Positions 1 through 64,000 of a DNA stretch of 64,000 nucleotides are shown one piece after another. The position numbers and the translations under genes are program-made. The notes beneath the pieces are model-generated. The model did no database searches, was not told where the DNA came from, and worked only from the letters and a program-made list of their open reading frames with translations. This DNA comes from an uncultured virus (IMG/VR IMGVR_UViG_3300028048_002585). Lineage: Duplodnaviria; Heunggongvirae; Uroviricota; Caudoviricetes. Where the stretch lies: IMG/VR virus record IMGVR_UViG_3300028048_002585. One strand, 5' to 3'. Numbering within the stretch: position 1 is the stretch's first letter; every line of letters starts with the position of its first letter.

Positions 1-177
1 TGCTTGGAGCAAAGGCGGATCTACAAGTGTAGAGAATTGTCAAATGCTATGCAAAACACATAATGCATCTAAAGGAAATAGATAGTTGTATAAGTTATAA
101 AACAATAAATTAATTAGAATAATTTAGAAAAGATTGTGAGACTATGTAATATAAATAGAGAAGTAAGATGTAAGATG

Positions 178-207
178 AATCAGCTTGAGAAATCAGGCTG
201 ATTTTTT
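178..207 (+). terminator. Rho-independent terminator of an upstream gene
   Basis: AATCAGC...GCTGATT stem followed by a T-tract. Confidence 0.7.
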
Positions 208-230
208 ATTTGCTGTTGTTAAAATCATTA

Positions 231-259
231 TTGTTATATACGTCAATATAAACTAAAAT
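231..259 (+). promoter_or_regulatory. sigmaA-type promoter with conserved operator (class B)
   Basis: TTGTTA-17 nt (TATACGTCAATATAAAC)-TAAAAT. Confidence 0.75.
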
Positions 260-310
260 AATATTATAAAGATGATTCGAATTTTATTATAAACGAATGG
301 AGGATAGGGT

Positions 311-625
311 ATGAAGAAGAAAATAACCGATCGCCTCAGCTTTATACTTACCGAGGCGGACATGAAGAGACTTAAGGTTGAGGAAAAGGATATCCTTAAG
401 ATCACTGCTGATGTTCATGGAATGAAGGTTGTGCAGGCTAAAAAGTTCATAAATAACATAATCAATATAGTTCATTCGGCGTTTGAGATGATCGTAATCC
501 ATGGATATAATCACGGCGTCGCAATTAAAAATATGCTCGCGGAGCAGCTCTGTAATGAGCATATAGAGGAGAAATACCCGGATGAAGTAAATATGGGTAT
601 AACTCATATACTCATATCGTTATAA
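311..625 (+). CDS. hypothetical protein
   Basis: GGAGG RBS; first gene after the class B promoter. Confidence 0.75.
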   Translation: MKKKITDRLSFILTEADMKRLKVEEKDILKITADVHGMKVVQAKKFINNIINIVHSAFEMIVIHGYNHGVAIKNMLAEQLCNEHIEEKYPDEVNMGITHILISL

Positions 626-655
626 CCGGATAATATGAATTGGAGGAGATAGTAT

Positions 656-868
656 ATGGTGTTCAGTAAAGAAAAAATGATTGAAAGACTTAAAAAGAGC
701 GGAAGAGGGGCAGAAATAACTGCTGATATAGTGGCTATCATGGACGATCTTGATGGTCAGGAAGCAACATCCAGCTGTTGGGACAGATGGGTAAAGGGAG
801 AACCGGTGCTCTGGGTAATCGGAAAGTCCGGTGAAGGCCAGTATGTTAATGAGAATGATTGCGTATAA
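656..868 (+). CDS. hypothetical protein
   Basis: GGAGGAG RBS, operon spacing. Confidence 0.8.
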   Translation: MVFSKEKMIERLKKSGRGAEITADIVAIMDDLDGQEATSSCWDRWVKGEPVLWVIGKSGEGQYVNENDCV

Positions 869-884
869 GTATAACGAGGGTGAT

Positions 885-1100
885 ATGAATGAGATGGTAA
901 TTTGTGGGGAAAAGCTTAAGATAGGCGACAGAATACGAGTTGTAAGTCAGTGGCCGTATATGCGCACTCCCAAGTGGGCTGCGGGATATAAGGGAACTAT
1001 CGTGAGATTCAATAAGTACACCATCTCTGTCAAATTGGACGATTTCCCTAATGAGATATGTAGAATTGATTATGGAGACTGGGAAAAGATAGATATGTAA
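885..1100 (+). CDS. hypothetical protein, SH3/KOW-like beta fold (LKIGDRIRVV...GTIV)
   Basis: Start moved to ATG 885 after RBS GAGGGTG. Confidence 0.7.
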   Translation: MNEMVICGEKLKIGDRIRVVSQWPYMRTPKWAAGYKGTIVRFNKYTISVKLDDFPNEICRIDYGDWEKIDM

Positions 1101-1106
1101 AGGAGA

Positions 1107-1337
1107 ATGGCCATGTATACAGAAGAACAGAGAAAAGATGCGTGGAGCATCGCTATAGAGCTCGTAGGATGTTTTGAGGATCTGCTAGATGAAAAGAATA
1201 TAAAGATACCCTGTAGTGATTCAATAGAAGAAAATGACCGACAAGGCGGAAATAACGACGCTAAGCTGTATGGTACGGAATATTACAAGCTTGTTGAGGA
1301 AGTACAGAACACATTGCTTGATAGATTTTATAAATAA
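1107..1337 (+). CDS. hypothetical protein
   Basis: AAGGAG RBS, operon spacing. Confidence 0.8.
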   Translation: MAMYTEEQRKDAWSIAIELVGCFEDLLDEKNIKIPCSDSIEENDRQGGNNDAKLYGTEYYKLVEEVQNTLLDRFYK

Positions 1338-1350
1338 GGGAGGAATTATT

Positions 1351-1713
1351 ATGAGTATACCTCTGGGATATATTAATAATGAGCAGTTACAGGATATTAG
1401 GGGAAAACGGGTCCGATTCCGGGATCTGCAGCAGTATGTGGGCAAGAAGGTTCTTCTTGAGATGCCACGCGAGTCTGCTATCGATTATAGGGTGGTAAGG
1501 ATTACATGGTTTCTTCCAGATGTAGAAGGTGTGTACGATGCATTTACTTTAGACGAAATTGGAAGGACTGATAAGGCAGGTATCAGTATTAAGGATGGAA
1601 GAAAAGAGCATGGTTCCATTAGTGAGCTTTATACTAATGGCGGCAGATGGGACGATGATTCAATTCCTTACCGGGAAACAGTGTATGAGATAAAAGGAGA
1701 AAGCTATGAATGA
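1351..1713 (+). CDS. hypothetical protein
   Basis: Start moved to ATG 1351 after GGAGG RBS. Confidence 0.75.
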   Translation: MSIPLGYINNEQLQDIRGKRVRFRDLQQYVGKKVLLEMPRESAIDYRVVRITWFLPDVEGVYDAFTLDEIGRTDKAGISIKDGRKEHGSISELYTNGGRWDDDSIPYRETVYEIKGESYE

Positions 1714-1761
1714 CACTTCGGGAAGGAAATCATTTGCGGTGATCTTTAATAATGTATAAGC

Positions 1762-1800
1762 AAAAATCCTTACAGATTTTCATTATCTGTGAGGATTTTT
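1762..1800 (+). terminator. Rho-independent terminator
   Basis: AAAAATCCTTACAGAT...ATCTGTGAGGATTTTT hairpin. Confidence 0.75.
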
Positions 1801-1820
1801 ATTATGTATAAATTTTGTTA

Positions 1821-1849
1821 TTGTTATATACGTCAATATAATTTAAAAT
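1821..1849 (+). promoter_or_regulatory. sigmaA-type promoter with conserved operator (class B)
   Basis: TTGTTA-TATACGTCAATATAATT-TAAAAT, near-identical to 231..259. Confidence 0.75.
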
Positions 1850-1896
1850 AATATTATAAGATGTAGAAAAGATGCGAGATGGGGAGGCACTGAAAA

Positions 1897-2046
1897 ATGA
1901 AAAATTATTGTGTCGTATATCTTAGTCCGGGCGGAATGCATTATCGATATAGGTGTACTGCCAATAGCAAGAAAGAGGCAAGACGAATATGTCGGAACAG
2001 TATCGGAGTTGGAAGTAAGGATATTATTGATGTGTATGAGGAGTAA
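1897..2046 (+). CDS. small hypothetical protein (49 aa, MKNYCVVYLSPGG...), absent from the ORF track
   Basis: Read manually; GGAGG RBS, ATG 1897, TAA 2044-2046. Confidence 0.65.
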   Translation: MKNYCVVYLSPGGMHYRYRCTANSKKEARRICRNSIGVGSKDIIDVYEE

Positions 2047-2075
2047 GCACCGAATTCCGGGAAAAGGAGAAAATT

Positions 2076-2435
2076 GTGGAAAAAGAAGTGACCATGATAA
2101 TCAAAGTCCCTGCGGATCAGCTGACAAATTTCAGATTATTCACTGTGACAAGGGGAGGAGCGGTAGTAGATGTAAGAACTGAAGAAGGAAGATCAGAACA
2201 TCTTACATTCAAAACCAAAGAAGAATATGTTGAGCTTTACGAAAACAGAAAGGATTTTCTGAATGATATATTTGATGAAACTGCAACTGCTGAGGAAGTG
2301 GCCGGTTTCTTCATATATCACGAAGGAGACGATGCCCTTAATAAGCTTTTGGAGTATCTGAACGGAGAAGACGGAGACAATGTTGAGAAAGAAGCTGTAA
2401 GGATTCTGAAAACTCTATACGGACAGGAGAGATGA
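2076..2435 (+). CDS. hypothetical protein
   Basis: AAGGAG RBS, GTG start, ATGA overlap with next gene. Confidence 0.75.
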   Translation: MEKEVTMIIKVPADQLTNFRLFTVTRGGAVVDVRTEEGRSEHLTFKTKEEYVELYENRKDFLNDIFDETATAEEVAGFFIYHEGDDALNKLLEYLNGEDGDNVEKEAVRILKTLYGQER

Positions 2436-2908
2436 CGTTGGAACATGCTATAAAAATGCCACAATTTGATAAGTCATTGTTAATAGGAATAAAGGGACTC
2501 GATGAGATAATCCCGCTCCTTCCGAGATATAAAGTAACTTTTAAAAATCCGGTATTCAGTCTTCCGTTTAAGGCTAAGGCAAAGATATGTGTATATGTTG
2601 GTTACTGGCACAGTCTTGATGGATGGAATTACAAAGACGAAGAGATAGAGAGCTATGAGTATATAGGAGAGTATGACGATTCATGTAATCCGATTAAGTT
2701 TCCGGATAAACCGTATCCGTACAGGGCAGGATGCATGAGACATTGCGATATATGTTTTGGCTCTGTGGAATGTCTCAGAAGACGTGGGGCTGAATATGAC
2801 GAGGAAAAGGGTGTATTCATTACGAACAGCAAGGGAAATCTCGTCAGTACCGGACACCGCTCCTGCGACAAGGGTATCAACGGTATGTCTTACATCAGAG
2901 AGGAATAA
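2432..2908 (+). CDS. hypothetical Cys-rich protein
   Basis: Translational coupling; CxxC motif. Confidence 0.75.
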   Translation: MTLEHAIKMPQFDKSLLIGIKGLDEIIPLLPRYKVTFKNPVFSLPFKAKAKICVYVGYWHSLDGWNYKDEEIESYEYIGEYDDSCNPIKFPDKPYPYRAGCMRHCDICFGSVECLRRRGAEYDEEKGVFITNSKGNLVSTGHRSCDKGINGMSYIREE

Positions 2909-2911
2909 ATT

Positions 2912-3202
2912 ATGGCCAAAATAACAGTTTCAAAAGAACATGATTATCTCGGAAATCCGATGATTGTGCTCAGGAAGAAAAAAGGGAAAATAAATATGAA
3001 AGAGGCTTATGAAGCGCTTGAGTCCGAGCAGATACACGGACAGTTTCTTCTCTGTGTCCCAGCTCCCGAAGATGTGCCTGTTGAACTTTATGAAGAGGGC
3101 GATACATGGGAGATTTATGAAGTAGATACCCTTCTTGATGCAAAAGCGGAAGAGAAGTTTAATGAAGGCTATGAAGCCTGTATGAGAGATAATAAGCTGT
3201 AA
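2912..3202 (+). CDS. hypothetical protein
   Basis: RBS, operon spacing. Confidence 0.75.
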   Translation: MAKITVSKEHDYLGNPMIVLRKKKGKINMKEAYEALESEQIHGQFLLCVPAPEDVPVELYEEGDTWEIYEVDTLLDAKAEEKFNEGYEACMRDNKL

Positions 3203-3214
3203 AGGAGAGAAATA

Positions 3215-3751
3215 ATGAGTGAAAATTTTAAAGATATTATCCTTGTCAGAGACGTTGAAAGTGCAGAAAAAGAGGCAAGGGAGCTGAAGAAAGCCACAAG
3301 TAAGGCCCAATCTCTTATAAGAGATGCAAAGGCAAGATATATAAAGTCAAAGACACATGCGAGAAGCAAAAAGGTTGCTGAAGAAAAAAGTGCAGTATTG
3401 CAGGCACCTAGATACAAAGTCCTTGAAATGTACGACAGGCGTGAGGATATACAGGAAGCTTACGGATGTGACTGTATTACGAGTTCGGAGAGAGACAGGC
3501 TTGAAGATCTCTGGGACGAAAGAGAAGAGGTTCTGAAAAATACCGGAGAAGACGGTGTATACAGTGATCTTGTAACTCAGGCGCTTGAAGCTGCTGAAAA
3601 TGCTGTTGTTGATCTGTGGTTTGATCAGATATACGATGCCGAACAGCTTCGGAAGGAGTTCGATAAGCAAGTATTGGATGCAGAAGAAGAATATAAAGAG
3701 TGGAAAAGGAAACAGGACAGGGAATACGAGAAGATAATAAGTAATATGTGA
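3215..3751 (+). CDS. hypothetical coiled-coil protein
   Basis: AAGGAG RBS; E/K-rich helical sequence. Confidence 0.8.
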   Translation: MSENFKDIILVRDVESAEKEARELKKATSKAQSLIRDAKARYIKSKTHARSKKVAEEKSAVLQAPRYKVLEMYDRREDIQEAYGCDCITSSERDRLEDLWDEREEVLKNTGEDGVYSDLVTQALEAAENAVVDLWFDQIYDAEQLRKEFDKQVLDAEEEYKEWKRKQDREYEKIISNM

Positions 3752-3767
3752 AGAAAGGACATGAGAG

Positions 3768-4013
3768 ATGAGAGGAACAAAGTTGCCGGTACAGACAGAA
3801 GAAGTAATGAAAGAAAACGGAAAGATGGGCAAGGTCATATTTAACAGCTACGTTGCCCTGCTTACGGAAAAAGGTGGTTCGGAGGTAAAGGCTGTAAGGA
3901 TCCATACAGATAAGAAGAAGGGAAATGATCTTACTAAAGAAATTGCTGAAAAGTATCCGGATTGGAATATCAAGGGTGTGTGGAGACTTTATGACTTTGA
4001 TTTTGAGGGATAG
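3768..4013 (+). CDS. hypothetical protein
   Basis: Operon spacing; start uncertain. Confidence 0.65.
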   Translation: MRGTKLPVQTEEVMKENGKMGKVIFNSYVALLTEKGGSEVKAVRIHTDKKKGNDLTKEIAEKYPDWNIKGVWRLYDFDFEG

Positions 4014-4016
4014 CTT

Positions 4017-4319
4017 ATGGATATAAAAATAGGTGACAGATGCTATATCATTGCCGAAAATTTTGGCTATAGGGGAATAGGATACCATTACGAGATCCTT
4101 GAAGGAACTATAAGAAATGTTCCAAGAGGGAACCTTCACGAATATGATATCGTCAGTGCCGGAAGAATTTTCGGAAGAAAAAGAAAAGGAGTATATCTTA
4201 ATTACGATGATGCCTTATCTGTCATTGAAAAAATGGCTAACGATTATGACAGAAAATGGGAGAGGCTTATGGGTCAGAAAATGGACAGACCGTGGCGGAG
4301 TAATGAAGACGATGGTTAA
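4017..4319 (+). CDS. hypothetical protein
   Basis: RBS, operon spacing. Confidence 0.75.
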   Translation: MDIKIGDRCYIIAENFGYRGIGYHYEILEGTIRNVPRGNLHEYDIVSAGRIFGRKRKGVYLNYDDALSVIEKMANDYDRKWERLMGQKMDRPWRSNEDDG

Positions 4320-4330
4320 GAGAGGTTCAT

Positions 4331-4543
4331 ATGGAGATAGTAAAATGCTGCCAAAACTGCAAATGGCTAGGTGAATTCCCTAAAAAGAATTCTTATAAAG
4401 ACGTTGAATATGTCTGCATCCGAAGCGGAATGTCTTTCTGTAAGGCTGATCTAAAGAAGGATCTGACTAAATATGGATTCACACAGCAATGGACAAGAGA
4501 TAAGTGTAGCTTTGAGCCTAAAAACAATTTTATAGAGGTGTAA
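4331..4543 (+). CDS. small Cys-rich phage-like protein
   Basis: CCQNCKW...C...C pattern; GAGG RBS. Confidence 0.7.
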   Translation: MEIVKCCQNCKWLGEFPKKNSYKDVEYVCIRSGMSFCKADLKKDLTKYGFTQQWTRDKCSFEPKNNFIEV

Positions 4544-4555
4544 AATTTGATATAA

Positions 4556-4592
4556 ACAGGAGGTTTCCTTGTTTGGGGAGCTTCCTGTTTTT
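4556..4592 (+). terminator. Rho-independent terminator
   Basis: ACAGGAGG...CTTCCTGTTTTT hairpin. Confidence 0.7.
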
Positions 4593-4606
4593 AATATTAT
4601 TTATTA

Positions 4607-4635
4607 TTGATATATACGTCAACATATATTATAAT
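4607..4635 (+). promoter_or_regulatory. sigmaA-type promoter with conserved operator (class B)
   Basis: TTGATA-TATACGTCAACATATAT-TATAAT. Confidence 0.75.
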
Positions 4636-4678
4636 AAATTTATAAGATAACAGTAACAGATATAATCATAGGAGATTA

Positions 4679-5050
4679 TTGATGAGAAATAATATGACAC
4701 TATTTTCGTTTGATGATATACCGATACTTCTTCAGTATTTATACATGTCTGAAGAGCATAAGATACTTATCCATAATGCGATCAATGTACCCCTGGAGAT
4801 TTTTATCGTTACTGATGAGAAGAACAATATTTCATTCGGGTGCAGGAACCTTAATTTCCCAGAGCTTCCTCCTATGAATTATACAGATGACGCTCATCCT
4901 GAGACGCTTCTCAGAATAATAAGTCAGCTAAAAAAGGAGAAAGCAGTGCAGTTTCCTCAAAGATTTGACAACCGCTGGGAGGAAATAAAAGAAATAACGC
5001 TCACAAACTTATCACTCAACAAGCTTTATTACGAAAGAAGTGTGAGGTGA
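4679..5050 (+). CDS. hypothetical protein
   Basis: AGGAG RBS after the class B promoter. Confidence 0.75.
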   Translation: MMRNNMTLFSFDDIPILLQYLYMSEEHKILIHNAINVPLEIFIVTDEKNNISFGCRNLNFPELPPMNYTDDAHPETLLRIISQLKKEKAVQFPQRFDNRWEEIKEITLTNLSLNKLYYERSVR

Positions 5051-5097
5051 ACGTAAGGCTTTTATAAAGAAGTTAATGAAATGGTGGGAGAAAGCTT

Positions 5098-5391
5098 ATG
5101 AATAAGATAAACGATATTTTATACAAGATACATAAGACAAGTTACTACTTCTCCGTGGGGGCATTTACTTCATATGGATTTTCAGCTCTGACGTTCGGAA
5201 TTTGTATCTGTCTTGTTTTTGTAACAGGTGCTTATACCGAATCCATAATGCTTCTTTTTATGGGATTTTTTGGACCTTTTGTAGAAGCTAAGGCGATTGT
5301 TGAAGTGTATAAGGAAGGAAAGAAATTAGTAAAGAAAAGAAGAAGGAAAATTGAGAGAATGAAATATGCTGAACACGGAAAGTATGCGTAG
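5098..5391 (+). CDS. small membrane protein
   Basis: Two hydrophobic segments and a basic tail. Confidence 0.7.
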   Translation: MNKINDILYKIHKTSYYFSVGAFTSYGFSALTFGICICLVFVTGAYTESIMLLFMGFFGPFVEAKAIVEVYKEGKKLVKKRRRKIERMKYAEHGKYA

Positions 5392-5598
5392 AATTTAATG
5401 CTGTATGATGGAGCTCTGATTACTTAAGGGTGTCAGAGCTTTTTTTGTTGTCTATATGCCCAAATCTCATCTTGGTGTTTTTTCTTTCATTCTTATTATA
5501 GAGATAAGCGCGACTGATTTATTTTGGAATAAAAAAAATATCCAACAATACATATACAGAGGGCTTACCTCTAAATTAATTAAAGGAGGTATACGATT

Positions 5599-6075
5599 AT
5601 GTATACGATTATTGTCGATGGCAATGGAACAGGTTATGAAGAGCTGTTGTGGGAGCTCGGTTTTGAACAGATTGGAGAAGTGATGGTACTTCGGACGACA
5701 CGTCGGGAAGCTCAGAAGACATCGGAAGTTCTTGATTCAGAGGGAATATTCTATTGTATTGAGAATGAAGAAAGCTTTGATGATGAAGAGGAATGGAGTG
5801 ACATATGTGATCAGGTACTTCTTAGGATCGAATGCGATTCAAGTCGAGGAAAGAAAAATCTTCTTGATCAGATGCTGCATAAGACCGGTTTTGAATCAAT
5901 TAATGGCTATTGGGTCGGTAGGTGCTGGATGATGATCAATCCGAGTTCGTATATCAGTGGAAATGATGTCATGAATAAAATTGATAAGTTTCTTTGTGAA
6001 GAACTCCGGGAAAAGTTCAGCCTTGTTAAAGTGACAATGGATCTACCTTTCGAGGTCATCATCTGGGTTAATTAA
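5599..6075 (+). CDS. hypothetical acidic protein
   Basis: AAGGAGG RBS. Confidence 0.8.
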   Translation: MYTIIVDGNGTGYEELLWELGFEQIGEVMVLRTTRREAQKTSEVLDSEGIFYCIENEESFDDEEEWSDICDQVLLRIECDSSRGKKNLLDQMLHKTGFESINGYWVGRCWMMINPSSYISGNDVMNKIDKFLCEELREKFSLVKVTMDLPFEVIIWVN

Positions 6076-6132
6076 TAAGAGAGAGGGTGTATATCCATTG
6101 TGATATGCACCCTTAATAACTCAACAATTCCT

Positions 6133-7164
6133 CTATTCCGGTTTTACTATATTTCGAGCAGCCTTTTTCCTTTCCTCACTCATACGGGCATAGTGCCTGC
6201 GCGTGGTGTCTGTGGAGGCGTGTCCAAGCGTTTCGCTGACTAAATAGAGGTCTGAGCTTGATTCATAGAGCCTCGTACCGAAGGTTCGTCTTAGGGAATG
6301 AGGAGTTGTCCTACTTCCCAGACCGCTTTCCGTCGCGTATTTCTTTACCAAGAGCTCTACGGTCCTGACTCCGATTCTTTTTCTCTGTGAAGAGAGGAAG
6401 AGAGCTTCTTCGTGACCTTCGAGTGGATACTGATGTTTTCTGTATTCTAGGTAATCTCTCAGGTATTCCGTCAGTTCATCGCTGTAGTAGACTATGTCTT
6501 CCTTGTTTCCCTTTCTTGTCACTTTCATAGAATGATTCTTGAGGCTTATATCTTTTATATTCAGCCCGACAAGCTCAGATACACGGATACCGGTTCCTAG
6601 GAAAACAAGTAGGATAGTAGTGTCCCTCTGCCCATATAGATCGTGATATTGCTTTCTTTTTCCGGTAAGGTTGTTACCTGATTCTGCGGCTTCCAGTAGT
6701 TTAGCTGATTCTTCTTCATCTATTATAGATATCTGTTTCTTTTTAACCTTTGGAACTTTGACCTTTAACGATGGATTATGAGCAATCATATCCATCTTGA
6801 ACAGATAGTTATAAAGTCCACGAATGGAAGAGAGAACTCTTCTCTGAGAAACTTTTTCATTGCTGATCACGGTACCGGCTTTGGCATATTGTTCGAGATA
6901 AAGCAGATAATCGTTGATTTCATCCGGTGTTAAACCGTCCATTATGGTGAGCTCTATATTTTTTATGTCATCTATATCTTTTATATCGGCTATATATTCC
7001 AAGAAACCGTACAGATCACGCATATATTTTAACCGGGTGCTGCTTTCTGTAGATGGATTGATAAAATTGATATATTTACCGATGTATTCGGGAAATTCTT
7101 TTTTGAATTCTTTGATCTTTTCTTTGTTTTTTTTGTCTTCTTCCTGTCTATATGTTTTTTCCAT
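6133..7164 (-). CDS. XerC/XerD-like tyrosine recombinase
   Basis: Catalytic pattern TGIRVSEL, TRKGNK, HSLRR, LGH...HY; N-terminal core-binding region. Confidence 0.93.
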   Translation of the reverse strand: MEKTYRQEEDKKNKEKIKEFKKEFPEYIGKYINFINPSTESSTRLKYMRDLYGFLEYIADIKDIDDIKNIELTIMDGLTPDEINDYLLYLEQYAKAGTVISNEKVSQRRVLSSIRGLYNYLFKMDMIAHNPSLKVKVPKVKKKQISIIDEEESAKLLEAAESGNNLTGKRKQYHDLYGQRDTTILLVFLGTGIRVSELVGLNIKDISLKNHSMKVTRKGNKEDIVYYSDELTEYLRDYLEYRKHQYPLEGHEEALFLSSQRKRIGVRTVELLVKKYATESGLGSRTTPHSLRRTFGTRLYESSSDLYLVSETLGHASTDTTRRHYARMSEERKKAARNIVKPE

Positions 7165-7615
7165 ATGATTCTCCTGTAGAAACTGGTTTCAGTTCCTTTA
7201 ATATTTTCAGAGTTTTTTCGTCCTTTTCACCGTTGTAGAATTTGTCTAAAACTTTGCGGAAAACCTCTTCTGATGGATCGGCTTCTGAAAAGAGTGTCAT
7301 TGAAGAGCATAGTTTCAGATTATCCGGGTATCCAAGTAATTCAGTTGCATCATTTTTTTCCAGCTTAAGAAGTATGTTGCATAATTCCCGGAGATTCTTT
7401 CCAAGATATGCATGATTTAAATATGCTTTTGCCTCAGCCAGACTTTTGATGGAATATTTCCTCGATGTGGAGGTCATGCCAAGCCCTTCAATCTGTGGAA
7501 ATATCCACCACATCCAGTGTGTACGTTTTTTTCCCTGGGAAAGTTCCATATATGCAGCACTGTAATCACGGGTTTGTTCCTTTACAAATCTCTGCAGGTT
7601 ATACGTGTCGTTCAT
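7148..7615 (-). CDS. DUF1810 family protein
   Basis: LQRFV...GKKRTHWMWWIFPQIEGLG...SLAEAKAYL signature. Confidence 0.88.
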   Translation of the reverse strand: MNDTYNLQRFVKEQTRDYSAAYMELSQGKKRTHWMWWIFPQIEGLGMTSTSRKYSIKSLAEAKAYLNHAYLGKNLRELCNILLKLEKNDATELLGYPDNLKLCSSMTLFSEADPSEEVFRKVLDKFYNGEKDEKTLKILKELKPVSTGESYGKNI

Positions 7616-7917
7616 ATTAATTTCCTTTGATATTCATTCTTCTGAAGATTGCAGAATCATATAATTGCCGTAAGGCAATTAATAGGATATCTGTATATTT
7701 TGAGAAAATGTAAATTATGGTCAATTTATAAAAATATTATATATTGTGGCATTTAATATGTCAATCTTTTCGGTAAACGTACATTTCCCGAAAAGATATA
7801 GACCACAAATTACGCCCTCTCCTTCGTCTTTTTTTCTTTTTCTTTTCAAAAAAAACAAAGAAAATCCGCCCTGGCGGGCGGAATGTTTTATGATTTACGT
7901 ATTCATTCATAATATGA

Positions 7918-8874
7918 TCATCTGTCAAATTTTACGTTATCGATTGTTGCAGATCTGTCATCGGTGTTTGATCTTGATAATTCTTTTGCCTGTCTGATAG
8001 CTTCCTTTAGATCGATGAATCTTTTCTTATTATTTTCTAATTCCTGTTTGATCCATTTGTCTGTCCCTATGGAGTCTATTTCATTCAGAAGTTCCGGAGA
8101 AACAAATTGTAATGCGATTTCATTCTGCTGTACAGCTGCAAGAACTACATCTTTATCATTACGGAGCTCTTCCGAGGCATACTTTAGCGGATAGCCACCG
8201 TCATGTACCGCAGCCAGAACTATCTCCTTATCATCTTTGAGTTTATCAGATGCATATTGAAGAGCTGCTCCATTTGCACATACCGCTGTCAAAACTATAT
8301 CCCTGTCGGCCTGAAGCCTTTCAGAAGCAAATTCGAGATTGTAGCCATTGTCCTTTACTGCTTCGAAGACTATTTCTTTATCATCCTGAAGTCTGTCAGA
8401 TGCAAACTGCAATGCTTTGCAATTCTCCGATACTGCGGCATAAACTATATCTCTGTCATTACGCATTTCCTCGGAGGCCCGTTCCAGTACGAGGCCGTTA
8501 CGCTCTATTGCTTCTAATACTACTTCTCTGTCATTTTTCAGTCTGCCTGAAGCGTATTCAAGGAGATACGGTACTTTACGCACCGCTATCAGAACAGCTT
8601 CTTTATTGTTATCAAGTGCAACATTGTCATTATTAAGCCTGTGATCGATAACTCTCAGTAAATTTGGCTTCTGATCTATCGCTGCCAGGAGAATATCGTT
8701 ATCTCTGCGGAGATTATTTGAGACAGGAATATGAAGAACTACGGATCCGTTTGACTGTGCTGCTTCAAGGATGAATTCCTTATCATTCTGTAATTCTTCG
8801 GATACATATTGCAGGTTGGATGCATTTTTTGTCACTGCTTCCAGAGCTTCCTTTCTGTCGGTATATTTTTTCAC
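7918..8874 (-). CDS. DUF4116 helical-repeat protein with shared C-terminal tail motif
   Basis: Tandem ~25 aa repeats ALQYASDxLxDDKEIVLAAV. Confidence 0.88.
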   Translation of the reverse strand: MKKYTDRKEALEAVTKNASNLQYVSEELQNDKEFILEAAQSNGSVVLHIPVSNNLRRDNDILLAAIDQKPNLLRVIDHRLNNDNVALDNNKEAVLIAVRKVPYLLEYASGRLKNDREVVLEAIERNGLVLERASEEMRNDRDIVYAAVSENCKALQFASDRLQDDKEIVFEAVKDNGYNLEFASERLQADRDIVLTAVCANGAALQYASDKLKDDKEIVLAAVHDGGYPLKYASEELRNDKDVVLAAVQQNEIALQFVSPELLNEIDSIGTDKWIKQELENNKKRFIDLKEAIRQAKELSRSNTDDRSATIDNVKFDR

Positions 8875-8926
8875 TGTGATTTCCTCCTTTTTCAGAATGT
8901 TTTTCTGTAAAACATTTACTTATATA

Positions 8927-8996
8927 TATTATGTATAAATACCGACCGGATATAAAAAAAGAGCCGATACAAAATGTACCGACTCGATTTTTTTTA
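8927..8996 (-). promoter_or_regulatory. Terminator plus class A promoter module
   Basis: Minus strand: GAGTCGGTAC-ATTTT-GTATCGGCTC-T7, then TTATACATAATA (8927-8938). Confidence 0.75.
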
Positions 8997-8997
8997 T

Positions 8998-9330
8998 TTA
9001 CTTTTCAATACCGCACTTAGGACATTTCTGTGGGAGCGGTGTTTTGTCTATTGTAAGCTGTAATTTTAATCCACAATTCTTACAATAATAATACTCGAAC
9101 CATCCGTCATGCCAGATATCCCATACAGGTTCTTTCTCAGGGCTTCTCTTTTCATTTTCGTCTGCTTCTCCGATAACGTCTACTTCCCATTTTTTATCGT
9201 TATCATCGTCTGATCTGAAACAATCCACATCCATATTCTCTGCTATTTCGAGGGCTTCTTCCTCATTTTCAGCCTCTACTACAGCATATGAATATACAGT
9301 CGAAATAGCTCTTACCTTATATTTTTTCAT
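8998..9330 (-). CDS. hypothetical protein with C-terminal zinc ribbon
   Basis: VEAENEEEALEIAE phage-type motif; CKNCG...CPKCG. Confidence 0.8.
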   Translation of the reverse strand: MKKYKVRAISTVYSYAVVEAENEEEALEIAENMDVDCFRSDDDNDKKWEVDVIGEADENEKRSPEKEPVWDIWHDGWFEYYYCKNCGLKLQLTIDKTPLPQKCPKCGIEK

Positions 9331-9343
9331 AGTTGTCTCCTTT

Positions 9344-9661
9344 CTAATTCCAGCTGTTTAGTTCTCGCTGAAATGTTTCATTGTAGTAATCCGAATCCTT
9401 ACCATGAGATGTAAGGATATAACCGTCTTGACGCATAGTCTTTCCGGTTTCGATGTCCATGTACTCTTCAGAGACTTCCTGAATAAGCTTATCTCTTAAA
9501 AGATCGTTCAGAGCTGTCTTTACACTCTTTTCATCTTCTTTTGTCTGCCTTACCAACCCGTTCACCGTTGATGAGAACGGAAAATAGCATTCTGTCGGGT
9601 AAGTATTTAGACAGGCTTCCCGATCACAGATGTGACGGAAAATTCTTTCCTTTAGTTTCAT
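9344..9661 (-). CDS. hypothetical protein, possible winged helix
   Basis: Start moved to ATG 9661 after AAGGAGG RBS. Confidence 0.7.
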   Translation of the reverse strand: MKLKERIFRHICDREACLNTYPTECYFPFSSTVNGLVRQTKEDEKSVKTALNDLLRDKLIQEVSEEYMDIETGKTMRQDGYILTSHGKDSDYYNETFQRELNSWN

Positions 9662-9682
9662 ATTGTTATCCTCCTTTCTACG

Positions 9683-9770
9683 TGTCAATAATTTCAAAAA
9701 TATTATGTATAAATTGGAGATCCATAAAAAAAGAACCATCCTTGTATATAAAGGATGGCTCAATTTTTTA
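9683..9770 (-). promoter_or_regulatory. Terminator plus class A promoter module with extended leader
   Basis: Hairpin+T7, TTATACATAATA (9701-9712), TGAAATTATTGACA. Confidence 0.75.
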
Positions 9771-9783
9771 GGTTGAACTTCTA

Positions 9784-9978
9784 TTACTGACCGCTATTCA
9801 TGTGATCGGCCCGATCAGCTGCATAGTGCAGGGAGAATATAGCTCCGATGATCGTATATAGCAGATATATTTCTGCAAATTTTAATTCGCTGCCTATAAA
9901 TGCTGTTATTGACAGCGTTGCCATTATTATAGTGATAATGATACTTACCACAAGGCGTTTTGGGACATTATTTTTCAT
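9784..9978 (-). CDS. small two-TM membrane protein
   Basis: Hydrophobic segments; start moved to 9978. Confidence 0.65.
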   Translation of the reverse strand: MKNNVPKRLVVSIIITIIMATLSITAFIGSELKFAEIYLLYTIIGAIFSLHYAADRADHMNSGQ

Positions 9979-10219
9979 TCTTTTTTCCCTTCTTTCTGTA
10001 GGCCTCTGGAAGAGGCGTCCACGCAATTATCGTTTCTGTTGTAGGATAATTGAGGTCTATCCAATCAGGCTCGTCTGTGCCTCTTCTGAAGCGTCTGTGA
10101 CTCCAATAACGAGTTACATGCATACGTCCCGAATCACTGCATACCAGTACGTATTCACTCGGCTCTACATAAACGTCTTCAGTTATGGGCTCATAAAGAA
10201 GCTTTTCTTCAACCGGGAA
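9968..10219 (-). pseudogene. DUF551-like coding segment in frame behind the TGA of the DUF4314 gene, with no start at its 5' end
   Basis: Open frame FPVEEKLL...YVLVC...IIAWTPLPEAYRK to TAA at 9968. Confidence 0.6.
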
Positions 10220-10423
10220 TCATCTGACTTCAGGAACTATTTCAAATTTATCCTCGTTTTCGATAAGTCCCAGTGTTGAGCCGTTATCCCAGTTCACATG
10301 AATGGTACCTGCATCATCTACGTAATTTACCGTTCCCATCGTACCTCTTGGTGGAGCCTGTATATCATCCATGTATAGCAGGCGTACCCTTGTACCTTTA
10401 GAATATCTCGAAGTGTTTTCCAT
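10220..10423 (-). CDS. DUF4314 family protein
   Basis: GTRVRLLYMDD...PPRGTMGTV..VDDAGTIHVNWDNGSTLGL. Confidence 0.9.
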   Translation of the reverse strand: MENTSRYSKGTRVRLLYMDDIQAPPRGTMGTVNYVDDAGTIHVNWDNGSTLGLIENEDKFEIVPEVR

Positions 10424-10436
10424 AATGATTTCCTCC

Positions 10437-10970
10437 TTAATATCCCATTACACGATGGTAATTCCTGCGATCCGTATTGTCACCTTCCCCAGAATATTTC
10501 CAGATGGTAGGATAACGTCCGAAATCGATGGATGGCTCCGGTTTCAGACCTATGGACAGGCCCCATTTCGTGCGGATCTCGGCTGCTTCTTTCAGGGTTC
10601 CGGCATAAGCTGTATGATCTGTATACCCTTCGGCGTTGTAACATACTACCATGTAGCGGTTCATATCGATGAAATCACTATATGTTCCGTAGAAATCTAC
10701 AAACTGTCCGTCATCATCATTGCAGCTGTACTGGTTTCTCTCATCAAGAATAATTTCTTCAGGACCGAAGATTGTGCCCCAATGATTCACCACAACGTAT
10801 GGCTGTACCTGCGCAAAGTTTCCTCCGCACTCGTCGTCGTCACGCACATCATATGCGTAACAGCCTTCAGGAAGAGATTCTCTGTCCATTCGCATATTGG
10901 AGAACAGAAACGTTTTTCCCTGTACCTCGACCGCCTCAAAACGGTCACTTTCATTGAATTTTACACTCAT
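10437..10970 (-). CDS. LPD28-like (large polyvalent domain) protein
   Basis: LFSNMRMDRESLPEGCYAYDVRDDDE...VVVNHWGTI; start moved to 10970. Confidence 0.7.
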   Translation of the reverse strand: MSVKFNESDRFEAVEVQGKTFLFSNMRMDRESLPEGCYAYDVRDDDECGGNFAQVQPYVVVNHWGTIFGPEEIILDERNQYSCNDDDGQFVDFYGTYSDFIDMNRYMVVCYNAEGYTDHTAYAGTLKEAAEIRTKWGLSIGLKPEPSIDFGRYPTIWKYSGEGDNTDRRNYHRVMGY

Positions 10971-10991
10971 GTTTTTTCTCCTTTCGTAAGG

Positions 10992-11080
10992 TGTCAATAA
11001 ATTCATAAATATTATGTATAAATACAAATCAGGCAAAAAAAGAGAACCCGTCCTAAAGGAATAGGTTCTCAAATTTTTTT
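10992..11080 (-). promoter_or_regulatory. Terminator plus class A promoter module with extended leader
   Basis: Hairpin+T-tract, TTATACATAATA (11010-11021), TGAATTTATTGACA. Confidence 0.75.
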
Positions 11081-11087
11081 GATGTGA

Positions 11088-12185
11088 TTATGAAACAACG
11101 TTGCTGCTACGAAGGTTGACATATACTGATGGAGTTGGTATCTTGTCATCGTTAAAACACTTGCGATGATGAACAGAATCTCTTACATATACTTGTTTAC
11201 CGGATTTATATGTTCTGATAAAACCTCTTGTTGGCCAAGAAGCGACCTTATACTTACGTACTGATTCCGCCGTTGGAAGCTTAGGCGCTTTAGAAGAAAT
11301 AATTCTTATTTTTCCTATATTTCGTATTAATTTTGCAGGTTGCGCGTTCTTAACAATAGTTGTTTGGGCTTTTGATGCTGCTTTTTTTGCAGCCCGATCC
11401 ACGACAGGTTTATTGTTAAACATAGTATAACTTGTAAATCGTGTAAGGTAATTAAAAACGAGCAGGATTTCATCAGCAAATTCTTCCCAATTAAGATTAG
11501 TTACTTCGAGAATATTTGGAAATAGTTTATTTTGATAATAATTTGCCGTTTCTAATAATATTTCTTTTTCTTTTTCAGATTTTTTGCAGTCTGGACAAAG
11601 GGAAACTGCTTTCATTAATATATTTAATGAAAAATCCGCTGTCTCCGAATTGTCTGGTACGGATACACTATGAAATTCTCTTCCGTCTGTTTTGTATCGT
11701 ATACTGCCAATCGGAATCCACAGCATTATTCCATCGCAAACATCTAACTCCCGTAAATATACTGTCACCCTGATATCCATTAGGTATCCTGATTCTGTGA
11801 GATTTAATTTGTTTATTATCCAATGATAATACTGTTCTGTCTCTTTAATATAATATACGCCTTCCTGAAAACAGGGGATTGATGTATATATGCTTTCATT
11901 GGCTTTATAGCATGCAAATTTTTCATCCCCAATAATGTTCTGATCCAGATTCATAAATCTTGACATATCATCAAGGTTATCCAGCTTTATTATATTTTTA
12001 TTCATCAATTCCCTTCTGGACATGATTATTTTACTATCGATAAGCTCATTGACAATGTCTTTAAATACGGTTGTGTGCTCAATATCAGTGTACTCGTTCG
12101 GTATTGTTACAACCGGGGCTTTTATCATTTTGCTTTTAGGGATAGTCATGATTGTTGAATCGTCAGTGTTGTTCCTTTTTCTCAT
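11088..12185 (-). CDS. phage-like hypothetical protein
   Basis: C-terminal WPTRGFIRTYKSGKQVYV motif; start moved to 12185 after AAGGAG. Confidence 0.8.
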   Translation of the reverse strand: MRKRNNTDDSTIMTIPKSKMIKAPVVTIPNEYTDIEHTTVFKDIVNELIDSKIIMSRRELMNKNIIKLDNLDDMSRFMNLDQNIIGDEKFACYKANESIYTSIPCFQEGVYYIKETEQYYHWIINKLNLTESGYLMDIRVTVYLRELDVCDGIMLWIPIGSIRYKTDGREFHSVSVPDNSETADFSLNILMKAVSLCPDCKKSEKEKEILLETANYYQNKLFPNILEVTNLNWEEFADEILLVFNYLTRFTSYTMFNNKPVVDRAAKKAASKAQTTIVKNAQPAKLIRNIGKIRIISSKAPKLPTAESVRKYKVASWPTRGFIRTYKSGKQVYVRDSVHHRKCFNDDKIPTPSVYVNLRSSNVVS

Positions 12186-12206
12186 ATTTCTTTCTCCTTT
12201 CATAGA

Positions 12207-12295
12207 TGTCAATAAATTCATAAATATTATGTATAAAAGGGAAAAGCGTAAAAAAAAGAACTGACGTTGATTGAAACGTCAGCTCGTTTTTTTTG
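12207..12295 (-). promoter_or_regulatory. Terminator plus class A promoter module with extended leader
   Basis: Core at 12225-12236. Confidence 0.75.
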
Positions 12296-12296
12296 A

Positions 12297-12869
12297 TTAT
12301 TCTTCGCTATCATTCAGAATTTTGCCTATTTTTCGGCATTCATCATATGCGGAACCTTTGCCGGCTTTTGTTGTGCCATAACTGATGAGATTTTGAAACA
12401 GCCATTCATCAGATGGAATCTTGTAGCAGAAATCTGAAGGACGTTCAGCTTTTGCTACTTCCTCATCCAGCTCGTCGGAATATCCTGTAAAGTATTCACG
12501 CCAGTCTTCATTTCCACTGTCGCAGCCGAATACATAGTCATTCACGATTTCTCTGATGAGCTTGACAGCGTTTTTCATTACTCGTTTTTCAGCTTCAACG
12601 GTCATTCCAAAGAAATTCGCTTTCTCCTCTGTCTCCGACAGCTTTACGATAGCCATGTCGAGCGCCTTGCTTCTTGGCTGTCCGTGGATCTCTAACTGTG
12701 TCTGCATCGCTTCGATATCGTCGATCGCATCTTCAGCAGTCATTACCTTTTCAACGAAATCTTCGCAATCATTTCTGTGAGGATGCTCCGGATCACAATT
12801 TCCGCAGCCTGCAGCGCCGCATTCCTCAAAATTAGCGCAGATATTACATTCACATTCACCACATATCAT
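12297..12869 (-). CDS. hypothetical protein with Cys-rich N-terminus
   Basis: AAGGAGG RBS; multiple Cys. Confidence 0.8.
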   Translation of the reverse strand: MICGECECNICANFEECGAAGCGNCDPEHPHRNDCEDFVEKVMTAEDAIDDIEAMQTQLEIHGQPRSKALDMAIVKLSETEEKANFFGMTVEAEKRVMKNAVKLIREIVNDYVFGCDSGNEDWREYFTGYSDELDEEVAKAERPSDFCYKIPSDEWLFQNLISYGTTKAGKGSAYDECRKIGKILNDSEE

Positions 12870-12891
12870 AGTTTCTGTTCCTCCTTTTAAT

Positions 12892-12975
12892 TGTCAATAT
12901 TTATATACATATTATGTATAAAGACGTGACGAACAAAAAAAGAGCCGGCGTATTGTACGTCAGCTCATTTTTTGA
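12892..12975 (-). promoter_or_regulatory. Terminator plus class A promoter module
   Basis: Core at 12910-12921. Confidence 0.75.
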
Positions 12976-12980
12976 TGTCA

Positions 12981-13169
12981 CTATGCCGGAACTTCTTTAT
13001 AATCAACGTCGAGTGTGTCTTTGAGAATTCTGAGACCGTCGTTGTGGATCATCATTCTGCCTTTGTCGTCATAATCGTACCACACACATGCATCTTCAAA
13101 TTCATCTTCCATAATCTCGCGTTCCTCGTCGTCTTTGATAACGATATAATGTATTTTTTTGTTTGACAT
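12981..13169 (-). CDS. small acidic hypothetical protein
   Basis: Start moved to 13169 after AAGGAGG. Confidence 0.7.
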   Translation of the reverse strand: MSNKKIHYIVIKDDEEREIMEDEFEDACVWYDYDDKGRMMIHNDGLRILKDTLDVDYKEVPA

Positions 13170-13190
13170 TTGCTTATCCTCCTTTAAATA

Positions 13191-13275
13191 TGTCAATAAT
13201 TTCATATATATTATATATAAAAATGTGATAATCAAAAAAAGAGCCGATACATAAAGTATCGACTCAGTTTTTTTT
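13191..13275 (-). promoter_or_regulatory. Terminator plus class A promoter module (variant TTATATATAATA)
   Basis: Core at 13209-13220; GAGCCGATAC hairpin arm identical to the one at 8961. Confidence 0.7.
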
Positions 13276-14503
13276 AAAATGTGATCATATCCGGATATTG
13301 TCTGAAGATACATCCGAATATCCGTTCAAGGACAGGAACGCATATGGAATTACCTGCGAGCGCTGCGATCTGTTTGTCCGTGAGTCCCGATTTGACCATT
13401 TTTTCATAGTCAACATCTCTGAAACCCATAAGTCTGAGTTTTTCAAGGGATGTAAACATGCGAAACTGGTCTCCGATCAGAACGCCCTGTCTTGGTGAAG
13501 TGGTGAGTGTTGATGCATAGTCTCCTACTCTTCCACGCCGGTTCTGAGAGTTTGGAAAGGCGAGGTCTACCCTCTGAAACTCGTTGATTGGAACATAGCC
13601 CGGACCCGCTCCAAAATCGCCTTTAACGGCCTGTCTTACATACCACTGAGTTCCTACCTTTTTCGTGATAGAAAGCTCTGTCGGTGTAAAACAGTTGTCC
13701 TTATCTGTCATTGAAGCTGTCAGATCAAGGAATTGTCTGAGGGTGTATCTTTCATTTTCAGGCACCGGTTCCGGCATTATGAACGCACCGTATCTGTCTG
13801 CGTATGGATTTAATACTGAAACGCAGAAAAACCGCTCTCTTGCCTGTGGTATTCCGTAATCGGAAGCATCGAGCATGTGTTCGATCATAACGCTTCTTGG
13901 CGAGACATATCCGCCCTTGGCCACATACTTCTTGCTGCCACAGAAGGTATTTGTGTAACCATATCCTTCCATGGTTGTAAGATAGTTGCAGAGCACGTCA
14001 GGGTGGGAATATGCCATGTTCGGTACATTTTCCCATATGACAACTTTAGGCTGTCTGGTGAGCTCTCTGAAGCCTGTAGCGGGAGCGGGATCGAGAATCT
14101 GCAGAGTTCTTTCATACAGAATCGAACGACCGGTATTTATGTCGTTTTTGCCCTCTCTTGAATAATCCTGGCATGGACTGCCATGTACCAGGATGTCCAC
14201 ATTCAAATTCCAGCAGCGGATGTCCTGTGGTCTGTTCGATAGGTCAAACATCTGATTGTATGCCTGCACTGCATACGGCAGAACTTCCACATAGTCTATC
14301 GACTTGATAAATTTGGATGCTTCCTGATACAGCTGTTTCTTGGTAAAGGTCGGGTTATCCGTCCTCACCTTGGCCTTGATTACATTTTCTAAGGCCCTTC
14401 TCGGGGCACCGATGCCGCCGAATAGCTCCAACAGATGTATTGGATGGATCTGCTCACTGACATCCGGCACGCCCTTTTCCTTGATTTTGGTGAAATCTTT
14501 CAT
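13274..14503 (-). CDS. orphan C5 DNA cytosine methyltransferase
   Basis: Motifs LELFGGIGA (I), HGSPCQD (IV), WENV (VI), PQARERFF (VIII), AGNSI (X); no adjacent endonuclease. Confidence 0.93.
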   Translation of the reverse strand: MKDFTKIKEKGVPDVSEQIHPIHLLELFGGIGAPRRALENVIKAKVRTDNPTFTKKQLYQEASKFIKSIDYVEVLPYAVQAYNQMFDLSNRPQDIRCWNLNVDILVHGSPCQDYSREGKNDINTGRSILYERTLQILDPAPATGFRELTRQPKVVIWENVPNMAYSHPDVLCNYLTTMEGYGYTNTFCGSKKYVAKGGYVSPRSVMIEHMLDASDYGIPQARERFFCVSVLNPYADRYGAFIMPEPVPENERYTLRQFLDLTASMTDKDNCFTPTELSITKKVGTQWYVRQAVKGDFGAGPGYVPINEFQRVDLAFPNSQNRRGRVGDYASTLTTSPRQGVLIGDQFRMFTSLEKLRLMGFRDVDYEKMVKSGLTDKQIAALAGNSICVPVLERIFGCIFRQYPDMITF

Positions 14504-14528
14504 TTTTTCATTCTCCTTTCATTTGCAA

Positions 14529-14620
14529 TGTCAATAAATTCATTAATATTATGTATAAAGAGATTAATAACAAAAAAAAAGAGCCGATAACATTTAATAT
14601 GTTACCGACTCGATTTTTTT
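14529..14620 (-). promoter_or_regulatory. Terminator plus class A promoter module with extended leader
   Basis: Core at 14547-14558. Confidence 0.75.
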
Positions 14621-14656
14621 GAATGAAAGATTGTGTTATATTCCCTAGAGTTCGCC

Positions 14657-14806
14657 TCAATCTCTTGAATAGTGCTCTTTCAGAAGGTTTTTAAGAGCTT
14701 GATTCTGTTTATCTGTTAATTTCTTAGTGTTAATCAAATCCTCTAATACATATAAGTCCTCAACAGATACGCTATATGGTTCTATTGTTTCTCTGTATTT
14801 GCTCAT
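14657..14806 (-). CDS. small hypothetical protein
   Basis: ATG 14806 after AAGGAG, just downstream of the 803 aa gene. Confidence 0.55.
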   Translation of the reverse strand: MSKYRETIEPYSVSVEDLYVLEDLINTKKLTDKQNQALKNLLKEHYSRD

Positions 14807-14811
14807 CTGCT

Positions 14812-17223
14812 TCACTCTCCTTTGTATGGGTCTGGTAATGACATCCCTGCTCTTCTGCTTACCGCATCTTCGCATACCTCCGCTTTAGCTTTGGACTGTT
14901 CCTTAATCCCGATGTTATAGCCTAAGTTGTATGCTTCTACTAATTCTTCGCTTGTTGGTTCTATAAATGGCATATCTTTGATATACTCATCAATATCTTC
15001 AAGGATTTCAACACCATATAAGTATTTTTCCTCTTCTCTCCACCGACCTTCATTAGTTGCGGCTGATGCCATTTCTTCGATAGCTGTCAGTTTATTATTG
15101 ATGTAATTACTAACCGCTTCTCTGCTAACCACTTCTCTGCAAGGCTGAACGGATGGCAAGGATCTAATGGTTGAGAGTATTGCAGTTCGAAGCTTGTCAT
15201 TATTAAACAAAGCTTCAATTCCTTTTAACGAATCGATTATCGCTTTACGGCTTACCGCATCTTCACAAGGCTGAGGGATTACTGACGCCAACTCATCTAT
15301 GGAGTCGATCAAATCCTGTCGATCAACCACATCGCAAGTATGCGTGCTCACTGCATCCTCGCATAGTTGAAGCAGCTCCTCTTTGTGTTTGTCAATAATC
15401 TCTTCTACATCTCCTATTTCAACCAAGCATTCATCCCAAGGAACTAGATGTTCTATTTTTTCTTTTATCTTTTTGAACGTTTCATTGAATACCGCCTTTT
15501 CGATCACTACATTTTCACAAGGTTGAATCTGGGAAGATGCAGGTGGCAAATGTAATATATCTCTCATTATGGTTGCGGAACTCATGCCTCTTGATATTTT
15601 CATTCGCTCATCGCTTATGGCTCTTGCCAATTCGGTTATAAGATCATTAACCTTATCTCTGCTTACAGCATCCTCGCGGGTCTGAATATGTGGTATATCT
15701 TCTGCCTGACTATACAGATCATAAATGTTATCAATGTAGTTGTGTAGCATTGCCAGCTCATCTGATGGTATACCCAACTTGTCTACATACTTTTTAAAGT
15801 CCTTACACAGATTGTTTAACTCGCTTTTGCTGACATATCTTATTTTGTCTTCACAAGGCTGTGCTATAACCGGATGTGTCTTTTTTGCATCCCAAAACTT
15901 TTTCTTCAACATTGAGAATATCAAGTCTCTTGCACATCCAAATCCATAACAGAAGGATTCGTCGGCTCTCGCAATAGTTTCGTCAGAAAAATGATTTGAC
16001 TGTCTCATGTACTCACGGATTTCATCCGCACTATCTGAGCCCAGCATGTAAGTAGGAACATCTAAGACGTCTAACTGAGCGGGATAAATTTCATCCGTCA
16101 GTGCTTTGAGCTTCTTTTCCAGCTCTGCATTCTCTTTGGTCGCCATATTATATAAATTATAGTAATTTTCAGCAAATAAGATGTCTTCAGGTGTATGATT
16201 CATACGGCAGGCATCATTTTCAGATCGTGGCGAAGTATATGTAAACCTGTCAATCTGAGCAAGCATGGAATCTAAAGTGTCGTTCCACTTGTTTCTCCAT
16301 TCCGACATACCATCTTGAACATCAACGAAATTTTTGCTTATTATGTTATTTACTTCCAAGCGGCTTATTCCGTCACAAGGTTGGTTTTCAACTATCTCCA
16401 TATCCTTCATCGCTATATCGTAAGCAACGAGTAATCTTGGATTAGAATCAGGTTCTTTAACCTTATTTTTCCATTCCTGATATATCAGGTTTTTAGCTTC
16501 AGCAGCGCTTACAGGCTTGACTGTCGGTGATATTATTTCATCGCTAAATGGAGATTCATCATCAGGTCTTTCTTCATTGTCTTCCTTATTAAGGAGTGAC
16601 TCGAAGTCAACCTTGTGAAGTATATCATACAACTTTTCAATTTCAGGTGAGAAAGCTGTAAGTGCATAGGTGTGTGCATCATCTGAATAATGATGAGCCT
16701 TATGCTTCAAATATTCCTGCGCATCCTTGTGCGTCAGGAAGAACCCGTTTCCATTAAGTACAGATATCTCTCTATACCAGCATATTTTAAACTCATATCC
16801 GTTGTCATTGAGATGTTCAATGATGTCAGGTGTTGAATCCAGGCTTTCTTCAGGCTCGCCATTGAGGTATATAGTGAGTTCTATATCATTATCCTCATTT
16901 TGGAACATCGTATATGTGTATCCATCTTCTTCAGGATAAAGCTCCGGAAGTATTGTGTCGCCTAAATAGTCATAAAATTCGTCTTCTGAATACGAATTGC
17001 AGCTGCTTTCATTGTATATTTCGAATCCATCTGCATCACTGTCAACGTTGTATATTCTTTCCGTTTCGCGGATCATCCAGAATCTCGGATCTGCTTCACC
17101 GATGTGATCCTGGGTGTTCATCTCCTTTTGGAGATTTATGAGGAATTTTATATCCTCTTCGGTGAGTTTTCTTTTTTCAGGAAACTCATCTTCGTGGTAA
17201 GCGTAATCATAAAACTTAGCCAT
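14812..17223 (-). CDS. mosaic protein of phage-type modules joined by PCEDAVSR-like motifs
   Basis: About 9-10 copies of a [PLV]CE[DN]AVSR-like motif. Confidence 0.8.
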   Translation of the reverse strand: MAKFYDYAYHEDEFPEKRKLTEEDIKFLINLQKEMNTQDHIGEADPRFWMIRETERIYNVDSDADGFEIYNESSCNSYSEDEFYDYLGDTILPELYPEEDGYTYTMFQNEDNDIELTIYLNGEPEESLDSTPDIIEHLNDNGYEFKICWYREISVLNGNGFFLTHKDAQEYLKHKAHHYSDDAHTYALTAFSPEIEKLYDILHKVDFESLLNKEDNEERPDDESPFSDEIISPTVKPVSAAEAKNLIYQEWKNKVKEPDSNPRLLVAYDIAMKDMEIVENQPCDGISRLEVNNIISKNFVDVQDGMSEWRNKWNDTLDSMLAQIDRFTYTSPRSENDACRMNHTPEDILFAENYYNLYNMATKENAELEKKLKALTDEIYPAQLDVLDVPTYMLGSDSADEIREYMRQSNHFSDETIARADESFCYGFGCARDLIFSMLKKKFWDAKKTHPVIAQPCEDKIRYVSKSELNNLCKDFKKYVDKLGIPSDELAMLHNYIDNIYDLYSQAEDIPHIQTREDAVSRDKVNDLITELARAISDERMKISRGMSSATIMRDILHLPPASSQIQPCENVVIEKAVFNETFKKIKEKIEHLVPWDECLVEIGDVEEIIDKHKEELLQLCEDAVSTHTCDVVDRQDLIDSIDELASVIPQPCEDAVSRKAIIDSLKGIEALFNNDKLRTAILSTIRSLPSVQPCREVVSREAVSNYINNKLTAIEEMASAATNEGRWREEEKYLYGVEILEDIDEYIKDMPFIEPTSEELVEAYNLGYNIGIKEQSKAKAEVCEDAVSRRAGMSLPDPYKGE

Positions 17224-17236
17224 TGTGTTATCCTCC

Positions 17237-17590
17237 TTATACGTTGGTAATCACTCGTCCAGTACACTTTAATTCATGACATAAAGTGTTGGACCCGGGA
17301 CTGTATTTATGCACAAGATATCTTCCGTATTCCGCATCAGACATCTCAGGCTGTCTCAGTCCGTCACTGCTGTCGGGATCATTCCCTAATTCAGCAATGT
17401 CATTGAAGAGAAATATCTTTTCTCTGCGTGAATACGCATCAGATATCTTTTCTTCCAAGCTTACATCGTTGATAAGCTCGTTGATCTCCTCAATTTTAAG
17501 CCCGTCTTCTGCAAGCAGAAGGATCAGACTTATCGTGCTGGTTGATAGACCAGCTGTGGCACTTTTTTGTGCCGTTTGTTTGTGGTTCAT
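17237..17590 (-). CDS. hypothetical protein
   Basis: AAGGAG RBS after a class A promoter. Confidence 0.75.
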   Translation of the reverse strand: MNHKQTAQKSATAGLSTSTISLILLLAEDGLKIEEINELINDVSLEEKISDAYSRREKIFLFNDIAELGNDPDSSDGLRQPEMSDAEYGRYLVHKYSPGSNTLCHELKCTGRVITNV

Positions 17591-17613
17591 TTCTTTTTTC
17601 TCCTTTCTTTATA

Positions 17614-17690
17614 TGACAATAAATTCATATATATTATGTATAAAGTTGGAGAATACGAAAAAAAGAGCCGGTTCTTCCGGCTCTTTCGAT
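17614..17690 (-). promoter_or_regulatory. Terminator plus class A promoter module
   Basis: GAGCCGG-AAGAA-CCGGCTC-T7; core at 17632-17643. Confidence 0.75.
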
Positions 17691-17700
17691 GAATGATACT

Positions 17701-18924
17701 CTATTTGTCTATATCTTTATTTTCTCTTTTTTCATTTCCTATGTCTATTCCTTCAGATGATTTTTGCATCCTGGCTGCTATTGCAGCTGATTTCGGATCT
17801 ATTCCACCTTCTCTCTCTGAAGCGTACTTTATTATTGATTTGATGGATTCTATTGTTTCTTCATTTATAACGTCGGTTCTGCTTACCAGTTCCTGAAGTG
17901 TCTTTATCGAGTCCGTTACAATATTCATGTTAGGGTCTTTGGATAATCTTTCCAAAATGTGGAGCGGTGCAATCTCATTATTTGCAATGATGTCTTTCAG
18001 ATAACTGTTCTTGCTCTTTGCGATGTTTTCTATATCTATCACTCCCATCGGAAGGTGTCTCAGGTCATCACCTGCCATTCTTACAAGACCTGACTTCGCA
18101 TAATCACATATCAGATTATCAGATAAGCCTGTCGGTTCTTTGTCGTTAAGCATGTTCAGTAGAATGAACGCCGGAGTACCTTCGTTTTTAGCAACTGCCA
18201 TCCTGACTTCGGGACTCTCGTCTTTTGAAAGCATATTGAGAATACTTATACTGCATTTGTTGTCCCTGGCAACAGAAATCCTGTCTTTTTCATTCTTGCT
18301 TGAAGCAGTCTTCTCAAACATATATCCGCGTTCATATTTTTTTATCAGATCAGGAGACATAAATTTTGCTTTATCAAATCCTAAATTTAATACCTGCTCC
18401 TTGGTAAGCTTTAGTCCATCATATATTTTATCGTTCACATCTACCGTAAACGGATCTCTTCGCTCTCCGGGCCAGAATGCAATTACCATAGGTTTTTCAT
18501 CAAACTTTATATATGCCATTCCTACAGCTATGCATGTTTTTTCTTCCGGAGCTTTGGGAATATAAGCCGCTCCGATATCTATTTTCCCTGTGTGTTCTGG
18601 GTCCATAGCATAAAATGTGGTATCGTCCGACATGCTCCTTATATCCAAGACTGTCGTCCTTCCGTATGGAATGTCAGATGTTTCATAAAAAGTGATAGGT
18701 GTGTCATCTTGATTTATCGTTTCTTTTTCTTCCCAGTGTGCTTCAAGTATTGCTCTTTCTATATCCTCAGCTGATAGATCATATGCAGAATTATAATTTA
18801 GCGGTCCGTCTACTCTCTGGTTGATGATTATATCTTTATAATTATCATCCCCAAGATAAAATAACGCAGCGTTTTGAAATGCCTCACTTACTGCCATTGA
18901 TGTTTTATTGTTTTCGTATGCCAT
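17701..18924 (-). CDS. hypothetical protein with LRV/HEAT-like repeats and shared C-terminal tail motif
   Basis: LSKDESPEVRMAVAKNEGTP-type repeats. Confidence 0.8.
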   Translation of the reverse strand: MAYENNKTSMAVSEAFQNAALFYLGDDNYKDIIINQRVDGPLNYNSAYDLSAEDIERAILEAHWEEKETINQDDTPITFYETSDIPYGRTTVLDIRSMSDDTTFYAMDPEHTGKIDIGAAYIPKAPEEKTCIAVGMAYIKFDEKPMVIAFWPGERRDPFTVDVNDKIYDGLKLTKEQVLNLGFDKAKFMSPDLIKKYERGYMFEKTASSKNEKDRISVARDNKCSISILNMLSKDESPEVRMAVAKNEGTPAFILLNMLNDKEPTGLSDNLICDYAKSGLVRMAGDDLRHLPMGVIDIENIAKSKNSYLKDIIANNEIAPLHILERLSKDPNMNIVTDSIKTLQELVSRTDVINEETIESIKSIIKYASEREGGIDPKSAAIAARMQKSSEGIDIGNEKRENKDIDK

Positions 18925-19055
18925 ATTTTCCCCTTCCTTTCTGTGTTCGGTTTATAATATTATGTTTTTGGTTTTTTCTGTGTTATATTTTCAGATTTTT
19001 TTACAATTTTCCGACTCCTTTTGTTTTTTTTAATTTTTACATAGTTTTTCATATA

Positions 19056-19108
19056 TATTATGTATAAATTCATAGTAAACAAAAAAAGAGCTCCATCAGG
19101 AGCTCTAT
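19056..19108 (-). promoter_or_regulatory. Terminator plus class A promoter (no extended leader)
   Basis: GAGCTCC..GGAGCTC-T7; core at 19056-19067. Confidence 0.7.
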
Positions 19109-19122
19109 ATGGCGTATTATAC

Positions 19123-19524
19123 TTATTCATTTGGAGAAGGTAACTCTGTTTTAAATATCCTGCTCGGTGTTTGTTTAAATATTATTATATACAAAACAGC
19201 GCACAAATACGCCGCATTATGCGTATTGAACAGGAATGCAAGAGTTTCGTTATCGTGTTTAATGCATGTTATAAAATTTTTTTCCTGCCTTTTAAGGGAA
19301 AGTAGGAACAGCTGAATTTGGAGATTATTGATATCATTTTTTGCAAAAAGTACGTAGATGTTTATTTTTTCGTTTTCTTTTTTTGCATATACGTCAATAT
19401 CATTTATAATAGTATTTATAGGAACGTCATATTCCCTGGCAGATTCGACAATATCCCTGCTTGCCGCTTCAATAAACTGTTTATATGATGATGAGTCTTT
19501 TGTAATCTTATCCTTGTCCAACAT
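19123..19524 (-). CDS. hypothetical protein
   Basis: Operon spacing; TTG start. Confidence 0.6.
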   Translation of the reverse strand: MLDKDKITKDSSSYKQFIEAASRDIVESAREYDVPINTIINDIDVYAKKENEKINIYVLFAKNDINNLQIQLFLLSLKRQEKNFITCIKHDNETLAFLFNTHNAAYLCAVLYIIIFKQTPSRIFKTELPSPNE

Positions 19525-19537
19525 AGGCAGACCTCTT

Positions 19538-20071
19538 CTATCTATTTTTTTTAGCTTTTTCTATTACTTCCTGAGTCGGAAGAACGACACCTGCGTCTTT
19601 CATATCTTCTATGACTCCGTCCAATAGTCGTGAAAATTCTTTGGAATCGTATGTTGAAGAACCATAAAAGCACAGAACTTCGTAAAATACCTTTCCATCC
19701 AGAGATGTCCTCTCTCCTACTTTCTTTGTATCTCTCCATAGGTTTTTAAGGTCATCATATCCATCTGCTCCCACGAGTATGCATGTATATTTGCCATAGC
19801 GCTCCAACTCTATAAGATACTGATCCCAATTGTCATTATTGAGCGCTGCAGCGAGCAGATTGATACACTTCCAGAGGAGGTTATTTGCCTCATTTGATCT
19901 TTTGGAGCGGAGCTCTTTGACCTCTATCTTAAGGTTTTTATTATAGTAATGATTGTAGAACTCGCAGAGGGTCCTTTCATCCTGACCGATATTAAGGGTA
20001 ACGAGATTGTCGCCATCCTTTGTTTTTTCTGTTTTAAAGGGGTTGCTGGCTATTTTTGCTGCTAATTCCAT
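19538..20071 (-). CDS. NinB-like phage recombination protein
   Basis: KRSNEANNLLW...GSSTYDSKEFSRLLDGV pattern. Confidence 0.6.
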   Translation of the reverse strand: MELAAKIASNPFKTEKTKDGDNLVTLNIGQDERTLCEFYNHYYNKNLKIEVKELRSKRSNEANNLLWKCINLLAAALNNDNWDQYLIELERYGKYTCILVGADGYDDLKNLWRDTKKVGERTSLDGKVFYEVLCFYGSSTYDSKEFSRLLDGVIEDMKDAGVVLPTQEVIEKAKKNR

Positions 20072-20072
20072 A

Positions 20073-20711
20073 CTATTTGTCCTTTATATTTTTCTTGATG
20101 ACGTCAACATCCTTGACAGATAGCTCGTCACAAATCAGCTCAATGTATCCGCATAGACTGTGCATAATGCGGGATTTTACTCTCAGCCACAGTCCGTTAT
20201 ACGTCATGACGTCACCCGCAATTGGGATTGTCACGCATGGCTGTGTAACCCTTATCGTTATAGCGTCTTCTGTGACTGTTATAACGTCCGTCATTTCTGT
20301 AGTTTCCGGGTCATAAACTTTTCTTGTCATTTCGAGAGGTTTGGGGATAACGATATACATGTTATACATGCTATACATGTTAGAAGCGTTCATATTTTCA
20401 TCTGTATCATGATCATTTACGTACTTTTCCCACGTAGAATATGTGTACTCTTTGTAGCCTGATATCGTTGGTGATGGATCATCTTTGTGCTTTACAACAC
20501 CGTTATGTTCTAATGAGCGTAAGGTTTTTAAATCGTAGATGATATACTTTAATTTAGCTTTGCAAAATGGACATTCTGTAAAAATCTCGCTCATGACTTC
20601 TTTCTGAAACAGCGGGCCCTGACAATTGCTGCATTCGAGCCAATCGTCGTGGAACGGGTCTTCCGTCGGTCTGATGAAAAATTCGCCTTTGTAAGTTAGT
20701 CCTTTGACCAT
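20073..20711 (-). CDS. hypothetical protein with N-terminal zinc ribbon
   Basis: CSNC...CPFC; AAGGAGG RBS. Confidence 0.75.
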   Translation of the reverse strand: MVKGLTYKGEFFIRPTEDPFHDDWLECSNCQGPLFQKEVMSEIFTECPFCKAKLKYIIYDLKTLRSLEHNGVVKHKDDPSPTISGYKEYTYSTWEKYVNDHDTDENMNASNMYSMYNMYIVIPKPLEMTRKVYDPETTEMTDVITVTEDAITIRVTQPCVTIPIAGDVMTYNGLWLRVKSRIMHSLCGYIELICDELSVKDVDVIKKNIKDK

Positions 20712-20950
20712 GGGCGCCTCCTTATAATTCTATCTCTTCTTTATTCAGTATGAATCTTACAGGTAATGTATCCTGAAATACGGTTACTCCTCTTTCCGGA
20801 AAGAGCCTCTGCATGTTCTTTACCATATCGCTGATATTATCTGCCTTCTTAACACTCGCGCTGTATCGGTACTCCGCATTCTTTACGGATGTTTTCGTGA
20901 TTTCCCCTGGTATGTTTTCTTTGTCGATCACTTTTATAAAATACATATAG

Positions 20951-21319
20951 TTACCTCTCTTTCTCATTTGCCCATTTAAGATCCTTGGCGCAAACAACTG
21001 TAAGGTACGAAAGAAGATATTTATGCATTCCGGCTGCGTCATCAATAGGCTGACTGCATCTTCTTTTCTGTGTTTTATGCAGAAGGAGCGCTACCTTATT
21101 CTTAGCTGCTTCCTCAATGCCATATCCCTCGCTTAGCTGGCCTGCACCGATAAGATCAAGGGCACCTATTATGGCTGCCAAAGGAACTTTCGTATTGTGT
21201 TCATTTTCGTATTTTGCTACAATGTCCGTAATGGAATCATGCATCTCGGATGCAATAGCTTTGATAAGCTCTTCTGACTGCTGCAGATACTTGTCTGCTG
21301 ACTTCTTGTTAAATGGCAT
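20951..21319 (-). CDS. hypothetical protein
   Basis: GGAG RBS, overlap with upstream gene. Confidence 0.65.
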   Translation of the reverse strand: MPFNKKSADKYLQQSEELIKAIASEMHDSITDIVAKYENEHNTKVPLAAIIGALDLIGAGQLSEGYGIEEAAKNKVALLLHKTQKRRCSQPIDDAAGMHKYLLSYLTVVCAKDLKWANEKER

Positions 21320-21659
21320 CGTTTCTCTCCTCTTCTGCCGTATCCAGTGGCTTCCATGCTTTTATAATGATTTTCCTGTCTTTATCTTTCTGATATATGA
21401 TTGAATTTCCATTTTTGTCTCGTGATGTATGCACGCAGGTTATGCCTGCCGCAAACATATCATCGATATTGCCGGCAGGATGGCTCGGAATAAAGATACG
21501 CCAATATCCGTTCCCTTCCATATAGCCGGTAGTAACGTATTCCAGCTCTCCATCTTCATGGCATTGGAAATCCTTATCATATGCCATACTAAATGGTTCT
21601 CTGATCAGGAGCTGTACCGGTTCGTTTTTGCCAGCTTCTTCAATGTTTGTGTTCCACAT
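21309..21659 (-). CDS. DUF551-like phage protein
   Basis: N-terminal W, C-terminal IIKAWKPL. Confidence 0.55.
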   Translation of the reverse strand: MWNTNIEEAGKNEPVQLLIREPFSMAYDKDFQCHEDGELEYVTTGYMEGNGYWRIFIPSHPAGNIDDMFAAGITCVHTSRDKNGNSIIYQKDKDRKIIIKAWKPLDTAEEERNDAI

Positions 21660-21663
21660 GTGA

Positions 21664-22254
21664 TTATTCCTTTCCCGCTCTCAGCATACAGAACAGCAGT
21701 TCTACTTGTGATCTGGTTCTATAGCTATCATGTCTGTTGCCTACGTTTGAAGCGACCAGCCTCCACCTTCCTTCATTTTCTAGTGGCGTGGGATCGTCAA
21801 ACTCATCTATCATTTCTATCTTTCTATATCCGGACTTATGATTACTGTCTTTTATATAGTAATCGGGCAAGGCTATAAGTATATCCCAGTATACGCATCT
21901 GCCATTGGCTTCTATAATGTAATCACTCAGTTTTCCGCTCTGAATGTCAGGCAGGAGTGTCTTGTAGCAGTCCATAGTGGTTACTATATAGTTTTTTTCG
22001 CCTATAAAGTTCAGACCATTGCCGGAGTATACATCTGCTTTGCAGGATTTTATTTCATAGCAGGTAAAGTATCCGTTTTCTATGTCTGAAGTAAAGATAG
22101 CTCCGTTCGGAGTGTACTGCATATAGTCAACTCTTATCGGGTGAGATGTTCCGTAATCGAGAGTAACTTCTTTTGCCCAGTATTTCCCCGCGCCGGAGAA
22201 TCTGTCAATAATAAGTATATCTGATAGCTTTTTGGTGATCTCTTTTCTGTTCAT
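21664..22254 (-). CDS. PD-(D/E)xK nuclease-like (MmcB-like) phage protein
   Basis: EVTL...RVDY...CYEIKSCKADVYSGNGLNFIGEKNY. Confidence 0.65.
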   Translation of the reverse strand: MNRKEITKKLSDILIIDRFSGAGKYWAKEVTLDYGTSHPIRVDYMQYTPNGAIFTSDIENGYFTCYEIKSCKADVYSGNGLNFIGEKNYIVTTMDCYKTLLPDIQSGKLSDYIIEANGRCVYWDILIALPDYYIKDSNHKSGYRKIEMIDEFDDPTPLENEGRWRLVASNVGNRHDSYRTRSQVELLFCMLRAGKE

Positions 22255-22260
22255 ATCGTA

Positions 22261-25200
22261 TTATCCCTGTTCAAGATAAGCCTCTAAAACCGACTTGACT
22301 ATTATAACTGCAATCCATATGACTATGCCTATTCGGGCTTTTTTCCTGTGTATACTTGGACCGTCCGTATCTTCTTTGAAGCTGACCGTCATATGGAAAG
22401 AGCTATATATGATGATTATTGCGTAAAGTACATAAAATATGATTTTAATCATTATATTCATTGCAGAGTTCCTTTTCTATTCACTGGTTTTCTTCCGGAA
22501 GATGTATTGTCATCCAGAAATACTTGCTTACTCTATATGTATAAGCTTCTATATATGGTATTTCACCGTTTTTAAGATCATATTGGATATATTTGACAGG
22601 GTAAAGATTTGTTTTAGCGCTCTCTGTAGCATTTTCTTCAAAACTATAACATGAAGTGGTGCATAATATCTTGGAGTTATTATCTTTGAATTCATAATCT
22701 TTGATAGGGATGATATGTAGCTCATCAGCACTCCATTTTTTATCGATCATGTAGGCCACAATAAAGAATATAATGGTTATAATAATTGTCATAAACAATC
22801 CGCATATCATTAATCGTGACTTTGGAGTAAACATACGGGGAGCATATCCGATATATATCAAATTAAGAATCGCTGAAAGAATAAAAGCTCTAAACATAAA
22901 ATTTGATAAACGATTCTTTGATATAATTTTATTCAAAAATTCTTGTATTTCATCATTGTCTATCTTTATGTTGTTTTTGTTTGATATATGTATGATCTGT
23001 GCCTTATCGTCTGCCGTAGTAGGCAGATAATACTCTTGATATTCACTCATTTATTATTTTTAGCTCCAAAACTTTTCATTATTTACATAGCCTTATCTAT
23101 TTTTTAAACTTGTATATTGAAAATAGTATTCTTTAGCATTTGTATCAGATACTGTGATAGTCATATCCGGTTCTTCTTTTGCCTTTCCTGCTGATACTTT
23201 CTTTAACTTAAATTTATACATTCCCTTAAGCATATGATTAACAAATGTATATGCTGCTTTTGCAGGATTTTTTTCTTCGATCTGTTCACCTTCTGATGTT
23301 GATTTGCAGTAAAATATTGCCATTTTCATTCCTTCTTATTTATCTTGATTAGCATCTTCAAATTTCATTTTTGCTTCTTCGTATTCTTTCTTACTGATCC
23401 GTACTGGACTAGCTGTATTATCCCATTTAAAGTATACTGTGCCTTTATCACCTTGAAAGTAAGATATCTGAGATCCGTTTATATTGAGTTCAAAATGCGT
23501 TCCTTGCTTCATATTTTTTTGTATCCTGTATAATAATTTTGATAAATCTTATAAATAACAAAACCGTGAATGCAAAAATGCATTTTATGATCATATTGTC
23601 AGTTTTCACTTTGATTTTTCGAGCCTGTTTTAATTGCTCGGCATCCTTTGGGTTTCCGCAGATGTAAACTCTGCAAGATATGGTCTTTGTAATCGGATCA
23701 TATAATATCCCATCTACATAGTCACTATTAATGGAACCATCTTCATTAACATCAATTTTTATCTCATAGGTGGCAATTTTATTGTTTGATGATTTATCTA
23801 TCAGATCCGAATTCATTATGTATGATTTTCCGGGTAATAGGTTATCGTATCTTCTTGTAGTTCCTATAGGAAGGTTTTTAACATTTTCGTGACGTATTAT
23901 AATACTTGTTAATACAGTTAGACTTAAAAGGACTACCGTTGTCCAATACAAACAGTTTATTGCTCTATTAAGCTTTTTAAACCACTTGTTTATTTTGATT
24001 TTTCTCATTTCTTTTGTCATATGTTATCTCCTTTTGCAGGATAATATTTGCATCCGCAATTAAAGCAATGCTTATATTCCATACAATGCTCTTTTCTATT
24101 TTTTCATCCTTCATTTATTAAATCTAAAAAAACATTTTTATCAGTGTATCAGGTGCATAGGCAAGAGTATCTTTTATAAAAGAAATACATAATTTAGTAA
24201 TATAAGACTTTGTTTCAGTTCCATCTATCTCAGTATACTCAGGATCAGGAATAAAATTATCATTATAGAGTATTTTACCCTTATTGTTTTTAATATCTAT
24301 ATGAAAACCTAGTCCACCGTTTTGATAGATATAGTTCATTTCAAGGATATAACCACATTTTAAAACCTTTGATATAGGCTTTTTAGATAAAGCATGAAGT
24401 ATATCTGCTTGAAAATCGAGGTCTTCTTGTTCAAAAAACTTCAACTGTTTCTTTGTTAAATCTGATTTCTGCATATTTTTTCTCCTAAACTTATAAATGT
24501 TTCACCAAAAAAGGCTGGCTGATGGGGATTCCTCAAGGGTACACATCATTTAAGCAGCTCCCAACCTCTGCACCAACTTGTATTATTTAGATTTGATATA
24601 CTTGGCAAATGTTCTAGCACTTGTCTCTGTCAGCTTTCTTTTTCTATTTGCTATTCTTCACTCTGTAACCTTGTTTGAACCAGATATTCTTTTTCTTTTC
24701 TCTGAATCTTATCAAGATGAACAAGCATAATATTAAAGTCCTGTAAGAGGTCTGCATAATATTCCCTCGTCATTAAAGATGCGATTCCTGTTTTTTTATG
24801 CTACTTTTGGCTTCCAATAATAGAGTTTTTAATCTGTTTTCAAAAAATAATTCTATTTCTTGGCTGTTATCGGGCAAATCGTCTAAGAAAGAAAATGGAT
24901 AATCAGTGTGATAACTTATCAAGTAGTTATGAGCAAAGACTTTCATCAATATGATTCTATGTTCCCATTCTTCTTTGGGTAAATTTTTTAGGCATTCTGG
25001 ATCACTGTCGGATAATGATGTTGCCGGCGAATATAATGATATTCCACACTTCCATCCGTCTAAATCATAATCCATCAACACGCCCAAACCCATTCCATGG
25101 AAAACGTCTGTCATTTTTACGACTTTGGATATATTTTCTTTGGTAAGTGCCTGTTCTACATTTATATGATGTCCTAGCCAATCAAACCAATATATATCAT

Positions 25201-28086
25201 CAATAATTTTATGTGTATTATGTTTAGTGGTATCCATGCGTGCGACCCTTTCCCGAATGTACATATTACTTTATCAGTAATATTTAACCTATTTTATCTC
25301 TACCACCCGAATGATTCATATGATTCTCTAATTAATTGTATTAATTGAAAGAAATGTTCTACAAAGATGTGATAAATGTCCAGCTATTTCATTTAATCTT
25401 CTTCTGGACTTGCATTGGCTCCGAGCCTTTCATAGAAAATCTTTTCTATTTCTCTTTTCTATTTCATTAGCAGCAGCTTCTACACCTTCACCTTCAGACA
25501 TTTTTCCCAAATTGTAGGTGATTTGTTTTAGCATGACATAGCATAAACATCCATTAATATCAAAAATATTAGGTGTCCACCCTCCCTTACTATATTCCTC
25601 TACTGTATCAGAAATAGCGTTTTATACGGCATTTTTAACTTCTTCATCCCCCATCAGGGCTACATGTTTTTGTTACGTTCTGGTTGCTTATTTTTCTTTC
25701 TCAGAAAAACCCAATAATATTTTTCTTTTTCCTCTTGAGGTATTTTTATATAGTTTGTGAATCGTTTCAAGAAAATGACAAAGGTGGCCATAAATATGAT
25801 TCCTGATATGATTGATGACAATAAATTTCTGTTAATGAATAAATAATAGATAGTTACACTACAAAAAAATGATGCAAAAAATCCCCATTGTGTCCATCCC
25901 ATATACCATCCTGACACTATCGGGTTTGAGTACATCAATCCCTGAAAATACGCAACAAGACATGTAATGCTTATTACAAAGATTATCGACATAATTATAT
26001 ATATAATAATATTATTCATATTCATCATTTCTAATCTGCCTTAATTCTTTTCTATAAAACTTACATCTCCGGTAATACTTAACAATACGGATCTTTTTAT
26101 TACATACAAACCTTCCTCAGTATTGATAAAGAAATAATCTTTGCTTATTGCACTTTTTACTTCTTCATCCCCCATCAGGGCCACCTGCTCGGCTTTATAT
26201 CCCGCTCCCATAAGGAACATTCGGAGTAGTTTAGTGTCCTGCATCATTTCAGGTGTAAGCTGTCCGTGTTCTGTGATGAACTGTTTAGTGATCGTATTCT
26301 TACTCTTTTTCCTTCGTGGCTTATCTTCAGCCTTTCTTTGCCTCTTTTTTGATTCAGTCTGAACTTCTGAGTCTTCTGTCTTTATCTCGGTTTTTGATTC
26401 AGATTCTTCTTCAGGTGCATTCATAATATCTTCCATATTAACCTGATCAGCCTTCAACTCTTCTGCTTTATTATCATTAAAAGCTTCACCCAGTCTTTCA
26501 AGAGCTTTAGGACTGATAATCGTATCAGAATCTTTACTATTCCAGTCGATATATTTATTGTAAAATTCTCTATCTTTATTGATTTCGGTCATGAACTGTT
26601 CTTTTGTTATCCCGTAAGAATCGAGGTATACCGATAATGATACTACTGTTCTCATAAATTATCTCCTTATATTATTCCTCAGAATTTATTTTATCTATTT
26701 CTAAAGGTATAGCTCGTTCATAATGTACTTCTGAAGACACTACTATTTCCTTATGCTTTAATTTTTGATATGTATGTATATTACTGATAAGAGCAATGAT
26801 AGATATTATTAAAGCAAGTATATTACAAATTAATAACACCTTCTTAGTTTTACTCAAAGAGCTATAATAATTTTTTATTTTATTCATTTTTTATCTCCTT
26901 TGGAACACATACATATTCGATAAATATGTCGTCATTGTAAAGAATGTTAACTTTATAAAAGTCATGTTCTGTTTTTGGATCTCCGCTCGTGGTCTCTACA
27001 ACTTCGTCATTTATACAGATTACGTCTTTTACATACGCATCTTCGTAACCAGGATAATTCCATTCTTCCCCAATGGTAGGTAATGAATCTACTTCTATGT
27101 ACTTTCTTTCCTTTCCGTAGGTGCCTTTTATAATTGTATTTATTTTATTCATATCTTTTACCTTTATCTTTCTTTATATTCTTTCCTGTTCCATGCCTGT
27201 TTTGCTTCGTACATATGTCGGAACATTTTTGTCATTTTCCCACAAACTTTACATTTTACGAAGTATTCATGGCAGCTCCGGAACATTTCGGTTGGCTTCT
27301 TGTTACAGCATTTGTCTAAAGGGATTTTTCTTTCAAAGTCTAATTCTATTGAATAACGGCAAATCTCATCCGTTATTCCCATATAATTAGGCTTACCATA
27401 AAATTTATATTTTTCTGATCTTTTGTCTTTCATAAAGTTCCTTTTTTATGTTTAATTATCAGGTAAAAGTAATTTGGATCCTAGAAGAAATATCGCTAAA
27501 ACTCCGAAAAACAATACTATATGATGTGATTCTGTAGGGCTCTTTTCTGATAAAACTACAATTTTATCGTTATCGTTGTAAGTTCTTTTATAATCATTTA
27601 TAGGAATAGTCTTTGGATCTACGGCGTTTCCATCAAGATACCAAGTGTATTCATTCATTGCTTGCTCAAAATGAGCCTCTGACTTTTCAGCCTCCGCCTG
27701 AATTTTGGGCAGTCCAATATGTGCCACCATCAGCATTGCGCATCCTGCTATCAGACTTAAGGGACCGGTTATACGTCGATGATTGTTTATATTATCTTTA
27801 TCTATAAACATCATGAGTGTTAAAATAAATCCCGTTATGATACCTAAGATTCCGACAACGTATCCTGCAACTCGCATTAAAACTATCATATTCATATTCA
27901 ATAGCTCCTCTTTTTTTTACAAATTCTGCCACCTTACAGTTCCGTAATCTAACAGGAACATAAGTGATTCCATCTTTTTAAATATTCTTGTCACTTTTTT
28001 TCCTCTTTTTGCAAAATAACCCCATCCCACACTGAACAAAGCAATGTCATCATCGTAGTTTTTTACATATTCTACTTTATTACTGC
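22261..28086 (-). other. Very AT-rich run of small hypothetical and membrane-protein genes (22261-22461, 22481-23050, 23093-23329, 23490-24020, 24124-24474, 24773-25264, 25660-26028, 26041-26655, 26672-26887, 26880-27152, 27452-27901) with decayed fragments around 25270-25650
   Basis: Co-oriented ORFs with RBSs; several have 1-3 TM segments. Confidence 0.7.
27164..27433 (-). CDS. Lar-like (restriction alleviation) zinc-binding protein
   Basis: KCC...YFVKCKVCG...EAKQAWNR pattern. Confidence 0.55.
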   Translation of the reverse strand: MKDKRSEKYKFYGKPNYMGITDEICRYSIELDFERKIPLDKCCNKKPTEMFRSCHEYFVKCKVCGKMTKMFRHMYEAKQAWNRKEYKER

Positions 28087-28410
28087 TCATATATTGCTCC
28101 CTCCATTTATAAATTCCCTCAGTTCTTCTATATCTTTAAATAATCCGTCGCAGAGGTTTCTTATCTTTTCTCTTCGATATTCATTCCTGCTTATCAGTGG
28201 TTTAAATAATATGACATTTCCATCTATCTTCAACTTTTCAACGAAGCCTTTCGTGGTCAGATTATTGAGCGTATTATTTACATCATTTCTTATTATTTTT
28301 TTATAAGATTTAATGTATTCCTGACGCACTTCCGCTACAGTGGCTGATGGAAAAGCTGTTTTATAAAGACATATAAGTATTTCTTCCTCTTGATTAGTCA
28401 GCTTGTTCAT
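28087..28410 (-). CDS. BlaI/MecI/CopY family winged-helix repressor
   Basis: LTNQEEEILICLY...ATVAEV...NTLNNLTTKGFV...FKPLISRNEY. Confidence 0.8.
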   Translation of the reverse strand: MNKLTNQEEEILICLYKTAFPSATVAEVRQEYIKSYKKIIRNDVNNTLNNLTTKGFVEKLKIDGNVILFKPLISRNEYRREKIRNLCDGLFKDIEELREFINGGSNI

Positions 28411-28430
28411 TTGTCATCCTTTATAATATT

Positions 28431-28459
28431 ATTGTAATTTATATTGACGTATATAACAA
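28431..28459 (-). promoter_or_regulatory. sigmaA-type promoter with class B operator upstream of the BlaI-like gene
   Basis: TTGTTA-TATACGTCAATATAAAT-TACAAT. Confidence 0.75.
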
Positions 28460-28466
28460 TATTAAT

Positions 28467-28970
28467 TTATTGATTATTGTAAAATCTAAAAACGTCTATT
28501 CCCATGATTACATCATAAAGACCTACTCCCAAAAGATATGGAATAAGGCTGAATGACGGAATTTTTATGAGCTCTGTGAAGATTATGATAAGCGCTATAT
28601 TTGCCATGACTGCATATCTTATCTTTTTACGTCTTGCTGCATAGATAAGGAGAAGTATCGTGAATATCATTATGAACAGAGATTGAATGACACTTTTGCC
28701 GGAAATGATATCTATTATTGCCACAACGGGCCATGAACTGAGCATGAATATAAATGATTTGTTCATCATGTTTGTGTTCTTTTTATCTATTGGACTATCG
28801 CAGTAACGCTTACGTTCTTTATTTCGGGTAAAAGCTTTTTTTATTGTTCCACCGATAGTATACTCTTCATCACTTATGCGAAGTCCTTTACTTCTGTCAT
28901 CTTTCTTTATAATCTGCAGTGCGATTTTTGCGCCTGCTAATATGGTGGCTATCATTATAATCAGGATCAT
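28467..28970 (-). CDS. membrane protein
   Basis: Multiple TM segments; overlaps upstream stop. Confidence 0.75.
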   Translation of the reverse strand: MILIIMIATILAGAKIALQIIKKDDRSKGLRISDEEYTIGGTIKKAFTRNKERKRYCDSPIDKKNTNMMNKSFIFMLSSWPVVAIIDIISGKSVIQSLFIMIFTILLLIYAARRKKIRYAVMANIALIIIFTELIKIPSFSLIPYLLGVGLYDVIMGIDVFRFYNNQ

Positions 28971-29740
28971 CGTTCTTTTTCCTCGTTATATCTCGGGTCT
29001 TTGTCTTTCCATTCTTTGAGGAGTGCAGGATTCATGATCCATACGTCATAGGTTTTCTCGTCCACTACACATACTGCGGACACGTTATTGATGTCCCACT
29101 TCTCTCCTGTGAATATATTGCTGTATAGTGGAGCCTTACCTGTAAGAGTCATATCTTCTATCTCCTGTATCTGGGCTCTCGTGACAAAGACTATCATTTC
29201 ATTTGTTTCTTCGTAGTATTTGGCATTTGGGAAGTACGGATATTTATTTCCATATCTTTCATGTGTCATTTCCGTGAGCTTTGGGTTTTTCTTCCTTACT
29301 GCTTCTGAAAATGCTCTCATATCGAGTTTTTCTGGTCTTATCCCCTCAAGCGTCAGGTCTTTTGAAAAAAGTACAGCTCCCCCGTCGTTCCGTTCTGTGA
29401 CATATCTTCCGCTTTCTGTGTTTATGACAGAAGGTCGTGCAAGCAGTTCGTTCTGCTGATCGCTCAGTATGAAGTCTCTGCCGTATTCTTTCAGTACGAT
29501 CTCGCCGTTTCGCTGCATAAATACGTTTTTCATGACCGGTTCTTTTAGTTCCAGATCTCCGGTGATCTCCTGCATAGTATCGATATCAATTTCCGGAGGG
29601 GAATCAAAATCCGATGTATATACATACGCAAGATAGGATTTTCCCAGATTCTCATCATGCAGAATTACATAGGCTTCGTCATAAGCAGGCGACCCTGACA
29701 TTCCGTATTCTTGGGGATCGTAAATGGTAAATTCTCTCAC
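28967..29740 (-). CDS. hypothetical protein (ends EEKER)
   Basis: GTG start after AAGGA; class A promoter core at 29777-29788. Confidence 0.8.
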   Translation of the reverse strand: MREFTIYDPQEYGMSGSPAYDEAYVILHDENLGKSYLAYVYTSDFDSPPEIDIDTMQEITGDLELKEPVMKNVFMQRNGEIVLKEYGRDFILSDQQNELLARPSVINTESGRYVTERNDGGAVLFSKDLTLEGIRPEKLDMRAFSEAVRKKNPKLTEMTHERYGNKYPYFPNAKYYEETNEMIVFVTRAQIQEIEDMTLTGKAPLYSNIFTGEKWDINNVSAVCVVDEKTYDVWIMNPALLKEWKDKDPRYNEEKER

Positions 29741-29855
29741 GGCGGTCCTTCCTTTCTAAAGTTTATTTCCTATATATATTATGTATAAATCTGAGATAAA
29801 AATAAAAAAAGAGAGCCGATGTTTGACGACTCTCAATTTTTTTTATTTAGTTTTT

Positions 29856-30314
29856 TTACTTAAATGGAAGATCATTCTCGATGCCCGCAGGAATGTCAAT
29901 GAATCCGCCTTCCGGTGCGCTCTGACCAACAGGTGTATTACCAGCAGGAGCTGTATTCTCTCCACTATTGCCACTTGAAGAGTTCTTGCTTTCCGCGAAT
30001 TCCTGCTCCTCAACAACTACATCAGTGGTATATACCTTCTGACCATCCTTGTTAGTAAATGATCCGGTCTGAATTCGGCCTGTAATGGCAATCTTTGTTC
30101 CCTGCTTCAGGTACTTATCGGCAAATTCACCCTGCTTGCCGAATGCAACACAGCTTATGAAATCGGCTGTCTGCTCGTTTCCATCTTTCTTTGCAAATCG
30201 TCTGTCTACAGCAAGGGTATATCTTGCTATTGCCATCTGCTCACCATTCTGTGACTGGGAATATCTCATTTCTGGATCTCTTGTGAGTCTTCCCATTAAA
30301 ATAACTTTATTCAT
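29856..30314 (-). CDS. ssb: single-stranded DNA-binding protein
   Basis: MNKVILMGRLTRDPE...ADFISCVAFGK...DLPF tail. Confidence 0.97.
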   Translation of the reverse strand: MNKVILMGRLTRDPEMRYSQSQNGEQMAIARYTLAVDRRFAKKDGNEQTADFISCVAFGKQGEFADKYLKQGTKIAITGRIQTGSFTNKDGQKVYTTDVVVEEQEFAESKNSSSGNSGENTAPAGNTPVGQSAPEGGFIDIPAGIENDLPFK

Positions 30315-30356
30315 ATTTATTCCTTTCCGCCCCTTTCTGGGGCTAACAAAAATATA

Positions 30357-30701
30357 TTAACTTGCTATGCCCCGGAGCTTCCGGGCTGTGATTGCTGACA
30401 GCTTGCTTTCATGTACAGGCCGTCTGTTTCTCTGAAGATTTGCCAATCTCCTTTTTTCTTCGGAAAGAAGATAGTCAAATGCCATCATCAGAGCCTCATG
30501 TTTATCCGGCTGCCAGTCATATGTACGCTCATATATCTCGCATATACGTTCGTACTCTTCGTCGCGTGCTTTAGCGACAATATGAAGCTCTCTGTGAAGT
30601 TCCTCTCTTGAGAGTTTCCTTCTTTCTGCGTCGTTTGATGCAAATCCGAAAGACACAAGTATTTGACGTGCCTTCTCTCTAATTGACTGCTTCTTTTCCA
30701 T
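30357..30701 (-). CDS. hypothetical protein
   Basis: Start moved to 30701 after GGAGG. Confidence 0.7.
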   Translation of the reverse strand: MEKKQSIREKARQILVSFGFASNDAERRKLSREELHRELHIVAKARDEEYERICEIYERTYDWQPDKHEALMMAFDYLLSEEKRRLANLQRNRRPVHESKLSAITARKLRGIAS

Positions 30702-30843
30702 ATGCGTCCTCCTTTCCGTGTTCAACGGAGAAGAATACGGACTGACGCTTCTTGAGAAGCTTCTGCTGCTTTGCCTTATCAGGCTCAAGCAATGTACCTT
30801 CCTCATCTCTGATCCGATACAACCTTTGAATGATATTTTCCAT
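30679..30843 (-). CDS. small hypothetical protein
   Basis: ATG 30843 after AAGGAGG; first gene of the ssb operon. Confidence 0.6.
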   Translation of the reverse strand: MENIIQRLYRIRDEEGTLLEPDKAKQQKLLKKRQSVFFSVEHGKEDAYGKEAVN

Positions 30844-30864
30844 ATTTGGTTCCTCCTTTCTATG

Positions 30865-30986
30865 TGTCAATAATTTCACTCATATTATGTATAAAATTTA
30901 TCTTCACAAAAAAAGAGGATCCTGATAATGGCAACATTTATTACTTTCATTACATTTATTATAATACATATTGACGTATATATCAA
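30865..30986 (-). promoter_or_regulatory. Tandem class B promoter (TTGATA-17-TATAAT, 30958-30986) and class A promoter (core 30883-30894) for the ssb operon
   Basis: Both motifs read directly. Confidence 0.75.
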
Positions 30987-31031
30987 TAATATATTTGCTG
31001 TATCATAGTCTAAAAGCCTTATTTTTCGGGC

Positions 31032-31063
31032 TTTTTTGAGCAATGTCTATTTTATACATAATA
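31032..31063 (+). promoter_or_regulatory. Class A promoter of the relaxase (only plus-strand copy)
   Basis: T6-14 nt-TTATACATAATA, orientation follows the gene. Confidence 0.75.
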
Positions 31064-31082
31064 TATTAAAGAGGTGATTTCA

Positions 31083-32153
31083 TTGAGTGGATACGCAATA
31101 TTCAGAGCAGAAAAAATAACATCATCAAGTGAGATGTCTTCCCGGTACAATCATAATTACCGTGTATTTGACGTTGCCCATGCTGATCTTCTGAAGAAAG
31201 AACAGAATGTGGAACTTATCAATTCAAATGGTAAGACATATCAGGAGCTCTTTGATGATGAAATGTCCCGTCTCAGGATAGCGGGACTTAATTATGGTAC
31301 CCAGCGTAAGAATGCAGTACCGGGCATAGAAATATTTATGGGTTATTCTTATGATGCCGAGGGCGAAATATCTGTCGATGACTGGGCAAAGAAAAGTATG
31401 GAATGGCTGGATAAGACTTTTAATCCCGAGGGTCATACCATACGATTTGTGGACAGATCTGGCATAGAACGATCTCTTGCATCTGATAATATTAAAGCAG
31501 CTGTTCTTCACAGAGATGAATCGGCTGCGCATATACATGCATTTGTTGTTCCTATCGATGATAGGGGTAAACTGTCTGCTAAATTCTATACCCGTGACAG
31601 AAATGCAATGAGCTATCTTCAGTCTGATTATGCAGAGGCAGTTAAGGAATTCGGACTGAAAAGAGGAGTAAAGCACTCTCTCGCTACACACGAAGATATA
31701 ACCAAATACCATTCTTATATCAAGGAAGCAGTTTCATCAGAGCTTCCGTTCCCTGATCAGGGTGAGGATATCATGTCTTATCGTGATCGAGCTAATATAG
31801 AATTTCAGAAGGAAAAGGCGCAGCATAGACAGGACATTGCGGATCTTGAACAGAAGATCATTGAAGCCCGTGCCGAATCACTGGAAGAAATAATGACCAT
31901 GTCTTCGCGTTATGAAAAGTCAGGAAGACAGATGGAAAAAATTGCAAGGGAATTCGGAGTTGATGAGCTTTCAGATGGTGACGTAAGGCAGATAAGAAGG
32001 GTTTATAAGGAGACTGAGTCATTTAAAAAGGCTGTTGAGGATTATCCTGACAGACAGGAGGCAGAACGCGCGATGGCCGCTTTCAGACAGATGGTCGAGT
32101 GGCAACAGGAACGTGACAGACAGTTACAGAAAAAAGACAAAGAAAAAGAATAA
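31083..32153 (+). CDS. MobV/Pre family relaxase
   Basis: SGYAIFRAEK, HNYR, LHRDESAAHIHAFVVP, LQSDY...FGLKRG; TTG start after GAGGTG. Confidence 0.9.
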   Translation: MSGYAIFRAEKITSSSEMSSRYNHNYRVFDVAHADLLKKEQNVELINSNGKTYQELFDDEMSRLRIAGLNYGTQRKNAVPGIEIFMGYSYDAEGEISVDDWAKKSMEWLDKTFNPEGHTIRFVDRSGIERSLASDNIKAAVLHRDESAAHIHAFVVPIDDRGKLSAKFYTRDRNAMSYLQSDYAEAVKEFGLKRGVKHSLATHEDITKYHSYIKEAVSSELPFPDQGEDIMSYRDRANIEFQKEKAQHRQDIADLEQKIIEARAESLEEIMTMSSRYEKSGRQMEKIAREFGVDELSDGDVRQIRRVYKETESFKKAVEDYPDRQEAERAMAAFRQMVEWQQERDRQLQKKDKEKE

Positions 32154-32265
32154 AACAACGTAACAAACTTAAAGGAAGGGTTATCGGTCATACCGCTCCC
32201 TTCCTTTTTTTTGATGAACCGCCTATTCCATATCGTGGTTTAATATGTTCAGATGTTATAGAATG

Positions 32266-33336
32266 TTAATTTGAAATAACAAATATATTTTGTGCTGTTT
32301 CTCTTAGTTTCTGATTCTTTTTAATATCCTCAGTTATTCTGTCCGTGGTTTCTATATCAGATATCCCTGTTACAACCTTATCACAATTTGTATATATCAG
32401 CTCCCAGTCATCTTTATAAAGAGCCTTTAGCTGCTTTATGCTCTGCAGAGTCATTATTACAGAGATATTTCTTCTTTTGATAGTAGAAATACACTGTGAA
32501 AGGTTATAAATTACTCCCTCGTTTGCAATCTCATCTAACATTATATATACAGGGAGCAAATTATTGTTTTTTCTTTTCATCAGGACTCTCAGAATATGGG
32601 AGAAGAAAAATGGTTTGAGTGGAGACAGCACGCCATCATAAGGAGCCGATATTACAAAGAGCGCCGTTTTTTCTTCTGTCAGTCCTTTTATGTTCACTGT
32701 GTCGTTATCTGTCAGTTCCGCTGCTGCTCTAAGGTTGTAAATTTGGAGACGTACTCCTACTGATATAGCGATAGAACGTTTGGTTTTATCTGCACTCAGC
32801 TTGAATGTCTTGTAGCACTTACTGCAAAAGCTGTCGGGGTCTTTTTCTTCTATATCTTCAAGCATTATCTCAAGCGTGGAGATGTTTTGGCCATCAATCG
32901 GGCACATCTCTTGAATAAGAGTGTTCATTGTGGAAAAATTCCTGCTTTCCGGAGTACAGTAATAGTGCAGATAAGCTACGAGCATCATCATAAACAGTTT
33001 TTCTGATCTTTCCCAGAAGGGATCCGCCAGATTCTTATTCTTTTCTGTCGAGTTATATATATCATTAACAAGACTTACTATGTCATTTTCATCCTCTATG
33101 TACTCAAAGGGATTATAATGATCACTCTCCGCCGGTTTTGTAAAATCAATTATTTTAATTTTGTATCCGGCATCCAGAAGCTCTTTCGAAAGATCTGCGT
33201 ATATATCTCCAGTAATATCGTTGATGATATAGCTTCCTTGAAATTTTCTTATCTTGTCCTTCAATAACGAGGTTTTGCCGCTCCCACAGGGGCCTATTAC
33301 AATTGTATTATTGTCTGATATTGAAAACATTTTCAA
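32266..33336 (-). CDS. VirD4/TraG-like coupling ATPase lacking an N-terminal membrane anchor
   Basis: GPCGSGKT, YNPF, DPFWERSE, LDEIAN, LQSIKQLKALY. Confidence 0.85.
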   Translation of the reverse strand: MKMFSISDNNTIVIGPCGSGKTSLLKDKIRKFQGSYIINDITGDIYADLSKELLDAGYKIKIIDFTKPAESDHYNPFEYIEDENDIVSLVNDIYNSTEKNKNLADPFWERSEKLFMMMLVAYLHYYCTPESRNFSTMNTLIQEMCPIDGQNISTLEIMLEDIEEKDPDSFCSKCYKTFKLSADKTKRSIAISVGVRLQIYNLRAAAELTDNDTVNIKGLTEEKTALFVISAPYDGVLSPLKPFFFSHILRVLMKRKNNNLLPVYIMLDEIANEGVIYNLSQCISTIKRRNISVIMTLQSIKQLKALYKDDWELIYTNCDKVVTGISDIETTDRITEDIKKNQKLRETAQNIFVISN

Positions 33337-33347
33337 TTTCCTCCTCT

Positions 33348-34724
33348 TTATATATTTCTGTAATCTTTATTTAATCTTTCAGCGACAACTCTTGCTAATG
33401 GACTTCTTGTGCTTTCCTTTTCATCAAAACTACATATCTCACATAATGGAGAACCTTTCATAAGTTCTATCGCATATATAAGCCCATTATTACGCTGATC
33501 AAGCCGTGGTGTGTCAATCTGCGTATTGTCACCGATTAATACAATCTTTGTTCCTTCCGATGCTCTGCTTATGATACTCTGTATCTGACTTGGTGTACAG
33601 TTCTGAGCCTCATCAATAATGACATATTTTTTAGGAATAGATCTACCCCTGAGATATGCAATAGATTCGGCTTGAATAATGCCACTATCAAAGAAGTATT
33701 TTATCTTTTCATTGAGATCATTTGTCGTATCGTTTTTTTCACCTAATAAAACACCTAAATTATCATATATGCCACGCAGGAGCGGATCAATCTTTTCACG
33801 TTCCGAACCCGGAAGATGTCCTAATTCTTCATCCATAGTAACATTTGCACGGCATACAAGTACGTTTTGGTATTTTTTATTTTCAGTAACCTGTTCAAGT
33901 CCACAGGCGAGAGCCAATATCGTTTTACCTGTTCCCGCCGGGCCGTTTATAATCGTAAGCGGATGGTTTGTATAATCAGATAAAAGAGCTTCCATTGCAT
34001 AATGCTGTCCTGCATTTCTGGGTGATATCCCGTATGGGTTTTGACAGTCTTTTATATTATATAACGCTGACAGATACTCTCCGTTGTATTTACACAGCAT
34101 TGATCCACCGTTATATGTCTTTAGATTTATAAATTCATTCTGTGTCAGATTTATAAATGAATCTGTTTCGGGAACAGGGATCATTCCTTCCTTGGCAAAT
34201 CTGTTCATATCTTCTTCGGATATATATCTTTCAGAACGCCCGGAATAGATTTCGTATTCAGAAGACAATCTGTCATTCTTGTACTCTTCTACTTCTATTC
34301 CCATTATGTCTGCTTTGAGGAGCATATTTATGTCGTTGGTAACAAGTATCGTCCGTGTCTTGTCTCCTTTTGATATATGGTCCCTATCAAACTGCTTTGC
34401 AACGAGCAGAATGAGGTTGTCTTGCTTATTTCTGTCCCATCCTTCGGGAAGCAGGCTGAAATCGGCATCTCTCTCAAACAGAAGGTTGATTGTTCCACCG
34501 TCCTCAGTTTTTACGCCTTTTTTCAGATCACCTCTGTCACGGTAGTCCTTGATCAGCCTCAGAGCGGCTCTTGCACAGTACCCTCTGTCGGTTCTTTCTG
34601 CCTTAAATTTATCCAACTCCTCTATAACAGGGTATGGAATATATACATTGTTGTCTTCAAATTTGTTTATGCTTTCAGGGTTGTGAAGAAGTATGTTTGT
34701 GTCAAGAATATAGTTTTTCTGCAT
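33348..34724 (-). CDS. PIN-PhoH family protein (YlaK-like)
   Basis: ILDTNILL PIN domain; GPAGTGKT, YLRGRS, IIDEAQN, GDNTQID. Confidence 0.93.
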   Translation of the reverse strand: MQKNYILDTNILLHNPESINKFEDNNVYIPYPVIEELDKFKAERTDRGYCARAALRLIKDYRDRGDLKKGVKTEDGGTINLLFERDADFSLLPEGWDRNKQDNLILLVAKQFDRDHISKGDKTRTILVTNDINMLLKADIMGIEVEEYKNDRLSSEYEIYSGRSERYISEEDMNRFAKEGMIPVPETDSFINLTQNEFINLKTYNGGSMLCKYNGEYLSALYNIKDCQNPYGISPRNAGQHYAMEALLSDYTNHPLTIINGPAGTGKTILALACGLEQVTENKKYQNVLVCRANVTMDEELGHLPGSEREKIDPLLRGIYDNLGVLLGEKNDTTNDLNEKIKYFFDSGIIQAESIAYLRGRSIPKKYVIIDEAQNCTPSQIQSIISRASEGTKIVLIGDNTQIDTPRLDQRNNGLIYAIELMKGSPLCEICSFDEKESTRSPLARVVAERLNKDYRNI

Positions 34725-34738
34725 ATATATCCTTTCCG

Positions 34739-35128
34739 TCAGATCGTATCCTTCGTTTCTACTGACTTTGTCTTTAATTCACTTGCAAGTTTTTCAGCTG
34801 ATTCCTTATTTTTTACTATTAATATTCTGTTATCATAAATGTTAAACAGCTGGGCGCGAGCCAGATTCATATATTTGTCGTGCGGTGCAAAACGATATTC
34901 GTTATTGTCGTCCTTTCTCATAAGATATACATAGTAAGGCAGTATTTCAGCAAGAGGCAGGTCGTGGCTCATAAAATCACCTACTGTCGGCTTATAATAT
35001 GGCAGACGCATTCTGATGTCCATCACCTTTGAGTTTCGGTAATCATGTATTTCATCAGCCTTCTTCTCAAGGATACTCATTTCCTTTTTTGTTAATATGA
35101 CTTTATCCAGTATCTCTATCATAAGCAT
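34739..35128 (-). CDS. hypothetical protein
   Basis: Follows class A core at 35160-35171. Confidence 0.7.
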   Translation of the reverse strand: MLMIEILDKVILTKKEMSILEKKADEIHDYRNSKVMDIRMRLPYYKPTVGDFMSHDLPLAEILPYYVYLMRKDDNNEYRFAPHDKYMNLARAQLFNIYDNRILIVKNKESAEKLASELKTKSVETKDTI

Positions 35129-35251
35129 TCTCCGTTTCTATATTTTATTCTTCTATATATATTATGTATAAGTTTTGAAGTAAAATACCAAATCATCATA
35201 AAAGAACGCATTTTTACGAAATCGCATATTCCCTCCATACTACTACCTTTT

Positions 35252-37372
35252 TTACAGTTTAATCTTCAGCCTTGATATCCTATGCTTTATATTTACATTC
35301 CTGATACCACAGTTTATGGCTTTCGGTGAAGCGCAGAGGATGAGAAATTCTTTTGCTCTGGTCACTCCCGTATAGAGCAGATTCCTTTCTAGCATAAAAT
35401 AATGCTGTGTTACTATAGGCATGATGATGACGGGATATTCGGAACCCTGTGACTTATGGACAGTACAGGCGTAAGCGAGTACCAGGTCGTCAGAGTTGGT
35501 GTCGTTATACTCTACGCTCATGTCTCCGAAACTTACCATCATTGTCTTATTTTCTTCATCGTATGATGTTATTATCCCAACATCTCCGTTATATACACCA
35601 AGTTTATAACTGTTCCTCGTCTGCATGACCTTGTCTCCGACACGGAAATCTCCGAGCATGCCGGATACCTTTTCTCCTTCAGGATTGACAATTTCCCTGA
35701 TCTCCTGATTTATGCTATCTGTGCCGAGCTTTCCTGTATGCTGAGGGGAAAGGATCTGAACATCCATGATGCTGTATCTCGTAAGTGAGTTTTTTGTCAG
35801 CATGAGGATGTACTTGAGAATATCGTCGGCTTCCATATCTGTCGTATTATAAAAAAATACATCCTTTCCGTTCTCACATTTTGGCATGTGACCTTTATTA
35901 AGTGCATGTGCGGTTTTTATTATGTCACTGCCTTCGGCTTGTCTCTGAATCTTTGTAAGCCTTACTTTTGTATATTTGTCGTTTTCCACTATGTCTTTCA
36001 GAACTGTTCCCGGACCAACTGATGGAAGCTGATCTATGTCTCCAACAAGTACAAGTGACATCTCGTTCGGAATCGCTGCAAGGAGTGATCTCATCAATGA
36101 TATATCGATCATGGATGACTCATCGACTATGAGAACACTCTTCAGACCTTCTCCGAGCGGATTGCTTCTGTTTCTTGAAAATCCTTCTCCGTTAAATTCA
36201 AGAAGTCTGTGGATGGTCTTTGCCTCCATTCCTGTTGCTTCCTGCATTCTCTTTGCGGCTCTTCCGGTCGGAGCGGCACATATGATATAATTTCCAAGCT
36301 GTCTGTGTGCTTCTATTATGCCCTTTACTGTCGTTGTCTTACCTGTACCCGGACCACCTGTAAGTACCATCAGTCTCTTCTGTGTTGAGAGATATATGGC
36401 CTGCTGCTGTTCTTCGGTATAATCTATTCCTGTTTTATGGATGACATCTTCTGTTACGTCTTCGTTGAACATTTCCGTATTCATGGCTCTCAGGGATGCT
36501 GCAACTTCACGTTCATCATAGTAGAGTCCTTTTGTGTACAGGAATCCGTTCTCTTCGATTATGTTTCCTTCTGATATCATCTTGATGCATTCGGGCACGA
36601 TATGCTCTTCAGCTACTTCAAGAGTTTTTCCGGCTTCCTGATAAAAGTCATTGATCGGGTAGCATACATTGCCGAACTCGGTAAGTTCCGTAAGCTTAAA
36701 TACTATTCCTGCATCTATTCTGCGTGGATCTTCCCTGGCTATACCCATCTGCTGGGCAATCGCATCAGCCACTTTAAATCCCACTCTTTTTATATCATTG
36801 ATAAGCTGATAAGGATTCTCCTTCACCTTTTCAGCCGCATCTTCTCCGTATTGCTTGTATATATTGATAGCCGTCTTTCCGTATATTCCTATGCGTGCAA
36901 GACTTTTTATGGCTGACTGTTCGTTATTCTGTTTATTCCAGCTATTTATGATCTTTTCAAATTGCTTGTCTGAAAGATTAAGCAGATTTTTTATCTTCTC
37001 GGGTGATTCCTTGAATATTCTTTCTGTGTCAAATTGAAATGTCCCGACAATGGTCTTTGCTTTTTTCTTTCCAATACCGGCTATATTGTCGATCAAATAT
37101 CTTTCGATGCCCTGCAATGTAAGAGCCGTCCTTGGTACTGCTGTTTTTCCCTTAAACTGCCAACCGAATGAAGGATGTTTTTCAAAGGCTCCGTATACGG
37201 TAAAACAGTCTCCCGGCAGGACTTTTACGGCACTAAAAATAACAGTTATGGTTCCGTTATATGAAGGTGACTTACATACACAGATATAACTGCTGTCCTT
37301 TTCGTATCTTATCCTGACTACTTCTATATCCAGTTCAGGCATTTTCAGGAAATCTTCTAAACTAAGTTCCAT
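35252..37372 (-). CDS. recD2: RecD2/TraA-family SF1B helicase
   Basis: GIGKKKA HhH, GGPGTGKTT, APTGRAAKR, VDESSM, GDIDQLPSVGPG, TVHKSQGSEY, LYTGVTRAK. Confidence 0.93.
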   Translation of the reverse strand: MELSLEDFLKMPELDIEVVRIRYEKDSSYICVCKSPSYNGTITVIFSAVKVLPGDCFTVYGAFEKHPSFGWQFKGKTAVPRTALTLQGIERYLIDNIAGIGKKKAKTIVGTFQFDTERIFKESPEKIKNLLNLSDKQFEKIINSWNKQNNEQSAIKSLARIGIYGKTAINIYKQYGEDAAEKVKENPYQLINDIKRVGFKVADAIAQQMGIAREDPRRIDAGIVFKLTELTEFGNVCYPINDFYQEAGKTLEVAEEHIVPECIKMISEGNIIEENGFLYTKGLYYDEREVAASLRAMNTEMFNEDVTEDVIHKTGIDYTEEQQQAIYLSTQKRLMVLTGGPGTGKTTTVKGIIEAHRQLGNYIICAAPTGRAAKRMQEATGMEAKTIHRLLEFNGEGFSRNRSNPLGEGLKSVLIVDESSMIDISLMRSLLAAIPNEMSLVLVGDIDQLPSVGPGTVLKDIVENDKYTKVRLTKIQRQAEGSDIIKTAHALNKGHMPKCENGKDVFFYNTTDMEADDILKYILMLTKNSLTRYSIMDVQILSPQHTGKLGTDSINQEIREIVNPEGEKVSGMLGDFRVGDKVMQTRNSYKLGVYNGDVGIITSYDEENKTMMVSFGDMSVEYNDTNSDDLVLAYACTVHKSQGSEYPVIIMPIVTQHYFMLERNLLYTGVTRAKEFLILCASPKAINCGIRNVNIKHRISRLKIKL

Positions 37373-37436
37373 TTATTATCCTCTTATATTTTTATACAGA
37401 CCCCCGAAGATGGGGGTCTGTTTTCCTTTATGTCGA

Positions 37437-38285
37437 TTATGCTGATACTTTGGGACTGATAGCTTTAAGGAGCTCCTTGATGGAGCTTACGCTGTACATC
37501 CCGAATACTTTTCTTTCAAGATCCGGTATATCGCAGTCAATATCCGAAACCCACGCTTTATTAAACAGATCAAAGTAAGTCTTTGAGTAAGGTACGGTCG
37601 ATATGTATATCCTGTTCAGTTTGTGGTTCTTGTACCAGTGCCTTGCATCGATAACGTTGACCTTGTACGCTTGACAATTTGTTTCAATCTCTTTTTTTAC
37701 TTCGTATTCGTTTAATAAGAGACAGAACACCCTGAAAGTTGCAAGAACATCGTCTGCTGAATTATGAAACTCAATATTCATATCGCATCCGAGCATTGAT
37801 GACATCTTTTCCAGACTGTGGGCAACGGTCGGGAAGATCTCTTTTGCCATATCCAATACATCTATATGCTTCAAATAACTGAAATCTTCTCCGAGGTTTC
37901 TCTTATACATCTGTTTTATGAATTTTTCATCAAATGATGATGAATTGTATCCGCTTATCAGAGGAGCTTCTCCGAAGAAATCTTTTATTTCTTCTATTAC
38001 TTCCTTTTCAGATGGGCAATCCCTGACGGTATCATCACTTATATGATTTACTGCGGTTGCGGACTCAGGAATATGAAATCCTGGGTTTATGAATATGCTT
38101 TTTCTGTCAATAAAGTTCCAGTCTCCTGTGTACTGAACTTTAATAGCAGAAAATGAAACAATTCTCTCCGCCACGGGATTAAGTCCCGTGGTTTCGAGGT
38201 CAAATACTATCAGCGGCGTTCCTGCTTTAAGGAGCGCTCTGACTTCGTCTACGTCTTTTGCGACGCTTTTTGCTGCCTTTTCCAT
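37437..38285 (-). CDS. DEDDh 3'-5' exonuclease (DnaQ-like)
   Basis: FDLETTGL, GYNSSSFD, HNSADDV. Confidence 0.9.
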   Translation of the reverse strand: MEKAAKSVAKDVDEVRALLKAGTPLIVFDLETTGLNPVAERIVSFSAIKVQYTGDWNFIDRKSIFINPGFHIPESATAVNHISDDTVRDCPSEKEVIEEIKDFFGEAPLISGYNSSSFDEKFIKQMYKRNLGEDFSYLKHIDVLDMAKEIFPTVAHSLEKMSSMLGCDMNIEFHNSADDVLATFRVFCLLLNEYEVKKEIETNCQAYKVNVIDARHWYKNHKLNRIYISTVPYSKTYFDLFNKAWVSDIDCDIPDLERKVFGMYSVSSIKELLKAISPKVSA

Positions 38286-38304
38286 AAGCTGCTCCTTTCA
38301 TGGA

Positions 38305-39000
38305 TTAATTGAATGGCAGGTAACGTTCGACGGCTGATCCATCTGTTCCTGTCGCCTGTGTTTGTGTCTGTGTTACTGTCTGTTGTACAGGAGCTTTTAC
38401 TGCCTGCTCTGTTTTAGATGTGTTAGTTGCAGGTGGTGCTACGGGAGCTGCAGGTGCTGATGGGACGGGCTGCTTTACGACTTCTCTTGAAGTTTTCGTA
38501 AATTTCTTTTCAATCTTTGAATCCTTGTTGTATACATTTACGGATTCGATATTCCCGTTTTCGTCGTACTGGATATCCGTTACACGGAATCTGTCAACGC
38601 ACCAGCCATTATCATTAAGGTTTACGAGCTCGCTATTATCAAAATAGATAATAGGTGCCGTGTAAAGCTCTCTGCCTATACCCCAGCAGAATGCTGCTCT
38701 CTTAAACGAGTCGGATACAACTGACTTTGTTCTTTCTCTTGCACCGCCTGTGAAATCGCCTACATCTTCTTTCTCTATCCACTGACCAGATTCTTTGTCA
38801 TAGATAGCAATGTTACAGAATACGTAGTCCCCTTCCACTCTCTGATGTTTCTGCCATCCTGTGTTACCGACTGCTTCATCAAGGATGTTCTGATCCACAC
38901 GGGCATCCTTGTATAGTGCGAGAGCAAATCCACTCTCAAATTTCTGCGAGACTTTAACATCAATCTCATCTTTCTTGATCAAACGAAATTCTATCGACAT
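38305..39000 (-). CDS. Rad52/Sak-like single-strand annealing protein
   Basis: LYKDARVDQNILDE...WIEKEDVG...SDSFKRAAFCWGIGRELY; start moved to 39000. Confidence 0.8.
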   Translation of the reverse strand: MSIEFRLIKKDEIDVKVSQKFESGFALALYKDARVDQNILDEAVGNTGWQKHQRVEGDYVFCNIAIYDKESGQWIEKEDVGDFTGGARERTKSVVSDSFKRAAFCWGIGRELYTAPIIYFDNSELVNLNDNGWCVDRFRVTDIQYDENGNIESVNVYNKDSKIEKKFTKTSREVVKQPVPSAPAAPVAPPATNTSKTEQAVKAPVQQTVTQTQTQATGTDGSAVERYLPFN

Positions 39001-39018
39001 ATGCTTATCCTCCTTTCG

Positions 39019-39136
39019 TGTCAATAATTTCATATATATTATGTATAAATTTATTAACACCGAAAAAATGTGATATAGCCTTGTATTATTGGCTTTTTCT
39101 TATTTTTATTATACGATATATTGACGTATATATCAA
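39019..39136 (-). promoter_or_regulatory. Tandem class B promoter (39108-39136) and class A promoter (core 39037-39048) for the recombination operon
   Basis: TTGATA-TATACGTCAATATATCG-TATAAT; TTATACATAATA. Confidence 0.75.
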
Positions 39137-39206
39137 TAATAATATAATAAAAAGAGCCTTGATATCAATGTATCGTGGCTCTTTTGGACTCTCTCTGTCG
39201 GAATGA

Positions 39207-40130
39207 TTAGTCCTCATTCTCCATATTGTCGTATCCTGCTTCAACATCATCGTCCGTGATCTCGTCATAATTATTATTGATGGTATCTTCGTTTACGATA
39301 AATTGTGAAAGCTTACTGTTTCGGAGTATCTCTTCTCTCCTCCGCTGCTTAATTTCTGCTACTTCTCTATCTGAATAGAAATTACTGTTATACTCTGTTT
39401 CATAAGGAACTATCTCCAGTGCTCTGTCCATCCAGTCATATACTGTTCCGCATGTCGGACACGTTGCATGACGGTTAATGCTTCTTGCCTGAAGACATCC
39501 GTCTATGGTAACGCTGGTCCCGAGATGAATACGTTCTTTGTCCACTATGGCATTCTGACCGTATGACTTGACCCATGGGAAGTCTTTTCTGATGGACGGA
39601 TCGTCTTCCCGGACTGTGTATTTTCTATCTATGGCGAGCTGATACTGCGTGACGATAAGCTTTTTCTTTGGGCGTATCATCTTGGGCTCCCTGCAGATGT
39701 CACCTTCTATAAATACTCGGTTTGATATTTCTCTTATATCGTTGAGAAATGACAGGGCATTCTCTTTGGTTTCAAGCATATACTTATTTTCTACATATAT
39801 AGGCTCTATATAGATGGTTACACCCTTCTCTAAACCCAGATTTCCGCAGTCGGGACATCTGTGAGGCTTATTAACAAGTCTTGTAGACACTATTCCTGTC
39901 ACCCTGACAGCCATGTTGTATTTCCACTCGACCATTTTTGCCTTAATCTTGGGATTACGCGACATTACGATCGGCTGATCTATCTTTACAGTCTCCCTGT
40001 TGTCACCTATATGTCTGTATCCGCGGATAATGGCTATAACGGCGACCTGTTCCTCTACTCCGTTAGCATGAACGTTTGTTCCTGTCTTGAGGACTACGCC
40101 CTCAACATCAACTACATTTAAGATTGCCAT
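39207..40130 (-). CDS. Tandem OB-fold SSB-like protein with zinc-ribbon inserts
   Basis: NVVDVEGVV and NRVFIEGDICREP...LAIDR...GCLQAR; CPDCG and CPTCG; acidic tail. Confidence 0.7.
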   Translation of the reverse strand: MAILNVVDVEGVVLKTGTNVHANGVEEQVAVIAIIRGYRHIGDNRETVKIDQPIVMSRNPKIKAKMVEWKYNMAVRVTGIVSTRLVNKPHRCPDCGNLGLEKGVTIYIEPIYVENKYMLETKENALSFLNDIREISNRVFIEGDICREPKMIRPKKKLIVTQYQLAIDRKYTVREDDPSIRKDFPWVKSYGQNAIVDKERIHLGTSVTIDGCLQARSINRHATCPTCGTVYDWMDRALEIVPYETEYNSNFYSDREVAEIKQRRREEILRNSKLSQFIVNEDTINNNYDEITDDDVEAGYDNMENED

Positions 40131-40142
40131 ATTTACACCTCT

Positions 40143-40334
40143 CTATATCTCGTCCCAGCTGTGTCTGTTTATCTGTTTATCCCTGTCGGATACTTCTTCA
40201 CTGGTAAGCACCCTTGTTTCTGTCACTTCTTCTTCGTCATCAATTTCGTCAGGTTCTTCGAATCCGGTATCGCTGATATCTTTTTCCTGTACCTTGAGCA
40301 GTTTTATGATCCACTTCCTTAATTTCTGCAGCAT
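40143..40334 (-). CDS. small acidic hypothetical protein
   Basis: Operon spacing. Confidence 0.55.
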   Translation of the reverse strand: MLQKLRKWIIKLLKVQEKDISDTGFEEPDEIDDEEEVTETRVLTSEEVSDRDKQINRHSWDEI

Positions 40335-40337
40335 ATA

Positions 40338-42560
40338 TTATCCCCCCACATGAAATGTTATCTTTGTATTTACGATACCTATCGTCGCTCCATCCTTCAG
40401 TACAAACCGTGCTTTCGGATCAAGCAGTCGCCCGTTAAGGAGCGTTCCATTAGGTGTCTCATTGTCATAAATGGTAAATATGTTAGGCGATTCCTCAGTA
40501 ATGATTGCATGCTCCCTGCTGACATTTATGTCTTTAGAAACCTGAAGATCAGCATAAATGCTTCTTCCTAACACGAACGGGGTATGGGTTATATCAATTC
40601 TTTTTCCGTCAATTAATAGGTATGGTTTCTGAGCCGGTGCTCTGAGAATACCAGTTGCAGGCTCTGATATAGGAGTTCCCGTGACACTGAGTACATTAGT
40701 ATCCGGTTCGCCTGATACATTCTTAAACATATCTGTTGCAGGCTTTGGATTATAGAATACGAATACTTCTTTCGATATCATGATCTCGTCACCATTACAG
40801 AGTATCGTGGGAGTCTGTCTTGGGATTTCTTCGCCGTTGACAAATGTGCCGTTCGTGGAATCTGTATCAGTTAAGTGATAGATTCCGGAGATTTCGAATA
40901 TCCGGCAGTGCTCCTTACTTACAGAATCATCTTCTATCGGATAATCGCATTTCTTCAGACGGCCTATGACAAAATGATTCTTCATAAGATATATCTTTTC
41001 GCCGGTATTCTTGCGAAGGAGGTATGGCATTGTATCTCCTTCCACCACGGGCTGTATGATTCCCATGCTTGATGCATCACTGCTACTTAATATGTTTTCA
41101 CTCCTGTGATAATGCTGTACATTTTGCCTTACAGGGGCAGGTATCATCTGCGGGCCGTTAACTGTCTGAGGATTTTCTGCGTTCTGAACAGGCATTGCAG
41201 GTTCCTGCGACATATTGCTGTTCTGCGGGTAAGGAACATATCCCTGTGACGGAATGTTCTGTGATACCGGAGACTGCTGTTGAGGCTGTATCTGTGGATG
41301 TACAGATGGATGTACGGACTGCTGCAGCTGCTCAGGTGCTTTCGGCTGATATATGGCGGGATTCGCCTCAAATATGCCGTTATCCACTACTTTTACGGAT
41401 GTATCCGGTTTCTTGTTTACCTTTAGAAGTTTATATAAATAATCTTTGTCATAAACCATTTTAATAGCTATTATCGTGACTAATATTACTATTATTGCCG
41501 CACATATGAGTGCTGTTATGAGTTCATATGGAAATTTTTTAGGTTTTACTGTAAGATTGTCCAGAGCATATTCGAGTTCCTGGGTTGCCAGATCTATCTC
41601 GTTCTGGCCTGCTTCTTCATCTGTTAGGACTTTCCTCGCATTTTCATATGCTGTGTCAAATTTTTCCCTGCTGTCTTCCGTATATTCAATATTGGTATCT
41701 ATTTTCTGTGCAGCATCCGTTGCCGAGTGAAGCTTTGTTCGATCTATAGGTATTATCGGATCGCCTTCATTGAAATTGATTCCCATCTCGTCAAATATCA
41801 TCTTGAGTCCTTCAAGACTTATAGCTGTTCCGTTTTCCTTATCGACTATGAATCCGTATATCTCTCCATAATCATTGATAAGGGCAGAGCTTCTCGTTAT
41901 CGATTGGGAATTATCTGAAAATGTAGTGATGGTTCCGTCGCTCAGCGTAACCCTTACAGGTTGTATGAGAATGTCTTTATTTGAGATATATTCGTCTTTT
42001 GACAGTGTTTCGGGTGAATACCCTGTTGTATATATTATCTCATCGTTCAATTCGTTGCCGGGTGACAGTTTGGGAGCGGATTCTGTTATCTCTTCTTCAG
42101 TTCTTGCAAACATCAGATGATAATCATTGATAGTATAAGGTGTTACTTCTGTCGCCTCTATGACATGGTCACGCCCCATGGCAATATAAACAGATGGGGA
42201 TGTGGAGGTTATATCCAGTCCAAGTGCCTCATATCCCGGTGCCCTGTCGGATGCTATTTCACTGTAATCCGTATATGTAATGTCACATGCCAGTACGGTA
42301 TTATTATTGATTATCACGCCTGGGATGCTTCCCCAGATGTCATATGATCCGTCCTCAAGCTTTACCGCATATAGAATCTGCACGCTTCCGCTGAACTGAA
42401 CGTCTGTCTCATCCAGACTGACTTCCTCTACAGCTTCTTCCATTGTTGTTTCTGTATTCCCTACTTCTTCAGATGTGTTTTCCGTATCATCTGCATAGAC
42501 TTTTATCGGAAAAAACATCATCATGATAATAAAGGTTATTATCATCGCTGTTTTTTTCAT
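40338..42560 (-). CDS. Membrane protein: signal peptide, extracellular domain, TM helix, Q/P-rich linker, two cytoplasmic FHA domains
   Basis: FVIGR...SVSKEHC...STNGTFVNG and FVLGR...VSREHA...TPNGTLLNG. Confidence 0.88.
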   Translation of the reverse strand: MKKTAMIITFIIMMMFFPIKVYADDTENTSEEVGNTETTMEEAVEEVSLDETDVQFSGSVQILYAVKLEDGSYDIWGSIPGVIINNNTVLACDITYTDYSEIASDRAPGYEALGLDITSTSPSVYIAMGRDHVIEATEVTPYTINDYHLMFARTEEEITESAPKLSPGNELNDEIIYTTGYSPETLSKDEYISNKDILIQPVRVTLSDGTITTFSDNSQSITRSSALINDYGEIYGFIVDKENGTAISLEGLKMIFDEMGINFNEGDPIIPIDRTKLHSATDAAQKIDTNIEYTEDSREKFDTAYENARKVLTDEEAGQNEIDLATQELEYALDNLTVKPKKFPYELITALICAAIIVILVTIIAIKMVYDKDYLYKLLKVNKKPDTSVKVVDNGIFEANPAIYQPKAPEQLQQSVHPSVHPQIQPQQQSPVSQNIPSQGYVPYPQNSNMSQEPAMPVQNAENPQTVNGPQMIPAPVRQNVQHYHRSENILSSSDASSMGIIQPVVEGDTMPYLLRKNTGEKIYLMKNHFVIGRLKKCDYPIEDDSVSKEHCRIFEISGIYHLTDTDSTNGTFVNGEEIPRQTPTILCNGDEIMISKEVFVFYNPKPATDMFKNVSGEPDTNVLSVTGTPISEPATGILRAPAQKPYLLIDGKRIDITHTPFVLGRSIYADLQVSKDINVSREHAIITEESPNIFTIYDNETPNGTLLNGRLLDPKARFVLKDGATIGIVNTKITFHVGG

Positions 42561-42699
42561 CTGGTATACCCTCTCATATAAAAAATACTTCTATATATAT
42601 TATGTATAAGAAAAGAACAAAAACGGCAAAAAAGTATTTTTTTATGATAAATGGCAACAAAAAACGCCCGGCAGATGCCGGACGCTGTTCGTTTTTTCG

Positions 42700-43485
42700 T
42701 TATTTTTTAAATGCCTGCAACAGATCGTCTGTATTTAGTCTCTGTATGCAAAAATATTCAGCCTTGTAATTCTTTCCCGAAGTAGAGATTGTCACAATAT
42801 CTATTTTTGTATCTACATCTGTTTTTATATTTACAACAACTCCTACTGTTCCATCGTTCTTTTTATATTTAGAATCTTTAGTTGCACATATTTTTACCAT
42901 GTCTCCAATGTTGAATCCGTATATGGATGTAATCTCTATACATTCATACGGTATTGAAGACTCTGATTCGAAATATGGAATATCTTCATCAGTCGGATCC
43001 CATTTGATAGTTGCTGTCTTTTTCTTCAGAGCCGTAACCTTTCCGGTTCTTTGATCCTGCCAGTTTCTTATATAGCGTGTCTCGGCAAATTTATGCACGA
43101 TTACACTGCTTCCTATCTTCAGCTGTTCAGCAACCTGATCGGGATTTATATCACAGTGAGGCCATATAAGATTCCTGTCCCGGTGCTTCCTGATAGGATT
43201 ATCTCTCGGTACCCAGTCCGGAACAGCTTCTGTTTCTTTATTGTATGTCTCTTCATAAAGAGTGGTTCTACGCTTCAGCTCTTCAGGATCGTAGTTTTTC
43301 GCATCTTTTTCAGCCAGTTCTAAGATATATCTGATGAGGTTGGTTTCTTTGTTGTGCGTTTCAGCATACATCTCGCTCAATGCTTTAAGCCTAGACATTT
43401 CGTTGTTGCGGACTGTCAGATTCAGTGTTCTATAATTCTTTTTTCTGTACCATTTCTGATACTCTCTCGATGGATTCTGTCCCAT
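42700..43485 (-). CDS. hypothetical protein, N-terminal ribbon-helix-helix-like region and C-terminal KOW/SH3-like repeats
   Basis: YRTLNLTVRNNEMSRLKAL...LIRYILE; class B promoter at 43550-43578. Confidence 0.6.
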   Translation of the reverse strand: MGQNPSREYQKWYRKKNYRTLNLTVRNNEMSRLKALSEMYAETHNKETNLIRYILELAEKDAKNYDPEELKRRTTLYEETYNKETEAVPDWVPRDNPIRKHRDRNLIWPHCDINPDQVAEQLKIGSSVIVHKFAETRYIRNWQDQRTGKVTALKKKTATIKWDPTDEDIPYFESESSIPYECIEITSIYGFNIGDMVKICATKDSKYKKNDGTVGVVVNIKTDVDTKIDIVTISTSGKNYKAEYFCIQRLNTDDLLQAFKK

Positions 43486-43679
43486 ATTTTTCTCTGCATT
43501 AAATGCTTTTCCTTCCGTAAATCTGATATATCTTCCCCACTTTGATTTTAGTTTATTTTATATTAACGTATATGTCAATAGAATTTTTCGTCTTTGGTTC
43601 GATTCTTTAGTCGGTTTTTACTCAAAAAAAGACCCCATACTTCCGAAAAGTATGAGGTCAATTTTTTATGGATCAGTGA

Positions 43680-46070
43680 TTATTTTGCATGAGCTTTCAG
43701 CCAATCGGCTGCAGCTGTATCACCTTCGTATCTTGTTCCGTCAGGATCAATGATAGTCGGCGTCTGCATGATGTTCAGCTCGCGTGCTATATCCATGTTC
43801 TGGGTGCAATTTATTTCATTATATCTTACACCAGCGATACGGAATCTCTGCTCCGCTCCCTTGCATCGTGGACAGTGATCTTTTGTGTACATTGTCGGGA
43901 TCACGGTGTCCGACTTAATATCGTTCATTTCGATATCTTTCTGCTTATCTACAGGTTCTGACATAATCTCAGGCTTTTCATGTGTAAGCTTGCTATCAGA
44001 TATATTATAAACCTTTCTGTCCTTAAATTCCTGTTGCTTACCATCATTCCAATTCTGAACCGGGCGGTAATAACCGGTTATACGGCTGTAGACCTCGGTT
44101 TTCTCCTTGCAATGAGGGCAGACAGGCTGCTCACCTATTAAATATCCGTGATTCTTACATACGGAATATGTAGGTGACATTGTATAATATGGAAGCCTGT
44201 AATTTTCCGCAATCTTTCTTACGAGTGTTGCAGCTGACTTCCAGTCAGGAAGCTTTTCTCCAAGGAATGCATGGAATACTGTTCCTGATGTATAAAGTGT
44301 CTGAAGATTATCCTGTACATCAAGTGCCGAGAATATATCCTCTGTATATCCTACAGGAAGATGTGATGAGTTTGTATAATAAGGAGTTCCGTTCATGTTT
44401 GCTGTGATGATATCAGGGAACTCTTCCTTATCATGCTTTGCGAATCTGTATGTCGTAGATTCGGCAGGTGTTGCCTCAAGATTGTAGAGGTCGCCGTACA
44501 TCTCCTGATAATCACTGAGACGCTCTCTCATATGTGTAAGAACTTCTGCAGCGAACTTCTGTGTTTCTTTATTTGTCAGGTCTTTCCTCAGCCACTTGGC
44601 GTTAAGTCCCACCTCGTTCATACCTATAAGTCCGATCGTTGAGAAGTGGTTGTTGAATGTACCCAGATATCTCTTTGTATAAGGATAAAGCCCTGCATCG
44701 AGAAGCTGAGTGATGACTGTACGCTTTGTCTTGAGTGACCTTGCTGAAATATCCATCAGACGGTCTAGCCTCTTATAAAAATCCTCTTCATTTTCTGACT
44801 GATAAGCAATTCTCGGAAGGTTGATGGTTACAACTCCGACAGATCCTGTTGATTCTCCGCTTCCGAAATATCCTCCGGACTTCTTTCTGAGCTCTCTCAG
44901 ATCAAGCCTCAGACGACAGCACATGCTTCTTACATCGCTCGGTTCCATATCGGAATTGATGTAATTTGAGAAGTATGGAATTCCATACTTTGCTGTCATT
45001 TCGAATAGAAGCTTGTTGTTTTCTGTCTCACTCCAATCGAAATCCTTTGTTATTGAATATGTCGGTATCGGATACTGGAATCCACGTCCGTTGGCATCGC
45101 CTTCAATCATGATGTCAAGAAATGCCTTGTTGACCATGTCCATTTCCTTCTGGCAGTCTCCATATGTAAAGTCAACCTGCTTTCCTCCTACCCAGCACTG
45201 CTCGTCTCTCATGTCTCTCGGAACTGTCCAGTCCAGAGTTACGTTAGTGAACGGTGACTGCGTGCCCCATCTTGAAGGTGTATTAACTCCGAAGACGAAG
45301 CTCTGGATACACTGCTTGACTTCTTTCTGTGTCAGGTTGTCCTTCTTTACGAAAGGTGCAAGGTATGTGTCAAACGATGAAAATGCCTGAGCACCTGCCC
45401 ACTCATTCTGCATGATGCCGAGGAAGTTTACCATCTGATTGCAGAGTGTTGAAAGATGTGCCGCAGGAGCGGATGTTATCTTTCCCGGAACTCCGCCAAG
45501 GCCTTCCTGAATAAGCTGTTTGAGTGACCATCCTGCACAATAGCCTGTAAGCATGCTGAGGTCATGGATATGAATAGCTGCACTTCTATGTGCTTCTGCT
45601 ACTTCCGCATCATAAACCTCACTAAGCCAGTAGTTCGCTGTAATTGCTCCAGAATTTGAAAGGATGAGTCCTCCGACGCTGTATGTTACAGTCGAATTTT
45701 CCTTAACGCGCCAATCGTTGATCTTAAGGTAGTCATCAACTACCTTCTTATAGTTAAGGCTCGCTTCTTTTACATTACGAACCTTTTCACGCTGTTTTCT
45801 ATAAAGGATATATGCCTTGGCAACATCTGAATAACCTGCTTCGGAGAGTGTCTTTTCAACGCTGTCCTGTATATCCTCTACGGTTATCGCATTATCCTTG
45901 ATTTTGTTTTCAAAATCACTGGTAACGCGAAGTGCGAGCAGATCGATAACGCTCAGGTGATACGGTTTATCGCATCCTTTAAATGCTTTTTCAATCGCTG
46001 CGCTGATCTTCTTTACATCAAAATCTACTGTAGTGCCGTCTCTTTTAACGACATTGTATAAGTTCTTCAT
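43680..46070 (-). CDS. nrdD: Anaerobic (class III) ribonucleotide reductase with ATP cone and C-terminal glutaredoxin-like domain
   Basis: VVKRDG ATP cone, SMCCRL, TPAES, CxxH/CxxC, YSRITGYYRP glycyl loop, CPRC tail. Confidence 0.95.
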   Translation of the reverse strand: MKNLYNVVKRDGTTVDFDVKKISAAIEKAFKGCDKPYHLSVIDLLALRVTSDFENKIKDNAITVEDIQDSVEKTLSEAGYSDVAKAYILYRKQREKVRNVKEASLNYKKVVDDYLKINDWRVKENSTVTYSVGGLILSNSGAITANYWLSEVYDAEVAEAHRSAAIHIHDLSMLTGYCAGWSLKQLIQEGLGGVPGKITSAPAAHLSTLCNQMVNFLGIMQNEWAGAQAFSSFDTYLAPFVKKDNLTQKEVKQCIQSFVFGVNTPSRWGTQSPFTNVTLDWTVPRDMRDEQCWVGGKQVDFTYGDCQKEMDMVNKAFLDIMIEGDANGRGFQYPIPTYSITKDFDWSETENNKLLFEMTAKYGIPYFSNYINSDMEPSDVRSMCCRLRLDLRELRKKSGGYFGSGESTGSVGVVTINLPRIAYQSENEEDFYKRLDRLMDISARSLKTKRTVITQLLDAGLYPYTKRYLGTFNNHFSTIGLIGMNEVGLNAKWLRKDLTNKETQKFAAEVLTHMRERLSDYQEMYGDLYNLEATPAESTTYRFAKHDKEEFPDIITANMNGTPYYTNSSHLPVGYTEDIFSALDVQDNLQTLYTSGTVFHAFLGEKLPDWKSAATLVRKIAENYRLPYYTMSPTYSVCKNHGYLIGEQPVCPHCKEKTEVYSRITGYYRPVQNWNDGKQQEFKDRKVYNISDSKLTHEKPEIMSEPVDKQKDIEMNDIKSDTVIPTMYTKDHCPRCKGAEQRFRIAGVRYNEINCTQNMDIARELNIMQTPTIIDPDGTRYEGDTAAADWLKAHAK

Positions 46071-47136
46071 AAGCTGTTCCTCCTTTTCTATCGCTTATGT
46101 AGGTGATATAATCTACCACCTTTCTGATATCATCCAGATGCGTTATCATAAACTGTTTTGCATCCGGGCTATCGTGAATAATTTCTGCAAGTTCTTCTCT
46201 TCCCTTCTCTTTTAAGAATTCATCCGGATCCTTGTATGGAGCAGGAAGGATGACTCGGTGTACCTCAAATCCCATATGCTGAAGCATTGGTATGGCTTTT
46301 ATAGAGGCGTTTATACCTGCCTGATCATTGTCCTGCATGATATAAATCTTTGTCTTATTCTTGAGCAGCTGACACTGTTCCGGTGTCAGGGCTGTTCCGA
46401 GAGATGCCACGGCATTGATGAATCCTGCCTGATGCATCTTCAGTACATCCATATAGCCTTCACAGAGTATGTAAGATGTACATTCTGCCGTTTTTGCTAT
46501 ATCGTATCCGAAGAGCAGTTCTCTCTTTCTAAAGATGACCGATTCTGATGAATTAATGTACTTCGGTACATCATCGTTCTTTTCGAGAATCCTTCCACCG
46601 AATGCTACTGTATCTCCGTATGAGTCTTTGATCGGTATCATGAGTCTCTTCCAGAAGACATCTATCGGTTTGTCATCTTTAAGGCGACAGAGCTTTGTTT
46701 CAAAAATATCCTCCTTGTTATGTCCCTGCTTTATCAGGTATTTATACAGTTTGTCACCGTATGAACCTGCATAGCCGAAATCATAATCTTTGAGGCTAAA
46801 CCCTCTGTCTTTAAGATATTGGGCCGCTCTTTTATTCAGGTTATTCTTATAAAATTCTCCTGCGTCGGAAAGAATGGCTTTATATCTCTTCATTTCATCA
46901 GTTTCAGATGGTCTGCCGGGTGATTTTATATCAAGTACCGGAGGCTCTTCCATCTTCAGCTGATGAATAAGATCGTCAATTTTACCACCTCTGCCTTCCC
47001 GGAGGTCGGAATAGGTATTTTTCTCTGTATCGATTATGAGAAGCGGAACTGATGATCTCTGATATGGAAAACGTCCTATAAGGTATTTGCCATGGACCTT
47101 GAATCCGTTTTCCATTAAAAATTTTCTCCAATCCAT
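46045..47136 (-). CDS. dnaG: DnaG-type primase with degenerate zinc-binding domain
   Basis: AFGGR, PKYINS, CEGYMDV, ASLGTA, DNDQAG, KDPDE. Confidence 0.92.
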   Translation of the reverse strand: MDWRKFLMENGFKVHGKYLIGRFPYQRSSVPLLIIDTEKNTYSDLREGRGGKIDDLIHQLKMEEPPVLDIKSPGRPSETDEMKRYKAILSDAGEFYKNNLNKRAAQYLKDRGFSLKDYDFGYAGSYGDKLYKYLIKQGHNKEDIFETKLCRLKDDKPIDVFWKRLMIPIKDSYGDTVAFGGRILEKNDDVPKYINSSESVIFRKRELLFGYDIAKTAECTSYILCEGYMDVLKMHQAGFINAVASLGTALTPEQCQLLKNKTKIYIMQDNDQAGINASIKAIPMLQHMGFEVHRVILPAPYKDPDEFLKEKGREELAEIIHDSPDAKQFMITHLDDIRKVVDYITYISDRKGGTAYEELIQCR

Positions 47137-47161
47137 TTTCTCTTTCTCCTTTCCTAATGAT

Positions 47162-47212
47162 TGTCAATAATTTCATTAATATTATGTATAAATAAATCAG
47201 GTGTTAAAAAAA
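47162..47212 (-). promoter_or_regulatory. Class A promoter with extended leader for dnaG-nrdD
   Basis: T7, core at 47180-47191, TGAAATTATTGACA. Confidence 0.75.
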
Positions 47213-47242
47213 CTGGCATTTTTATGTACTTGTAAGGGTATG

Positions 47243-47296
47243 TGTCTCATATGTCATACATGTCTTATATGTCATATATGTCTCACATATCTCACG
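47243..47296 (+). repeat. Six tandem imperfect 9-bp repeats (TGTCTCATA, TGTCATACA, TGTCTTATA, TGTCATATA, TGTCTCACA, TATCTCACG)
   Basis: Read directly; followed by inverted repeat AAAAACGGAA-ATAAA-TTCCGTTTTT. Confidence 0.85.
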
Positions 47297-47397
47297 TATA
47301 AAAAACGGAAATAAATTCCGTTTTTATAAAATTCAAAAAATCTTACATATTGTTTAGTGTGGAGGTCGCATACATTTATAATCAAAAGGAGATAAAA

Positions 47398-47961
47398 ATG
47401 GTAAAAAAAATTGAATTTTTAAGGATTGTGTATGAAGACATGATAGGATGCGTCAATTATCCTGATCTTGCGCGTTCAATTTATGCGTTGTACACCGGTG
47501 CGAACAAGCAGAAGTTAACTAAGAACGACAAGATGTTTTTGAATGAAGCTATTAAAAACTACATTATGAAGCTGGATGATTGGCCGGTTAACCTAAGGAA
47601 TAACGTGATCATAATTAATGATGATGAGCTAATTGCTCATCTCTCCCAAATGCCTCCCTGTTCTTCAGGCATTGAACTTGCCGATAAATATATTTTTCAT
47701 TTAATTGTCGCGCTTGCTTTCAGAACGAAGATTACACCGGCTATTAAACTTTCTGTTAGGCGTGCGTTAAGTTTGTATAAGGAGTTAGAACTCAACAGCT
47801 CAGCATGTGTTACGGATTTTTTTCCGCATCTAAACGAAAAGACTTATCTTTGCTCAGATATGGTTTATGATGTTTGTAATTTGGCTGTTCTGTTTCACCT
47901 TGGTCGAATTTCTTTGACAAATAAAAAGCATTCCATATCTTATACTGTAGATATCTATTAA
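47398..47961 (+). CDS. hypothetical protein with weak resemblance to the Spo0A C-terminal domain
   Basis: ATG after AAGGAG; IVYED..NYPDLAR and IKLSVRRAL segments. Confidence 0.6.
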   Translation: MVKKIEFLRIVYEDMIGCVNYPDLARSIYALYTGANKQKLTKNDKMFLNEAIKNYIMKLDDWPVNLRNNVIIINDDELIAHLSQMPPCSSGIELADKYIFHLIVALAFRTKITPAIKLSVRRALSLYKELELNSSACVTDFFPHLNEKTYLCSDMVYDVCNLAVLFHLGRISLTNKKHSISYTVDIY

Positions 47962-48043
47962 TTCAAAAGTGCTACCTCCCACGCAATACTCCCCACTCTA
48001 AAAGTGGGGAGTTTCTATTAATATATCAATTTCTTGGCTGACA

Positions 48044-49300
48044 TTATCTGTCTGATTTTTGGCTAAACTCTCTCGACGGACTTTTCTTGGCAGCATCATG
48101 TCTTAAAGCTTCCGTCTTTTCTTTCGCAGCTCTTAACGTAGCGTTTGGATCTATTATTCCTTCTTTTTTGAAGTCGTTCAGATTAAGCTTTTCAGGTGCA
48201 TCATATTTTTCCGCCACTTCAGGGACTGATGACTGTACTTTACTGAGGAATTCGTCCCATTGTCTGTCTGATACGGGCACATTCTCTTCCGGAACTATCT
48301 CGCTGGCAAGGGTTTCTCCTATACCGTATTTAAATGGAGAATCATAGTCCGGCATTTCCCATATCGGTTCATCTATATCTTCATCAACGAGAATCTCTCT
48401 CGGTATTTCTTCGACTGTGGATCTCTGAACACAGCTGTCTGCATATTTTTCCACCTTCATTTCTTCCTGATCAGCTACTTTCATATATTGCTCGGCTGTT
48501 TTCATATAATTTTCTTCAGTCGATTGCAACATCGGAGAGTATTGTATGTCTTTATCTCTGCCAAGACTCCTGTCAATATCATTCTGCAATTGTTCAAGAC
48601 GGGCAATGCGTCTGTCGGATCTTTCTATAAGTCTCTGGTCAATTCCGTCACGCAGGGACGTAAGTACCTTATGATTGAAGTTTTCCAGTCTGAGATGTGA
48701 ATCTGTTATGCATTTCTCTGTATTAAGATATGCTTGGGATATCATATCCTTTGTACTCAATATAAATTGGCTTCCTGCTTTTGCGAAATATTTTGTGATG
48801 TCAGATATTTTCTCTGCAGACTTAGCAATGCATTTCTGTCCTATAGCTATGGCATTTTCCTTTGCATGTATAAATGCGAGCCTCAACTGGTTTCCTAGAG
48901 ACGGATCCTCTCTTCTTATATCTGATTTCAGTTCATTTATCTCATTTCTAATCTCCGCTATGTCTTCTCGTGTACGCTGCAACTCATTCACGAGCCCCTC
49001 GGTAGACTGGGTCAATTCCTGTCTGGCAACCTTGTTTTCGAGATATGTTTGGGCTTTCATGAGTGCTGAATATTTGTTTTCAGCCAAAGCGAGCGAGAGT
49101 TTCATATAATTGATGTTAATCTTCTTTTCGGTCTTCTGAAACTCGTCCTGCGTGTAAAATCCATGGCTGGCCATCCAATTAAATCTGTTAAGGATATTAT
49201 ATGCTTTCTTCTGATATGAATCGGTTATCTGATCATCTTTTATAATCTGTGCTCTTTTGATAGTATCCATTACCTGCTGGGTGTAAAAAATATCATTCAC
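48044..49300 (-). CDS. coiled-coil protein with shared C-terminal tail motif
   Basis: Heptad-rich sequence; overlaps upstream gene. Confidence 0.8.
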   Translation of the reverse strand: MNDIFYTQQVMDTIKRAQIIKDDQITDSYQKKAYNILNRFNWMASHGFYTQDEFQKTEKKININYMKLSLALAENKYSALMKAQTYLENKVARQELTQSTEGLVNELQRTREDIAEIRNEINELKSDIRREDPSLGNQLRLAFIHAKENAIAIGQKCIAKSAEKISDITKYFAKAGSQFILSTKDMISQAYLNTEKCITDSHLRLENFNHKVLTSLRDGIDQRLIERSDRRIARLEQLQNDIDRSLGRDKDIQYSPMLQSTEENYMKTAEQYMKVADQEEMKVEKYADSCVQRSTVEEIPREILVDEDIDEPIWEMPDYDSPFKYGIGETLASEIVPEENVPVSDRQWDEFLSKVQSSVPEVAEKYDAPEKLNLNDFKKEGIIDPNATLRAAKEKTEALRHDAAKKSPSREFSQKSDR

Positions 49301-50567
49301 GGCTGTTATCCTCCCTGTCTTCCTTAATATGATTTTCCTGTGATCTGTTTGCCTGGCTTTTTTCTTTTGCCTCTTTTAATGCCTGTTTCGGGTCTATCAG
49401 TTTGTCTTTATCTGATTCTTTCTTTGAAGGAATGCTGTGATCGGCATACTGTCTCTCTTCAATGACCGAACTCAGCTCGGCTCTGTATTCTTTTTCGTAT
49501 AATGTGCCACTGTAAATACGTTGTTCTAGTTTCATCAGGTTTTCGACCATCTGGTCCGATACCTTTGGGTTCTTTACCATTGCCACGATATCCTCATATG
49601 ACGGATATTTGTCTATATATCTGTATATGGTATTGATTGTTTTTGCATAGATATTCGGATGAGAGGATGTTTCTCTCAAGATATTGAATGCGATTTTTTT
49701 AGGGCCTTCATATCTTTCTACGGTATCGATGACTTTTGTTGCATTATCAACGAGTCTATCCAGTCTTTTTCCCGATGTCCGGGGATCCTGTGCTTCTTTC
49801 AGATATAGCATCAACTGTGCTTCCTGAGATATTGTGTGACTTTTATCTTTAAGAAGTGACTCAAGTATTTCATTTGAAATATTCGGGTTTAAAAGAACTG
49901 CCTCTCTTACAGATTTACTGCTGTCTTTCGACAGTCTTTTTAAATCGTCTTCTGGACATCTCTCATTTTTTGCCACAAATCTTCTGACATCCGAACTTTT
50001 GTTCTGTGATGCCTTTCTGAACATTTCTGTATTTGAGATTGGATTGGTCAAGACACGCCTGATCAGTTCATCCTTTCTAGCGCTGTTATATTCACTGAGA
50101 TGTTCCCATTGCTCATTATTAAGGCATCTTTCAAATATTGCTTCGAGTATTGCCGGATTTTCTGTCGTTTCAGACAGATTCATTAATTTTTCCGGCAGCA
50201 TGCGTTCGGTTTTTATTATCTCCAACAGAACATCTTTCGGTGTATTCTTATTTCTTATAAGTCCTTCTATAACATCTGTATATGCATTATGAGTGTATTC
50301 GGGGTCCTCATATATTTTTTCCAGTACCTCCGAAGGAGTATAAGGACTGTTAAGGATATGCTTTGCGTAATTCCCGAATTCGTCCTGCCTGAGATACTCT
50401 TCATACAGTTTGCTCGGTGTTTCAAGGCAGCTTAAAAAAGCTTTCTGTAGATCATATTTTCCAAATTTTGTATCTTTTTCAATTGATTTTAAGATGCTTC
50501 TCAATTCTTCTTCTGAAAGAACGTCGAAAACACTGCGAACTGAACCTTTTTCCATATTTGAACACAT
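49293..50567 (-). CDS. LRV/HEAT-like repeat protein with shared C-terminal tail motif
   Basis: Repeats NxxTPxEVLxxI and DVRRFVAKNERCPEDDLKRLSKD. Confidence 0.8.
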   Translation of the reverse strand: MCSNMEKGSVRSVFDVLSEEELRSILKSIEKDTKFGKYDLQKAFLSCLETPSKLYEEYLRQDEFGNYAKHILNSPYTPSEVLEKIYEDPEYTHNAYTDVIEGLIRNKNTPKDVLLEIIKTERMLPEKLMNLSETTENPAILEAIFERCLNNEQWEHLSEYNSARKDELIRRVLTNPISNTEMFRKASQNKSSDVRRFVAKNERCPEDDLKRLSKDSSKSVREAVLLNPNISNEILESLLKDKSHTISQEAQLMLYLKEAQDPRTSGKRLDRLVDNATKVIDTVERYEGPKKIAFNILRETSSHPNIYAKTINTIYRYIDKYPSYEDIVAMVKNPKVSDQMVENLMKLEQRIYSGTLYEKEYRAELSSVIEERQYADHSIPSKKESDKDKLIDPKQALKEAKEKSQANRSQENHIKEDREDNSRE

Positions 50568-50601
50568 CCTTTCGTGATAGATTTTGAATTATATTCAAAT
50601 A

Positions 50602-50670
50602 TATTATGTATAAATTTGGATTGCATAAAAAAAGAGCCTGTACAAATCAATGTACAGACTCGATTTTTTA
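50602..50670 (-). promoter_or_regulatory. dnaE terminator plus class A promoter module
   Basis: GAGTCTGTACA..TGTACAGGCTC-T7; core at 50602-50613. Confidence 0.75.
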
Positions 50671-53600
50671 AATCACATTCGGGAGTGATTTCACTTCCTC
50701 TGATACCGTATATGTCGCCTTTCGGATCTCTCCGAGTGCTTCATCATAGATATTGAGGGTATTTCCATTCTCGTTTCCGTATCTGCTTATAAAATCATCC
50801 TCTTTAAACAGGTGGAAGTGAGCGTATGAAGGAACCTTTAATGTGTATTCCTTCTTTTTCTTTTCAGCAAGCTCTATGGTTTCTGGGAAGTATTTTCTCT
50901 CGATGACAGGATTACCTTCTTCATCAAGATACTCTGTTTTTTCTTCTCTTAATTCACCTGATAATATGATTACATTTCCTTCTTCAAGGATAGAACCATA
51001 TTTCTCATAGTTTTTAGTGAACACGTTTACTGTGAGAAGCTCCGTGCCGTCGTTAAGGGTAATGAAAGCCATTTCCTTCCCGTCGGACTTTCTCTGCTTC
51101 TTTTCCAGTGTTTCTATAACTCCATAGATCCTACATCTGTCAATTGCCTCATCTATCGGTGTTACACCGAGCTGTTCATGATCCGGATAATCCTCAAGTG
51201 GGCTCTTTGATACGAATGTTCCGAGAAGCTTTTTTTCTTCCTTCAGTCTGTCGTTGGAATCTTCAGGAATAGAAACCGGCATTACTATTTCTCCAAGGCA
51301 TCTTTTTGCATTGTCGTACTTTGTGATGGCCTGATCGTAAGCCTTGGTTCCTTCTTCGGCTTCATCAATCATCGCTTTCGTATCTCTTACCTTTTTAACC
51401 GCTGCCTTCATTTCCTCTGATACTGCGAGCATTGCCTGTCTGTTATCACAGAAGCAGTCGAATGCACCTGCCTTTATCAGGTTTTCGGTAGCTGTCTTAT
51501 TGATATTGGTTCTCATGAAGAAATCTCGGAATGACTTAAATTTGCCATTCTTTCTCTCTATAAGTATTTCTGCCGCCGATGAACCGACGGACTTGACTGA
51601 TTTCATTCCGAAAATTATATCACCGCCTGCTACAGTGAATCCTGTTCCGGCAGTATTTATATCCGGTACGTCGGTCTTTATGCCAAAATGCTTTGCCTCA
51701 TACATAAGACCGCTGATTTTTTCGAGTGGTGCCCAGTTGAGAGCGGCTGCTATAAATTCTGCAGGATAATAGCATTTCAGCCAGCCTGTAATATAAGCAT
51801 TATATGCGTATGTTGCTGCATGTGACTTGTTGAATGCATATTTTGCGAACTCGGACATCTGGTCAAACAGTTTGTTGGCCGCTTCCTCAGATATGCCGTT
51901 GGCAACACAGCCATTGATATTCCTGCTGGCATCACCGTGGATGAAAGACTCTCTCTCATGAGCAAGCTTGTCGATTTTCTTCTTTGACATATAGCGGCGT
52001 ACATTGTCTGCTGCGCCAAGGCTATAGCCGGCAAGATCCTGGAATATCTGCATAACCTGCTATAGTGATAGGTAAACCTTTGATATTATCTCTGGTTTTT
52101 CCCCCACTCCACACGGTACGTGCGAGTTTCCCCGCATACCGCGTTCCATCATTATCATTTATCGTTAAATATCTAAATAATTATCCGTTTCTCTTTAGGC
52201 ATAGGGTATCACCTTCTTATCTTCCACTATTTAGTGTTTGAAGGAGCTTTTTTTGTCATACTCGAATCCCTATGTTAAATTATATGATATAACGTTACTT
52301 TGATAATGACTTGTGTCCATTCCTCTATCTTCATTACAAAGATTTCATCGGTTCGAACACTACTTTTCAGCATTGATTCAATTGCTTATTATAGGAGTTA
52401 TCCATTTTCGTCAATTTATATTCATTACTGAATACTCAATACCTTTCCGTGTTCCAATAACTCTATCCTTTATCATATACCCTTAGGTTCCTATTATAAG
52501 CCTGCTAGCTTGAATATACCTTTAATATATTATGGATTTTCATAACCAAGATTTTTACTCATCCACACTAGCATCCATTTCGAATGGCATTCATGCATTT
52601 CTGCATGTTCGTATCTAGACCCTTTAAATCACAGGTTCGTCCGTCATTAAGACATACTAACCATAGGTATTTTATGGACTACCGGCATATCATTTTCCAT
52701 ATTTTGTACTAATAATTTTCATACAGGTGGACTCTAGTCTCTTTTGTACCAATATTACTTGTTATATTCCTCTACTTAGGAAAACTTCTGCCGACTTCAC
52801 CGAGCTTCATACAACTAAATTTTCATTATATGTTGCATGTCGGAGTATTATAGAGTATGTTTCAGGACGTTACTCCATCATTCCATACTTCGAGTTATTA
52901 GTTCAAGATTTATTTCTCTAAGCTTTTGATACAGGCGAACTCTAGTTCATTTTTTTACCAATATTTACTAACTTATTTACTCTAATTCTTGCTCAAGCTT
53001 TTCACTTGAGAACGCGTCGCACCCTGGTATACAATCGCACCGTATGTCTTGCCGATGATAGGCGCGAGCTCAGGTGTTATGTATTCCGGTTCTTTTCCAT
53101 CATTTTTAACGGCGATGACTCCGTCAATGAATTGGAGCGGACCCGGGCGGAACATGGATACCAGTATGATCAAGTCTTCAAAACATTCCGGTCTGAATCT
53201 CTTGAGCATGTTTTTCATACCACTCGACTCAAACTGAAATATTGAGTTAGTTTTTCCACTCTGAAAAATGTCCTTATAAACCTTCGGGTCATTAATTTCA
53301 AGATTCAGAGGGTCGATATCTATACCTTTTTTACTCAGCATCTTGAGTGTGTCGGTTATGATATCAAGTGTCTTGAGACCAAGGAAATCCATCTTGAGAA
53401 GGCCCTTAGCCTCAGTTTCTACCATGTCGCACTGGGTTGTCCACTCTGAGAGCTTGTCATTCCAGCGCAGAGGTATGTATTCACTTACATCATCATTATC
53501 ACTGATAACGATTCCCGCGGCATGAGCGCCGTAGTTGGTAAAACTGCCTTCTATAAGTTCTGCCCATCTGATTATCTCAAGAGCATCTTTATTTCCGGCA

Positions 53601-55597
53601 TAATCTCTCTTCAGCATCTCCGATATGGCGATCTCTTCTTCACCTCTCATAATCTTACTGCCAAAGTGTATTTTCGGCTCAGCTGGGACTTTCTTTGCCA
53701 TCTCATCTGAAAGATGGAGAAAAGCTCCTTCCTTACCGATCTTCTGTCCGTAATACTTTGCAGTAATACGGATTGCTCCACGAGGAGCCTGCGCGTTCTG
53801 TGTCATGATACCGCATACGGCATTTTTTCCGTATTTGTTTGTTACGTATTCGATAACCTTTGGTCGCACATTTTTAGCGATATCTGAATCGATATCCGGC
53901 ATACTTACTCTCTCTACGTTAAGGAACCTTTCAAAAAGAAGATCGTACTTAAGCGGATCAAGCGAAGTGATACCGAGAAGGAAGCAGACAAGTGAACCTA
54001 CAGCAGATCCTCTTCCCGGACCTATTGTAAATCCTGGTTCCGCTCCAATATTCTTAATATATTCCTTTAACTCTTCTATAGTAAGTGGAGCTTCTTTGAC
54101 CTTGTCTGTCGGAATGTATCCGAGAAGTCTTCCGTATTCGAGGAAATCGCGGACTATCAGATGATAATCAACGTATCCCATTCCTTTGATTACTTTAACT
54201 TCTCTTTCGAGTCTTTTCTGATATTCTTCATCCAGACCATCCGGAAAGCATCTTTCAACGCCTTCAGCTATCAGTCTGTCAAATATCTGTTCCGAAGTCT
54301 CGCCTGTATTTGATTTATAAACAGGGTAGTGATCTTCTTTTGGAAACTCGACATTACAGGAATCAATGATGTATTTTATATTCTTGATCCCCTTTTCTAC
54401 TACTGCTCTTGGCAATATCTCTGAGATGATGTCTTCCAGTTCTTCGTCTGATTTGATATAGAGCTCGGAATCTCCTACTGACGGTTCCTGCCACTTTCCA
54501 AATCGAAGAGCTTTCAGGATATTTCTCCTCAAGATTTCTTCCTCTGTGCCTTCAACGATATGAACATCGTTTGACGCAACTACCGGAAGTCCTGCCTCGA
54601 CAGCGATGCGTGCTACCTTTGGGTAAATTTCCGCTTCTAGCGGTATCCTATGATTCTGGATCTCGATGAAAAAATTGTTGTCACCAAAAAGCTCATTGAA
54701 CTCTTTTGCTGTACTTACAGCTGAGCCGTAGAGTTCCTCTTCCGGTAACATTTTTGCTGACACTTCGCTAATTTTCTCAGATATCTCTTCATACTTTGAA
54801 GCACTCTCGCGTAATTCCTTGAGCTCTTTTTCATAAGTGCTCTTTCTTTTTGTGAGAGCCGTCACCTCTTTCTTTATCTGAATGAGGCGTTCAGCAGCTT
54901 CTGCCGCTTTTTTCTTGTCATCCTCAAGAGCCTTTCTGGTCTGTTCCTTTTCGGAACCTTCAGGCATCTTGGCAAGAGATTTTTCTCTGAAAGTGAACTT
55001 TGTCTCAGCAGTTTTCTTTGTCATCTCTCTTTCATCTTTTTTTATTTCGAGCTTTTCGAGCACTTCTTTCAGATCAGCTTCTTCATTAAGGAGACGCTTG
55101 TCTGTAGGTGCTATGTACTTTGCTCTTCTTCTTTCGAGCTTTTCGATCTCATCTCTTAATTCGTCGTTAGCTCGTAACTTCATTGCGATAACACCCTGTA
55201 TGCAGGCGCTGGTAGCAATGATGTTGTTGTGACCGGATGTTCCCGGCCCAAAATACTTTTTAAGGATCTCAAGGTTCATTACGGCCTTTCCGTCCTTATT
55301 GTTCGACTTTGTCACAGCCTGCATCAGTGCCTTATATCCTTTATAATTCTTGGATATGAGGATCAGATGACATGTACTGATACCATCGTCGTAATATGCT
55401 TCGCAGCCGGGGATGAATTTTAGTCCTGCTTCCTCTGCCGCATGTCTCATCAGCTCAACAGCTGACAGTACGCCGTGCTGGGTAAGCACGAATCCTTTTG
55501 CCCCCAATTCTGCGAGCTTCTTCACTACTTTTTCGGGATCATTCTGTGAATCGTACTGATCCAGGCAGTGAAGATGTATCTCTCCATATTTTGACAT
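50668..55597 (-). CDS. dnaE: DNA polymerase III alpha subunit; exons 55597-53023 and 52061-50668 (1322 aa spliced)
   Basis: PHP HLH, GPGRGSAVGS, MPDIDSD, HAAG, KMDFLGL, FNKSHA, OB fold; splicing restores YGAIVYQEQVMQ. Confidence 0.95.
52062..53022 (-). mobile_element. ORF-less group II intron (961 nt) in dnaE
   Basis: 5' GTGCG, 3' ...CACTAT; domain V ACGCGGTATGCGGG-GAAA-CTCGCA-CG-TACCGTGT (52144-52111); removal rejoins G|AG (Glu) in frame. Confidence 0.93.
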
Positions 55598-55629
55598 CTT
55601 AATCACTCCTTTCATTTTTCTCCTTGGAT

Positions 55630-55680
55630 TGTCAATAATTTCATGTATATTATGTATAAAAACGTGGTGGCTGAAAAAAC
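55630..55680 (-). promoter_or_regulatory. Class A promoter with extended leader for dnaE
   Basis: Core at 55648-55659. Confidence 0.75.
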
Positions 55681-55736
55681 ATACCCTTTGTATTCTTTCA
55701 ATGAATGCGTGATTTGAACTAATTGTATTTTTATTA

Positions 55737-55765
55737 TTGACATATACGTTAATTCATTATAAAAT
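55737..55765 (+). promoter_or_regulatory. Near-consensus sigmaA promoter with class B operator driving an ncRNA
   Basis: TTGACA-TATACGTTAATTCATTA-TAAAAT. Confidence 0.8.
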
Positions 55766-55776
55766 AATTTTAATTT

Positions 55777-55865
55777 AAGCGAGCTAACCGGGACTGGGAG
55801 CTTTACGCGAGTCAGTCGGCGGAGAGTATGTCACACGGTTTCGATACACGGTGATTCGTTTACCA
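55777..55865 (+). ncRNA. Putative tRNA-like small RNA ending in CCA
   Basis: GC-rich island between promoter and terminator; AAGCGAG/TTCGTTT-A-CCA stem; TTCGA loop. Confidence 0.6.
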
Positions 55866-55906
55866 AAAAAAGAGCTGGACAAGTTTGATGCCAGCTCTCT
55901 TTTTTT
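55865..55906. terminator. Bidirectional terminator
   Basis: A7-GAGCTGG...CCAGCTC-TC-T7. Confidence 0.75.
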
Positions 55907-56531
55907 AATCAAAAAGCCTTATTATTCTTTTAGGCTTTCCTCCGAGCTTTTCATAAATTTCCCGTACTTCACGGTATTTATTTAAAATCTCGGTTCTGAG
56001 AGGTTCTTTATAATCATTGAATATCCCCTCATAAAATCTCATTCTCTCGTCAGCCCTTTCCATAAGCATATATCGGATCGTTTCGGGATCTATCTTATAT
56101 ATGTCCTGAAGCTTCGGAAGTTCTTTTGCCCCTGGATTATATATTCCGATGGCAATAAGTTCTTCTGCTGTCAGAGGCAGGAGAATTTCTTCCTTTTTAC
56201 TCGGGACATTTCCCTTTAGAAGGTATTCCTCCGCTCCGCCGAGAGCATCCCCTATCTTTTCGCAGATCTGCGGAAAAGACAGGTCTTCACCCTGTAGCAG
56301 GAAGTAGTTCTTTACATAGGAAAATGCATCGAAGTTTTCCCCACAGGTGTAGCAATGCGTTGATTTTTCGTACACCGCATTGTGGTTGCAGTGAGTTTCG
56401 GAATGTTGTCCCGAAACACATTTGCAATAGAGCGTACTGCCGGAGCGGTACAACTCATCCTCTGAGCATATATACCTGACGATCTGTGCCATGTTAATGT
56501 CAGATTTTAGCCGTTCGAGATCGTACTGCAT
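55905..56531 (-). CDS. Stand-alone CHC2-like primase zinc-finger protein
   Basis: CKC...H...HCYTCGENFDAFSYV; start moved to 56531 after AAGGAGG; class A core at 56579-56590. Confidence 0.7.
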   Translation of the reverse strand: MQYDLERLKSDINMAQIVRYICSEDELYRSGSTLYCKCVSGQHSETHCNHNAVYEKSTHCYTCGENFDAFSYVKNYFLLQGEDLSFPQICEKIGDALGGAEEYLLKGNVPSKKEEILLPLTAEELIAIGIYNPGAKELPKLQDIYKIDPETIRYMLMERADERMRFYEGIFNDYKEPLRTEILNKYREVREIYEKLGGKPKRIIRLFD

Positions 56532-56701
56532 GTCAGTACCTCCTTTCTTTCTCCTTGGATCGTCAATAATTTCATGTATATTATGTATAAAAAACAACTG
56601 TACGAAAATATAAAAGCCGCATGGAAGCGGCTTTGTATATGTTTTATATCACAACATTCGGCGGGAAGAATGGACAAACTTCTTTTTATAGTGCTTTATA
56701 T

Positions 56702-57955
56702 TTAGTTATAGTTCGTGTATTCACTGTCAGGTTCGTATCCGTCATAATCGTCAAACCATTTCGACTCAGGGTATATTTCTTCAAAAATCTGATCATGGTC
56801 TTCAAATACTTCCATTTCGCCGTTTTCCATAATCTGGTTAAATTCATTCATAGCTTCATCAGTTATATCGAAGCCTCTTGAGGAGTATCCTACAGGCTTG
56901 ATTTTTATTTTTTTTACCTCGTGCATGATAATCTTATATTCAGAGTATACACGGTTAAAATACTTAATAAAGTTAGCTTTATCGGGAGGTTGCTTATACC
57001 CTTCAAAAGTATAGAGCTCAACAAAAACTTTATGGAGCTTTGAGAAATCTATTTGTTGAGAAGGAAATCCGTAGTCCCAATAACGCATAAGTGCATCAAT
57101 ACAGAGAACACCGAACTTGTCATACTCGTTCATGATTCTGTTCGCCTTTGCGATATCTTCATCCTCTTCTTCTTTCAATACTTCCTTCTCAGGATTTCCG
57201 ACATTTGATGATATAACACCTTCGTATCCTTCCAAGGACAGAGAGGTTATAGAGTCCTGTTCCTTTACTCTTATGAGCAGTGTTTCTGTAAGGTTCTTTA
57301 AATTGAACTTTTCAGCGTTTTCGAGGTACCACATGTGTGTAGGAACTATCCCATTCTTTTCAGCGTAGTCGTCCATAGCAGCCAGTTTGCCTCTGACCTC
57401 GTGATCTCTCTTAGAAAAGTCGTCAAAGTTTCCGTTGATATCTTCTATAACAACATTTTTTATGTAATACGATGCAAAAGTGCTTATCTTTGCACCATAG
57501 GTTAGTTTATAATGCCCGGACTTGATCATTTTGATGATCATATAAACGGCCATATTTGTAGCACTGTCTACAAGATCGGGATTGGGCTTGCCGTTTACGA
57601 CGCATGCCTCTTTTCCATTGTTTCCCTTCTTGATCAATATTTTGCTGACTTCCCGGTTTATCCACGATCGATATACTGCATCTACTATCTCGGTACCCAT
57701 GATAAATTCTGCTTGAGTTCCTTTTGTCATCTTTGTGACGAGTACAAATTCATCTCTTCTGGTTAATGTCCATTTATCCTTCTTATGGTACAGAAATGTG
57801 TCTTCATAAAGCTGCTTATAATCGGCATTTAATTCCTCTTCTGTCAACTGGAAGTCGTAAGGATTGGATAACTCGCTGTCTTTAAACTCTTTTACGACAT
57901 TTTCATCAAGATATAAATCTTTTTTCGAAATCATCAGCTCGTTCCTCCTATCCAT
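56702..57955 (-). CDS. Divergent sigma-70 family factor (candidate)
   Basis: YKLTYGAKISTFASYYIKNVV resembles region 2.3-2.4 (FDPxKGxKFSTYAxWWIR); followed by region-3-like GIVPT...SLSLE and NPEKEVLKEE. Confidence 0.55.
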   Translation of the reverse strand: MDRRNELMISKKDLYLDENVVKEFKDSELSNPYDFQLTEEELNADYKQLYEDTFLYHKKDKWTLTRRDEFVLVTKMTKGTQAEFIMGTEIVDAVYRSWINREVSKILIKKGNNGKEACVVNGKPNPDLVDSATNMAVYMIIKMIKSGHYKLTYGAKISTFASYYIKNVVIEDINGNFDDFSKRDHEVRGKLAAMDDYAEKNGIVPTHMWYLENAEKFNLKNLTETLLIRVKEQDSITSLSLEGYEGVISSNVGNPEKEVLKEEEDEDIAKANRIMNEYDKFGVLCIDALMRYWDYGFPSQQIDFSKLHKVFVELYTFEGYKQPPDKANFIKYFNRVYSEYKIIMHEVKKIKIKPVGYSSRGFDITDEAMNEFNQIMENGEMEVFEDHDQIFEEIYPESKWFDDYDGYEPDSEYTNYN

Positions 57956-58134
57956 CGTTTTGTAATCCCTAATAACTTAGATGAATGTGAAAGGTTTTTA
58001 AATACCTTTACGCTTTCTATAGCCATCCGGAGCTCACTGTCGGACATTCCACTACTAAGAACAGCTCCGTTAAGTACTTGACGGTCAGAACAGCCGTTTT
58101 CTATTAATTTGATGAATTTTTCCGGATCTTTCAT
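57934..58134 (-). CDS. small hypothetical protein
   Basis: Between kinase and sigma-like genes, overlaps the latter. Confidence 0.65.
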   Translation of the reverse strand: MKDPEKFIKLIENGCSDRQVLNGAVLSSGMSDSELRMAIESVKVFKNLSHSSKLLGITKRWIGGTS

Positions 58135-58146
58135 ACTTAAATCCCT

Positions 58147-59256
58147 CTATCTTTCACCGACGTCTGCCTTACTTAGTATCTTTACGACCTTGGCCTTGCT
58201 GCGCTCTATTCTGTGAACAATGAATTCCTTGTCTTCATCGCTGATCGTTGGGAAGGTCTTAACCAGATGTATCATGTCACTGAAATCTATATCCCTATTT
58301 TCAATCCTTATTCTCATCTTATCGAGAGCCTTCTGTTCCTGCTTTTTGAACATTGCTGCATTCTCTTTTGTATCAAAGAATGCTGACCCTGAATCGAATA
58401 AAGGAGCGTAATCTACAAGCTTGCCCGTTTTGACATTACGTATAAAGCCAAAATTATTGAGATGACGGTCCGTATTATAGATCATACTGTCAACTGCTAT
58501 CATTGCCTGAAGATATTCGTCGCTCTTGTTTTTAGGAATGCCATATTTTTCAGCCATTTTTACTATGTGTGCGTATATTGTTTCGTTCTTTTTATCACGC
58601 TTTTCCTTGAAGTAAATCTGTGACACGGGCACATATTCTGTATCCTTGGTCACAAAGTTGTCGCATATCGAGCAGATCTGAAGGCCATCTACTGTCAGAG
58701 AATATTCCACGAACGGTATTACCTGCAGTTTTTTCAGCATCATGGATGTCAATACCTCTGCCACCGGACTTTGTCCGCATGTAGCACTTCCTGATTTAAT
58801 CAGCTTGGATGCTTTTGTATCATCCTGTATCCATCTTTTTCTGCAGACTCCGCCTGTCGTCAGATCTGGGTTTTCTTTCCTCAGCTGTCTAAGGTCTACC
58901 GTCCATGGTTCAAAGAATATACGCCCCGTCTCTGTATGATAAGTATTGGTGAAGAAGTTGAGTTTCTCCCATTTTTCCTTATCGACGTATTTAAACCAGT
59001 ATTGATCCGACAAAGAAAACATGTTGTGATAGTTCTCAAATGAGAATTCCATCCGGGCTTCCTTTATACCCTCTCTTGTATCAGGAATTATTCGGGTTTC
59101 AAGCCACTTATTCACTGATTCAAGTGTAAGGTTATCCTGCAGAACAATGGGAAGATGCTTTTCATCTATTGTTTCGTACAGCTTTATGATGTACTGACCT
59201 TCTATTTCACATTCAAACAAAGGATATTCCTTGTTCATGCAGGTTGCTCTCATCAA
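58147..59256 (-). CDS. HipA/CtkA-like Ser/Thr kinase
   Basis: SLSDQYW, TGGVCRKRW, LIKSG, AEV, NTDRHLNNFG, APLFDSG. Confidence 0.85.
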   Translation of the reverse strand: MMRATCMNKEYPLFECEIEGQYIIKLYETIDEKHLPIVLQDNLTLESVNKWLETRIIPDTREGIKEARMEFSFENYHNMFSLSDQYWFKYVDKEKWEKLNFFTNTYHTETGRIFFEPWTVDLRQLRKENPDLTTGGVCRKRWIQDDTKASKLIKSGSATCGQSPVAEVLTSMMLKKLQVIPFVEYSLTVDGLQICSICDNFVTKDTEYVPVSQIYFKEKRDKKNETIYAHIVKMAEKYGIPKNKSDEYLQAMIAVDSMIYNTDRHLNNFGFIRNVKTGKLVDYAPLFDSGSAFFDTKENAAMFKKQEQKALDKMRIRIENRDIDFSDMIHLVKTFPTISDEDKEFIVHRIERSKAKVVKILSKADVGER

Positions 59257-59370
59257 TTATTTCCTTTCATTAATAAATAATTGGTCGTTTTCGCTCATTT
59301 TTGTATATTTTTATTGATTTTGTGTCTTTTTTTCGCTTTCTGTTCGTTTTTTTATATGTTATGTATTTTA

Positions 59371-59399
59371 AATTATAGTCCATTTTTTTTGTAAGTCAA
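59371..59399 (-). promoter_or_regulatory. sigmaA promoter for the kinase-sigma operon (no class B operator)
   Basis: TTGACT-~17 nt-TATAAT. Confidence 0.65.
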
Positions 59400-59523
59400 T
59401 ATGATTATTTACTTTTTTTTGTTCAAAATTTACATTTTTAGTTCTTGGGATTAAAAAAAAAAGGGATATCGGCTGAACTTTGCCGTTCCCTTCCTTTTGT
59501 TTGCTTCTATAAAATTATGATAT

Positions 59524-60093
59524 TTATGGTGTCCATTCTTCAGGATCATGATCCAGTTCGTCGGGATTTATATATGAAAACCCTCCGTCCCAGAATGCCT
59601 TCATATACACCTTAATATCCTCATGACCCTCTATAGATACCTGAACTACATAGATGAATGGATCACCTGGTTCTATGAATACGATTTTAGCCTCGGTAAC
59701 TATGGCTGTCCTTTCTTTATCTATAGGATAAAGAGCATTAAAGATAGCATGAACAAAACTCTCCTGATCAAATTCTGTTCTCATCCTTTCGTTACATAAG
59801 GACAAGCCTGATATCTTAGGGTTATATATCCATCTGCCTTCCGGATCTTCAGCTGGTGGAAGTTCGTCTGTTGGATCTATTGCTATTTCTGTCGTTGATT
59901 CTGTAACTTCTTCCGTCGTTGCCTCAGTTGTTGCGCTTCCTTGTGCTATTATTTCTTCTGTTGTTTCTTTTTCGGTAACAGCTTCCGTTGCTGTTATCAT
60001 TTCTGTAGTGGGCGCTTCCGTAGGGGAATCATCTTTTGAACACGCAGTCAGTGCCAGTACCAGTATGGCGCTGATCATGATTATCTTTTTCAT
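59524..60093 (-). CDS. lipoprotein of the conjugation operon
   Basis: Lipobox LTAC after signal peptide; T/E-rich linker. Confidence 0.85.
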   Translation of the reverse strand: MKKIIMISAILVLALTACSKDDSPTEAPTTEMITATEAVTEKETTEEIIAQGSATTEATTEEVTESTTEIAIDPTDELPPAEDPEGRWIYNPKISGLSLCNERMRTEFDQESFVHAIFNALYPIDKERTAIVTEAKIVFIEPGDPFIYVVQVSIEGHEDIKVYMKAFWDGGFSYINPDELDHDPEEWTP

Positions 60094-60105
60094 CCTGTCG
60101 CTCCT

Positions 60106-62514
60106 TTAATATTGCTGTAAGAAATTCATAGGATCCTGTAATACACCATTTATATATACACCAAAATGCAAGTGAGGACCAGTCGAATTTCCAGTATTTC
60201 CTGAATAAGCTATTGGCTGACCTGCTGTTACTGTATCTCCGTTGTTTACTATGAACCCTGAAAGATGATAGTAACAGTTCTTTGTACCGTCCCCACAATC
60301 TACTATGACTGTGTTTCCCGTTGACCAGTGATATGATCCATCTACATAAGTATATGCCGTTCCGCCGTTGGATGCAATAACTAAGCTTCCTTCCGGACAA
60401 GCAATATCAATTCCGCTATGAGTACCTCCCCATCTCGGTCCATACGGAGATGAAATTGTGTGACTGCTAGGAACAGGCCATTGCCATGAACCTGAACCGC
60501 CTGCTCTATGTTCTCCTGTTACTGCGTATATTATATACATATATACACATACACTTTTAAACATTCTTTTATCCATATGTATAAGGCTGCGGTCGGGATT
60601 CTCGTATATATCCATCCATACAGTTGTAGCTGCCTCTATTTTGTCATGGACATTACCTGCTGAATTAATTGCAGTTCTCATTTTACTGACTACTGAATTC
60701 TGATATTCATGATATGAACATGTATAACCATCTACACCTTCGGGAAATGTTTCTATTAAGACGTATTCCGTCTGCATAGTAAGACTGTCTATCAAAAATG
60801 AACTGTGATGCTTATCTGCATAATGTTTGGCGTAGTCGTATAAACCTCTTCTACGGGAGGATGCTGTCCACTGTGCTATTCCGTATCCGAAATAATGACT
60901 TGCAAAATCATTTCTTGAATAATATCCTGAGTTTACATATGACGTATACGTGTTATCATCGAGATATGTTCTGCCATATTCTACGCGGCCCGGTTCCATT
61001 TCATCTGATTCGTATGCCAAATTTCCGACAATTCCTGCGGTCATGAAGAATGCCTCTTCCTGATCTATTCCCTGTTCATTTACTAAATACGAATAAACTC
61101 TCTGGCTTACTATTTGTTCATTCTGGTTCAAGTCAATGAAATCAAAATCTCCCATGAACCATCCAAAAACATCCAGTACAAGAGCAAATACCGGAATAGC
61201 AATTACCACTACCATTAATATTATAAAAAACGTTCCGCCTCCTATTACTCCAAGTAAGGCCGCAACTGTTTTGCCTTTTATATATTCAAATGCCAGCTTT
61301 GCCGAATCCCTGGCTATGTTATCGCTCTGAGCGAGATTTGCTGTTGTTGCAACTACGGCAGCCTTGCCAAGAGCTTTGTCGGTCTTGCTTTTTTCCTTTT
61401 TAATCGTTTTCTTGTGTCGAGCTGAAGTGTTTTCTGATCCTCCTCTCAATTTATCTAATTTAGAATCCAGTTTCGAATCTTTTCTTTTAATGTCATTTTT
61501 ATCTATATCTTTGTCTTTTGATTTATTCTTTTCGGCAGTTATATGTTCTGTACGTACATCTTTAGATTCTGTTACCGATTTCAGTTCATTTTCACGTCGT
61601 TCTCTTATAGAACGTCCTCCGTCAATAATATTTTCGGAGTTTCCCTGTTTGTTTTTCGATTTATCCTGTCTTCTTACGAATATGTCTGTCTGTTCTTTAG
61701 ATTCAACTCTGTCTTTGTATTGCCTTATTCTGTCTTCGTGATACTTTGACGCATTTTCTCCGAATTCAGATACGCCTTTTTTTAAAATATACATTTCCTG
61801 CAGAGTTTTTACAGGATCTGCTTCTTCTGGCTGAGAGTTTATGTTTGCCGAATCAGATGCCTTTTCGCCCATTTTCTTCGCTAAGAGAATTCCTCCCGCT
61901 ACGGCAGCAGGATGATTTTGAGCAAAATTCCCGGCATCAGACACAAGCTTGTCTACCTTATGTCTTTTTTCAAAGTTTTTTCTGATTGCAGCTTCTTTAT
62001 CATAATTCAGATTTCCGTCTGAAGCGAATACTTTCTCGGGCTTGAGATATTTGATATCCTTTTCCTTGGTTCCTGTTCGGATATAGAATTCTTTGGTTTC
62101 GGGGTTATATACGACTTTCTGTCCACGGGCATTGTCAAGGGTTTCCGTCTCATATCGCTCTACCTTGTATATTGCCCTATCATATTCTACCGCTCCTTCA
62201 TGCTCTGAAAAAGATACTTTATCGATATCAGCCTCTATCCTGAAGCCGTAAAACGAGCCGTCATCATTAACGCCGTATGCCGCAAATACACTGCCGTTAT
62301 CTCTGTCCACGTCTACGCCGAATGCGCCGTTTTCAAATGCGTCATTCGTATAATCAGTTATCAGCTGGTCTTTATCGGCAAACCTGTCATAGAATTCAAG
62401 GGTTGAAATGTTCCTCTGTTCTATAACGGTATTTCCTCTGCTCAGGGTAACACTTATGGTTCCATCGTGGTTGTTATTCAGTTTAAGGTTTTTATCCGCA
62501 TTTTTTTCAACCAT
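60106..62514 (-). CDS. Conjugative cell-wall hydrolase: TM helix, phage-tail-lysozyme-like domain and M23 peptidase
   Basis: AGIVGNLAYES, GYGIAQWT; HSGIDI, YYHL, GNSTGPHLHF. Confidence 0.9.
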   Translation of the reverse strand: MVEKNADKNLKLNNNHDGTISVTLSRGNTVIEQRNISTLEFYDRFADKDQLITDYTNDAFENGAFGVDVDRDNGSVFAAYGVNDDGSFYGFRIEADIDKVSFSEHEGAVEYDRAIYKVERYETETLDNARGQKVVYNPETKEFYIRTGTKEKDIKYLKPEKVFASDGNLNYDKEAAIRKNFEKRHKVDKLVSDAGNFAQNHPAAVAGGILLAKKMGEKASDSANINSQPEEADPVKTLQEMYILKKGVSEFGENASKYHEDRIRQYKDRVESKEQTDIFVRRQDKSKNKQGNSENIIDGGRSIRERRENELKSVTESKDVRTEHITAEKNKSKDKDIDKNDIKRKDSKLDSKLDKLRGGSENTSARHKKTIKKEKSKTDKALGKAAVVATTANLAQSDNIARDSAKLAFEYIKGKTVAALLGVIGGGTFFIILMVVVIAIPVFALVLDVFGWFMGDFDFIDLNQNEQIVSQRVYSYLVNEQGIDQEEAFFMTAGIVGNLAYESDEMEPGRVEYGRTYLDDNTYTSYVNSGYYSRNDFASHYFGYGIAQWTASSRRRGLYDYAKHYADKHHSSFLIDSLTMQTEYVLIETFPEGVDGYTCSYHEYQNSVVSKMRTAINSAGNVHDKIEAATTVWMDIYENPDRSLIHMDKRMFKSVCVYMYIIYAVTGEHRAGGSGSWQWPVPSSHTISSPYGPRWGGTHSGIDIACPEGSLVIASNGGTAYTYVDGSYHWSTGNTVIVDCGDGTKNCYYHLSGFIVNNGDTVTAGQPIAYSGNTGNSTGPHLHFGVYINGVLQDPMNFLQQY

Positions 62515-62537
62515 AAGTGCCTCCTTTCATGATTTGT

Positions 62538-64000
62538 TTATTTAGGGGATTTGTTCGTATCCACCAGCTCAAACATCTTCGTTCCTTTAGGTATCTCAAG
62601 TGCGAACGGAAGGGTCGTGTCTCCGGTATATATGAGCCCGTGTCCTTTAGGCTGACTCTTACAGTATTTTTCAAGCTGTGCGTCCTGAATCTGGATCAGG
62701 TCTGCCATGTTGTTACGGTCCTGTGCTGACATTGATGTCATGAGTACGAAGTTTGTCAAGTTAAGGATATCTCGCGTTGCCGTACTGCCTAACAGATCTT
62801 CTACGTTCTGAGTGATTCCCGTGGGCACTCCTTTCCATTTACGGGCTGTTTTCCATATTGTTTTCAGAAAGTTCGCTGACGATTCAAGCTGAAGAAGGAG
62901 ATGGAACTCGTCGATATATATCCATGAGTATATACCCTTCCTGCTGTTGCTTATCATTTTACTCCATATATCGTTGAGAGTTATATAAAGTCCCAGAGGC
63001 TTCATTCCCGCTCCGAGTTTAGAGATATCGTATACGACCATTCTTTTATTCGTCGATACGTTGGATCGGTGTGCAAATATATCTGATGTTCCTGTAGCAT
63101 ATATCTCAAGTATGTTTGCTATCTGATCTGCATCAGGACTGTCCTGTCTTCTCAGTTCGTGATAAAGATTGCTGATCGTCGGAGCCGCATCTTTGTCGCA
63201 TGTGATCTCGGGATTTCTCTGGTTCAGTTCTTGTATATGGGCAATATATCCCTGATATATCTTTTTTACACATCTATCGATTATGGATCTGCATCTCGGG
63301 TCGAGTGCTTCTCCTGTGCCGTTCATAATCTCTATCATTCCTATTATGAAATCTGATTTGAGTGCTATTGGGTTATCCTCGCCGTCGGAAGCCAAATCAA
63401 GATCAAGGGGATTTTCAAAGTTCTTTGATGAAGGAGACAGCTCAACTACTTCGCCGCCTACTGCTTCTGCAATTGGGATATATTCCCTCTGGGGATCTAT
63501 GACATATACAACGTCTTTTGTACTTCTTAACAGGATAGACATTATCTCCCATTTCGCTATACCCGATTTTCCGGAGCCTGAGTCTCCGAAAAAGAGTGCA
63601 TTGAAATTTCTGATTAATGCGCTATCATTATGTCTGTCGTAGATAATCATCTGCCCAGATGTCTTATTCATACCATAAAAAGCTCCGTTCTTCTGATGTA
63701 ATTCCTGCGAAGTATAAGGAAGCATGATCGAACAACATTCCGATGTAAGCAGCATCTTTGTGTCAAGCTTGTTTACTGAAAGAGGGAGGCAGGAATTAAG
63801 TCCTTCTTCCTGCTGAAACATCAATACCTGAAATGGGGTATGATGAGGTTTCGATATGGACTTCAGTTGCGTAAGGATTGCCTGCATCTCTTCATTATCC
63901 GATGCAAATACGGTGACTGTAAATGTCAGGAAGAATACACCCTGGTCGCGCTTATCGATATCGTCCATCATTTCCAGTGTCGCTGCTTTATTGGATCTTA
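62538..64000 (-). CDS. VirB4-like T4SS ATPase (5' part outside the window)
   Basis: GDSGSGKS, VIDPQREY, NPLD, YIDEFH, ARKWKG..TGITQN. Confidence 0.92.
   Translation of the reverse strand, partial: RSNKAATLEMMDDIDKRDQGVFFLTFTVTVFASDNEEMQAILTQLKSISKPHHTPFQVLMFQQEEGLNSCLPLSVNKLDTKMLLTSECCSIMLPYTSQELHQKNGAFYGMNKTSGQMIIYDRHNDSALIRNFNALFFGDSGSGKSGIAKWEIMSILLRSTKDVVYVIDPQREYIPIAEAVGGEVVELSPSSKNFENPLDLDLASDGEDNPIALKSDFIIGMIEIMNGTGEALDPRCRSIIDRCVKKIYQGYIAHIQELNQRNPEITCDKDAAPTISNLYHELRRQDSPDADQIANILEIYATGTSDIFAHRSNVSTNKRMVVYDISKLGAGMKPLGLYITLNDIWSKMISNSRKGIYSWIYIDEFHLLLQLESSANFLKTIWKTARKWKGVPTGITQNVEDLLGSTATRDILNLTNFVLMTSMSAQDRNNMADLIQIQDAQLEKYCKSQPKGHGLIYTGDTTLPFALEIPKGTKMFELVDTNKSPK

Follow-up and report, generated by a model that had tools for sequence, protein, structure and literature searches.

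A C-terminal tag common to four proteins

In this study, we analyzed a 64-kb stretch of DNA (the window) from a large conjugative element of ruminant gut bacteria, whose contigs reach ~153 kb, leaving roughly 90 kb outside the window. Four proteins encoded in the window, named P1, P2, P3, and P4, carry the same short C-terminal tag. The genes, with the position of the tag motif in each, are as follows.

7918..8874, minus strand: P1, 318-aa acidic DUF4116-repeat protein with the tag (Pfam, translation)
7984-8016, minus strand: P1 motif IDLKEAIRQAK; the tail continues to the stop at 7918
17701..18924, minus strand: P2, 407-aa protein with HEAT/armadillo-like repeats, an N-terminal domain without a family, and the tag
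17770-17802, minus strand: P2 motif IDPKSAAIAAR
48044..49300, minus strand: P3, 418-aa helical protein with the tag; GTG start
48122-48154, minus strand: P3 motif IDPNATLRAAK
49293..50567, minus strand: P4, 424-aa LRV/HEAT solenoid with the tag; the database record starts at the second ATG, which gives 420 aa
49365-49397, minus strand: P4 motif IDPKQALKEAK

A regular-expression search for ID[PL]xx[AT]xxxA[KR] in all six frames of the window returned exactly four matches, all on the minus strand. They start 32 (P1), 33 (P2), 36 (P3), and 34 (P4) residues before the stop, and the four tails and distances quoted in an earlier note on this DNA are present in the sequence exactly as claimed. When the residues of all 1085 six-frame ORFs with a length of at least 30 aa were shuffled 300 times, the mean number of matches was 0.007 and the maximum one. 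The earlier note had also called for a tail HMM; scanned over the window, a model of the 21-residue core scored the four tails at 31.4-35.5 bits and the next best of the 1085 ORFs at 3.6 bits, a gap showing that the window has these four copies and no weaker one. When the C-terminal 50 residues of 76 window proteins were compared with each other by all-against-all BLASTP, the pairs P1/P4 (2e-6), P3/P4 (7e-5), and P2/P4 (0.049) alone stood out, and no tail paired with the end of any other window protein. No Pfam family covers the shared tail (Pfam scan). These searches confirm that the tag is real and specific: it is common to four otherwise different proteins, and all matches (4/4) are C-terminal.

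The bodies that carry the tag are diverse. P1 matched DUF4116 (PF13475) in five stretches with 275.2 bits (gathering score 24.9; E 9.7e-84), P2 matched HEAT (PF02985) with 25.7 bits (cut-off 23.5), and P4 matched LRV (PF01816) with 35.6 bits (gathering score 21.6; E 9.3e-9), while the Pfam scan gave no family for P3. The repeat types named in the earlier note were recovered by Pfam, and for its coiled coil a crude heptad count supported a single coiled-coil-like stretch of P3 (approximately residues 94-141). P2 and P4 have repeats in common (3e-7). The other bodies are unrelated, and the best local alignments of P1 with P4 and of P3 with P4 are the tails themselves.

In its extended form the motif reads phi-I-D-[PL]-x-x-[AT]-phi-x-x-A-[KR]-(E-K), with a small-residue face [AT]xxxA, and the tag consists of an N-capped helix followed by ~20 disordered, net-neutral residues. 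In the single-sequence AF2 model of P4 (mean pLDDT 59), a coil of ~22 residues (371-391, pLDDT <50) precedes a helix at 393-416, which begins at P393 directly after D392. The corresponding model of P1 (mean pLDDT 69) has a helix at 273-305, and its last 13 residues (306-318) have pLDDT <50. Eight of ten ESM Atlas matches to P4 stop by residue 378, and the look-alikes are LRV/HEAT clusters. These models and matches show the tag outside the predicted folded repeat body. The part after the helix is charged, as the earlier note had stated, but the charge is mixed: the net value over the last 15-22 residues is 0 in P1, -2 in P2, +2 in P3, and -2 in P4. The very ends vary as well (FDR in P1, IDK in P2, SDR in P3, and SRE in P4; elsewhere INR, DER, and, in one variant, VEL).

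Conservation and transcription of the tagged genes

Two orthologs retain the tag. In P0008, an ortholog of P2 (49% identity), 29 aa separate the motif from the C-terminus, and in P0009, an ortholog of P3 (42-46% identity), the distance is 31 aa; in both, the distal 15-22 residues (net charge -1 in each) have diverged while the motif stays. The spacing from helix to end is thus 29-36 residues in all six proteins. Among 12-13 population variants per gene, the motif differs only at degenerate positions: P and L are exchanged at position 3 and A and T at position 6, and the remaining changes fall on the free positions. In one P3 variant the distal end is different but MIDPNAALKAAKE is retained. 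In a variant from run X10, nine base changes in P3 codons 370-385 comprise six silent and three conservative ones, and the body of P4 has eight replacement and two silent changes, whereas its tail has one silent change. The tail DNA of the four genes differs between them at synonymous sites. These comparisons show a portable peptide on unrelated bodies that is maintained by purifying selection. Just two lineages bear the tag, which is too few to follow co-variation with a reader.

An equal frequency of the motif in host proteins or in elements without a T4SS, which would have spoken against the reading of the earlier note, was not observed. The strict form has three matches in 185,579 species genomes, none of them a tail of this kind, and three in IMG/VR, all internal. 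The tag is also absent from 351 kb around the nearest relatives of the coupling protein, so that in species genomes, IMG/VR, and coupling-protein neighborhoods it was not found beyond this element and the P0008/P0009 orthologs. A profile search of the PDB indicated that helices commonly begin with phi-D-P/L-x-x-[AT]-phi-x-x-[AL]-K-E-K, with matches at chance level (a designed helical protein and the RAD23B UBL).

A promoter-like box, ATTTATACATAATATAT, has 22 matches in the window at up to three mismatches, against 1.1 expected. Twenty copies were aligned, leaving out two plus-strand matches with three mismatches (17305 and 30978); 12/20 are followed by ATGAAATTATTGACA and an RBS, and 8/20 lack this combination. 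The box is repeated ~20 times across the window, with a terminator per gene. The eight box-only promoters include those before P1, P2, P4, and the relaxase gene.

8924..8940, minus strand: promoter-like box without leader box, upstream of P1
19053-19069: promoter-like box without leader box, before P2
50599-50615: promoter-like box without leader box, before P4-P3

The earlier note had placed all four tag genes and the relaxase gene behind a leaderless promoter subtype. This holds for the relaxase and for P1, P2, and P4. P3 lacks a separate box: there is an 8-nt overlap between its GTG and the P4 stop, so it is carried on the P4 transcript. Shine-Dalgarno leaders are nonetheless present in these genes, and the term "leaderless" can therefore refer only to the lack of the conserved leader box. 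With tag genes at 3/8 box-only and 0/12 box-plus-leader promoters (Fisher ~0.05), the tie between tag and promoter subtype is weak.

Transfer genes of the element and possible readers of the tag

The window also contains transfer genes.

31074..32153, plus strand: MobV relaxase without the tag (104.9 bits, cut-off 100); likely start at the in-frame TTG 31083
32266..33336, minus strand: VirD4-like coupling ATPase, CD1115 family, 356 aa (conju_CD1115, 253.9 bits, cut-off 250)
60106..62514, minus strand: T4SS cell-wall hydrolase with lysozyme-like domain and M23 peptidase
62538..63998, minus strand: VirB4-like ATPase, CD1110 family (501 bits, conju_CD1110 cut-off 325); the 5' part lies beyond the window

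Judged by these profile scores, the element carries a Firmicutes CD1110/CD1115-type conjugative T4SS; homologs of VirB6, PrgI, and PcfB were not seen within the 64-kb window. The VirD4-like ATPase consists of the nucleotide-binding core (Walker A GPCGSGKT) without an N-terminal membrane anchor. Of its relatives, 24/26 are longer (520-730 aa), and in pAPRE01 the match spans approximately residues 153-495 of a ~598-aa protein. The replication and recombination set is phage-like (Pol III alpha, DnaG, NrdD, RecD2, and an Erf-like protein matching phrog_14970, 7.6e-56). P3 and P4 are located between the primase and Pol III genes, outside the presumed leading region. Two assemblies end at 153,658 and 153,455 bp.

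A different tail occurs in other elements of this type. The 351 kb that surround nine CD1115-type coupling-protein relatives and the pAPRE01 locus L002 encode six real proteins with a (K)KPS[IV]xxxL..K tail, located 31-34 residues before the C-terminus. Three of the six belong to DUF3801/PcfB, and the gene of one of these abuts virD4; a fourth belongs to DUF6674, and the other two are polyvalent, both with ArdC-N and M78 domains and one also with ArdA. A sample of 301 genomes held three further carriers. The four window tails do not contain the motif (K)KPS[IV]xxxLxxxK. In hhalign, the hydrophobic-x-x-hydrophobic-K-E register of the KPS tail coincides with that of the window tag, but the likeness is not significant (E 0.057, probability 0.95%), and the analogy is therefore one of geometry, not homology. 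Our literature search did not find an experimental test of either tail. According to PMC5512222, polyvalent proteins have been proposed to travel with DNA, and ArdC and TraC1 are transferred.

The tag is probably recognized by one shared partner, most likely the DNA-transfer machine. Its best single reading is as a T4SS address label, which, from sequence comparison, we put tentatively at a probability of about 0.4. The address would have two parts, a short N-capped helix that docks on one common reader and a free, disordered, polar, net-neutral C-terminus that is offered to it. The reader would most likely be the substrate receptor of the CD1110/CD1115-type T4SS, and the VirD4-like ATPase at 32266..33336 is a candidate. 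The acidic solenoid and coiled-coil binder proteins may then pass into the recipient cell during mating and act on host proteins there, in establishment or anti-defense; the delivery of an effector set to recipients is what we infer, as the earlier note did. In favor of that reading are a real, selected tag that is separate from the fold, an element that also encodes VirB4, the hydrolase, the VirD4-like ATPase, and MobV, and, by analogy, the KPS tails of other CD1115-type elements. It is weakened by the lack of the tag on the classic transfer cargo of this element (relaxase, SSB, primase, C5-methylase, and the LPD28 protein), by distal tails that are not basic, by P3 and P4 outside the presumed leading region, and by the absence of the tag around the nearest coupling-protein relatives (351 kb). 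The sole coupling-type ATPase in the window lacks a membrane anchor; the T4SS's own coupling protein, if it exists, is outside the window.

Docking on another common intracellular reader, either an AAA+ unfoldase/protease or a replication/partition hub, is a somewhat less probable alternative. The helix would be a tether and the floppy end the initiation site of a hexameric unfoldase/protease, and the four proteins would be short-lived or would be adaptors delivering bound host proteins to degradation. The evidence for a selected docking peptide applies here equally, the fixed spacing of 29-36 residues before a free, disordered C-terminus would be suitable for any motor acting on protein ends, and the arrangement of body, linker, and short tethering peptide is that of SspB-like adaptors. 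The location of P3 and P4 in the replication module and the untagged state of proteins that are usually transferred also agree with it. However, the window yielded no candidate for such a reader, known degrons lie at the very end, where the tagged proteins vary, and the KPS tails on PcfB beside virD4 and on anti-restriction polyvalent proteins point towards transfer. It is unlikely that the tag is a structural or self-association helix (a cap, or oligomerization via [AT]xxxA) spread as a shuffled module without an external reader. The repeats common to P2 and P4 would allow partial common descent, the P1 model has one long helix through the motif, and the motif is a common helix start; but P1 and P3 have unrelated bodies, the P4 helix is set apart from the solenoid by low-confidence coil, and the conserved length of the disordered end (6/6) would be left unexplained.

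A phage-plasmid whose tag directs particle packaging or ejection is a very improbable explanation. The phage-like replication set with its Erf-like protein, the single promoter box repeated ~20 times with a terminator per gene, the often viral LRV/HEAT look-alike clusters, and the two assembly ends near 153 kb would suit it, and the roughly 90 kb beyond the window leave it some room. Against this, a comparison of 46 proteins with PHROGs gave no capsid, portal, terminase, or tail family, and the sole "tail" and "head" rows were those in which the T4SS hydrolase matched M23/lysozyme entries; IMG/VR searches by promoter pattern and by protein did not recover the element, and T4SS and relaxase genes are present. 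Chance or compositional likeness of low-complexity ends could draw on the abundance of K, E, A, S, and D in the tails and on how widespread such helix-start motifs are, but it is refuted for practical purposes by the fixed motif position, the HMM gap, the shuffles, and the variation confined to degenerate positions, with the motif kept in two orthologs.

A wider proposal that builds on the address label is doubtful as a whole. Gram-positive CD1115-type systems may use a two-part address, a capped helix ~30 residues from a floppy end, with the helix diversifying along with the coupling protein; the ruminant-gut element would bear its version on acidic solenoid binders injected into recipients, and the membrane-less VirD4 paralog beside MobV would be a soluble receptor for protein cargo.

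Comparison with known C-terminal signals

Substrates of the Agrobacterium VirB/VirD4 system (VirF, VirE2, VirE3, VirD2, and RSF1010 MobA) carry an uncleaved, unstructured signal in the C-terminal few tens of residues, which is read by a VirD4-type coupling protein. The window tag likewise occupies the C-terminal few tens of residues of otherwise unrelated proteins. The Agrobacterium-type signal, whose positive charge appears in a title cited in PMC8406263, is defined by net positive charge and Arg spacing without a helix motif, whereas the window tag has a conserved N-capped helix ~30 residues from the end and a distal part of net -2 to +2, not an Arg-rich last ~20 residues, and its host system is a Gram-positive CD1110/CD1115-type T4SS. 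Conjugative T4SSs transfer many proteins through C-terminal or internal signals, C-terminal 50-residue pieces are able to carry such a signal, and plasmid and host proteins are co-transferred with DNA by the pED208 F plasmid, pKM101, and RP4 (PMC8406263, PMC11288057). In the cited portions of these papers, the signals of those Gram-negative systems are classed only by their charge and hydrophobicity, without a consensus motif; their substrates include ParA/B, SSB, and PsiB, and counterparts in our element, such as SSB, are without the tag.

The four tails (ends FDR, IDK, SDR, and SRE) also differ from the SSB C-terminal tail, a D-D-D-I-P-F type acidic run with an [IL]-P-F end; the element's own SSB ends in DLPFK. 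The E-block of Legionella Dot/Icm substrates is a Glu-rich stretch ~10-17 residues before the C-terminus, and the final positions are occupied by small, polar, and hydrophobic residues. P4 ends in KEDREDNSRE and P0008 in EDKGEEKENINR, P1 and P3 have no acidic block, and the window system is not type IVB. XVIPCD (Xanthomonas) and BID (Bartonella) are C-terminal modules common to varied effectors, which they bring to VirD4, and they are folded domains of ~120-140 residues; the part shared here has 29-36 residues, modeled as one short helix plus coil. Tethers and degrons of AAA+ proteases (the ClpX-binding tail of SspB and the ssrA tag) lie at the extreme end and are often hydrophobic, and in an SspB-type adaptor a flexible linker joins the folded binder to a short C-terminal peptide that a hexameric ATPase reads. 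The layout is alike, but the window helix precedes ~20 variable polar residues, and an AAA+ protease partner was not identified in the window.

The KPS tails differ from the window tag in their more basic distal parts and in their carriers, which are anti-restriction and PcfB proteins, whereas the window tag is found only on solenoid and helical proteins. The two are alike in placing a Ser- or Asp-capped helix 31-34 (KPS) or 29-36 (window) residues before a polar, charged, disordered end, and in being carried by unrelated soluble proteins whose elements have coupling proteins of one family. By analogy, this geometry fits a tag that would be read by the transfer machine.

The C-terminal tag and its four carriers

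The window is gene-dense and almost wholly minus-strand from ~6.1 kb onwards. Four of its proteins, designated P1 to P4, end in a common tag:

7918-8874, minus strand, P1 (318 aa)
17701-18924, minus strand, P2 (407 aa)
48044-49300, minus strand, P3 (418 aa)
49293-50567, minus strand, P4 (424 aa)

The protein ends quoted in the earlier note are present in the translations of these ORFs, and a six-frame search of the window with ID[PL]..[AT]...A[KR] gave four matches, 32, 33, 36, and 34 residues before the stops. Residue shuffles of the 1085 six-frame ORFs yielded a mean of 0.007 matches and a maximum of 1 in 300 trials. In an HMM scan with the 21-column core of the tail, the four tails scored 31–36 bits and everything else in the window 3.6 bits or less. 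When the last 50 residues of 76 window proteins were compared all-against-all, only pairs among the four carriers stood out. Therefore, the window contains exactly four tag copies and no second tail family. A weak fifth tail was considered for 28967-29740, 34739-35128, and the relaxase, whose ends are polar and whose promoters belong to the same subtype; the HMM supported none of them.

The carriers were described as having bodies of DUF4116 repeats, LRV/HEAT-like repeats, or coiled coil. P1 indeed consists of five DUF4116 repeats (E 9.7e-84) and P4 is an LRV/HEAT solenoid, but for P3 a crude heptad count leaves just one coiled-coil-like segment; P3 has no family match. P2 has an N-terminal half without an assigned family, followed by HEAT/armadillo-like repeats, and has repeats in common with P4 (3e-7). 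The tail itself is the best local alignment between P1 and P4 and between P3 and P4. Each of the four proteins has a net negative charge (-8 to -20), and signal peptides are absent from their N-termini on inspection by eye. The hydrophobicity of their last 20 residues is among the lowest of the 76 window proteins (ranks 1, 2, 3, and a tie at ~8).

A polar linker leads into phi-I-D-[PL]-x-x-[AT]-phi-x-x-A-[KR], which is usually followed by E-K. The distal end comprises 15–22 polar residues with few hydrophobics; it is charged, as previously proposed, but the charge is mixed and sums to between -2 and +2. At a helix start, "D-P" is a classic N-cap/N1 pair, and [AT]xxxA forms a small-xxx-small face. 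In the single-sequence AF2 model of P4 (mean pLDDT 59), residues 371–391 are coil (pLDDT <50), a helix (393–416) begins right after D392, and the end is coil. In that of P1 (mean pLDDT 69), which has L at position 3, helix 273–305 passes through the motif and residues 306–318 are disordered. These low-confidence models agree with an N-capped helix followed by a floppy end. Eight of ten structural look-alikes of P4 in the ESM Atlas end by residue 378, and a PDB profile search with the tag gave chance-level matches only, all of which are helix starts. Taken together, the models, the Atlas, and the PDB search suggest that the tag is a short linear motif separate from the folded body rather than a domain.

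A membrane-targeting helix is argued against by the few large hydrophobics and the 20 polar residues after the helix, and an RNA or DNA element by the lack of conservation in the tail DNA. A phosphopeptide ligand of the FHA protein (40338-42560), acting with the HipA-like kinase, was also rejected, since Thr is missing from the tails of P4 and P2.

Conservation and distribution of the tag

An exhaustive phmmer search with P3 against 1.84 billion representatives returned two proteins: its own cluster and P0009, an orthologue of 437 aa (42–46% identity) that ends in ...MIDPKEAIRKAKEK and 17 further residues. A word-based search with P2 (3763 candidates) found its own cluster and the orthologue P0008 (411 aa, 49% identity), which ends in ...IIDPNAAISAAK and 18 further residues. 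The motif is located 31 (P0009) and 29 (P0008) residues from the end, and the distal part differs in sequence, not in character. Since both orthologues keep the motif, it survives body identity below 50%.

Within the 90% clusters (12 of 13 P3 members, a 136-aa fragment being left out, and 13 members each for P4 and P2), I1, D2, A10, and K/R11 are invariant in all members analysed, and the variation consists of P/L exchange at position 3, A/T exchange at position 6, and changes at the free positions. The distal end is altered in one P3 cluster variant, and one P4 record ends in unrelated sequence, probably by frameshift. A sheep-gut contig (run X10) differs from the window at 37 of 2801 bases. 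Codons 370–385 of P3 have nine changes, six silent and three conservative (K378R, I382M, and P385L), while P4 has eight replacement and two silent changes in the body and one silent change in the tail. These differences, small in number, are consistent with a rapidly evolving binder whose tag is constrained. The 8:2 proportion in the P4 solenoid also hints at diversifying selection on the binder surface. The tail DNA of the four genes differs at synonymous sites, and the tails are therefore not a recent DNA copy. The tag is a portable peptide kept by selection, located outside the fold at a fixed distance from a free, disordered end.

Four-tail and six-tail profiles searched against 5.8 billion proteins recovered only the five known clusters: 3 among the 2247 candidates scored with the four-tail profile, and 5 among the 8000 scored with the six-tail profile. 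The sensitivity of this search was low because held-out orthologous tails score only 16–21 bits with the four-tail profile. Distant tags are invisible at this scale, and absence there is weak evidence. The back-translated pattern IDP-[K/N]-x-A-x3-AKEK occurred at three places in 596 Gb of species genomes, none of which is such a tail: one is in a 62-codon frame whose end is hydrophobic, 26 residues short of the stop, and the others are 93 and 130 residues from the end. IDP-x2-A-x3-AKEK had three matches in IMG/VR, none a tail of this kind. We also scanned 351,553 bases of CD1115 loci, around nine of the closest coupling proteins (34–37% identity) and pAPRE01. There were no strict matches, the best HMM score was 4.6 bits, and four loose matches lay 126–488 residues from the C-terminus. 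By these scans (profile, genome, IMG/VR, and CD1115 loci), the tag is specific to this element lineage; it is not a motif common among hosts, nor is it shared by T4SS elements in general. Equal frequency in hosts or in T4SS-free elements, named in the earlier note as a sign against its proposal, was not seen in the genome and IMG/VR scans, which gave no such tail.

Element context and promoters

The window encodes a tyrosine recombinase, DUF1810, an LPD28 protein, DUF4314, a C5 methylase, SSB, a MobV relaxase (plus strand), a VirD4-like ATPase, PhoH-PIN, RecD2, an exonuclease, an Erf-like annealing protein, a two-FHA protein, NrdD, DnaG, Pol III alpha, a HipA-like kinase, an M23/lysozyme hydrolase, and VirB4 of the CD1110 family. 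The following features are referred to here:

29856-30314, minus strand, SSB, ending ...DLPFK
32266-33336, minus strand, VirD4-like ATPase of the CD1115 family (356 aa), converging on the MobV relaxase gene
38305-39060, minus strand, Erf-like annealing protein, ending ...RYLPFN
40338-42560, minus strand, 740-aa protein with two FHA domains and a FIVAR domain
52062-52906, minus strand, ORF-less group II intron splitting the Pol III alpha (dnaE-like) gene between 50668-52053 and 52982-55615
58147-59256, minus strand, HipA_C-like kinase adjoining the T4SS hydrolase

The closest relatives of VirB4, VirD4, and Pol III alpha (34–40% identity) are from Clostridia and other Bacillota plasmids. Contigs carrying the element's proteins reach 153,658 and 153,455 bp. 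The VirD4-like ATPase has intact Walker A and B motifs, lacks a membrane anchor, and has a short C-terminus; its relatives are 520–730 aa long in 24 of 26 cases in a 301-genome sample. In its usual position upstream of VirB4, a virD4-virB6-prgI block would fall beyond the window. The intron matches Rfam RF02004 (127.8 bits, 52671-52906) and RF00029 (60.8 bits, 52062-52146), with no internal ORF >64 aa. The annealing protein possibly has an SSB-tail-like LPF end on a recombinase. The FHA protein and the HipA_C-like kinase could form a phospho-signalling pair of the element.

The P3-P4 stretch is present in bovine and sheep gut metagenomes, with at least half of the sampled words in 17 of 24 runs among those listed; the runs holding it span 12 studies, and three of the runs may be the source. 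In three metatranscriptome runs, P3 and P4 are matched at ≥99% identity by five short contigs, at most a weak hint that they are transcribed. No relative of the element emerged when 47000-52000 was compared by megablast with plasmids and phages, when P3 and P4 were run by tblastn on plasmids, or in related-locus searches with P4, P0009, and A5; a metagenome scan found only a 5-kb copy of the same element.

A terminator hairpin and the box TTTATACATAATATAT stand in front of approximately 20 genes; the box has 22 matches in the window at ≤3 mismatches (1.1 expected). The per-gene repeated unit consists of a GC-rich terminator hairpin, a T-run, and the box, with no conserved -35. Examples are as follows:

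8924-8940, minus strand, transcription unit
9698-9714, minus strand, transcription unit
31050-31066, plus strand, transcription unit
39034-39050, minus strand, transcription unit
55645-55661, minus strand, transcription unit

Twelve of 20 aligned copies continue with ATGAAATTATTGACA and an RBS. The eight box-only copies include those before P1, P2, P4-P3, the relaxase, 28967-29740, 34739-35128, and the FHA gene. The reported link between the tag and one promoter subtype is weak (~0.05), with tag genes behind three of eight box-only versus none of 12 box-plus-leader promoters. Three products of box-only genes (28967-29740, 31074-32153, and 34739-35128) have polar, charged ends (...NEEKER, ...KKDKEKE, and ...VETKDTI) in which the helix motif is absent. 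The repeated unit points to a transcription factor, sigma factor, or polymerase of the element's own, and to a 5' leader shared between genes. The promoter pattern had no match in the genome and viral contigs searched.

Possible readers of the tag and comparison with known systems

We propose that the tag helix docks on one common reader, to which the free disordered end would be presented; such an arrangement would suit a hexameric motor starting at the terminus. Our favored reading, with a probability of roughly 0.4, is that the reader is a VirD4-type receptor and that the four binder proteins are sent to recipients. The idea of a T4SS signal and effector set is thus partly supported: it is plausible and is helped by the analogy described below. 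Several observations stand against it. The relaxase, SSB, primase, methylase, and LPD28 protein have no tag, the tag ends are net-neutral, the window's coupling ATPase lacks a membrane anchor, and P3-P4 is placed in the replication module. The main rival is a different reader in the cytoplasm, for example an AAA+ unfoldase or protease, or a hub; this is a serious candidate, if a doubtful one, and the analogy below favors a reader in the transfer machine. The modelled helix might instead have a structural or self-association role, which we consider unlikely, and a particle-packaging signal is more improbable still. Chance, which the shuffled ORFs address, is scarcely credible.

If a VirD4-type receptor reads the tag, the solenoid proteins would be marked as injected establishment or anti-defence factors, and the tag would be a handle for finding cargo in other elements as well as a portable delivery tag. 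Were the reader a protease or other hub, the tag would still mark out four proteins as a functional group in an element that is widespread in the ruminant gut. The tag is short, defined by sequence, and set at a fixed distance from the C-terminus, and so lends itself to direct testing.

To our knowledge, the cargo proteins of Gram-positive conjugation machines and their recognition are largely unknown. Our non-exhaustive literature survey found signals described for Gram-negative systems only, and no sequence-defined C-terminal tag on proteins of Gram-positive conjugative elements. According to excerpts of two papers, Gram-negative conjugative T4SSs move many plasmid and host proteins via C-terminal or internal signals without a sequence consensus, and the signals described for these systems are mostly classes of charge or hydrophobicity (PMC8406263, PMC11288057). 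Excerpts of a 2025 T4SS review name no signal for Gram-positives (PMC12857230).

The closest parallel is the KPS tail, (K)KPS[IV]xxxL..K, a different C-terminal tail on proteins of other CD1115-type elements. KPSL.E.L had no match in the CD1115 loci (351 kb), whereas the looser [KRELQ]PS[IVLM]...[LIVM] had 30, of which 11 lie 24–42 residues from the C-terminus. Six of these are in real proteins, and five, in short odd frames, were set aside by eye. The loci with the tail (L035, L043, L044, L045, L046, L055, L056, and L061) are from other Bacillota genomes. The motif is 31–34 residues from the end in these six carriers. Three of them are DUF3801/PcfB proteins, one encoded immediately ahead of virD4; a fourth is a DUF6674 protein; and the remaining two are polyvalent proteins (1022 and 1115 aa) with ArdC-N, M78, YodL, and LPD domains, one also with ArdA. 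In excerpted text, PcfB is a DUF3801 protein positioned before virD4 with no defined function (PMC12084326), and polyvalent proteins are proposed to be delivered with DNA, ArdC and TraC1 being transferred (PMC5512222). A six-tail KPS profile matched 5 of 301 Bacillota genomes, two being its own sources, with one spurious match. It added three real carriers, of which two are DUF3801-like and the third is a frame of ≥547 aa. The motif is C-terminal in each, and one new carrier lies ~1 kb from a coupling-protein fragment. The window tag and the KPS tail are alike in layout and distance to the end, and their hhalign register coincides, but the likeness is not significant (E 0.057, probability 0.95%). 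As an analogy and not homology, it raises the prior for a reader in the transfer machine.

Follow-up and report, generated by a model that had tools for sequence, protein, structure and literature searches.

The locus analysed here, a window comprising the whole 64-kb stretch of DNA, raises the question of whether a short motif repeated between its genes is a set of promoters, and which factor reads it. Only two families of repeated intergenic motifs were recognized in the window, and they are designated as class A and class B (Table 1). Class B was searched for as TTATACATAATA with at most one mismatch, and 20 matches were found: 19 exact copies and the variant TTATATATAATA at 13209. In shuffled sequences, 1.05 matches are expected (sd 0.97, largest 4), and 0 of 100 shuffles reached 20. 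The copy at 31052 is on the plus strand and all others are on the minus strand. The initial annotation had listed 19 copies; each of its coordinates and strands was recovered, but the total becomes 20 with a further exact copy at 1800-1811 (-). The invariant core of class B is the 14-mer TTTATACATAATAT, present in 16 exact copies in the window versus 0 in 100 shuffles. No class B copy is found in the 6-kb low-GC island at 22-28 kb or, within the window, at the T4SS genes at 59.5-64 kb.

Nineteen of the 20 copies are co-oriented with the downstream gene. At 18 sites the motif is followed on the same strand, after 19-52 nt, by an RBS-like word and by a start codon that opens an ORF of at least 40 aa, in agreement with the orientation and the position ahead of the RBS described earlier; at 19056 the distance to the gene is 131 nt. 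The copy at 1800 has no gene within 400 nt downstream, and is directed at a terminator and at the 3' end of a gene that converges on it. Upstream, T is observed without gaps at positions -19 to -14 from motif base 1 in 16-19 of the 20 sites. A strong hairpin (<= -12 kcal/mol) abuts this T-run at 12 sites, and a weaker one (-7.3 kcal/mol) is found at 31052. The hairpin is missing at seven sites: 30883, 39037, 47180 and 55648 still have T6-7 in register, and 1800, 35160 and 42598 have neither hairpin nor in-register T-run. The T-tracts reported to occur without a terminator hairpin at 39063, 47206 and 55674 are such in-register T6-7 runs.

Table 1. Class B units (T-run, TTTATACATAATAT and predicted initial transcribed region), class A promoters and features of the putative sigma operon in the window.
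Feature	Position	Strand	Remarks
Orphan class B core, no T-run, no gene behind	1782..1831	-	faces terminator; back to back with class A promoter 1821-1849 (+)
Class B unit	8909..8958	-	before DUF4116 gene 7918-8874; hairpin -14.9
Class B unit	9683..9732	-	before 9344-9661 and 8998-9330
Class B unit	10992..11041	-	before LPD28-domain gene 10437-10970
Class B unit	12207..12256	-	before 11088-12185
Class B unit	12892..12941	-	before 12297-12869
Class B unit, variant core TTATATATAATA	13191..13240	-	before 62-aa ORF, start 13169
Class B unit	14529..14578	-	before C-5 cytosine methyltransferase 13274-14503
Class B unit	17614..17663	-	before 17237-17590 and 14812-17223
Class B unit	19038..19087	-	131 nt from HEAT-repeat gene 17701-18924
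Class B unit	29759..29808	-	before 28967-29740 and 28467-28970
Class B unit, T-run without hairpin	30865..30914	-	before 54-aa ORF, 30357-30806, SSB 29856-30314
Class B unit, sole plus-strand copy	31032..31081	+	before MobV (Mob_Pre) relaxase 31083-32153
Class B unit, C at position 0, no in-register T-run	35142..35191	-	before 34739-35122; further genes behind: PIN-PhoH 33348-34724, coupling protein 32266-33336
Class B unit, T-run without hairpin	39019..39068	-	before Erf-like 38305-39000; further genes behind: exonuclease 37437-38285, RecD2 helicase 35252-37372
Class B unit, C at position 0, T-run out of register	42580..42629	-	before FHA-domain gene 40338-42560
Class B unit, T-run without hairpin	47162..47211	-	before primase 46045-47136, NrdD 43680-46070
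Class B unit	50584..50633	-	before 49293-50555 and 48044-49300
Class B unit, T-run without hairpin	55630..55679	-	before intron-split DNA polymerase III alpha 52982-55615 / 50668-52053
Class B unit	56561..56610	-	before DnaG-type zinc-ribbon protein 55905-56531; directly past terminator of sigma operon
Class A	231..259	+	before plus-strand ORF 311-625
Class A	1821..1849	+	before plus-strand ORFs from 1910
Class A	4607..4635	+	before plus-strand ORF 4679-5050
Class A-like, TTTGCA-17-TATAAT	19382..19410	+	inside, antisense to ORF 19123-19524
Class A, TTGTTA-17-TACAAT	28431..28459	-	before BlaI/Penicillinase_R-like repressor gene 28087-28410
Class A, TTGATA-17-TATAAT	30958..30986	-	tandem, about 70 nt upstream of class B 30865-30914
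Class A, TTGATA-17-TATAAT	39108..39136	-	tandem, upstream of class B 39019-39068
Class A, TTGACA-17-TAAACT	43550..43578	-	before 42700-43485
Class A, TTGACA-17-TAAAAT	55737..55765	+	divergent from class B 55630-55679; antisense to 55905-56531
Terminator-like hairpin	56613..56634	-	past sigma-like gene
Putative divergent sigma-70-fold protein, 410 aa	56702..57934	-	fold and profile comparison
66-aa ORF	57934..58134	-	stop overlaps start codon of sigma-like gene
HipA_C-domain kinase-like gene	58147..59253	-	first gene of sigma operon
Near-consensus sigmaA-type promoter TTGACT-16-TATAAT (11/12)	59372..59399	-	heads HipA-like/small ORF/sigma-like unit

The class B units sit within longer repeats of 50-80 nt, which include the terminator tail and the RBS. 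This arrangement, together with the copy at 1800 that has no gene behind it, would suit a repeat other than a promoter: for example, a site for recombination, replication or partition, a signal for mRNA processing or stability, or a small dispersed repeat that spread along with terminators. The strict gene orientation and the fixed RBS distance argue against such a repeat, and both the -10-like core and a purine where the start is expected suit a promoter. Between the T-run and the core, the spacing is constant but the sequence varies, which points to selection on geometry rather than to the copying of a mobile repeat, and a non-promoter role is considered very improbable. The position, strand, RBS spacing and extreme over-representation of the motif support the view that class B behaves like a promoter set, and from these sequence features we infer that the sites are promoters with starts at the predicted positions. 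RNA runs gave only short, low-depth contigs, and DNA may be present in those libraries; the contigs of a DNA run likewise break at class B repeats.

A purine occupies position 18 at 19 of the 20 sites (G in 13, A in 6). Taken as the start, it places the 14-mer at about -18 to -5 and the T-run at about -37 to -32. The interval from -18 to -5 is one that sigma domains 2-3 and region 1.2 can reach. A class B promoter would then be composed of the T-run, which in 12 units would also provide the U-tract for the intrinsic terminator before it; a spacer of 12-13 nt with variable sequence; TTTATACATAATAT, including an extended -10, CATAAT as the -10 hexamer and a discriminator part of two bases; a purine as the start, about 6 nt past the 14-mer; and often an initial transcribed box, with the RBS 20-40 nt further on. 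This box, GAAATTATTGACA, absent from the initial annotation, is located 5 nt past the motif at 11 sites and is missing at nine.

Conservation extends from position 0 past the presumed start, to about position 30. The promoters of single-subunit phage-type RNA polymerases are about 20-30 nt long, nearly invariant, and reach into the transcribed region; T7-type promoters cross the transcription start. Class B might likewise serve another element-encoded polymerase or factor, such as a phage-type enzyme of this kind, from beyond the 64-kb window. The bracketing of the units by terminators resembles phage genomes, and the element is larger than the window, with members of the sigma-like family described below on contigs of 88.7 and 153.7 kb, so that other transcription factors or polymerases may be encoded beyond it. 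However, none of the 69 ORFs scanned matched an RNA polymerase family, and the -35 T-run and the -10-like core are kept while the downstream box is missing at nine sites, which a two-element promoter of the sigma type fits better. The gene for a sigma-fold protein would otherwise be left without a target. Another polymerase is regarded as improbable.

The motif had been described as a non-sigmaA promoter, and its boxes agree with this: the -10 is CATAAT, a plain T-run with a 2/6 match to TTGACA takes the place of the -35, and no TG extended -10 is present at class B sites. CATAAT is nevertheless only one base off the sigmaA -10 TATAAT (5 of 6 positions match), so that host sigmaA with an activator is conceivable. 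Sporulation-type sigmas (G, F, K) prefer CATA-type -10 boxes, and CATAATA matches the sigmaG -10 consensus. Class B could thus be read by host sigmaA, despite the poor -35, or by a sporulation-type sigma, with an activator or repressor of the element coordinating the regulon, as Kor operators do on IncP plasmids. The 14-mer flanks and the downstream box would then be regulator binding sites, and the sigma-like protein would act on other targets or serve a different function; it also favours this reading that the link from that protein to the motif is one that we infer.

Class A, not included in the initial annotation, bears on this reading from both sides. It consists of nine sigmaA-type promoters of the plain form TTGNNA-17-TANAAT with a conserved spacer. 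The word ATTATTGA(C/T)A, part of the downstream box of class B, is found again around the -35 of these nine promoters, which hints at a common DNA-binding regulator, and a BlaI-like repressor gene lies behind one of them. On the other hand, the same element uses clean sigmaA boxes where sigmaA is wanted. The G-ATA-type -35, 17-18 nt upstream, which sigmaG or sigmaF promoters need, is not conserved at class B sites, and the 14-mer is non-palindromic, unlike usual dimeric operator sites. Across 401 Clostridia genomes (0.8-5.5 Mb), TTTATACATAATAT is at background level, with at least one copy in 96 genomes, at most 4 copies per genome, and similar counts for a reversed-pattern control; the true host may lie outside this set. 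Reading by a host sigma factor is possible but rather unlikely. Because the sole other repeated family is of sigmaA type, class B alone is left in the window as a candidate set of targets for a factor other than sigmaA.

A candidate for this factor is encoded by the ORF at 56702-57955, for which a segment resembling sigma region 2.3/2.4 had been reported. The ORF exists, but its likelier start is the ATG at 57934 (410 aa versus 417 aa), which follows an AGGAGG at a distance of 8 nt and shares bases with the stop codon of the 66-aa ORF; 410 aa is also the length of the near-identical database relatives. Only three relatives were found among 1.84 billion representatives. A near-identical protein is encoded on the 153.7-kb contig, and P0004 (35%-identical) and P0017 are diverged relatives. 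No sigma model from Pfam, PHROG or NCBIfam matched the ORF at any listed threshold. For P0004, all three sub-threshold NCBIfam matches are sigma models (SigK twice, FliA/WhiG; E 0.09-0.26).

Confidence in the model of the whole protein is low (pLDDT 55). In the proposed Foldseek comparison with PDB, sigma factors or sigma-containing RNAP complexes account for all 50 matches listed, but their E-values are weak (2.9e-3 to 6.2e-2) and none is at E <=0.001. With VIA-align, model residues 56-177 superpose on sigma domain 2: SigW gives Z 9.4 (rmsd 1.9 A over 87 residues), sigmaE gives Z 9.3 (2.2 A over 90) and E. coli sigma70 also gives Z 9.3 (2.9 A over 104), Z of 6-10 being a range common for helical proteins. 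The 10 nearest clusters in an ESM Atlas structure search are all of the sigma-70 family by name or Pfam (TM by query 0.23-0.45). With hhalign, the family alignment was compared with seven sigma factors of a Clostridia MAG, and residues 122-169 fell on regions 2.2-2.4 (P 1.4e-4 to 1.8e-4, probability 49-53%); the register is unchanged for five of the seven when each sigma is compared on its own. The ORF sequence alone does not stand out from other window ORFs in hhalign (P 0.032, rank 4 of 69). By both fold and profile alignment, the ORF has a sigma-70-type domain 2. The C-terminal domain is predicted as a confident fold of four helices (pLDDT 81.5). In an unbiased search of 48,161 chains, 21 of the 50 matches listed for it name sigma factors, with the best Z, 6.7, to the -35-binding domain of SigL (80/80 residues aligned); Foldseek with this domain alone gave no match (best E 1.6). 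It weakly resembles sigma domain 4.

The sigma-like gene had been placed in an operon with a sigmaA promoter, and it is the last of a three-gene unit headed by TTGACT-16-TATAAT, the top-scoring promoter-like site in 46-64 kb. No family was found for the 66-aa ORF in this unit, and no class B copy lies upstream of the operon. The window is best explained as part of a large (>64 kb) conjugative-type mobile element from a rumen Bacillota-like host. On balance, it is judged somewhat probable that the element carries private class B promoters at 19 units, read by its own divergent sigma factor made behind a sigmaA-type promoter. Host sigmaA-type transcription would yield the HipA-like kinase, the 66-aa protein and the sigma-like protein, and the last, with host core RNA polymerase, would read the class B sites. 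Replication genes (DnaE, primase, NrdD, SSBs and helicase) would be turned on, together with recombination genes (Erf-like and exonuclease), the relaxase, the coupling protein, the methyltransferase and accessory genes, and terminators would insulate each unit. The cascade first proposed, leading to replication, transfer and accessory genes, holds in its transfer part for the relaxase and the coupling-protein operon, but not for the T4SS genes. The existence of class A also makes the cascade richer than one from host sigmaA through a private sigma to everything.

A private sigma factor is an idea already known from SigN of pBS32 and Sig7-8 of Tn916. SigN is expressed from sigmaA promoters and controls a regulon located on the plasmid (PMC6751061). 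SigN and Sig7-8 have positive feedback, whereas the sigma operon here, with no class B copy before it, would be without feedback of this type, a point against the proposed cascade. The sigma family and the promoter architecture are new. If class B is read by the sigma-like protein, one strict promoter set would serve the replication, recombination and DNA-transfer genes of the element.

The 12-mer TTATACATAATA defines a set of promoter-like sites in the window, designated as class B and named by the position of the motif. At up to one mismatch, 20 matches were found, 19 exact copies and the variant TTATATATAATA at 13209, against an expectation of ~1.05, and 20 matches were reached in 0 of 100 shuffles. 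The initial annotation had counted 19 copies; all of its coordinates are correct, but an exact copy at 1800 on the minus strand had been missed. In the alignment of the sites, the invariant block exceeds 12 nt. The 14-mer TTTATACATAATAT is identical in 16 class B sites and never occurs in the shuffles, and the other four sites each differ from it at one position. The 14-mer is found in 96 of 401 genomes of Clostridia, with at most 4 copies per genome and at a frequency close to that of the reversed control; as a background, this indicates only that the motif is not general to such genomes. In viral contigs, at least 115 stretches match the 14-mer, and in the 80 matches listed no contig has more than one copy. 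A scan with a 29-nt extended motif revealed one metagenome contig, 100% identical to window positions 6956-12083, and no match in viral contigs. One match of the 29-nt motif in a Clostridia MAG was dismissed as chance; it lies within a gene, and that 1.1 Mb genome has 3 copies of the 12-mer. Rfam detected no known leader RNA at class B sites, and its sole matches belong to a group II intron.

An RBS-like word and a start codon are located 19-52 nt downstream of the motif on the same strand in 18 of the 20 class B sites. The motif had been described as always co-oriented with a gene and upstream of its RBS; this applies to these 18 sites and to 19056, where the distance to the gene is 131 nt, and no gene follows 1800. 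Given this arrangement, it is very improbable that class B is not a promoter at all. The orphan core at 1782-1831 on the minus strand stands back to back with a promoter of the second repeated family (class A, described later), and points toward a terminator that works in both directions and toward a convergent gene's 3' end. No more than a very short or an antisense transcript would be expected from it.

Upstream of the motif, positions -19 to -14 counted from its first base are T in 16-19 of the 20 sites, in a gapless register. The 12-13 nt separating this T-run from the core are unconserved, with no position from -13 to -1 above 0.5 bits. A strong hairpin (-12 to -19 kcal/mol) ends in the T-run at 12 sites, and a weaker one at 31052. 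The T-run is in register without a hairpin at four sites (30883, 39037, 47180, and 55648), which bears out the earlier observation that a T-tract is present even where a terminator is lacking. It is missing at 1800, 35160, and 42598. A purine occupies position 18 at all sites but one of the 20, and we infer that transcription starts there. If this is right, CATAAT occupies -12 to -7, the 14-mer -18 to -5, and the T-run -37 to -32. In sigma-70 holoenzymes, the span of the 14-mer is contacted by domains 2 and 3 of the sigma factor and by its region 1.2. A downstream box, GAAATTATTGACA, is present in 11 of the 20 sites, 5 nt past the motif, and would correspond to +1 to +13 under this start. The TTGACA in the downstream box was considered as the -35 of another promoter and rejected, as no -10-like hexamer was seen by eye at 17 nt.

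Promoters of the forespore factors sigmaG and sigmaF have a CATA-type -10 and a G-ATA-type -35 box 17-18 nt upstream. The proposed match of CATAATA to the sigmaG -10 consensus holds for the -10 itself, which is invariant in 19 of the 20 sites, but a G-ATA-type -35 is not conserved, and the T-run is the only conserved upstream feature among the 20 aligned sites. Compared with canonical sigmaA promoters, the -10 CATAAT agrees at 5 of 6 positions and the -35 TTTTTT at 2 of 6, with a spacer of 18-19 nt and no TG motif. Only 55648 and 47180 pass a loose 9-of-12 sigmaA rule. Class B sites are not canonical sigmaA promoters. In the main rival explanation, a host sigma factor would read class B, together with a regulator encoded by the element; we consider it possible but rather unlikely. 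It is more doubtful still that class B is read by a polymerase encoded elsewhere on the element, such as a single-subunit (T7-type) RNA polymerase. No RNA polymerase family match was found in the 69 ORFs of the window, and the element extends past the window: a near-identical copy of the sigma-like protein is carried by a 153.7 kb contig.

Repeat analysis revealed a second family, class A, composed of nine copies of TTG[A/T][T/C]A-17-TA[T/A]AAT, in which the spacer is conserved as TATACGT[C/T]AATAT. These are ordinary sigmaA-type promoters. The inverted words TTGA...TCAA lie inside the spacer, which may be an embedded operator. The same analysis found no third repeated intergenic motif in the window. 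Since clean sigmaA boxes are used elsewhere in the window and there is no third motif, class B is, by exclusion, the sole candidate target set of the sigma-like protein encoded by the element. In the sheep-gut DNA run X5, window position 4638/4639 continues into the opposite strand at the upstream edge of class B 13209 and 9701. Either the repeat caused an assembly artefact, or the strain has a plus-strand class B copy after the class A promoter at 4607-4635. The features of the window are listed in the table.

Positions of class A promoters, of the unit encoding the sigma-like protein, and of further genes in the window
Feature	Position	Strand	Remark
Class A promoters	231-259, 1821-1849, 4607-4635	+	Plus-strand gene block at 0.2-6 kb
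Class A promoter	28431-28459	-	Ahead of BlaI-like repressor gene 28087-28410
Class A promoter	43550-43578	-	Ahead of gene 42700-43485
Class A promoters	30958-30986, 39108-39136	-	Tandem with class B 30883 and 39037, which lie 70-90 nt downstream
Class A promoters	19382-19410, 55737-55765	+	Antisense to ORFs
HipA_C-domain kinase-like gene	58147-59253	-	First gene behind the 59399-59372 promoter
66-aa ORF, no known family		-	Between HipA_C gene and sigma-like gene; translationally coupled to the latter
Hairpin ending the sigma unit	56634-56613	-	
Tyrosine recombinase	6133-7164		Pfam
MobV-type relaxase	31074-32153	+	Pfam
Type IV coupling protein	32266-33336		Pfam
M23/lysozyme cell-wall hydrolase	60106-62514		Pfam
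VirB4-like ATPase	62538-63971		Pfam

For the ORF at 56702-57955, the most likely start codon is the ATG at 57934, which gives a protein of 410 aa, as in its database twins. This ATG is preceded by AGGAGG and overlaps the stop codon of the 66-aa ORF. The protein matches none of the curated sigma models (Pfam Sigma70_r2/r3/r4, NCBIfam) above the cut-off. At E-values up to 10, Pfam reports DUF677 alone (E 0.026); PHROGs gives nothing, and NCBIfam up to E 1 gives no sigma model. P0004, a diverged relative with 35% identity, has three sub-threshold NCBIfam matches to sigma models (E 0.09-0.26). Only three relatives were recognized among 1.84 billion representative proteins (98% identity, 35%, and a partial one at 37%), and the family alignments were supplemented with a full-length member of the third, partial cluster. 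An ISTFA..N core is invariant across the family. Profile-profile comparison with hhalign aligned residues 122-169 of the family with regions 2.2-2.4 of seven sigma factors from one Clostridia MAG (P 1.4e-4 to 1.8e-4, probability 49-53%), and the single MAG sigma factors gave the same register in 5 of 7 cases. In the control, the sigma-like protein as a single sequence reached P 0.032 and ranked 4 of the 69 window ORFs; the sequence signal thus requires the family alignment. A segment similar to regions 2.3/2.4 had been pointed out in this ORF, and a putative one may lie at residues 122-169. No other sigma-like ORF was found by hhalign among the 69, the best being a BlaI-like HTH protein (P 0.013).

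The AlphaFold model of the whole protein is weak (pLDDT 55). With this model as a query, all 50 of the 50 Foldseek matches listed are sigma factors, at weak E-values from 2.9e-3 to 6.2e-2, and the ten nearest structure clusters in the ESM Atlas are all of the sigma-70 family. VIA-align superimposed model residues 56-177 on domain 2 of SigW (Z 9.4, rmsd 1.9 A, 87 aligned), on sigmaE (Z 9.3, 2.2 A, 90 aligned), and on sigma70 (Z 9.3, 2.9 A, 104 aligned), values to be read with the pLDDT of 55 and with the readiness of helical folds to reach middling Z. The three approaches agree on a sigma-70 domain 2 fold for this ORF, on a model of pLDDT 55. The C-terminal domain (residues 238-352) is modeled with confidence as four helices (pLDDT 81.5). 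Foldseek against PDB found nothing similar to it (best E 1.6). Comparison with 48,161 chains by VIA gave a best Z of 6.7, and SigL region 4 was aligned over 80 of 80 residues. Of the best 50 VIA matches, 21 carry the name of a sigma factor and a further 5 are chain F of initiation complexes; winged helices of ORC/Cdc6 account for 10. The models thereby give good support to a predicted sigma-70-type protein with domain 2, and make domain 4, the helix-turn-helix that reads the -35, plausible but unproven in the C-terminal domain. The protein also has an N-terminal extension and an acidic tail. The private sigma-like protein of the element is the somewhat favored reader of class B promoters.

The sigma-like gene had been placed in an operon with a sigmaA promoter. 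Indeed, TTGACT-16-TATAAT (11/12) at 59399-59372, which follows a T-rich terminator tail and is the top sigmaA-type consensus in 46-64 kb, heads a three-gene unit; it is a consensus match only, and the sigmaA-type scan overall gave 42 sites against 50.4 expected from shuffles, that is, no enrichment. The 66-aa ORF and the HipA_C kinase-like gene are candidate controls of the sigma factor, through anti-sigma action or phosphorylation. The next feature after the hairpin that ends the unit is class B site 56579. No class B copy is present between 56591 and 64000, upstream of the operon.

Besides the genes in the table, Pfam analysis of the 69 ORFs identified many genes of replication and recombination, which encode a two-piece DNA polymerase III alpha, a primase of the DnaG type, NrdD, a helicase of the RecD2 type, a PIN-PhoH protein, a pair of SSB-like proteins, an exonuclease of the RNase T type, and a C-5 cytosine methyltransferase. 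PHROGs added an Erf-like annealing protein to this set, and phage structural genes were found in the window with neither Pfam nor PHROGs. Nearly every gene past 6.1 kb is on the minus strand. A group II intron without ORF, at 52062-52906 on the minus strand, divides the gene of DNA polymerase III alpha into 52982-55615 and 50668-52053; the intron is matched by RF02004 (52671-52906, 127.8 bits) and RF00029 (52062-52146, 60.8 bits). The region 1-6075 contains small plus-strand ORFs with class A promoters in front and an unusually strong GC skew (0.25-0.34); these ORFs have no Pfam or PHROG match, and the ORF at the start of the window, judged by eye, resembled an HNH-type endonuclease at its C-terminal end. 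An island of low GC at ~22000-28000 (0.32-0.33, against about 0.39-0.41 elsewhere) is composed of small ORFs without family matches. It includes seven intergenic gaps of at least 100 nt, both class A and class B motifs are absent from it, and it is possibly later-acquired cargo. The 802-aa protein encoded at 14812-17223 on the minus strand has a phrog_3205 N-terminal domain and about six scattered copies of a QPCEDAVSR-like peptide. A reading as a YonO-like polymerase was dismissed, since this is a repeat protein without polymerase motifs or matches.

The DNA of the window is present in bovine and sheep gut metagenomes. Megablast of 50000-58000 against phage and plasmid collections gave no match, P0001 and P0004 had no tblastn match in plasmids or phages, and a profile of the sigma-family alignment detected no locus in genome_contigs, viral_contigs, and metagenome_contigs. 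None of the 399 Clostridia genomes scored with the A2 profile gave a match, 2 further genomes being unscored. Three rumen metatranscriptome runs contain low-depth contigs of 183-603 nt, 100% identical to the window, within many genes of 1-20 kb. Among the 24 metatranscriptome pieces listed, none spans a class B site. Contigs of the DNA run X5 likewise break or mis-join at class B repeats, and the breaks in the RNA contigs are therefore an assembly effect and no sign of starts or transcription.

The closest known system is SigN (ZpdN) of the Bacillus subtilis plasmid pBS32. According to its description, SigN is plasmid-borne, weakly similar to known sigma factors, and transcribed from sigmaA promoters, and was shown experimentally to drive a multi-operon regulon on its own plasmid, DNA replication functions included (PMC6751061). 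The same source describes two-box promoters, for which rows of its Table 2 show a -35 similar to TTTACG and a -10 similar to GATAAA or GATATA, and self-activation of the SigN gene from PsigN3 (PMC6751061). Like SigN, the weakly sigma-like gene analyzed here is on a large element behind a sigmaA-type promoter, and a shared private motif heads many operons of the element, which would be its multi-operon regulon. Unlike SigN, class B consists of a T-run and an invariant 14-mer instead of a two-box consensus, and no class B copy precedes the sigma operon. The sigma-like protein has no tblastn similarity in the plasmid collection, which may or may not include pBS32. Sig7-8 of Tn916 is presented as a two-subunit split sigma with one main promoter, Psig7, and a feedback loop (bioRxiv 10.64898/2026.10.01.756105). 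The C. difficile promoter atlas states that consensus sequences of conjugative-transposon sigma factors remain unknown (PMC7438776). As far as Sig7-8 is described in its source, the two systems share a sigma factor on a conjugative element of Bacillota and, presumptively here, positive activator-type control of element genes; they differ in that a single 410-aa protein, ~19 dispersed promoters, and no sign of autoregulation are found here.

Other mobile genomes offer functional analogues. Phages use middle and late sigma factors such as SPO1 gp28 and gp33/34, and T4 gp55 with its -10-only late promoter TATAAATA. As in these phages, a mobile genome would redirect the host core polymerase through a very divergent sigma factor to a strict private motif, and the T4 gp55 promoter, too, amounts in essence to an extended -10 element that lacks a canonical -35. 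Unlike the phage systems, the window has T4SS and relaxase genes and no phage structural genes, and we know of neither a T-run in fixed register nor a terminator-promoter fusion in the SPO1 and T4 sigma systems. KorA and KorB of IncP bind palindromic repressor operators at sigma70 promoters and co-ordinate replication, maintenance, and transfer operons. Class B resembles the Kor sites as one short sequence repeated at many promoters, but its core is non-palindromic and takes the place of sigmaA boxes; class A is a better analogue of Kor-type control than class B.

The observation of the initial annotation is confirmed and extended, and its interpretation, a cascade from host sigmaA through a private sigma factor to replication, transfer, and accessory genes, is partly supported. 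Tentatively, we propose orthogonal transcription on the host core polymerase. An unrecognized sigma family, represented by three sequence clusters among the 1.84 billion representatives, would read the extended -10 and the T-run. The U-tract of the upstream intrinsic terminator would also serve as the -35 element, making gene blocks insulated terminator-promoter cassettes, and all cassettes may be turned on jointly after an early step driven by host sigmaA. Such a system is of a kind already known, as SigN, Sig7-8, and phage sigma factors precede it. New here are the family to which the sigma-like protein belongs, the combination of a T-run at -35 with an invariant core of 14 nt, and a promoter fused to a terminator tail.

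A sigma factor of its own lets a mobile element switch a whole gene set independently of host regulation, and shapes the timing of replication and transfer. To our knowledge, only a few element-borne sigma systems (SigN, Sig7-8, and the phage sigma factors) have been characterized. To these, the present case would add a sigma family missed by current family libraries and a full candidate regulon of 19 units, which have an invariant 14-nt core and a defined geometry. For the design of orthogonal expression parts in Bacillota, the strict motif and the fusion of terminator and promoter would be of interest. The case also suggests that sigma factors may be hidden among other "hypothetical" proteins of conjugative elements from rumen and gut.

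Follow-up and report, generated by a model that had tools for sequence, protein, structure and literature searches.

A candidate small-RNA gene with its own promoter and terminator next to dnaE in a large conjugative element of rumen Clostridia

The interval 55737-55906 of the viral record IMGVR_UViG_3300028048_002585 (64,000 nt; this whole stretch of analysed DNA is called the window below) reads as a small, independently transcribed non-coding RNA gene of one lineage of a large rumen-Clostridia conjugative element, an interpretation to which we assign a probability of about 0.5. The operational marks of a small-RNA gene, namely its own promoter, its own intrinsic terminator and no coding frame, were all found here. 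The first-pass annotation had proposed a stand-alone ncRNA rather than a decoding tRNA, and this proposal fits the promoter family, the terminator, the lack of a credible ORF, the plus-strand fold and the absence of a tRNA call, which together make it plausible and no firmer than that. The features of the unit and its two neighbours are as follows.

55737-55765, plus strand: sigma-70-type promoter, with the -35 TTGACA at 55737-55742, a 17-nt spacer and the -10 TAAAAT at 55760-55765
55737-55753, plus strand: class B 17-mer, TTGACATATACGTTAAT, the first 17 nt of the promoter
55772-55776, plus strand: predicted transcription start at about 55772 and short AAUUU leader, placed by the usual -10 distance
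55777-55865, plus strand: GC-rich structured body of 89 nt (from fold, GC and shuffles)
55777-55782 with 55856-55861 (nt 1-6 with nt 80-85), plus strand: closing stem P1 of the MFE fold
55783-55827 (nt 7-51), plus strand: long arm A, with stems GCU/AGU, CCG/CGG, GACUGG/UCAGUC and GC/GC
55830-55855 (nt 54-79), plus strand: bulged hairpin B, with the loop UUCGAU (UUCGA at 55840-55844)
55862-55865, plus strand: 3' ACCA, read from the sequence
55866-55906, both strands: bidirectional intrinsic terminator, made of an A-run, the hairpin 55872-55897 and a T-run at 55899-55906
52982-55615, minus strand: divergent first exon of dnaE, with PHP, Pol III alpha and the beginning of the finger domain (by Pfam)
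55905-56597, minus strand: convergent gene for a CHC2 (DnaG-type) zinc-finger protein (weak primase-like matches; Atlas)

The window carries a large conjugative element of rumen Clostridia. Integrase, relaxase, coupling protein and VirB4-type ATPase were among the Pfam domains found, and the genes identified in this way included the following.

6133-7164: tyrosine integrase
29856-30314: SSB (another, weaker SSB domain within 39207-40130)
31074-32153: Mob_Pre relaxase
32266-33336: coupling protein
33348-34724: PIN-PhoH
35252-37372: RecD2
43680-46070, minus strand: NrdD, anaerobic ribonucleotide reductase
46045-47136: DnaG
60106-62514: M23 peptidase/lysozyme
62538-63971: TraG/VirB4-type P-loop ATPase

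The NrdD protein also has a C-terminal glutaredoxin-like domain (residues 726-767, E 1.4e-5). In the left 6 kb (1-6100, plus strand), the genes run in the opposite orientation, the GC skew is strongly positive, and many small ORFs lack a Pfam family; class B promoters precede three of these. Near-identical DNA was present in 20 of the 24 sequencing runs listed, from 12 studies, and those that carried a label were all bovine or sheep gut metagenomes.

The strongest new evidence for a transcription unit at this site comes from the promoter, which is a predicted member of an element-specific promoter/operator family. The TTGACA-17-TAAAAT promoter reported by the first-pass annotation is present at 55737-55765, where it matches 11 of 12 consensus positions in a promoter scan and points into about 95 nt of non-coding sequence followed by the terminator. 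The pattern TTGACA-N17-TAWAAT occurs twice in the 64-kb window (0.06 expected), and the small-RNA promoter is one of the two. The class B operator claimed at the same promoter also held up, as the 17-mer there belongs to a motif with nine copies in the window (at most three mismatches) against 0.36 expected, a number reached in 0 of 100 shuffles. The consensus of this motif is TTGWYATATACGTYAAT, a TTGA-N8-TCAA dyad that forms the -35 and spacer of sigma-70-type promoters, and each copy provides both a hexamer resembling a -35 and a conserved spacer, followed 17 nt on by a hexamer resembling a -10. The motif scan placed the copies as follows.

Plus strand: 231, 1821, 4607, 19382 and 55737
Minus strand: 28443, 30970, 39120 and 43562

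By our reading of these positions, six copies lie directly 5' of protein genes; those on the plus strand are 231, 1821 and 4607, and those on the minus strand are 28443, 43562 and 30970/39120, the last via a short leader. The copy at 43562-43580 (minus strand) shares 19 identical nt with the small-RNA promoter and stands before the gene for a 261-aa protein without a known family. The copy at 28443 (minus strand) precedes the gene 28087-28410, which encodes a 107-aa BlaI/Penicillinase_R-type repressor, and this repressor is a candidate for the protein that binds the class B motif. The copy at 19382 (plus strand) falls within a 133-aa minus-strand ORF and runs antisense to it, which means that a copy does not have to drive a gene. 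The motif was absent from the 31 loci searched, and the 48 single matches to the 17-mer in viral contigs were taken as chance because no contig had more than one.

A second motif family, class A, was observed in the same window. Its gene-strand form is TTTATACATAATAT-N3-TGAAATTATTGACA, and 20 copies were found (at most one mismatch in the 13-nt core) where 0.36 were expected, 19 on the minus strand and one on the plus strand. Examples, given in plus-strand coordinates of motifs that read on the minus strand, are 8926, 9700, 11009, 12224, 12909, 14546, 17631, 19055, 29776, 30882, 35159, 39036, 42597, 47179, 50601, 55647 and 56578. Each copy follows a terminator T-run by about 15 nt and precedes the RBS of a gene by about 10 nt, a placement that suggests an element-specific promoter or leader serving almost all gene cassettes. 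The pattern had 0 matches in viral contigs, and 401 genomes gave two single matches compared with five control matches. In our view, the two promoter motif families (20 and 9 copies) are the more solid and more general result in the window.

The terminator that had been claimed to follow the body was borne out, with a hairpin at 55872-55897 (inverted repeat I3, 14 nt, 93% complementary) that continues into TCTTTTTTT; a simple terminator scan, which allows loops of at most 8 nt, missed this hairpin, by our reading because its loop is longer than that. When the terminator was included, the fold of 55772-55906 had a z score of -3.03. The terminator (55866-55906) serves the convergent 230-aa gene as well, which has its stop codon at 55905-55907. 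The plus-strand T-run was considered as a sign of selection for the small RNA and rejected as such: four of the seven A-run hairpins in the window have a plus-strand T-run, and since bidirectional-looking terminators are this common, the T-run here need not have been selected for the small RNA.

The small-RNA gene is placed in a replication module by its neighbours, the CHC2 zinc-finger gene and dnaE. The convergent 230-aa protein has Atlas feature scores of 0.97-0.98 to CHC2 zinc-finger clusters. Its mechanical ORF probably starts at residue 23 (the protein has 208-230 aa, depending on the start); the class A motif at 56578-56590 falls in the first codons of the 230-aa ORF, and the Atlas sequence begins at residue 23. 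On the other side, the class A motif at 55647-55659 belongs to dnaE. The dnaE gene is itself split in the finger domain by a group II intron (52062-52906, minus strand) that has no reverse-transcriptase ORF and lies between the ORFs 52982-55615 and 50668-52053; the first ORF matches the Pfam finger profile up to position 118 of 166, and the second picks it up again at 122, and Rfam matches cover D1-D4 of the intron at 52671-52906 and D5/D6 at 52062-52146. A 369-aa protein 2.3 kb from the small RNA (58147-59256, minus strand) has a weak HipA_C kinase-like domain (E 2.3e-9), and no link between this protein and the small RNA was found.

Between promoter and terminator, the 89-nt body stands out by composition. 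The GC-rich segment named in the first-pass annotation has a GC content of 0.539, which places it in the top 0.53% of the 63,912 89-nt windows, compared with 0.25 in the flanking intergenic DNA. The segment had also been called ORF-free, which is right in that no credible ORF is present and inexact in that two mechanical ORFs (42 and 44 aa) overlap the body; both run through the terminator, and no Shine-Dalgarno sequence was seen before either when the sequence was read.

The body folds with an MFE of -26.5 kcal/mol and pair probabilities of 0.72-0.96. Two of the structural elements described beforehand, the central GACTG/CAGTC stem and the bulged hairpin with the TTCGAT loop, are both part of the MFE fold, with pair probabilities of 0.82-0.96. 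A third, the 7-bp acceptor-like stem followed by A-CCA, was recovered in part: AAGCGAG/TTCGTTT can pair over 7 bp, including two G·U pairs, and ACCA does follow, but the MFE fold uses six pairs, and the seventh (G7·U79) has a probability of 0.02 because G7 pairs with U51 instead. The fold contains four G·U pairs (G3·U83, G7·U51, G21·U36 and G54·U79), which become A·C mismatches on the opposite strand and thus make the fold specific to the plus strand; the minus strand of the body folds like a shuffle (z 0.03).

Measured against shuffled sequences, the beyond-chance evidence for the body is mixed, and this is where a reading without any functional RNA has to be weighed. According to that reading, a class B promoter was captured or duplicated beside a terminator and yields a short by-product or remains silent, and the fold and ACCA arose by chance in a GC-rich spacer. 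Several measures lean towards it: the MFE energy is ordinary (z -0.94; 37 of 200 shuffles, and 158 of 1000 in a second set, fold as well), a closing stem of at least six pairs arises in 63 of 1000 shuffles (6.3%), and a 7-bp stem (at most two G·U pairs) spanning 66-95 nt and followed by NCCA occurs at 26 sites in the window, compared with 23.5±4.3 in 20 shuffles. The acceptor-like stem and CCA, though present, therefore carry little weight. The class B copy at 19382 within a minus-strand ORF and the failure to find homologues in the collections searched (see below) point the same way. Against it, the MFE structure makes up 37% of the ensemble (frequency 0.37), a value that only 6 of 1000 dinucleotide shuffles reach, and an 89-nt block with a GC content of 0.54 in intergenic DNA of 0.25 is hard to explain as spacer. 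The GC contrast and the membership of the promoter in its motif family both exceed chance by far. The ensemble diversity of the body was matched or undercut in 52 of 1000 shuffles.

Sequence variation bears on the same question. A sheep-gut DNA contig that covers 55633-56400 differs from the window at 11 positions; none of these is in the unit (55737-55906), and three are in the 30 nt immediately before it, a distribution that argues against a spacer free to drift. By our arithmetic, the chance that 0 of 11 differences fall in the unit is about 0.06, which is a weak hint of possible constraint. Taking these lines together, we regard the absence of a functional RNA as unlikely, and continue with the small-RNA gene as the preferred reading.

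Conservation of the small RNA beyond near-identical copies was not found in the collections searched. A blastn search with the small-RNA region against phages and plasmids, and exact patterns run against genome contigs and viral contigs, gave empty or chance-level results. BLAST of the 89 nt against 400 Clostridia genomes (one unscored) produced matches at E<=1 in 82 of them, all of which were fragments of 15-33 nt on either strand. A single-sequence covariance model of the small RNA found only itself over the window and 23 dnaE-related loci (226 kb), scored in 0 of 5 genomes, reached at most 9.4 bits over the eight best BLAST loci, and gave one match over 48 viral loci (12.3 bits, E 0.33), nothing of which was credible. 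The 42-aa mechanical ORF was also used as a protein query, in case the RNA had been miscalled as an ORF in relatives, and yielded no candidate. For the neighbours, tblastn with the 230-aa protein returned no match in plasmids and two weak matches in phages, and no related locus was found among viral contigs with either the 230-aa protein or DnaE.

The loci of three DnaE relatives (L014, L015 and L001, with 65%, 50% and 45% identity, respectively) contain only a terminator and promoter region upstream of dnaE, a comparison that weighs little because their upstream genes are unrelated to those of the window. The idea that the small RNA is an insertion relative to these dnaE relatives is likewise weakened, as the upstream genes in L014 and L015 are unrelated, and a search for terminal repeats, inverted or direct, as marks of a mobile insertion gave nothing convincing.

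Metatranscriptome contigs from three runs of three studies cover parts of dnaE and of the 230-aa gene and nothing in 55692-55978, although such contigs cannot show the presence, ends or strand of small RNAs, which are often lost from such libraries. One of these three runs also contained a short piece at the class A motif (55630-55661) in a contig that continues as unrelated sequence.

If the interval is a small-RNA gene, its operation can be sketched from the predicted features. Transcription usually starts about 7 nt after the -10, and host sigma-70 RNA polymerase would start at about 55772 from the near-consensus promoter. As the class B motif forms its -35 and spacer, the RNA would be controlled jointly with the other eight class B units, including the one that encodes the BlaI-type repressor. 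Transcription would stop at the T-run 55899-55906, giving an RNA of about 135 nt. Its 89-nt body would adopt one dominant Y-shaped fold, built from a closing stem, a long arm interrupted by internal loops, and a short, bulged hairpin with the UUCGA loop, and 3' of the body a single-stranded ACCA and A7 tail would precede the terminator hairpin. A search for complementary targets by duplex folding against 205 translation-start regions gave a best value of -52.3, compared with a shuffle-best mean of -53.9±3.8 (30 shuffles). Given this lack of an outstanding complementary target and the rigid fold, a structured ligand or decoy for a protein may be favoured over a base-pairing regulator, and the small RNA would more likely act through its rigid structure on a protein partner than by base pairing.

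The candidate thus described resembles the stand-alone small RNA genes of Bacillota plasmids and conjugative elements, which combine a sigma-A promoter, a structured body and an intrinsic terminator. It shares with them the near-consensus promoter, a size of 90-135 nt, the lack of an ORF and the intrinsic terminator; like them, it belongs to a replication/transfer module, and its promoter is linked to a regulatory motif of the element itself. It differs from them in that it matches no Rfam 15 family, its target search stays at shuffle level and it is a prediction from sequence.

Improbable, in our judgement, is a cis-antisense regulator, in which the RNA would pair with the terminator of the CHC2 mRNA (about 40 nt) or with read-through into dnaE, leading to cleavage or block and uncoupling dnaE from the upstream operon; it is fully complementary to any read-through transcript from the CHC2 gene into dnaE. 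It is geometry only that argues for this: the two genes converge on one bidirectional terminator, and the body is flanked by that terminator and by the class A motif of dnaE. In type I toxin-antitoxin loci such as par of pAD1, a convergent antisense RNA and mRNA share a bidirectional terminator, and our locus has in common with these the convergent transcription over one terminator, which produces about 40 nt of perfect 3'-end complementarity. However, a perfect antisense RNA needs no well-defined, GC-rich autonomous fold, shared terminators are common in the window, and the partner is a gene for a 208-230-aa protein rather than a small toxin gene. A par-like type I antitoxin in the strict sense was rejected, as the partner encodes a CHC2 zinc-finger protein and not a short hydrophobic toxin.

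The small-RNA candidate belongs to no Rfam family and is neither a tRNA nor a tmRNA. ARAGORN, which had been suggested as a check, found 0 tRNA or tmRNA genes in the whole window and, at 80% and 70% thresholds, nothing at 55777-55865, in line with the earlier statement that this is not a decoding tRNA; the one tRNA called at lowered thresholds (55818-55904) is an artefact that crosses the terminator. For tmRNA, ARAGORN -m at 80% gave 0 genes, no Rfam tmRNA match was obtained and a tag reading frame is lacking. Rfam 15 at gathering thresholds matched only two group II intron segments in the window; on the plus strand of 55600-55950 at E<=10 the best matches had at most 16.5 bits (E about 7-10), none of them meaningful, and on 55768-55872 there were 0 matches at E<=10, including to tRNA (RF00005), tmRNA and tRNA-like families, so Rfam, also among the suggested checks, likewise assigned the candidate to no known family.

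These results also bear on the more specific proposal of the first-pass annotation, a tRNA mimic, for which we found no support beyond the features that had prompted it. In a sharper form, P1 stacked on hairpin B would make an acceptor/T-like minihelix ending in A-CCA, which might be bound by the CCA-adding enzyme, RNase P, a synthetase, or a nuclease or kinase. The likeness to tRNA and to the tRNA-like domain of tmRNA comprises a terminal stem of 7 bp whose third pair is G·U, an unpaired A followed by CCA, and a hairpin that adjoins the 3' strand of the stem and has UUCGA in its loop. The 3' strand of hairpin B runs unbroken into that of P1, as in tRNA, the UUCGA of the loop fits the T-loop pentamer, and the third-pair G·U and the A before CCA are presumably the identity marks of alanyl-tRNA synthetase (in tRNA-Ala, tmRNA and minihelices). 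In contrast to tRNA and tmRNA, the candidate has no D arm, anticodon arm or tag frame, a terminator follows its CCA and no detector accepts it. Hairpin B, with nine pairs, two single-base bulges and a 6-nt UUCGAU loop, is unlike a T arm of 5 bp with a 7-nt loop. The CCA is moreover internal in the primary transcript, followed by A7 and the terminator, and U55776 can pair with the 'discriminator' A. With the empty ARAGORN and Rfam results and the chance frequency of stem and NCCA added to these points, we consider an acceptor-end mimic very improbable.

A fuller version of the mimic is a long shot, and we record it for what it would imply. The conjugative element may make a minimal mimic of the tRNA acceptor end from a host-type promoter, in the form of a minihelix of 12-15 bp that has G·U as its third pair, A as the discriminator, CCA, and UUCGA in its loop. 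This would be freed from the terminator by 3' trimming and either charged with alanine or bound by an enzyme that reads tRNA ends or by a defence protein, and might serve as a decoy or signal on entering a new cell. Among the matches listed in a literature search, nothing concerned tRNA-like small RNAs of conjugative elements. If true, this would be a tRNA-end mimic without a cloverleaf on a conjugative element.

To our knowledge, few small RNAs of mobile elements from gut and rumen have been charted, and the present candidate, predicted in a single lineage, has its value as a lead. If transcribed, it would be an unclassified structured RNA that belongs to the replication module of a conjugative element widespread in the rumen and is tied to that element's own promoter/operator system, and its rigid fold with a tRNA-like 3' end would offer an entry point to how such elements address host RNA enzymes or defences.
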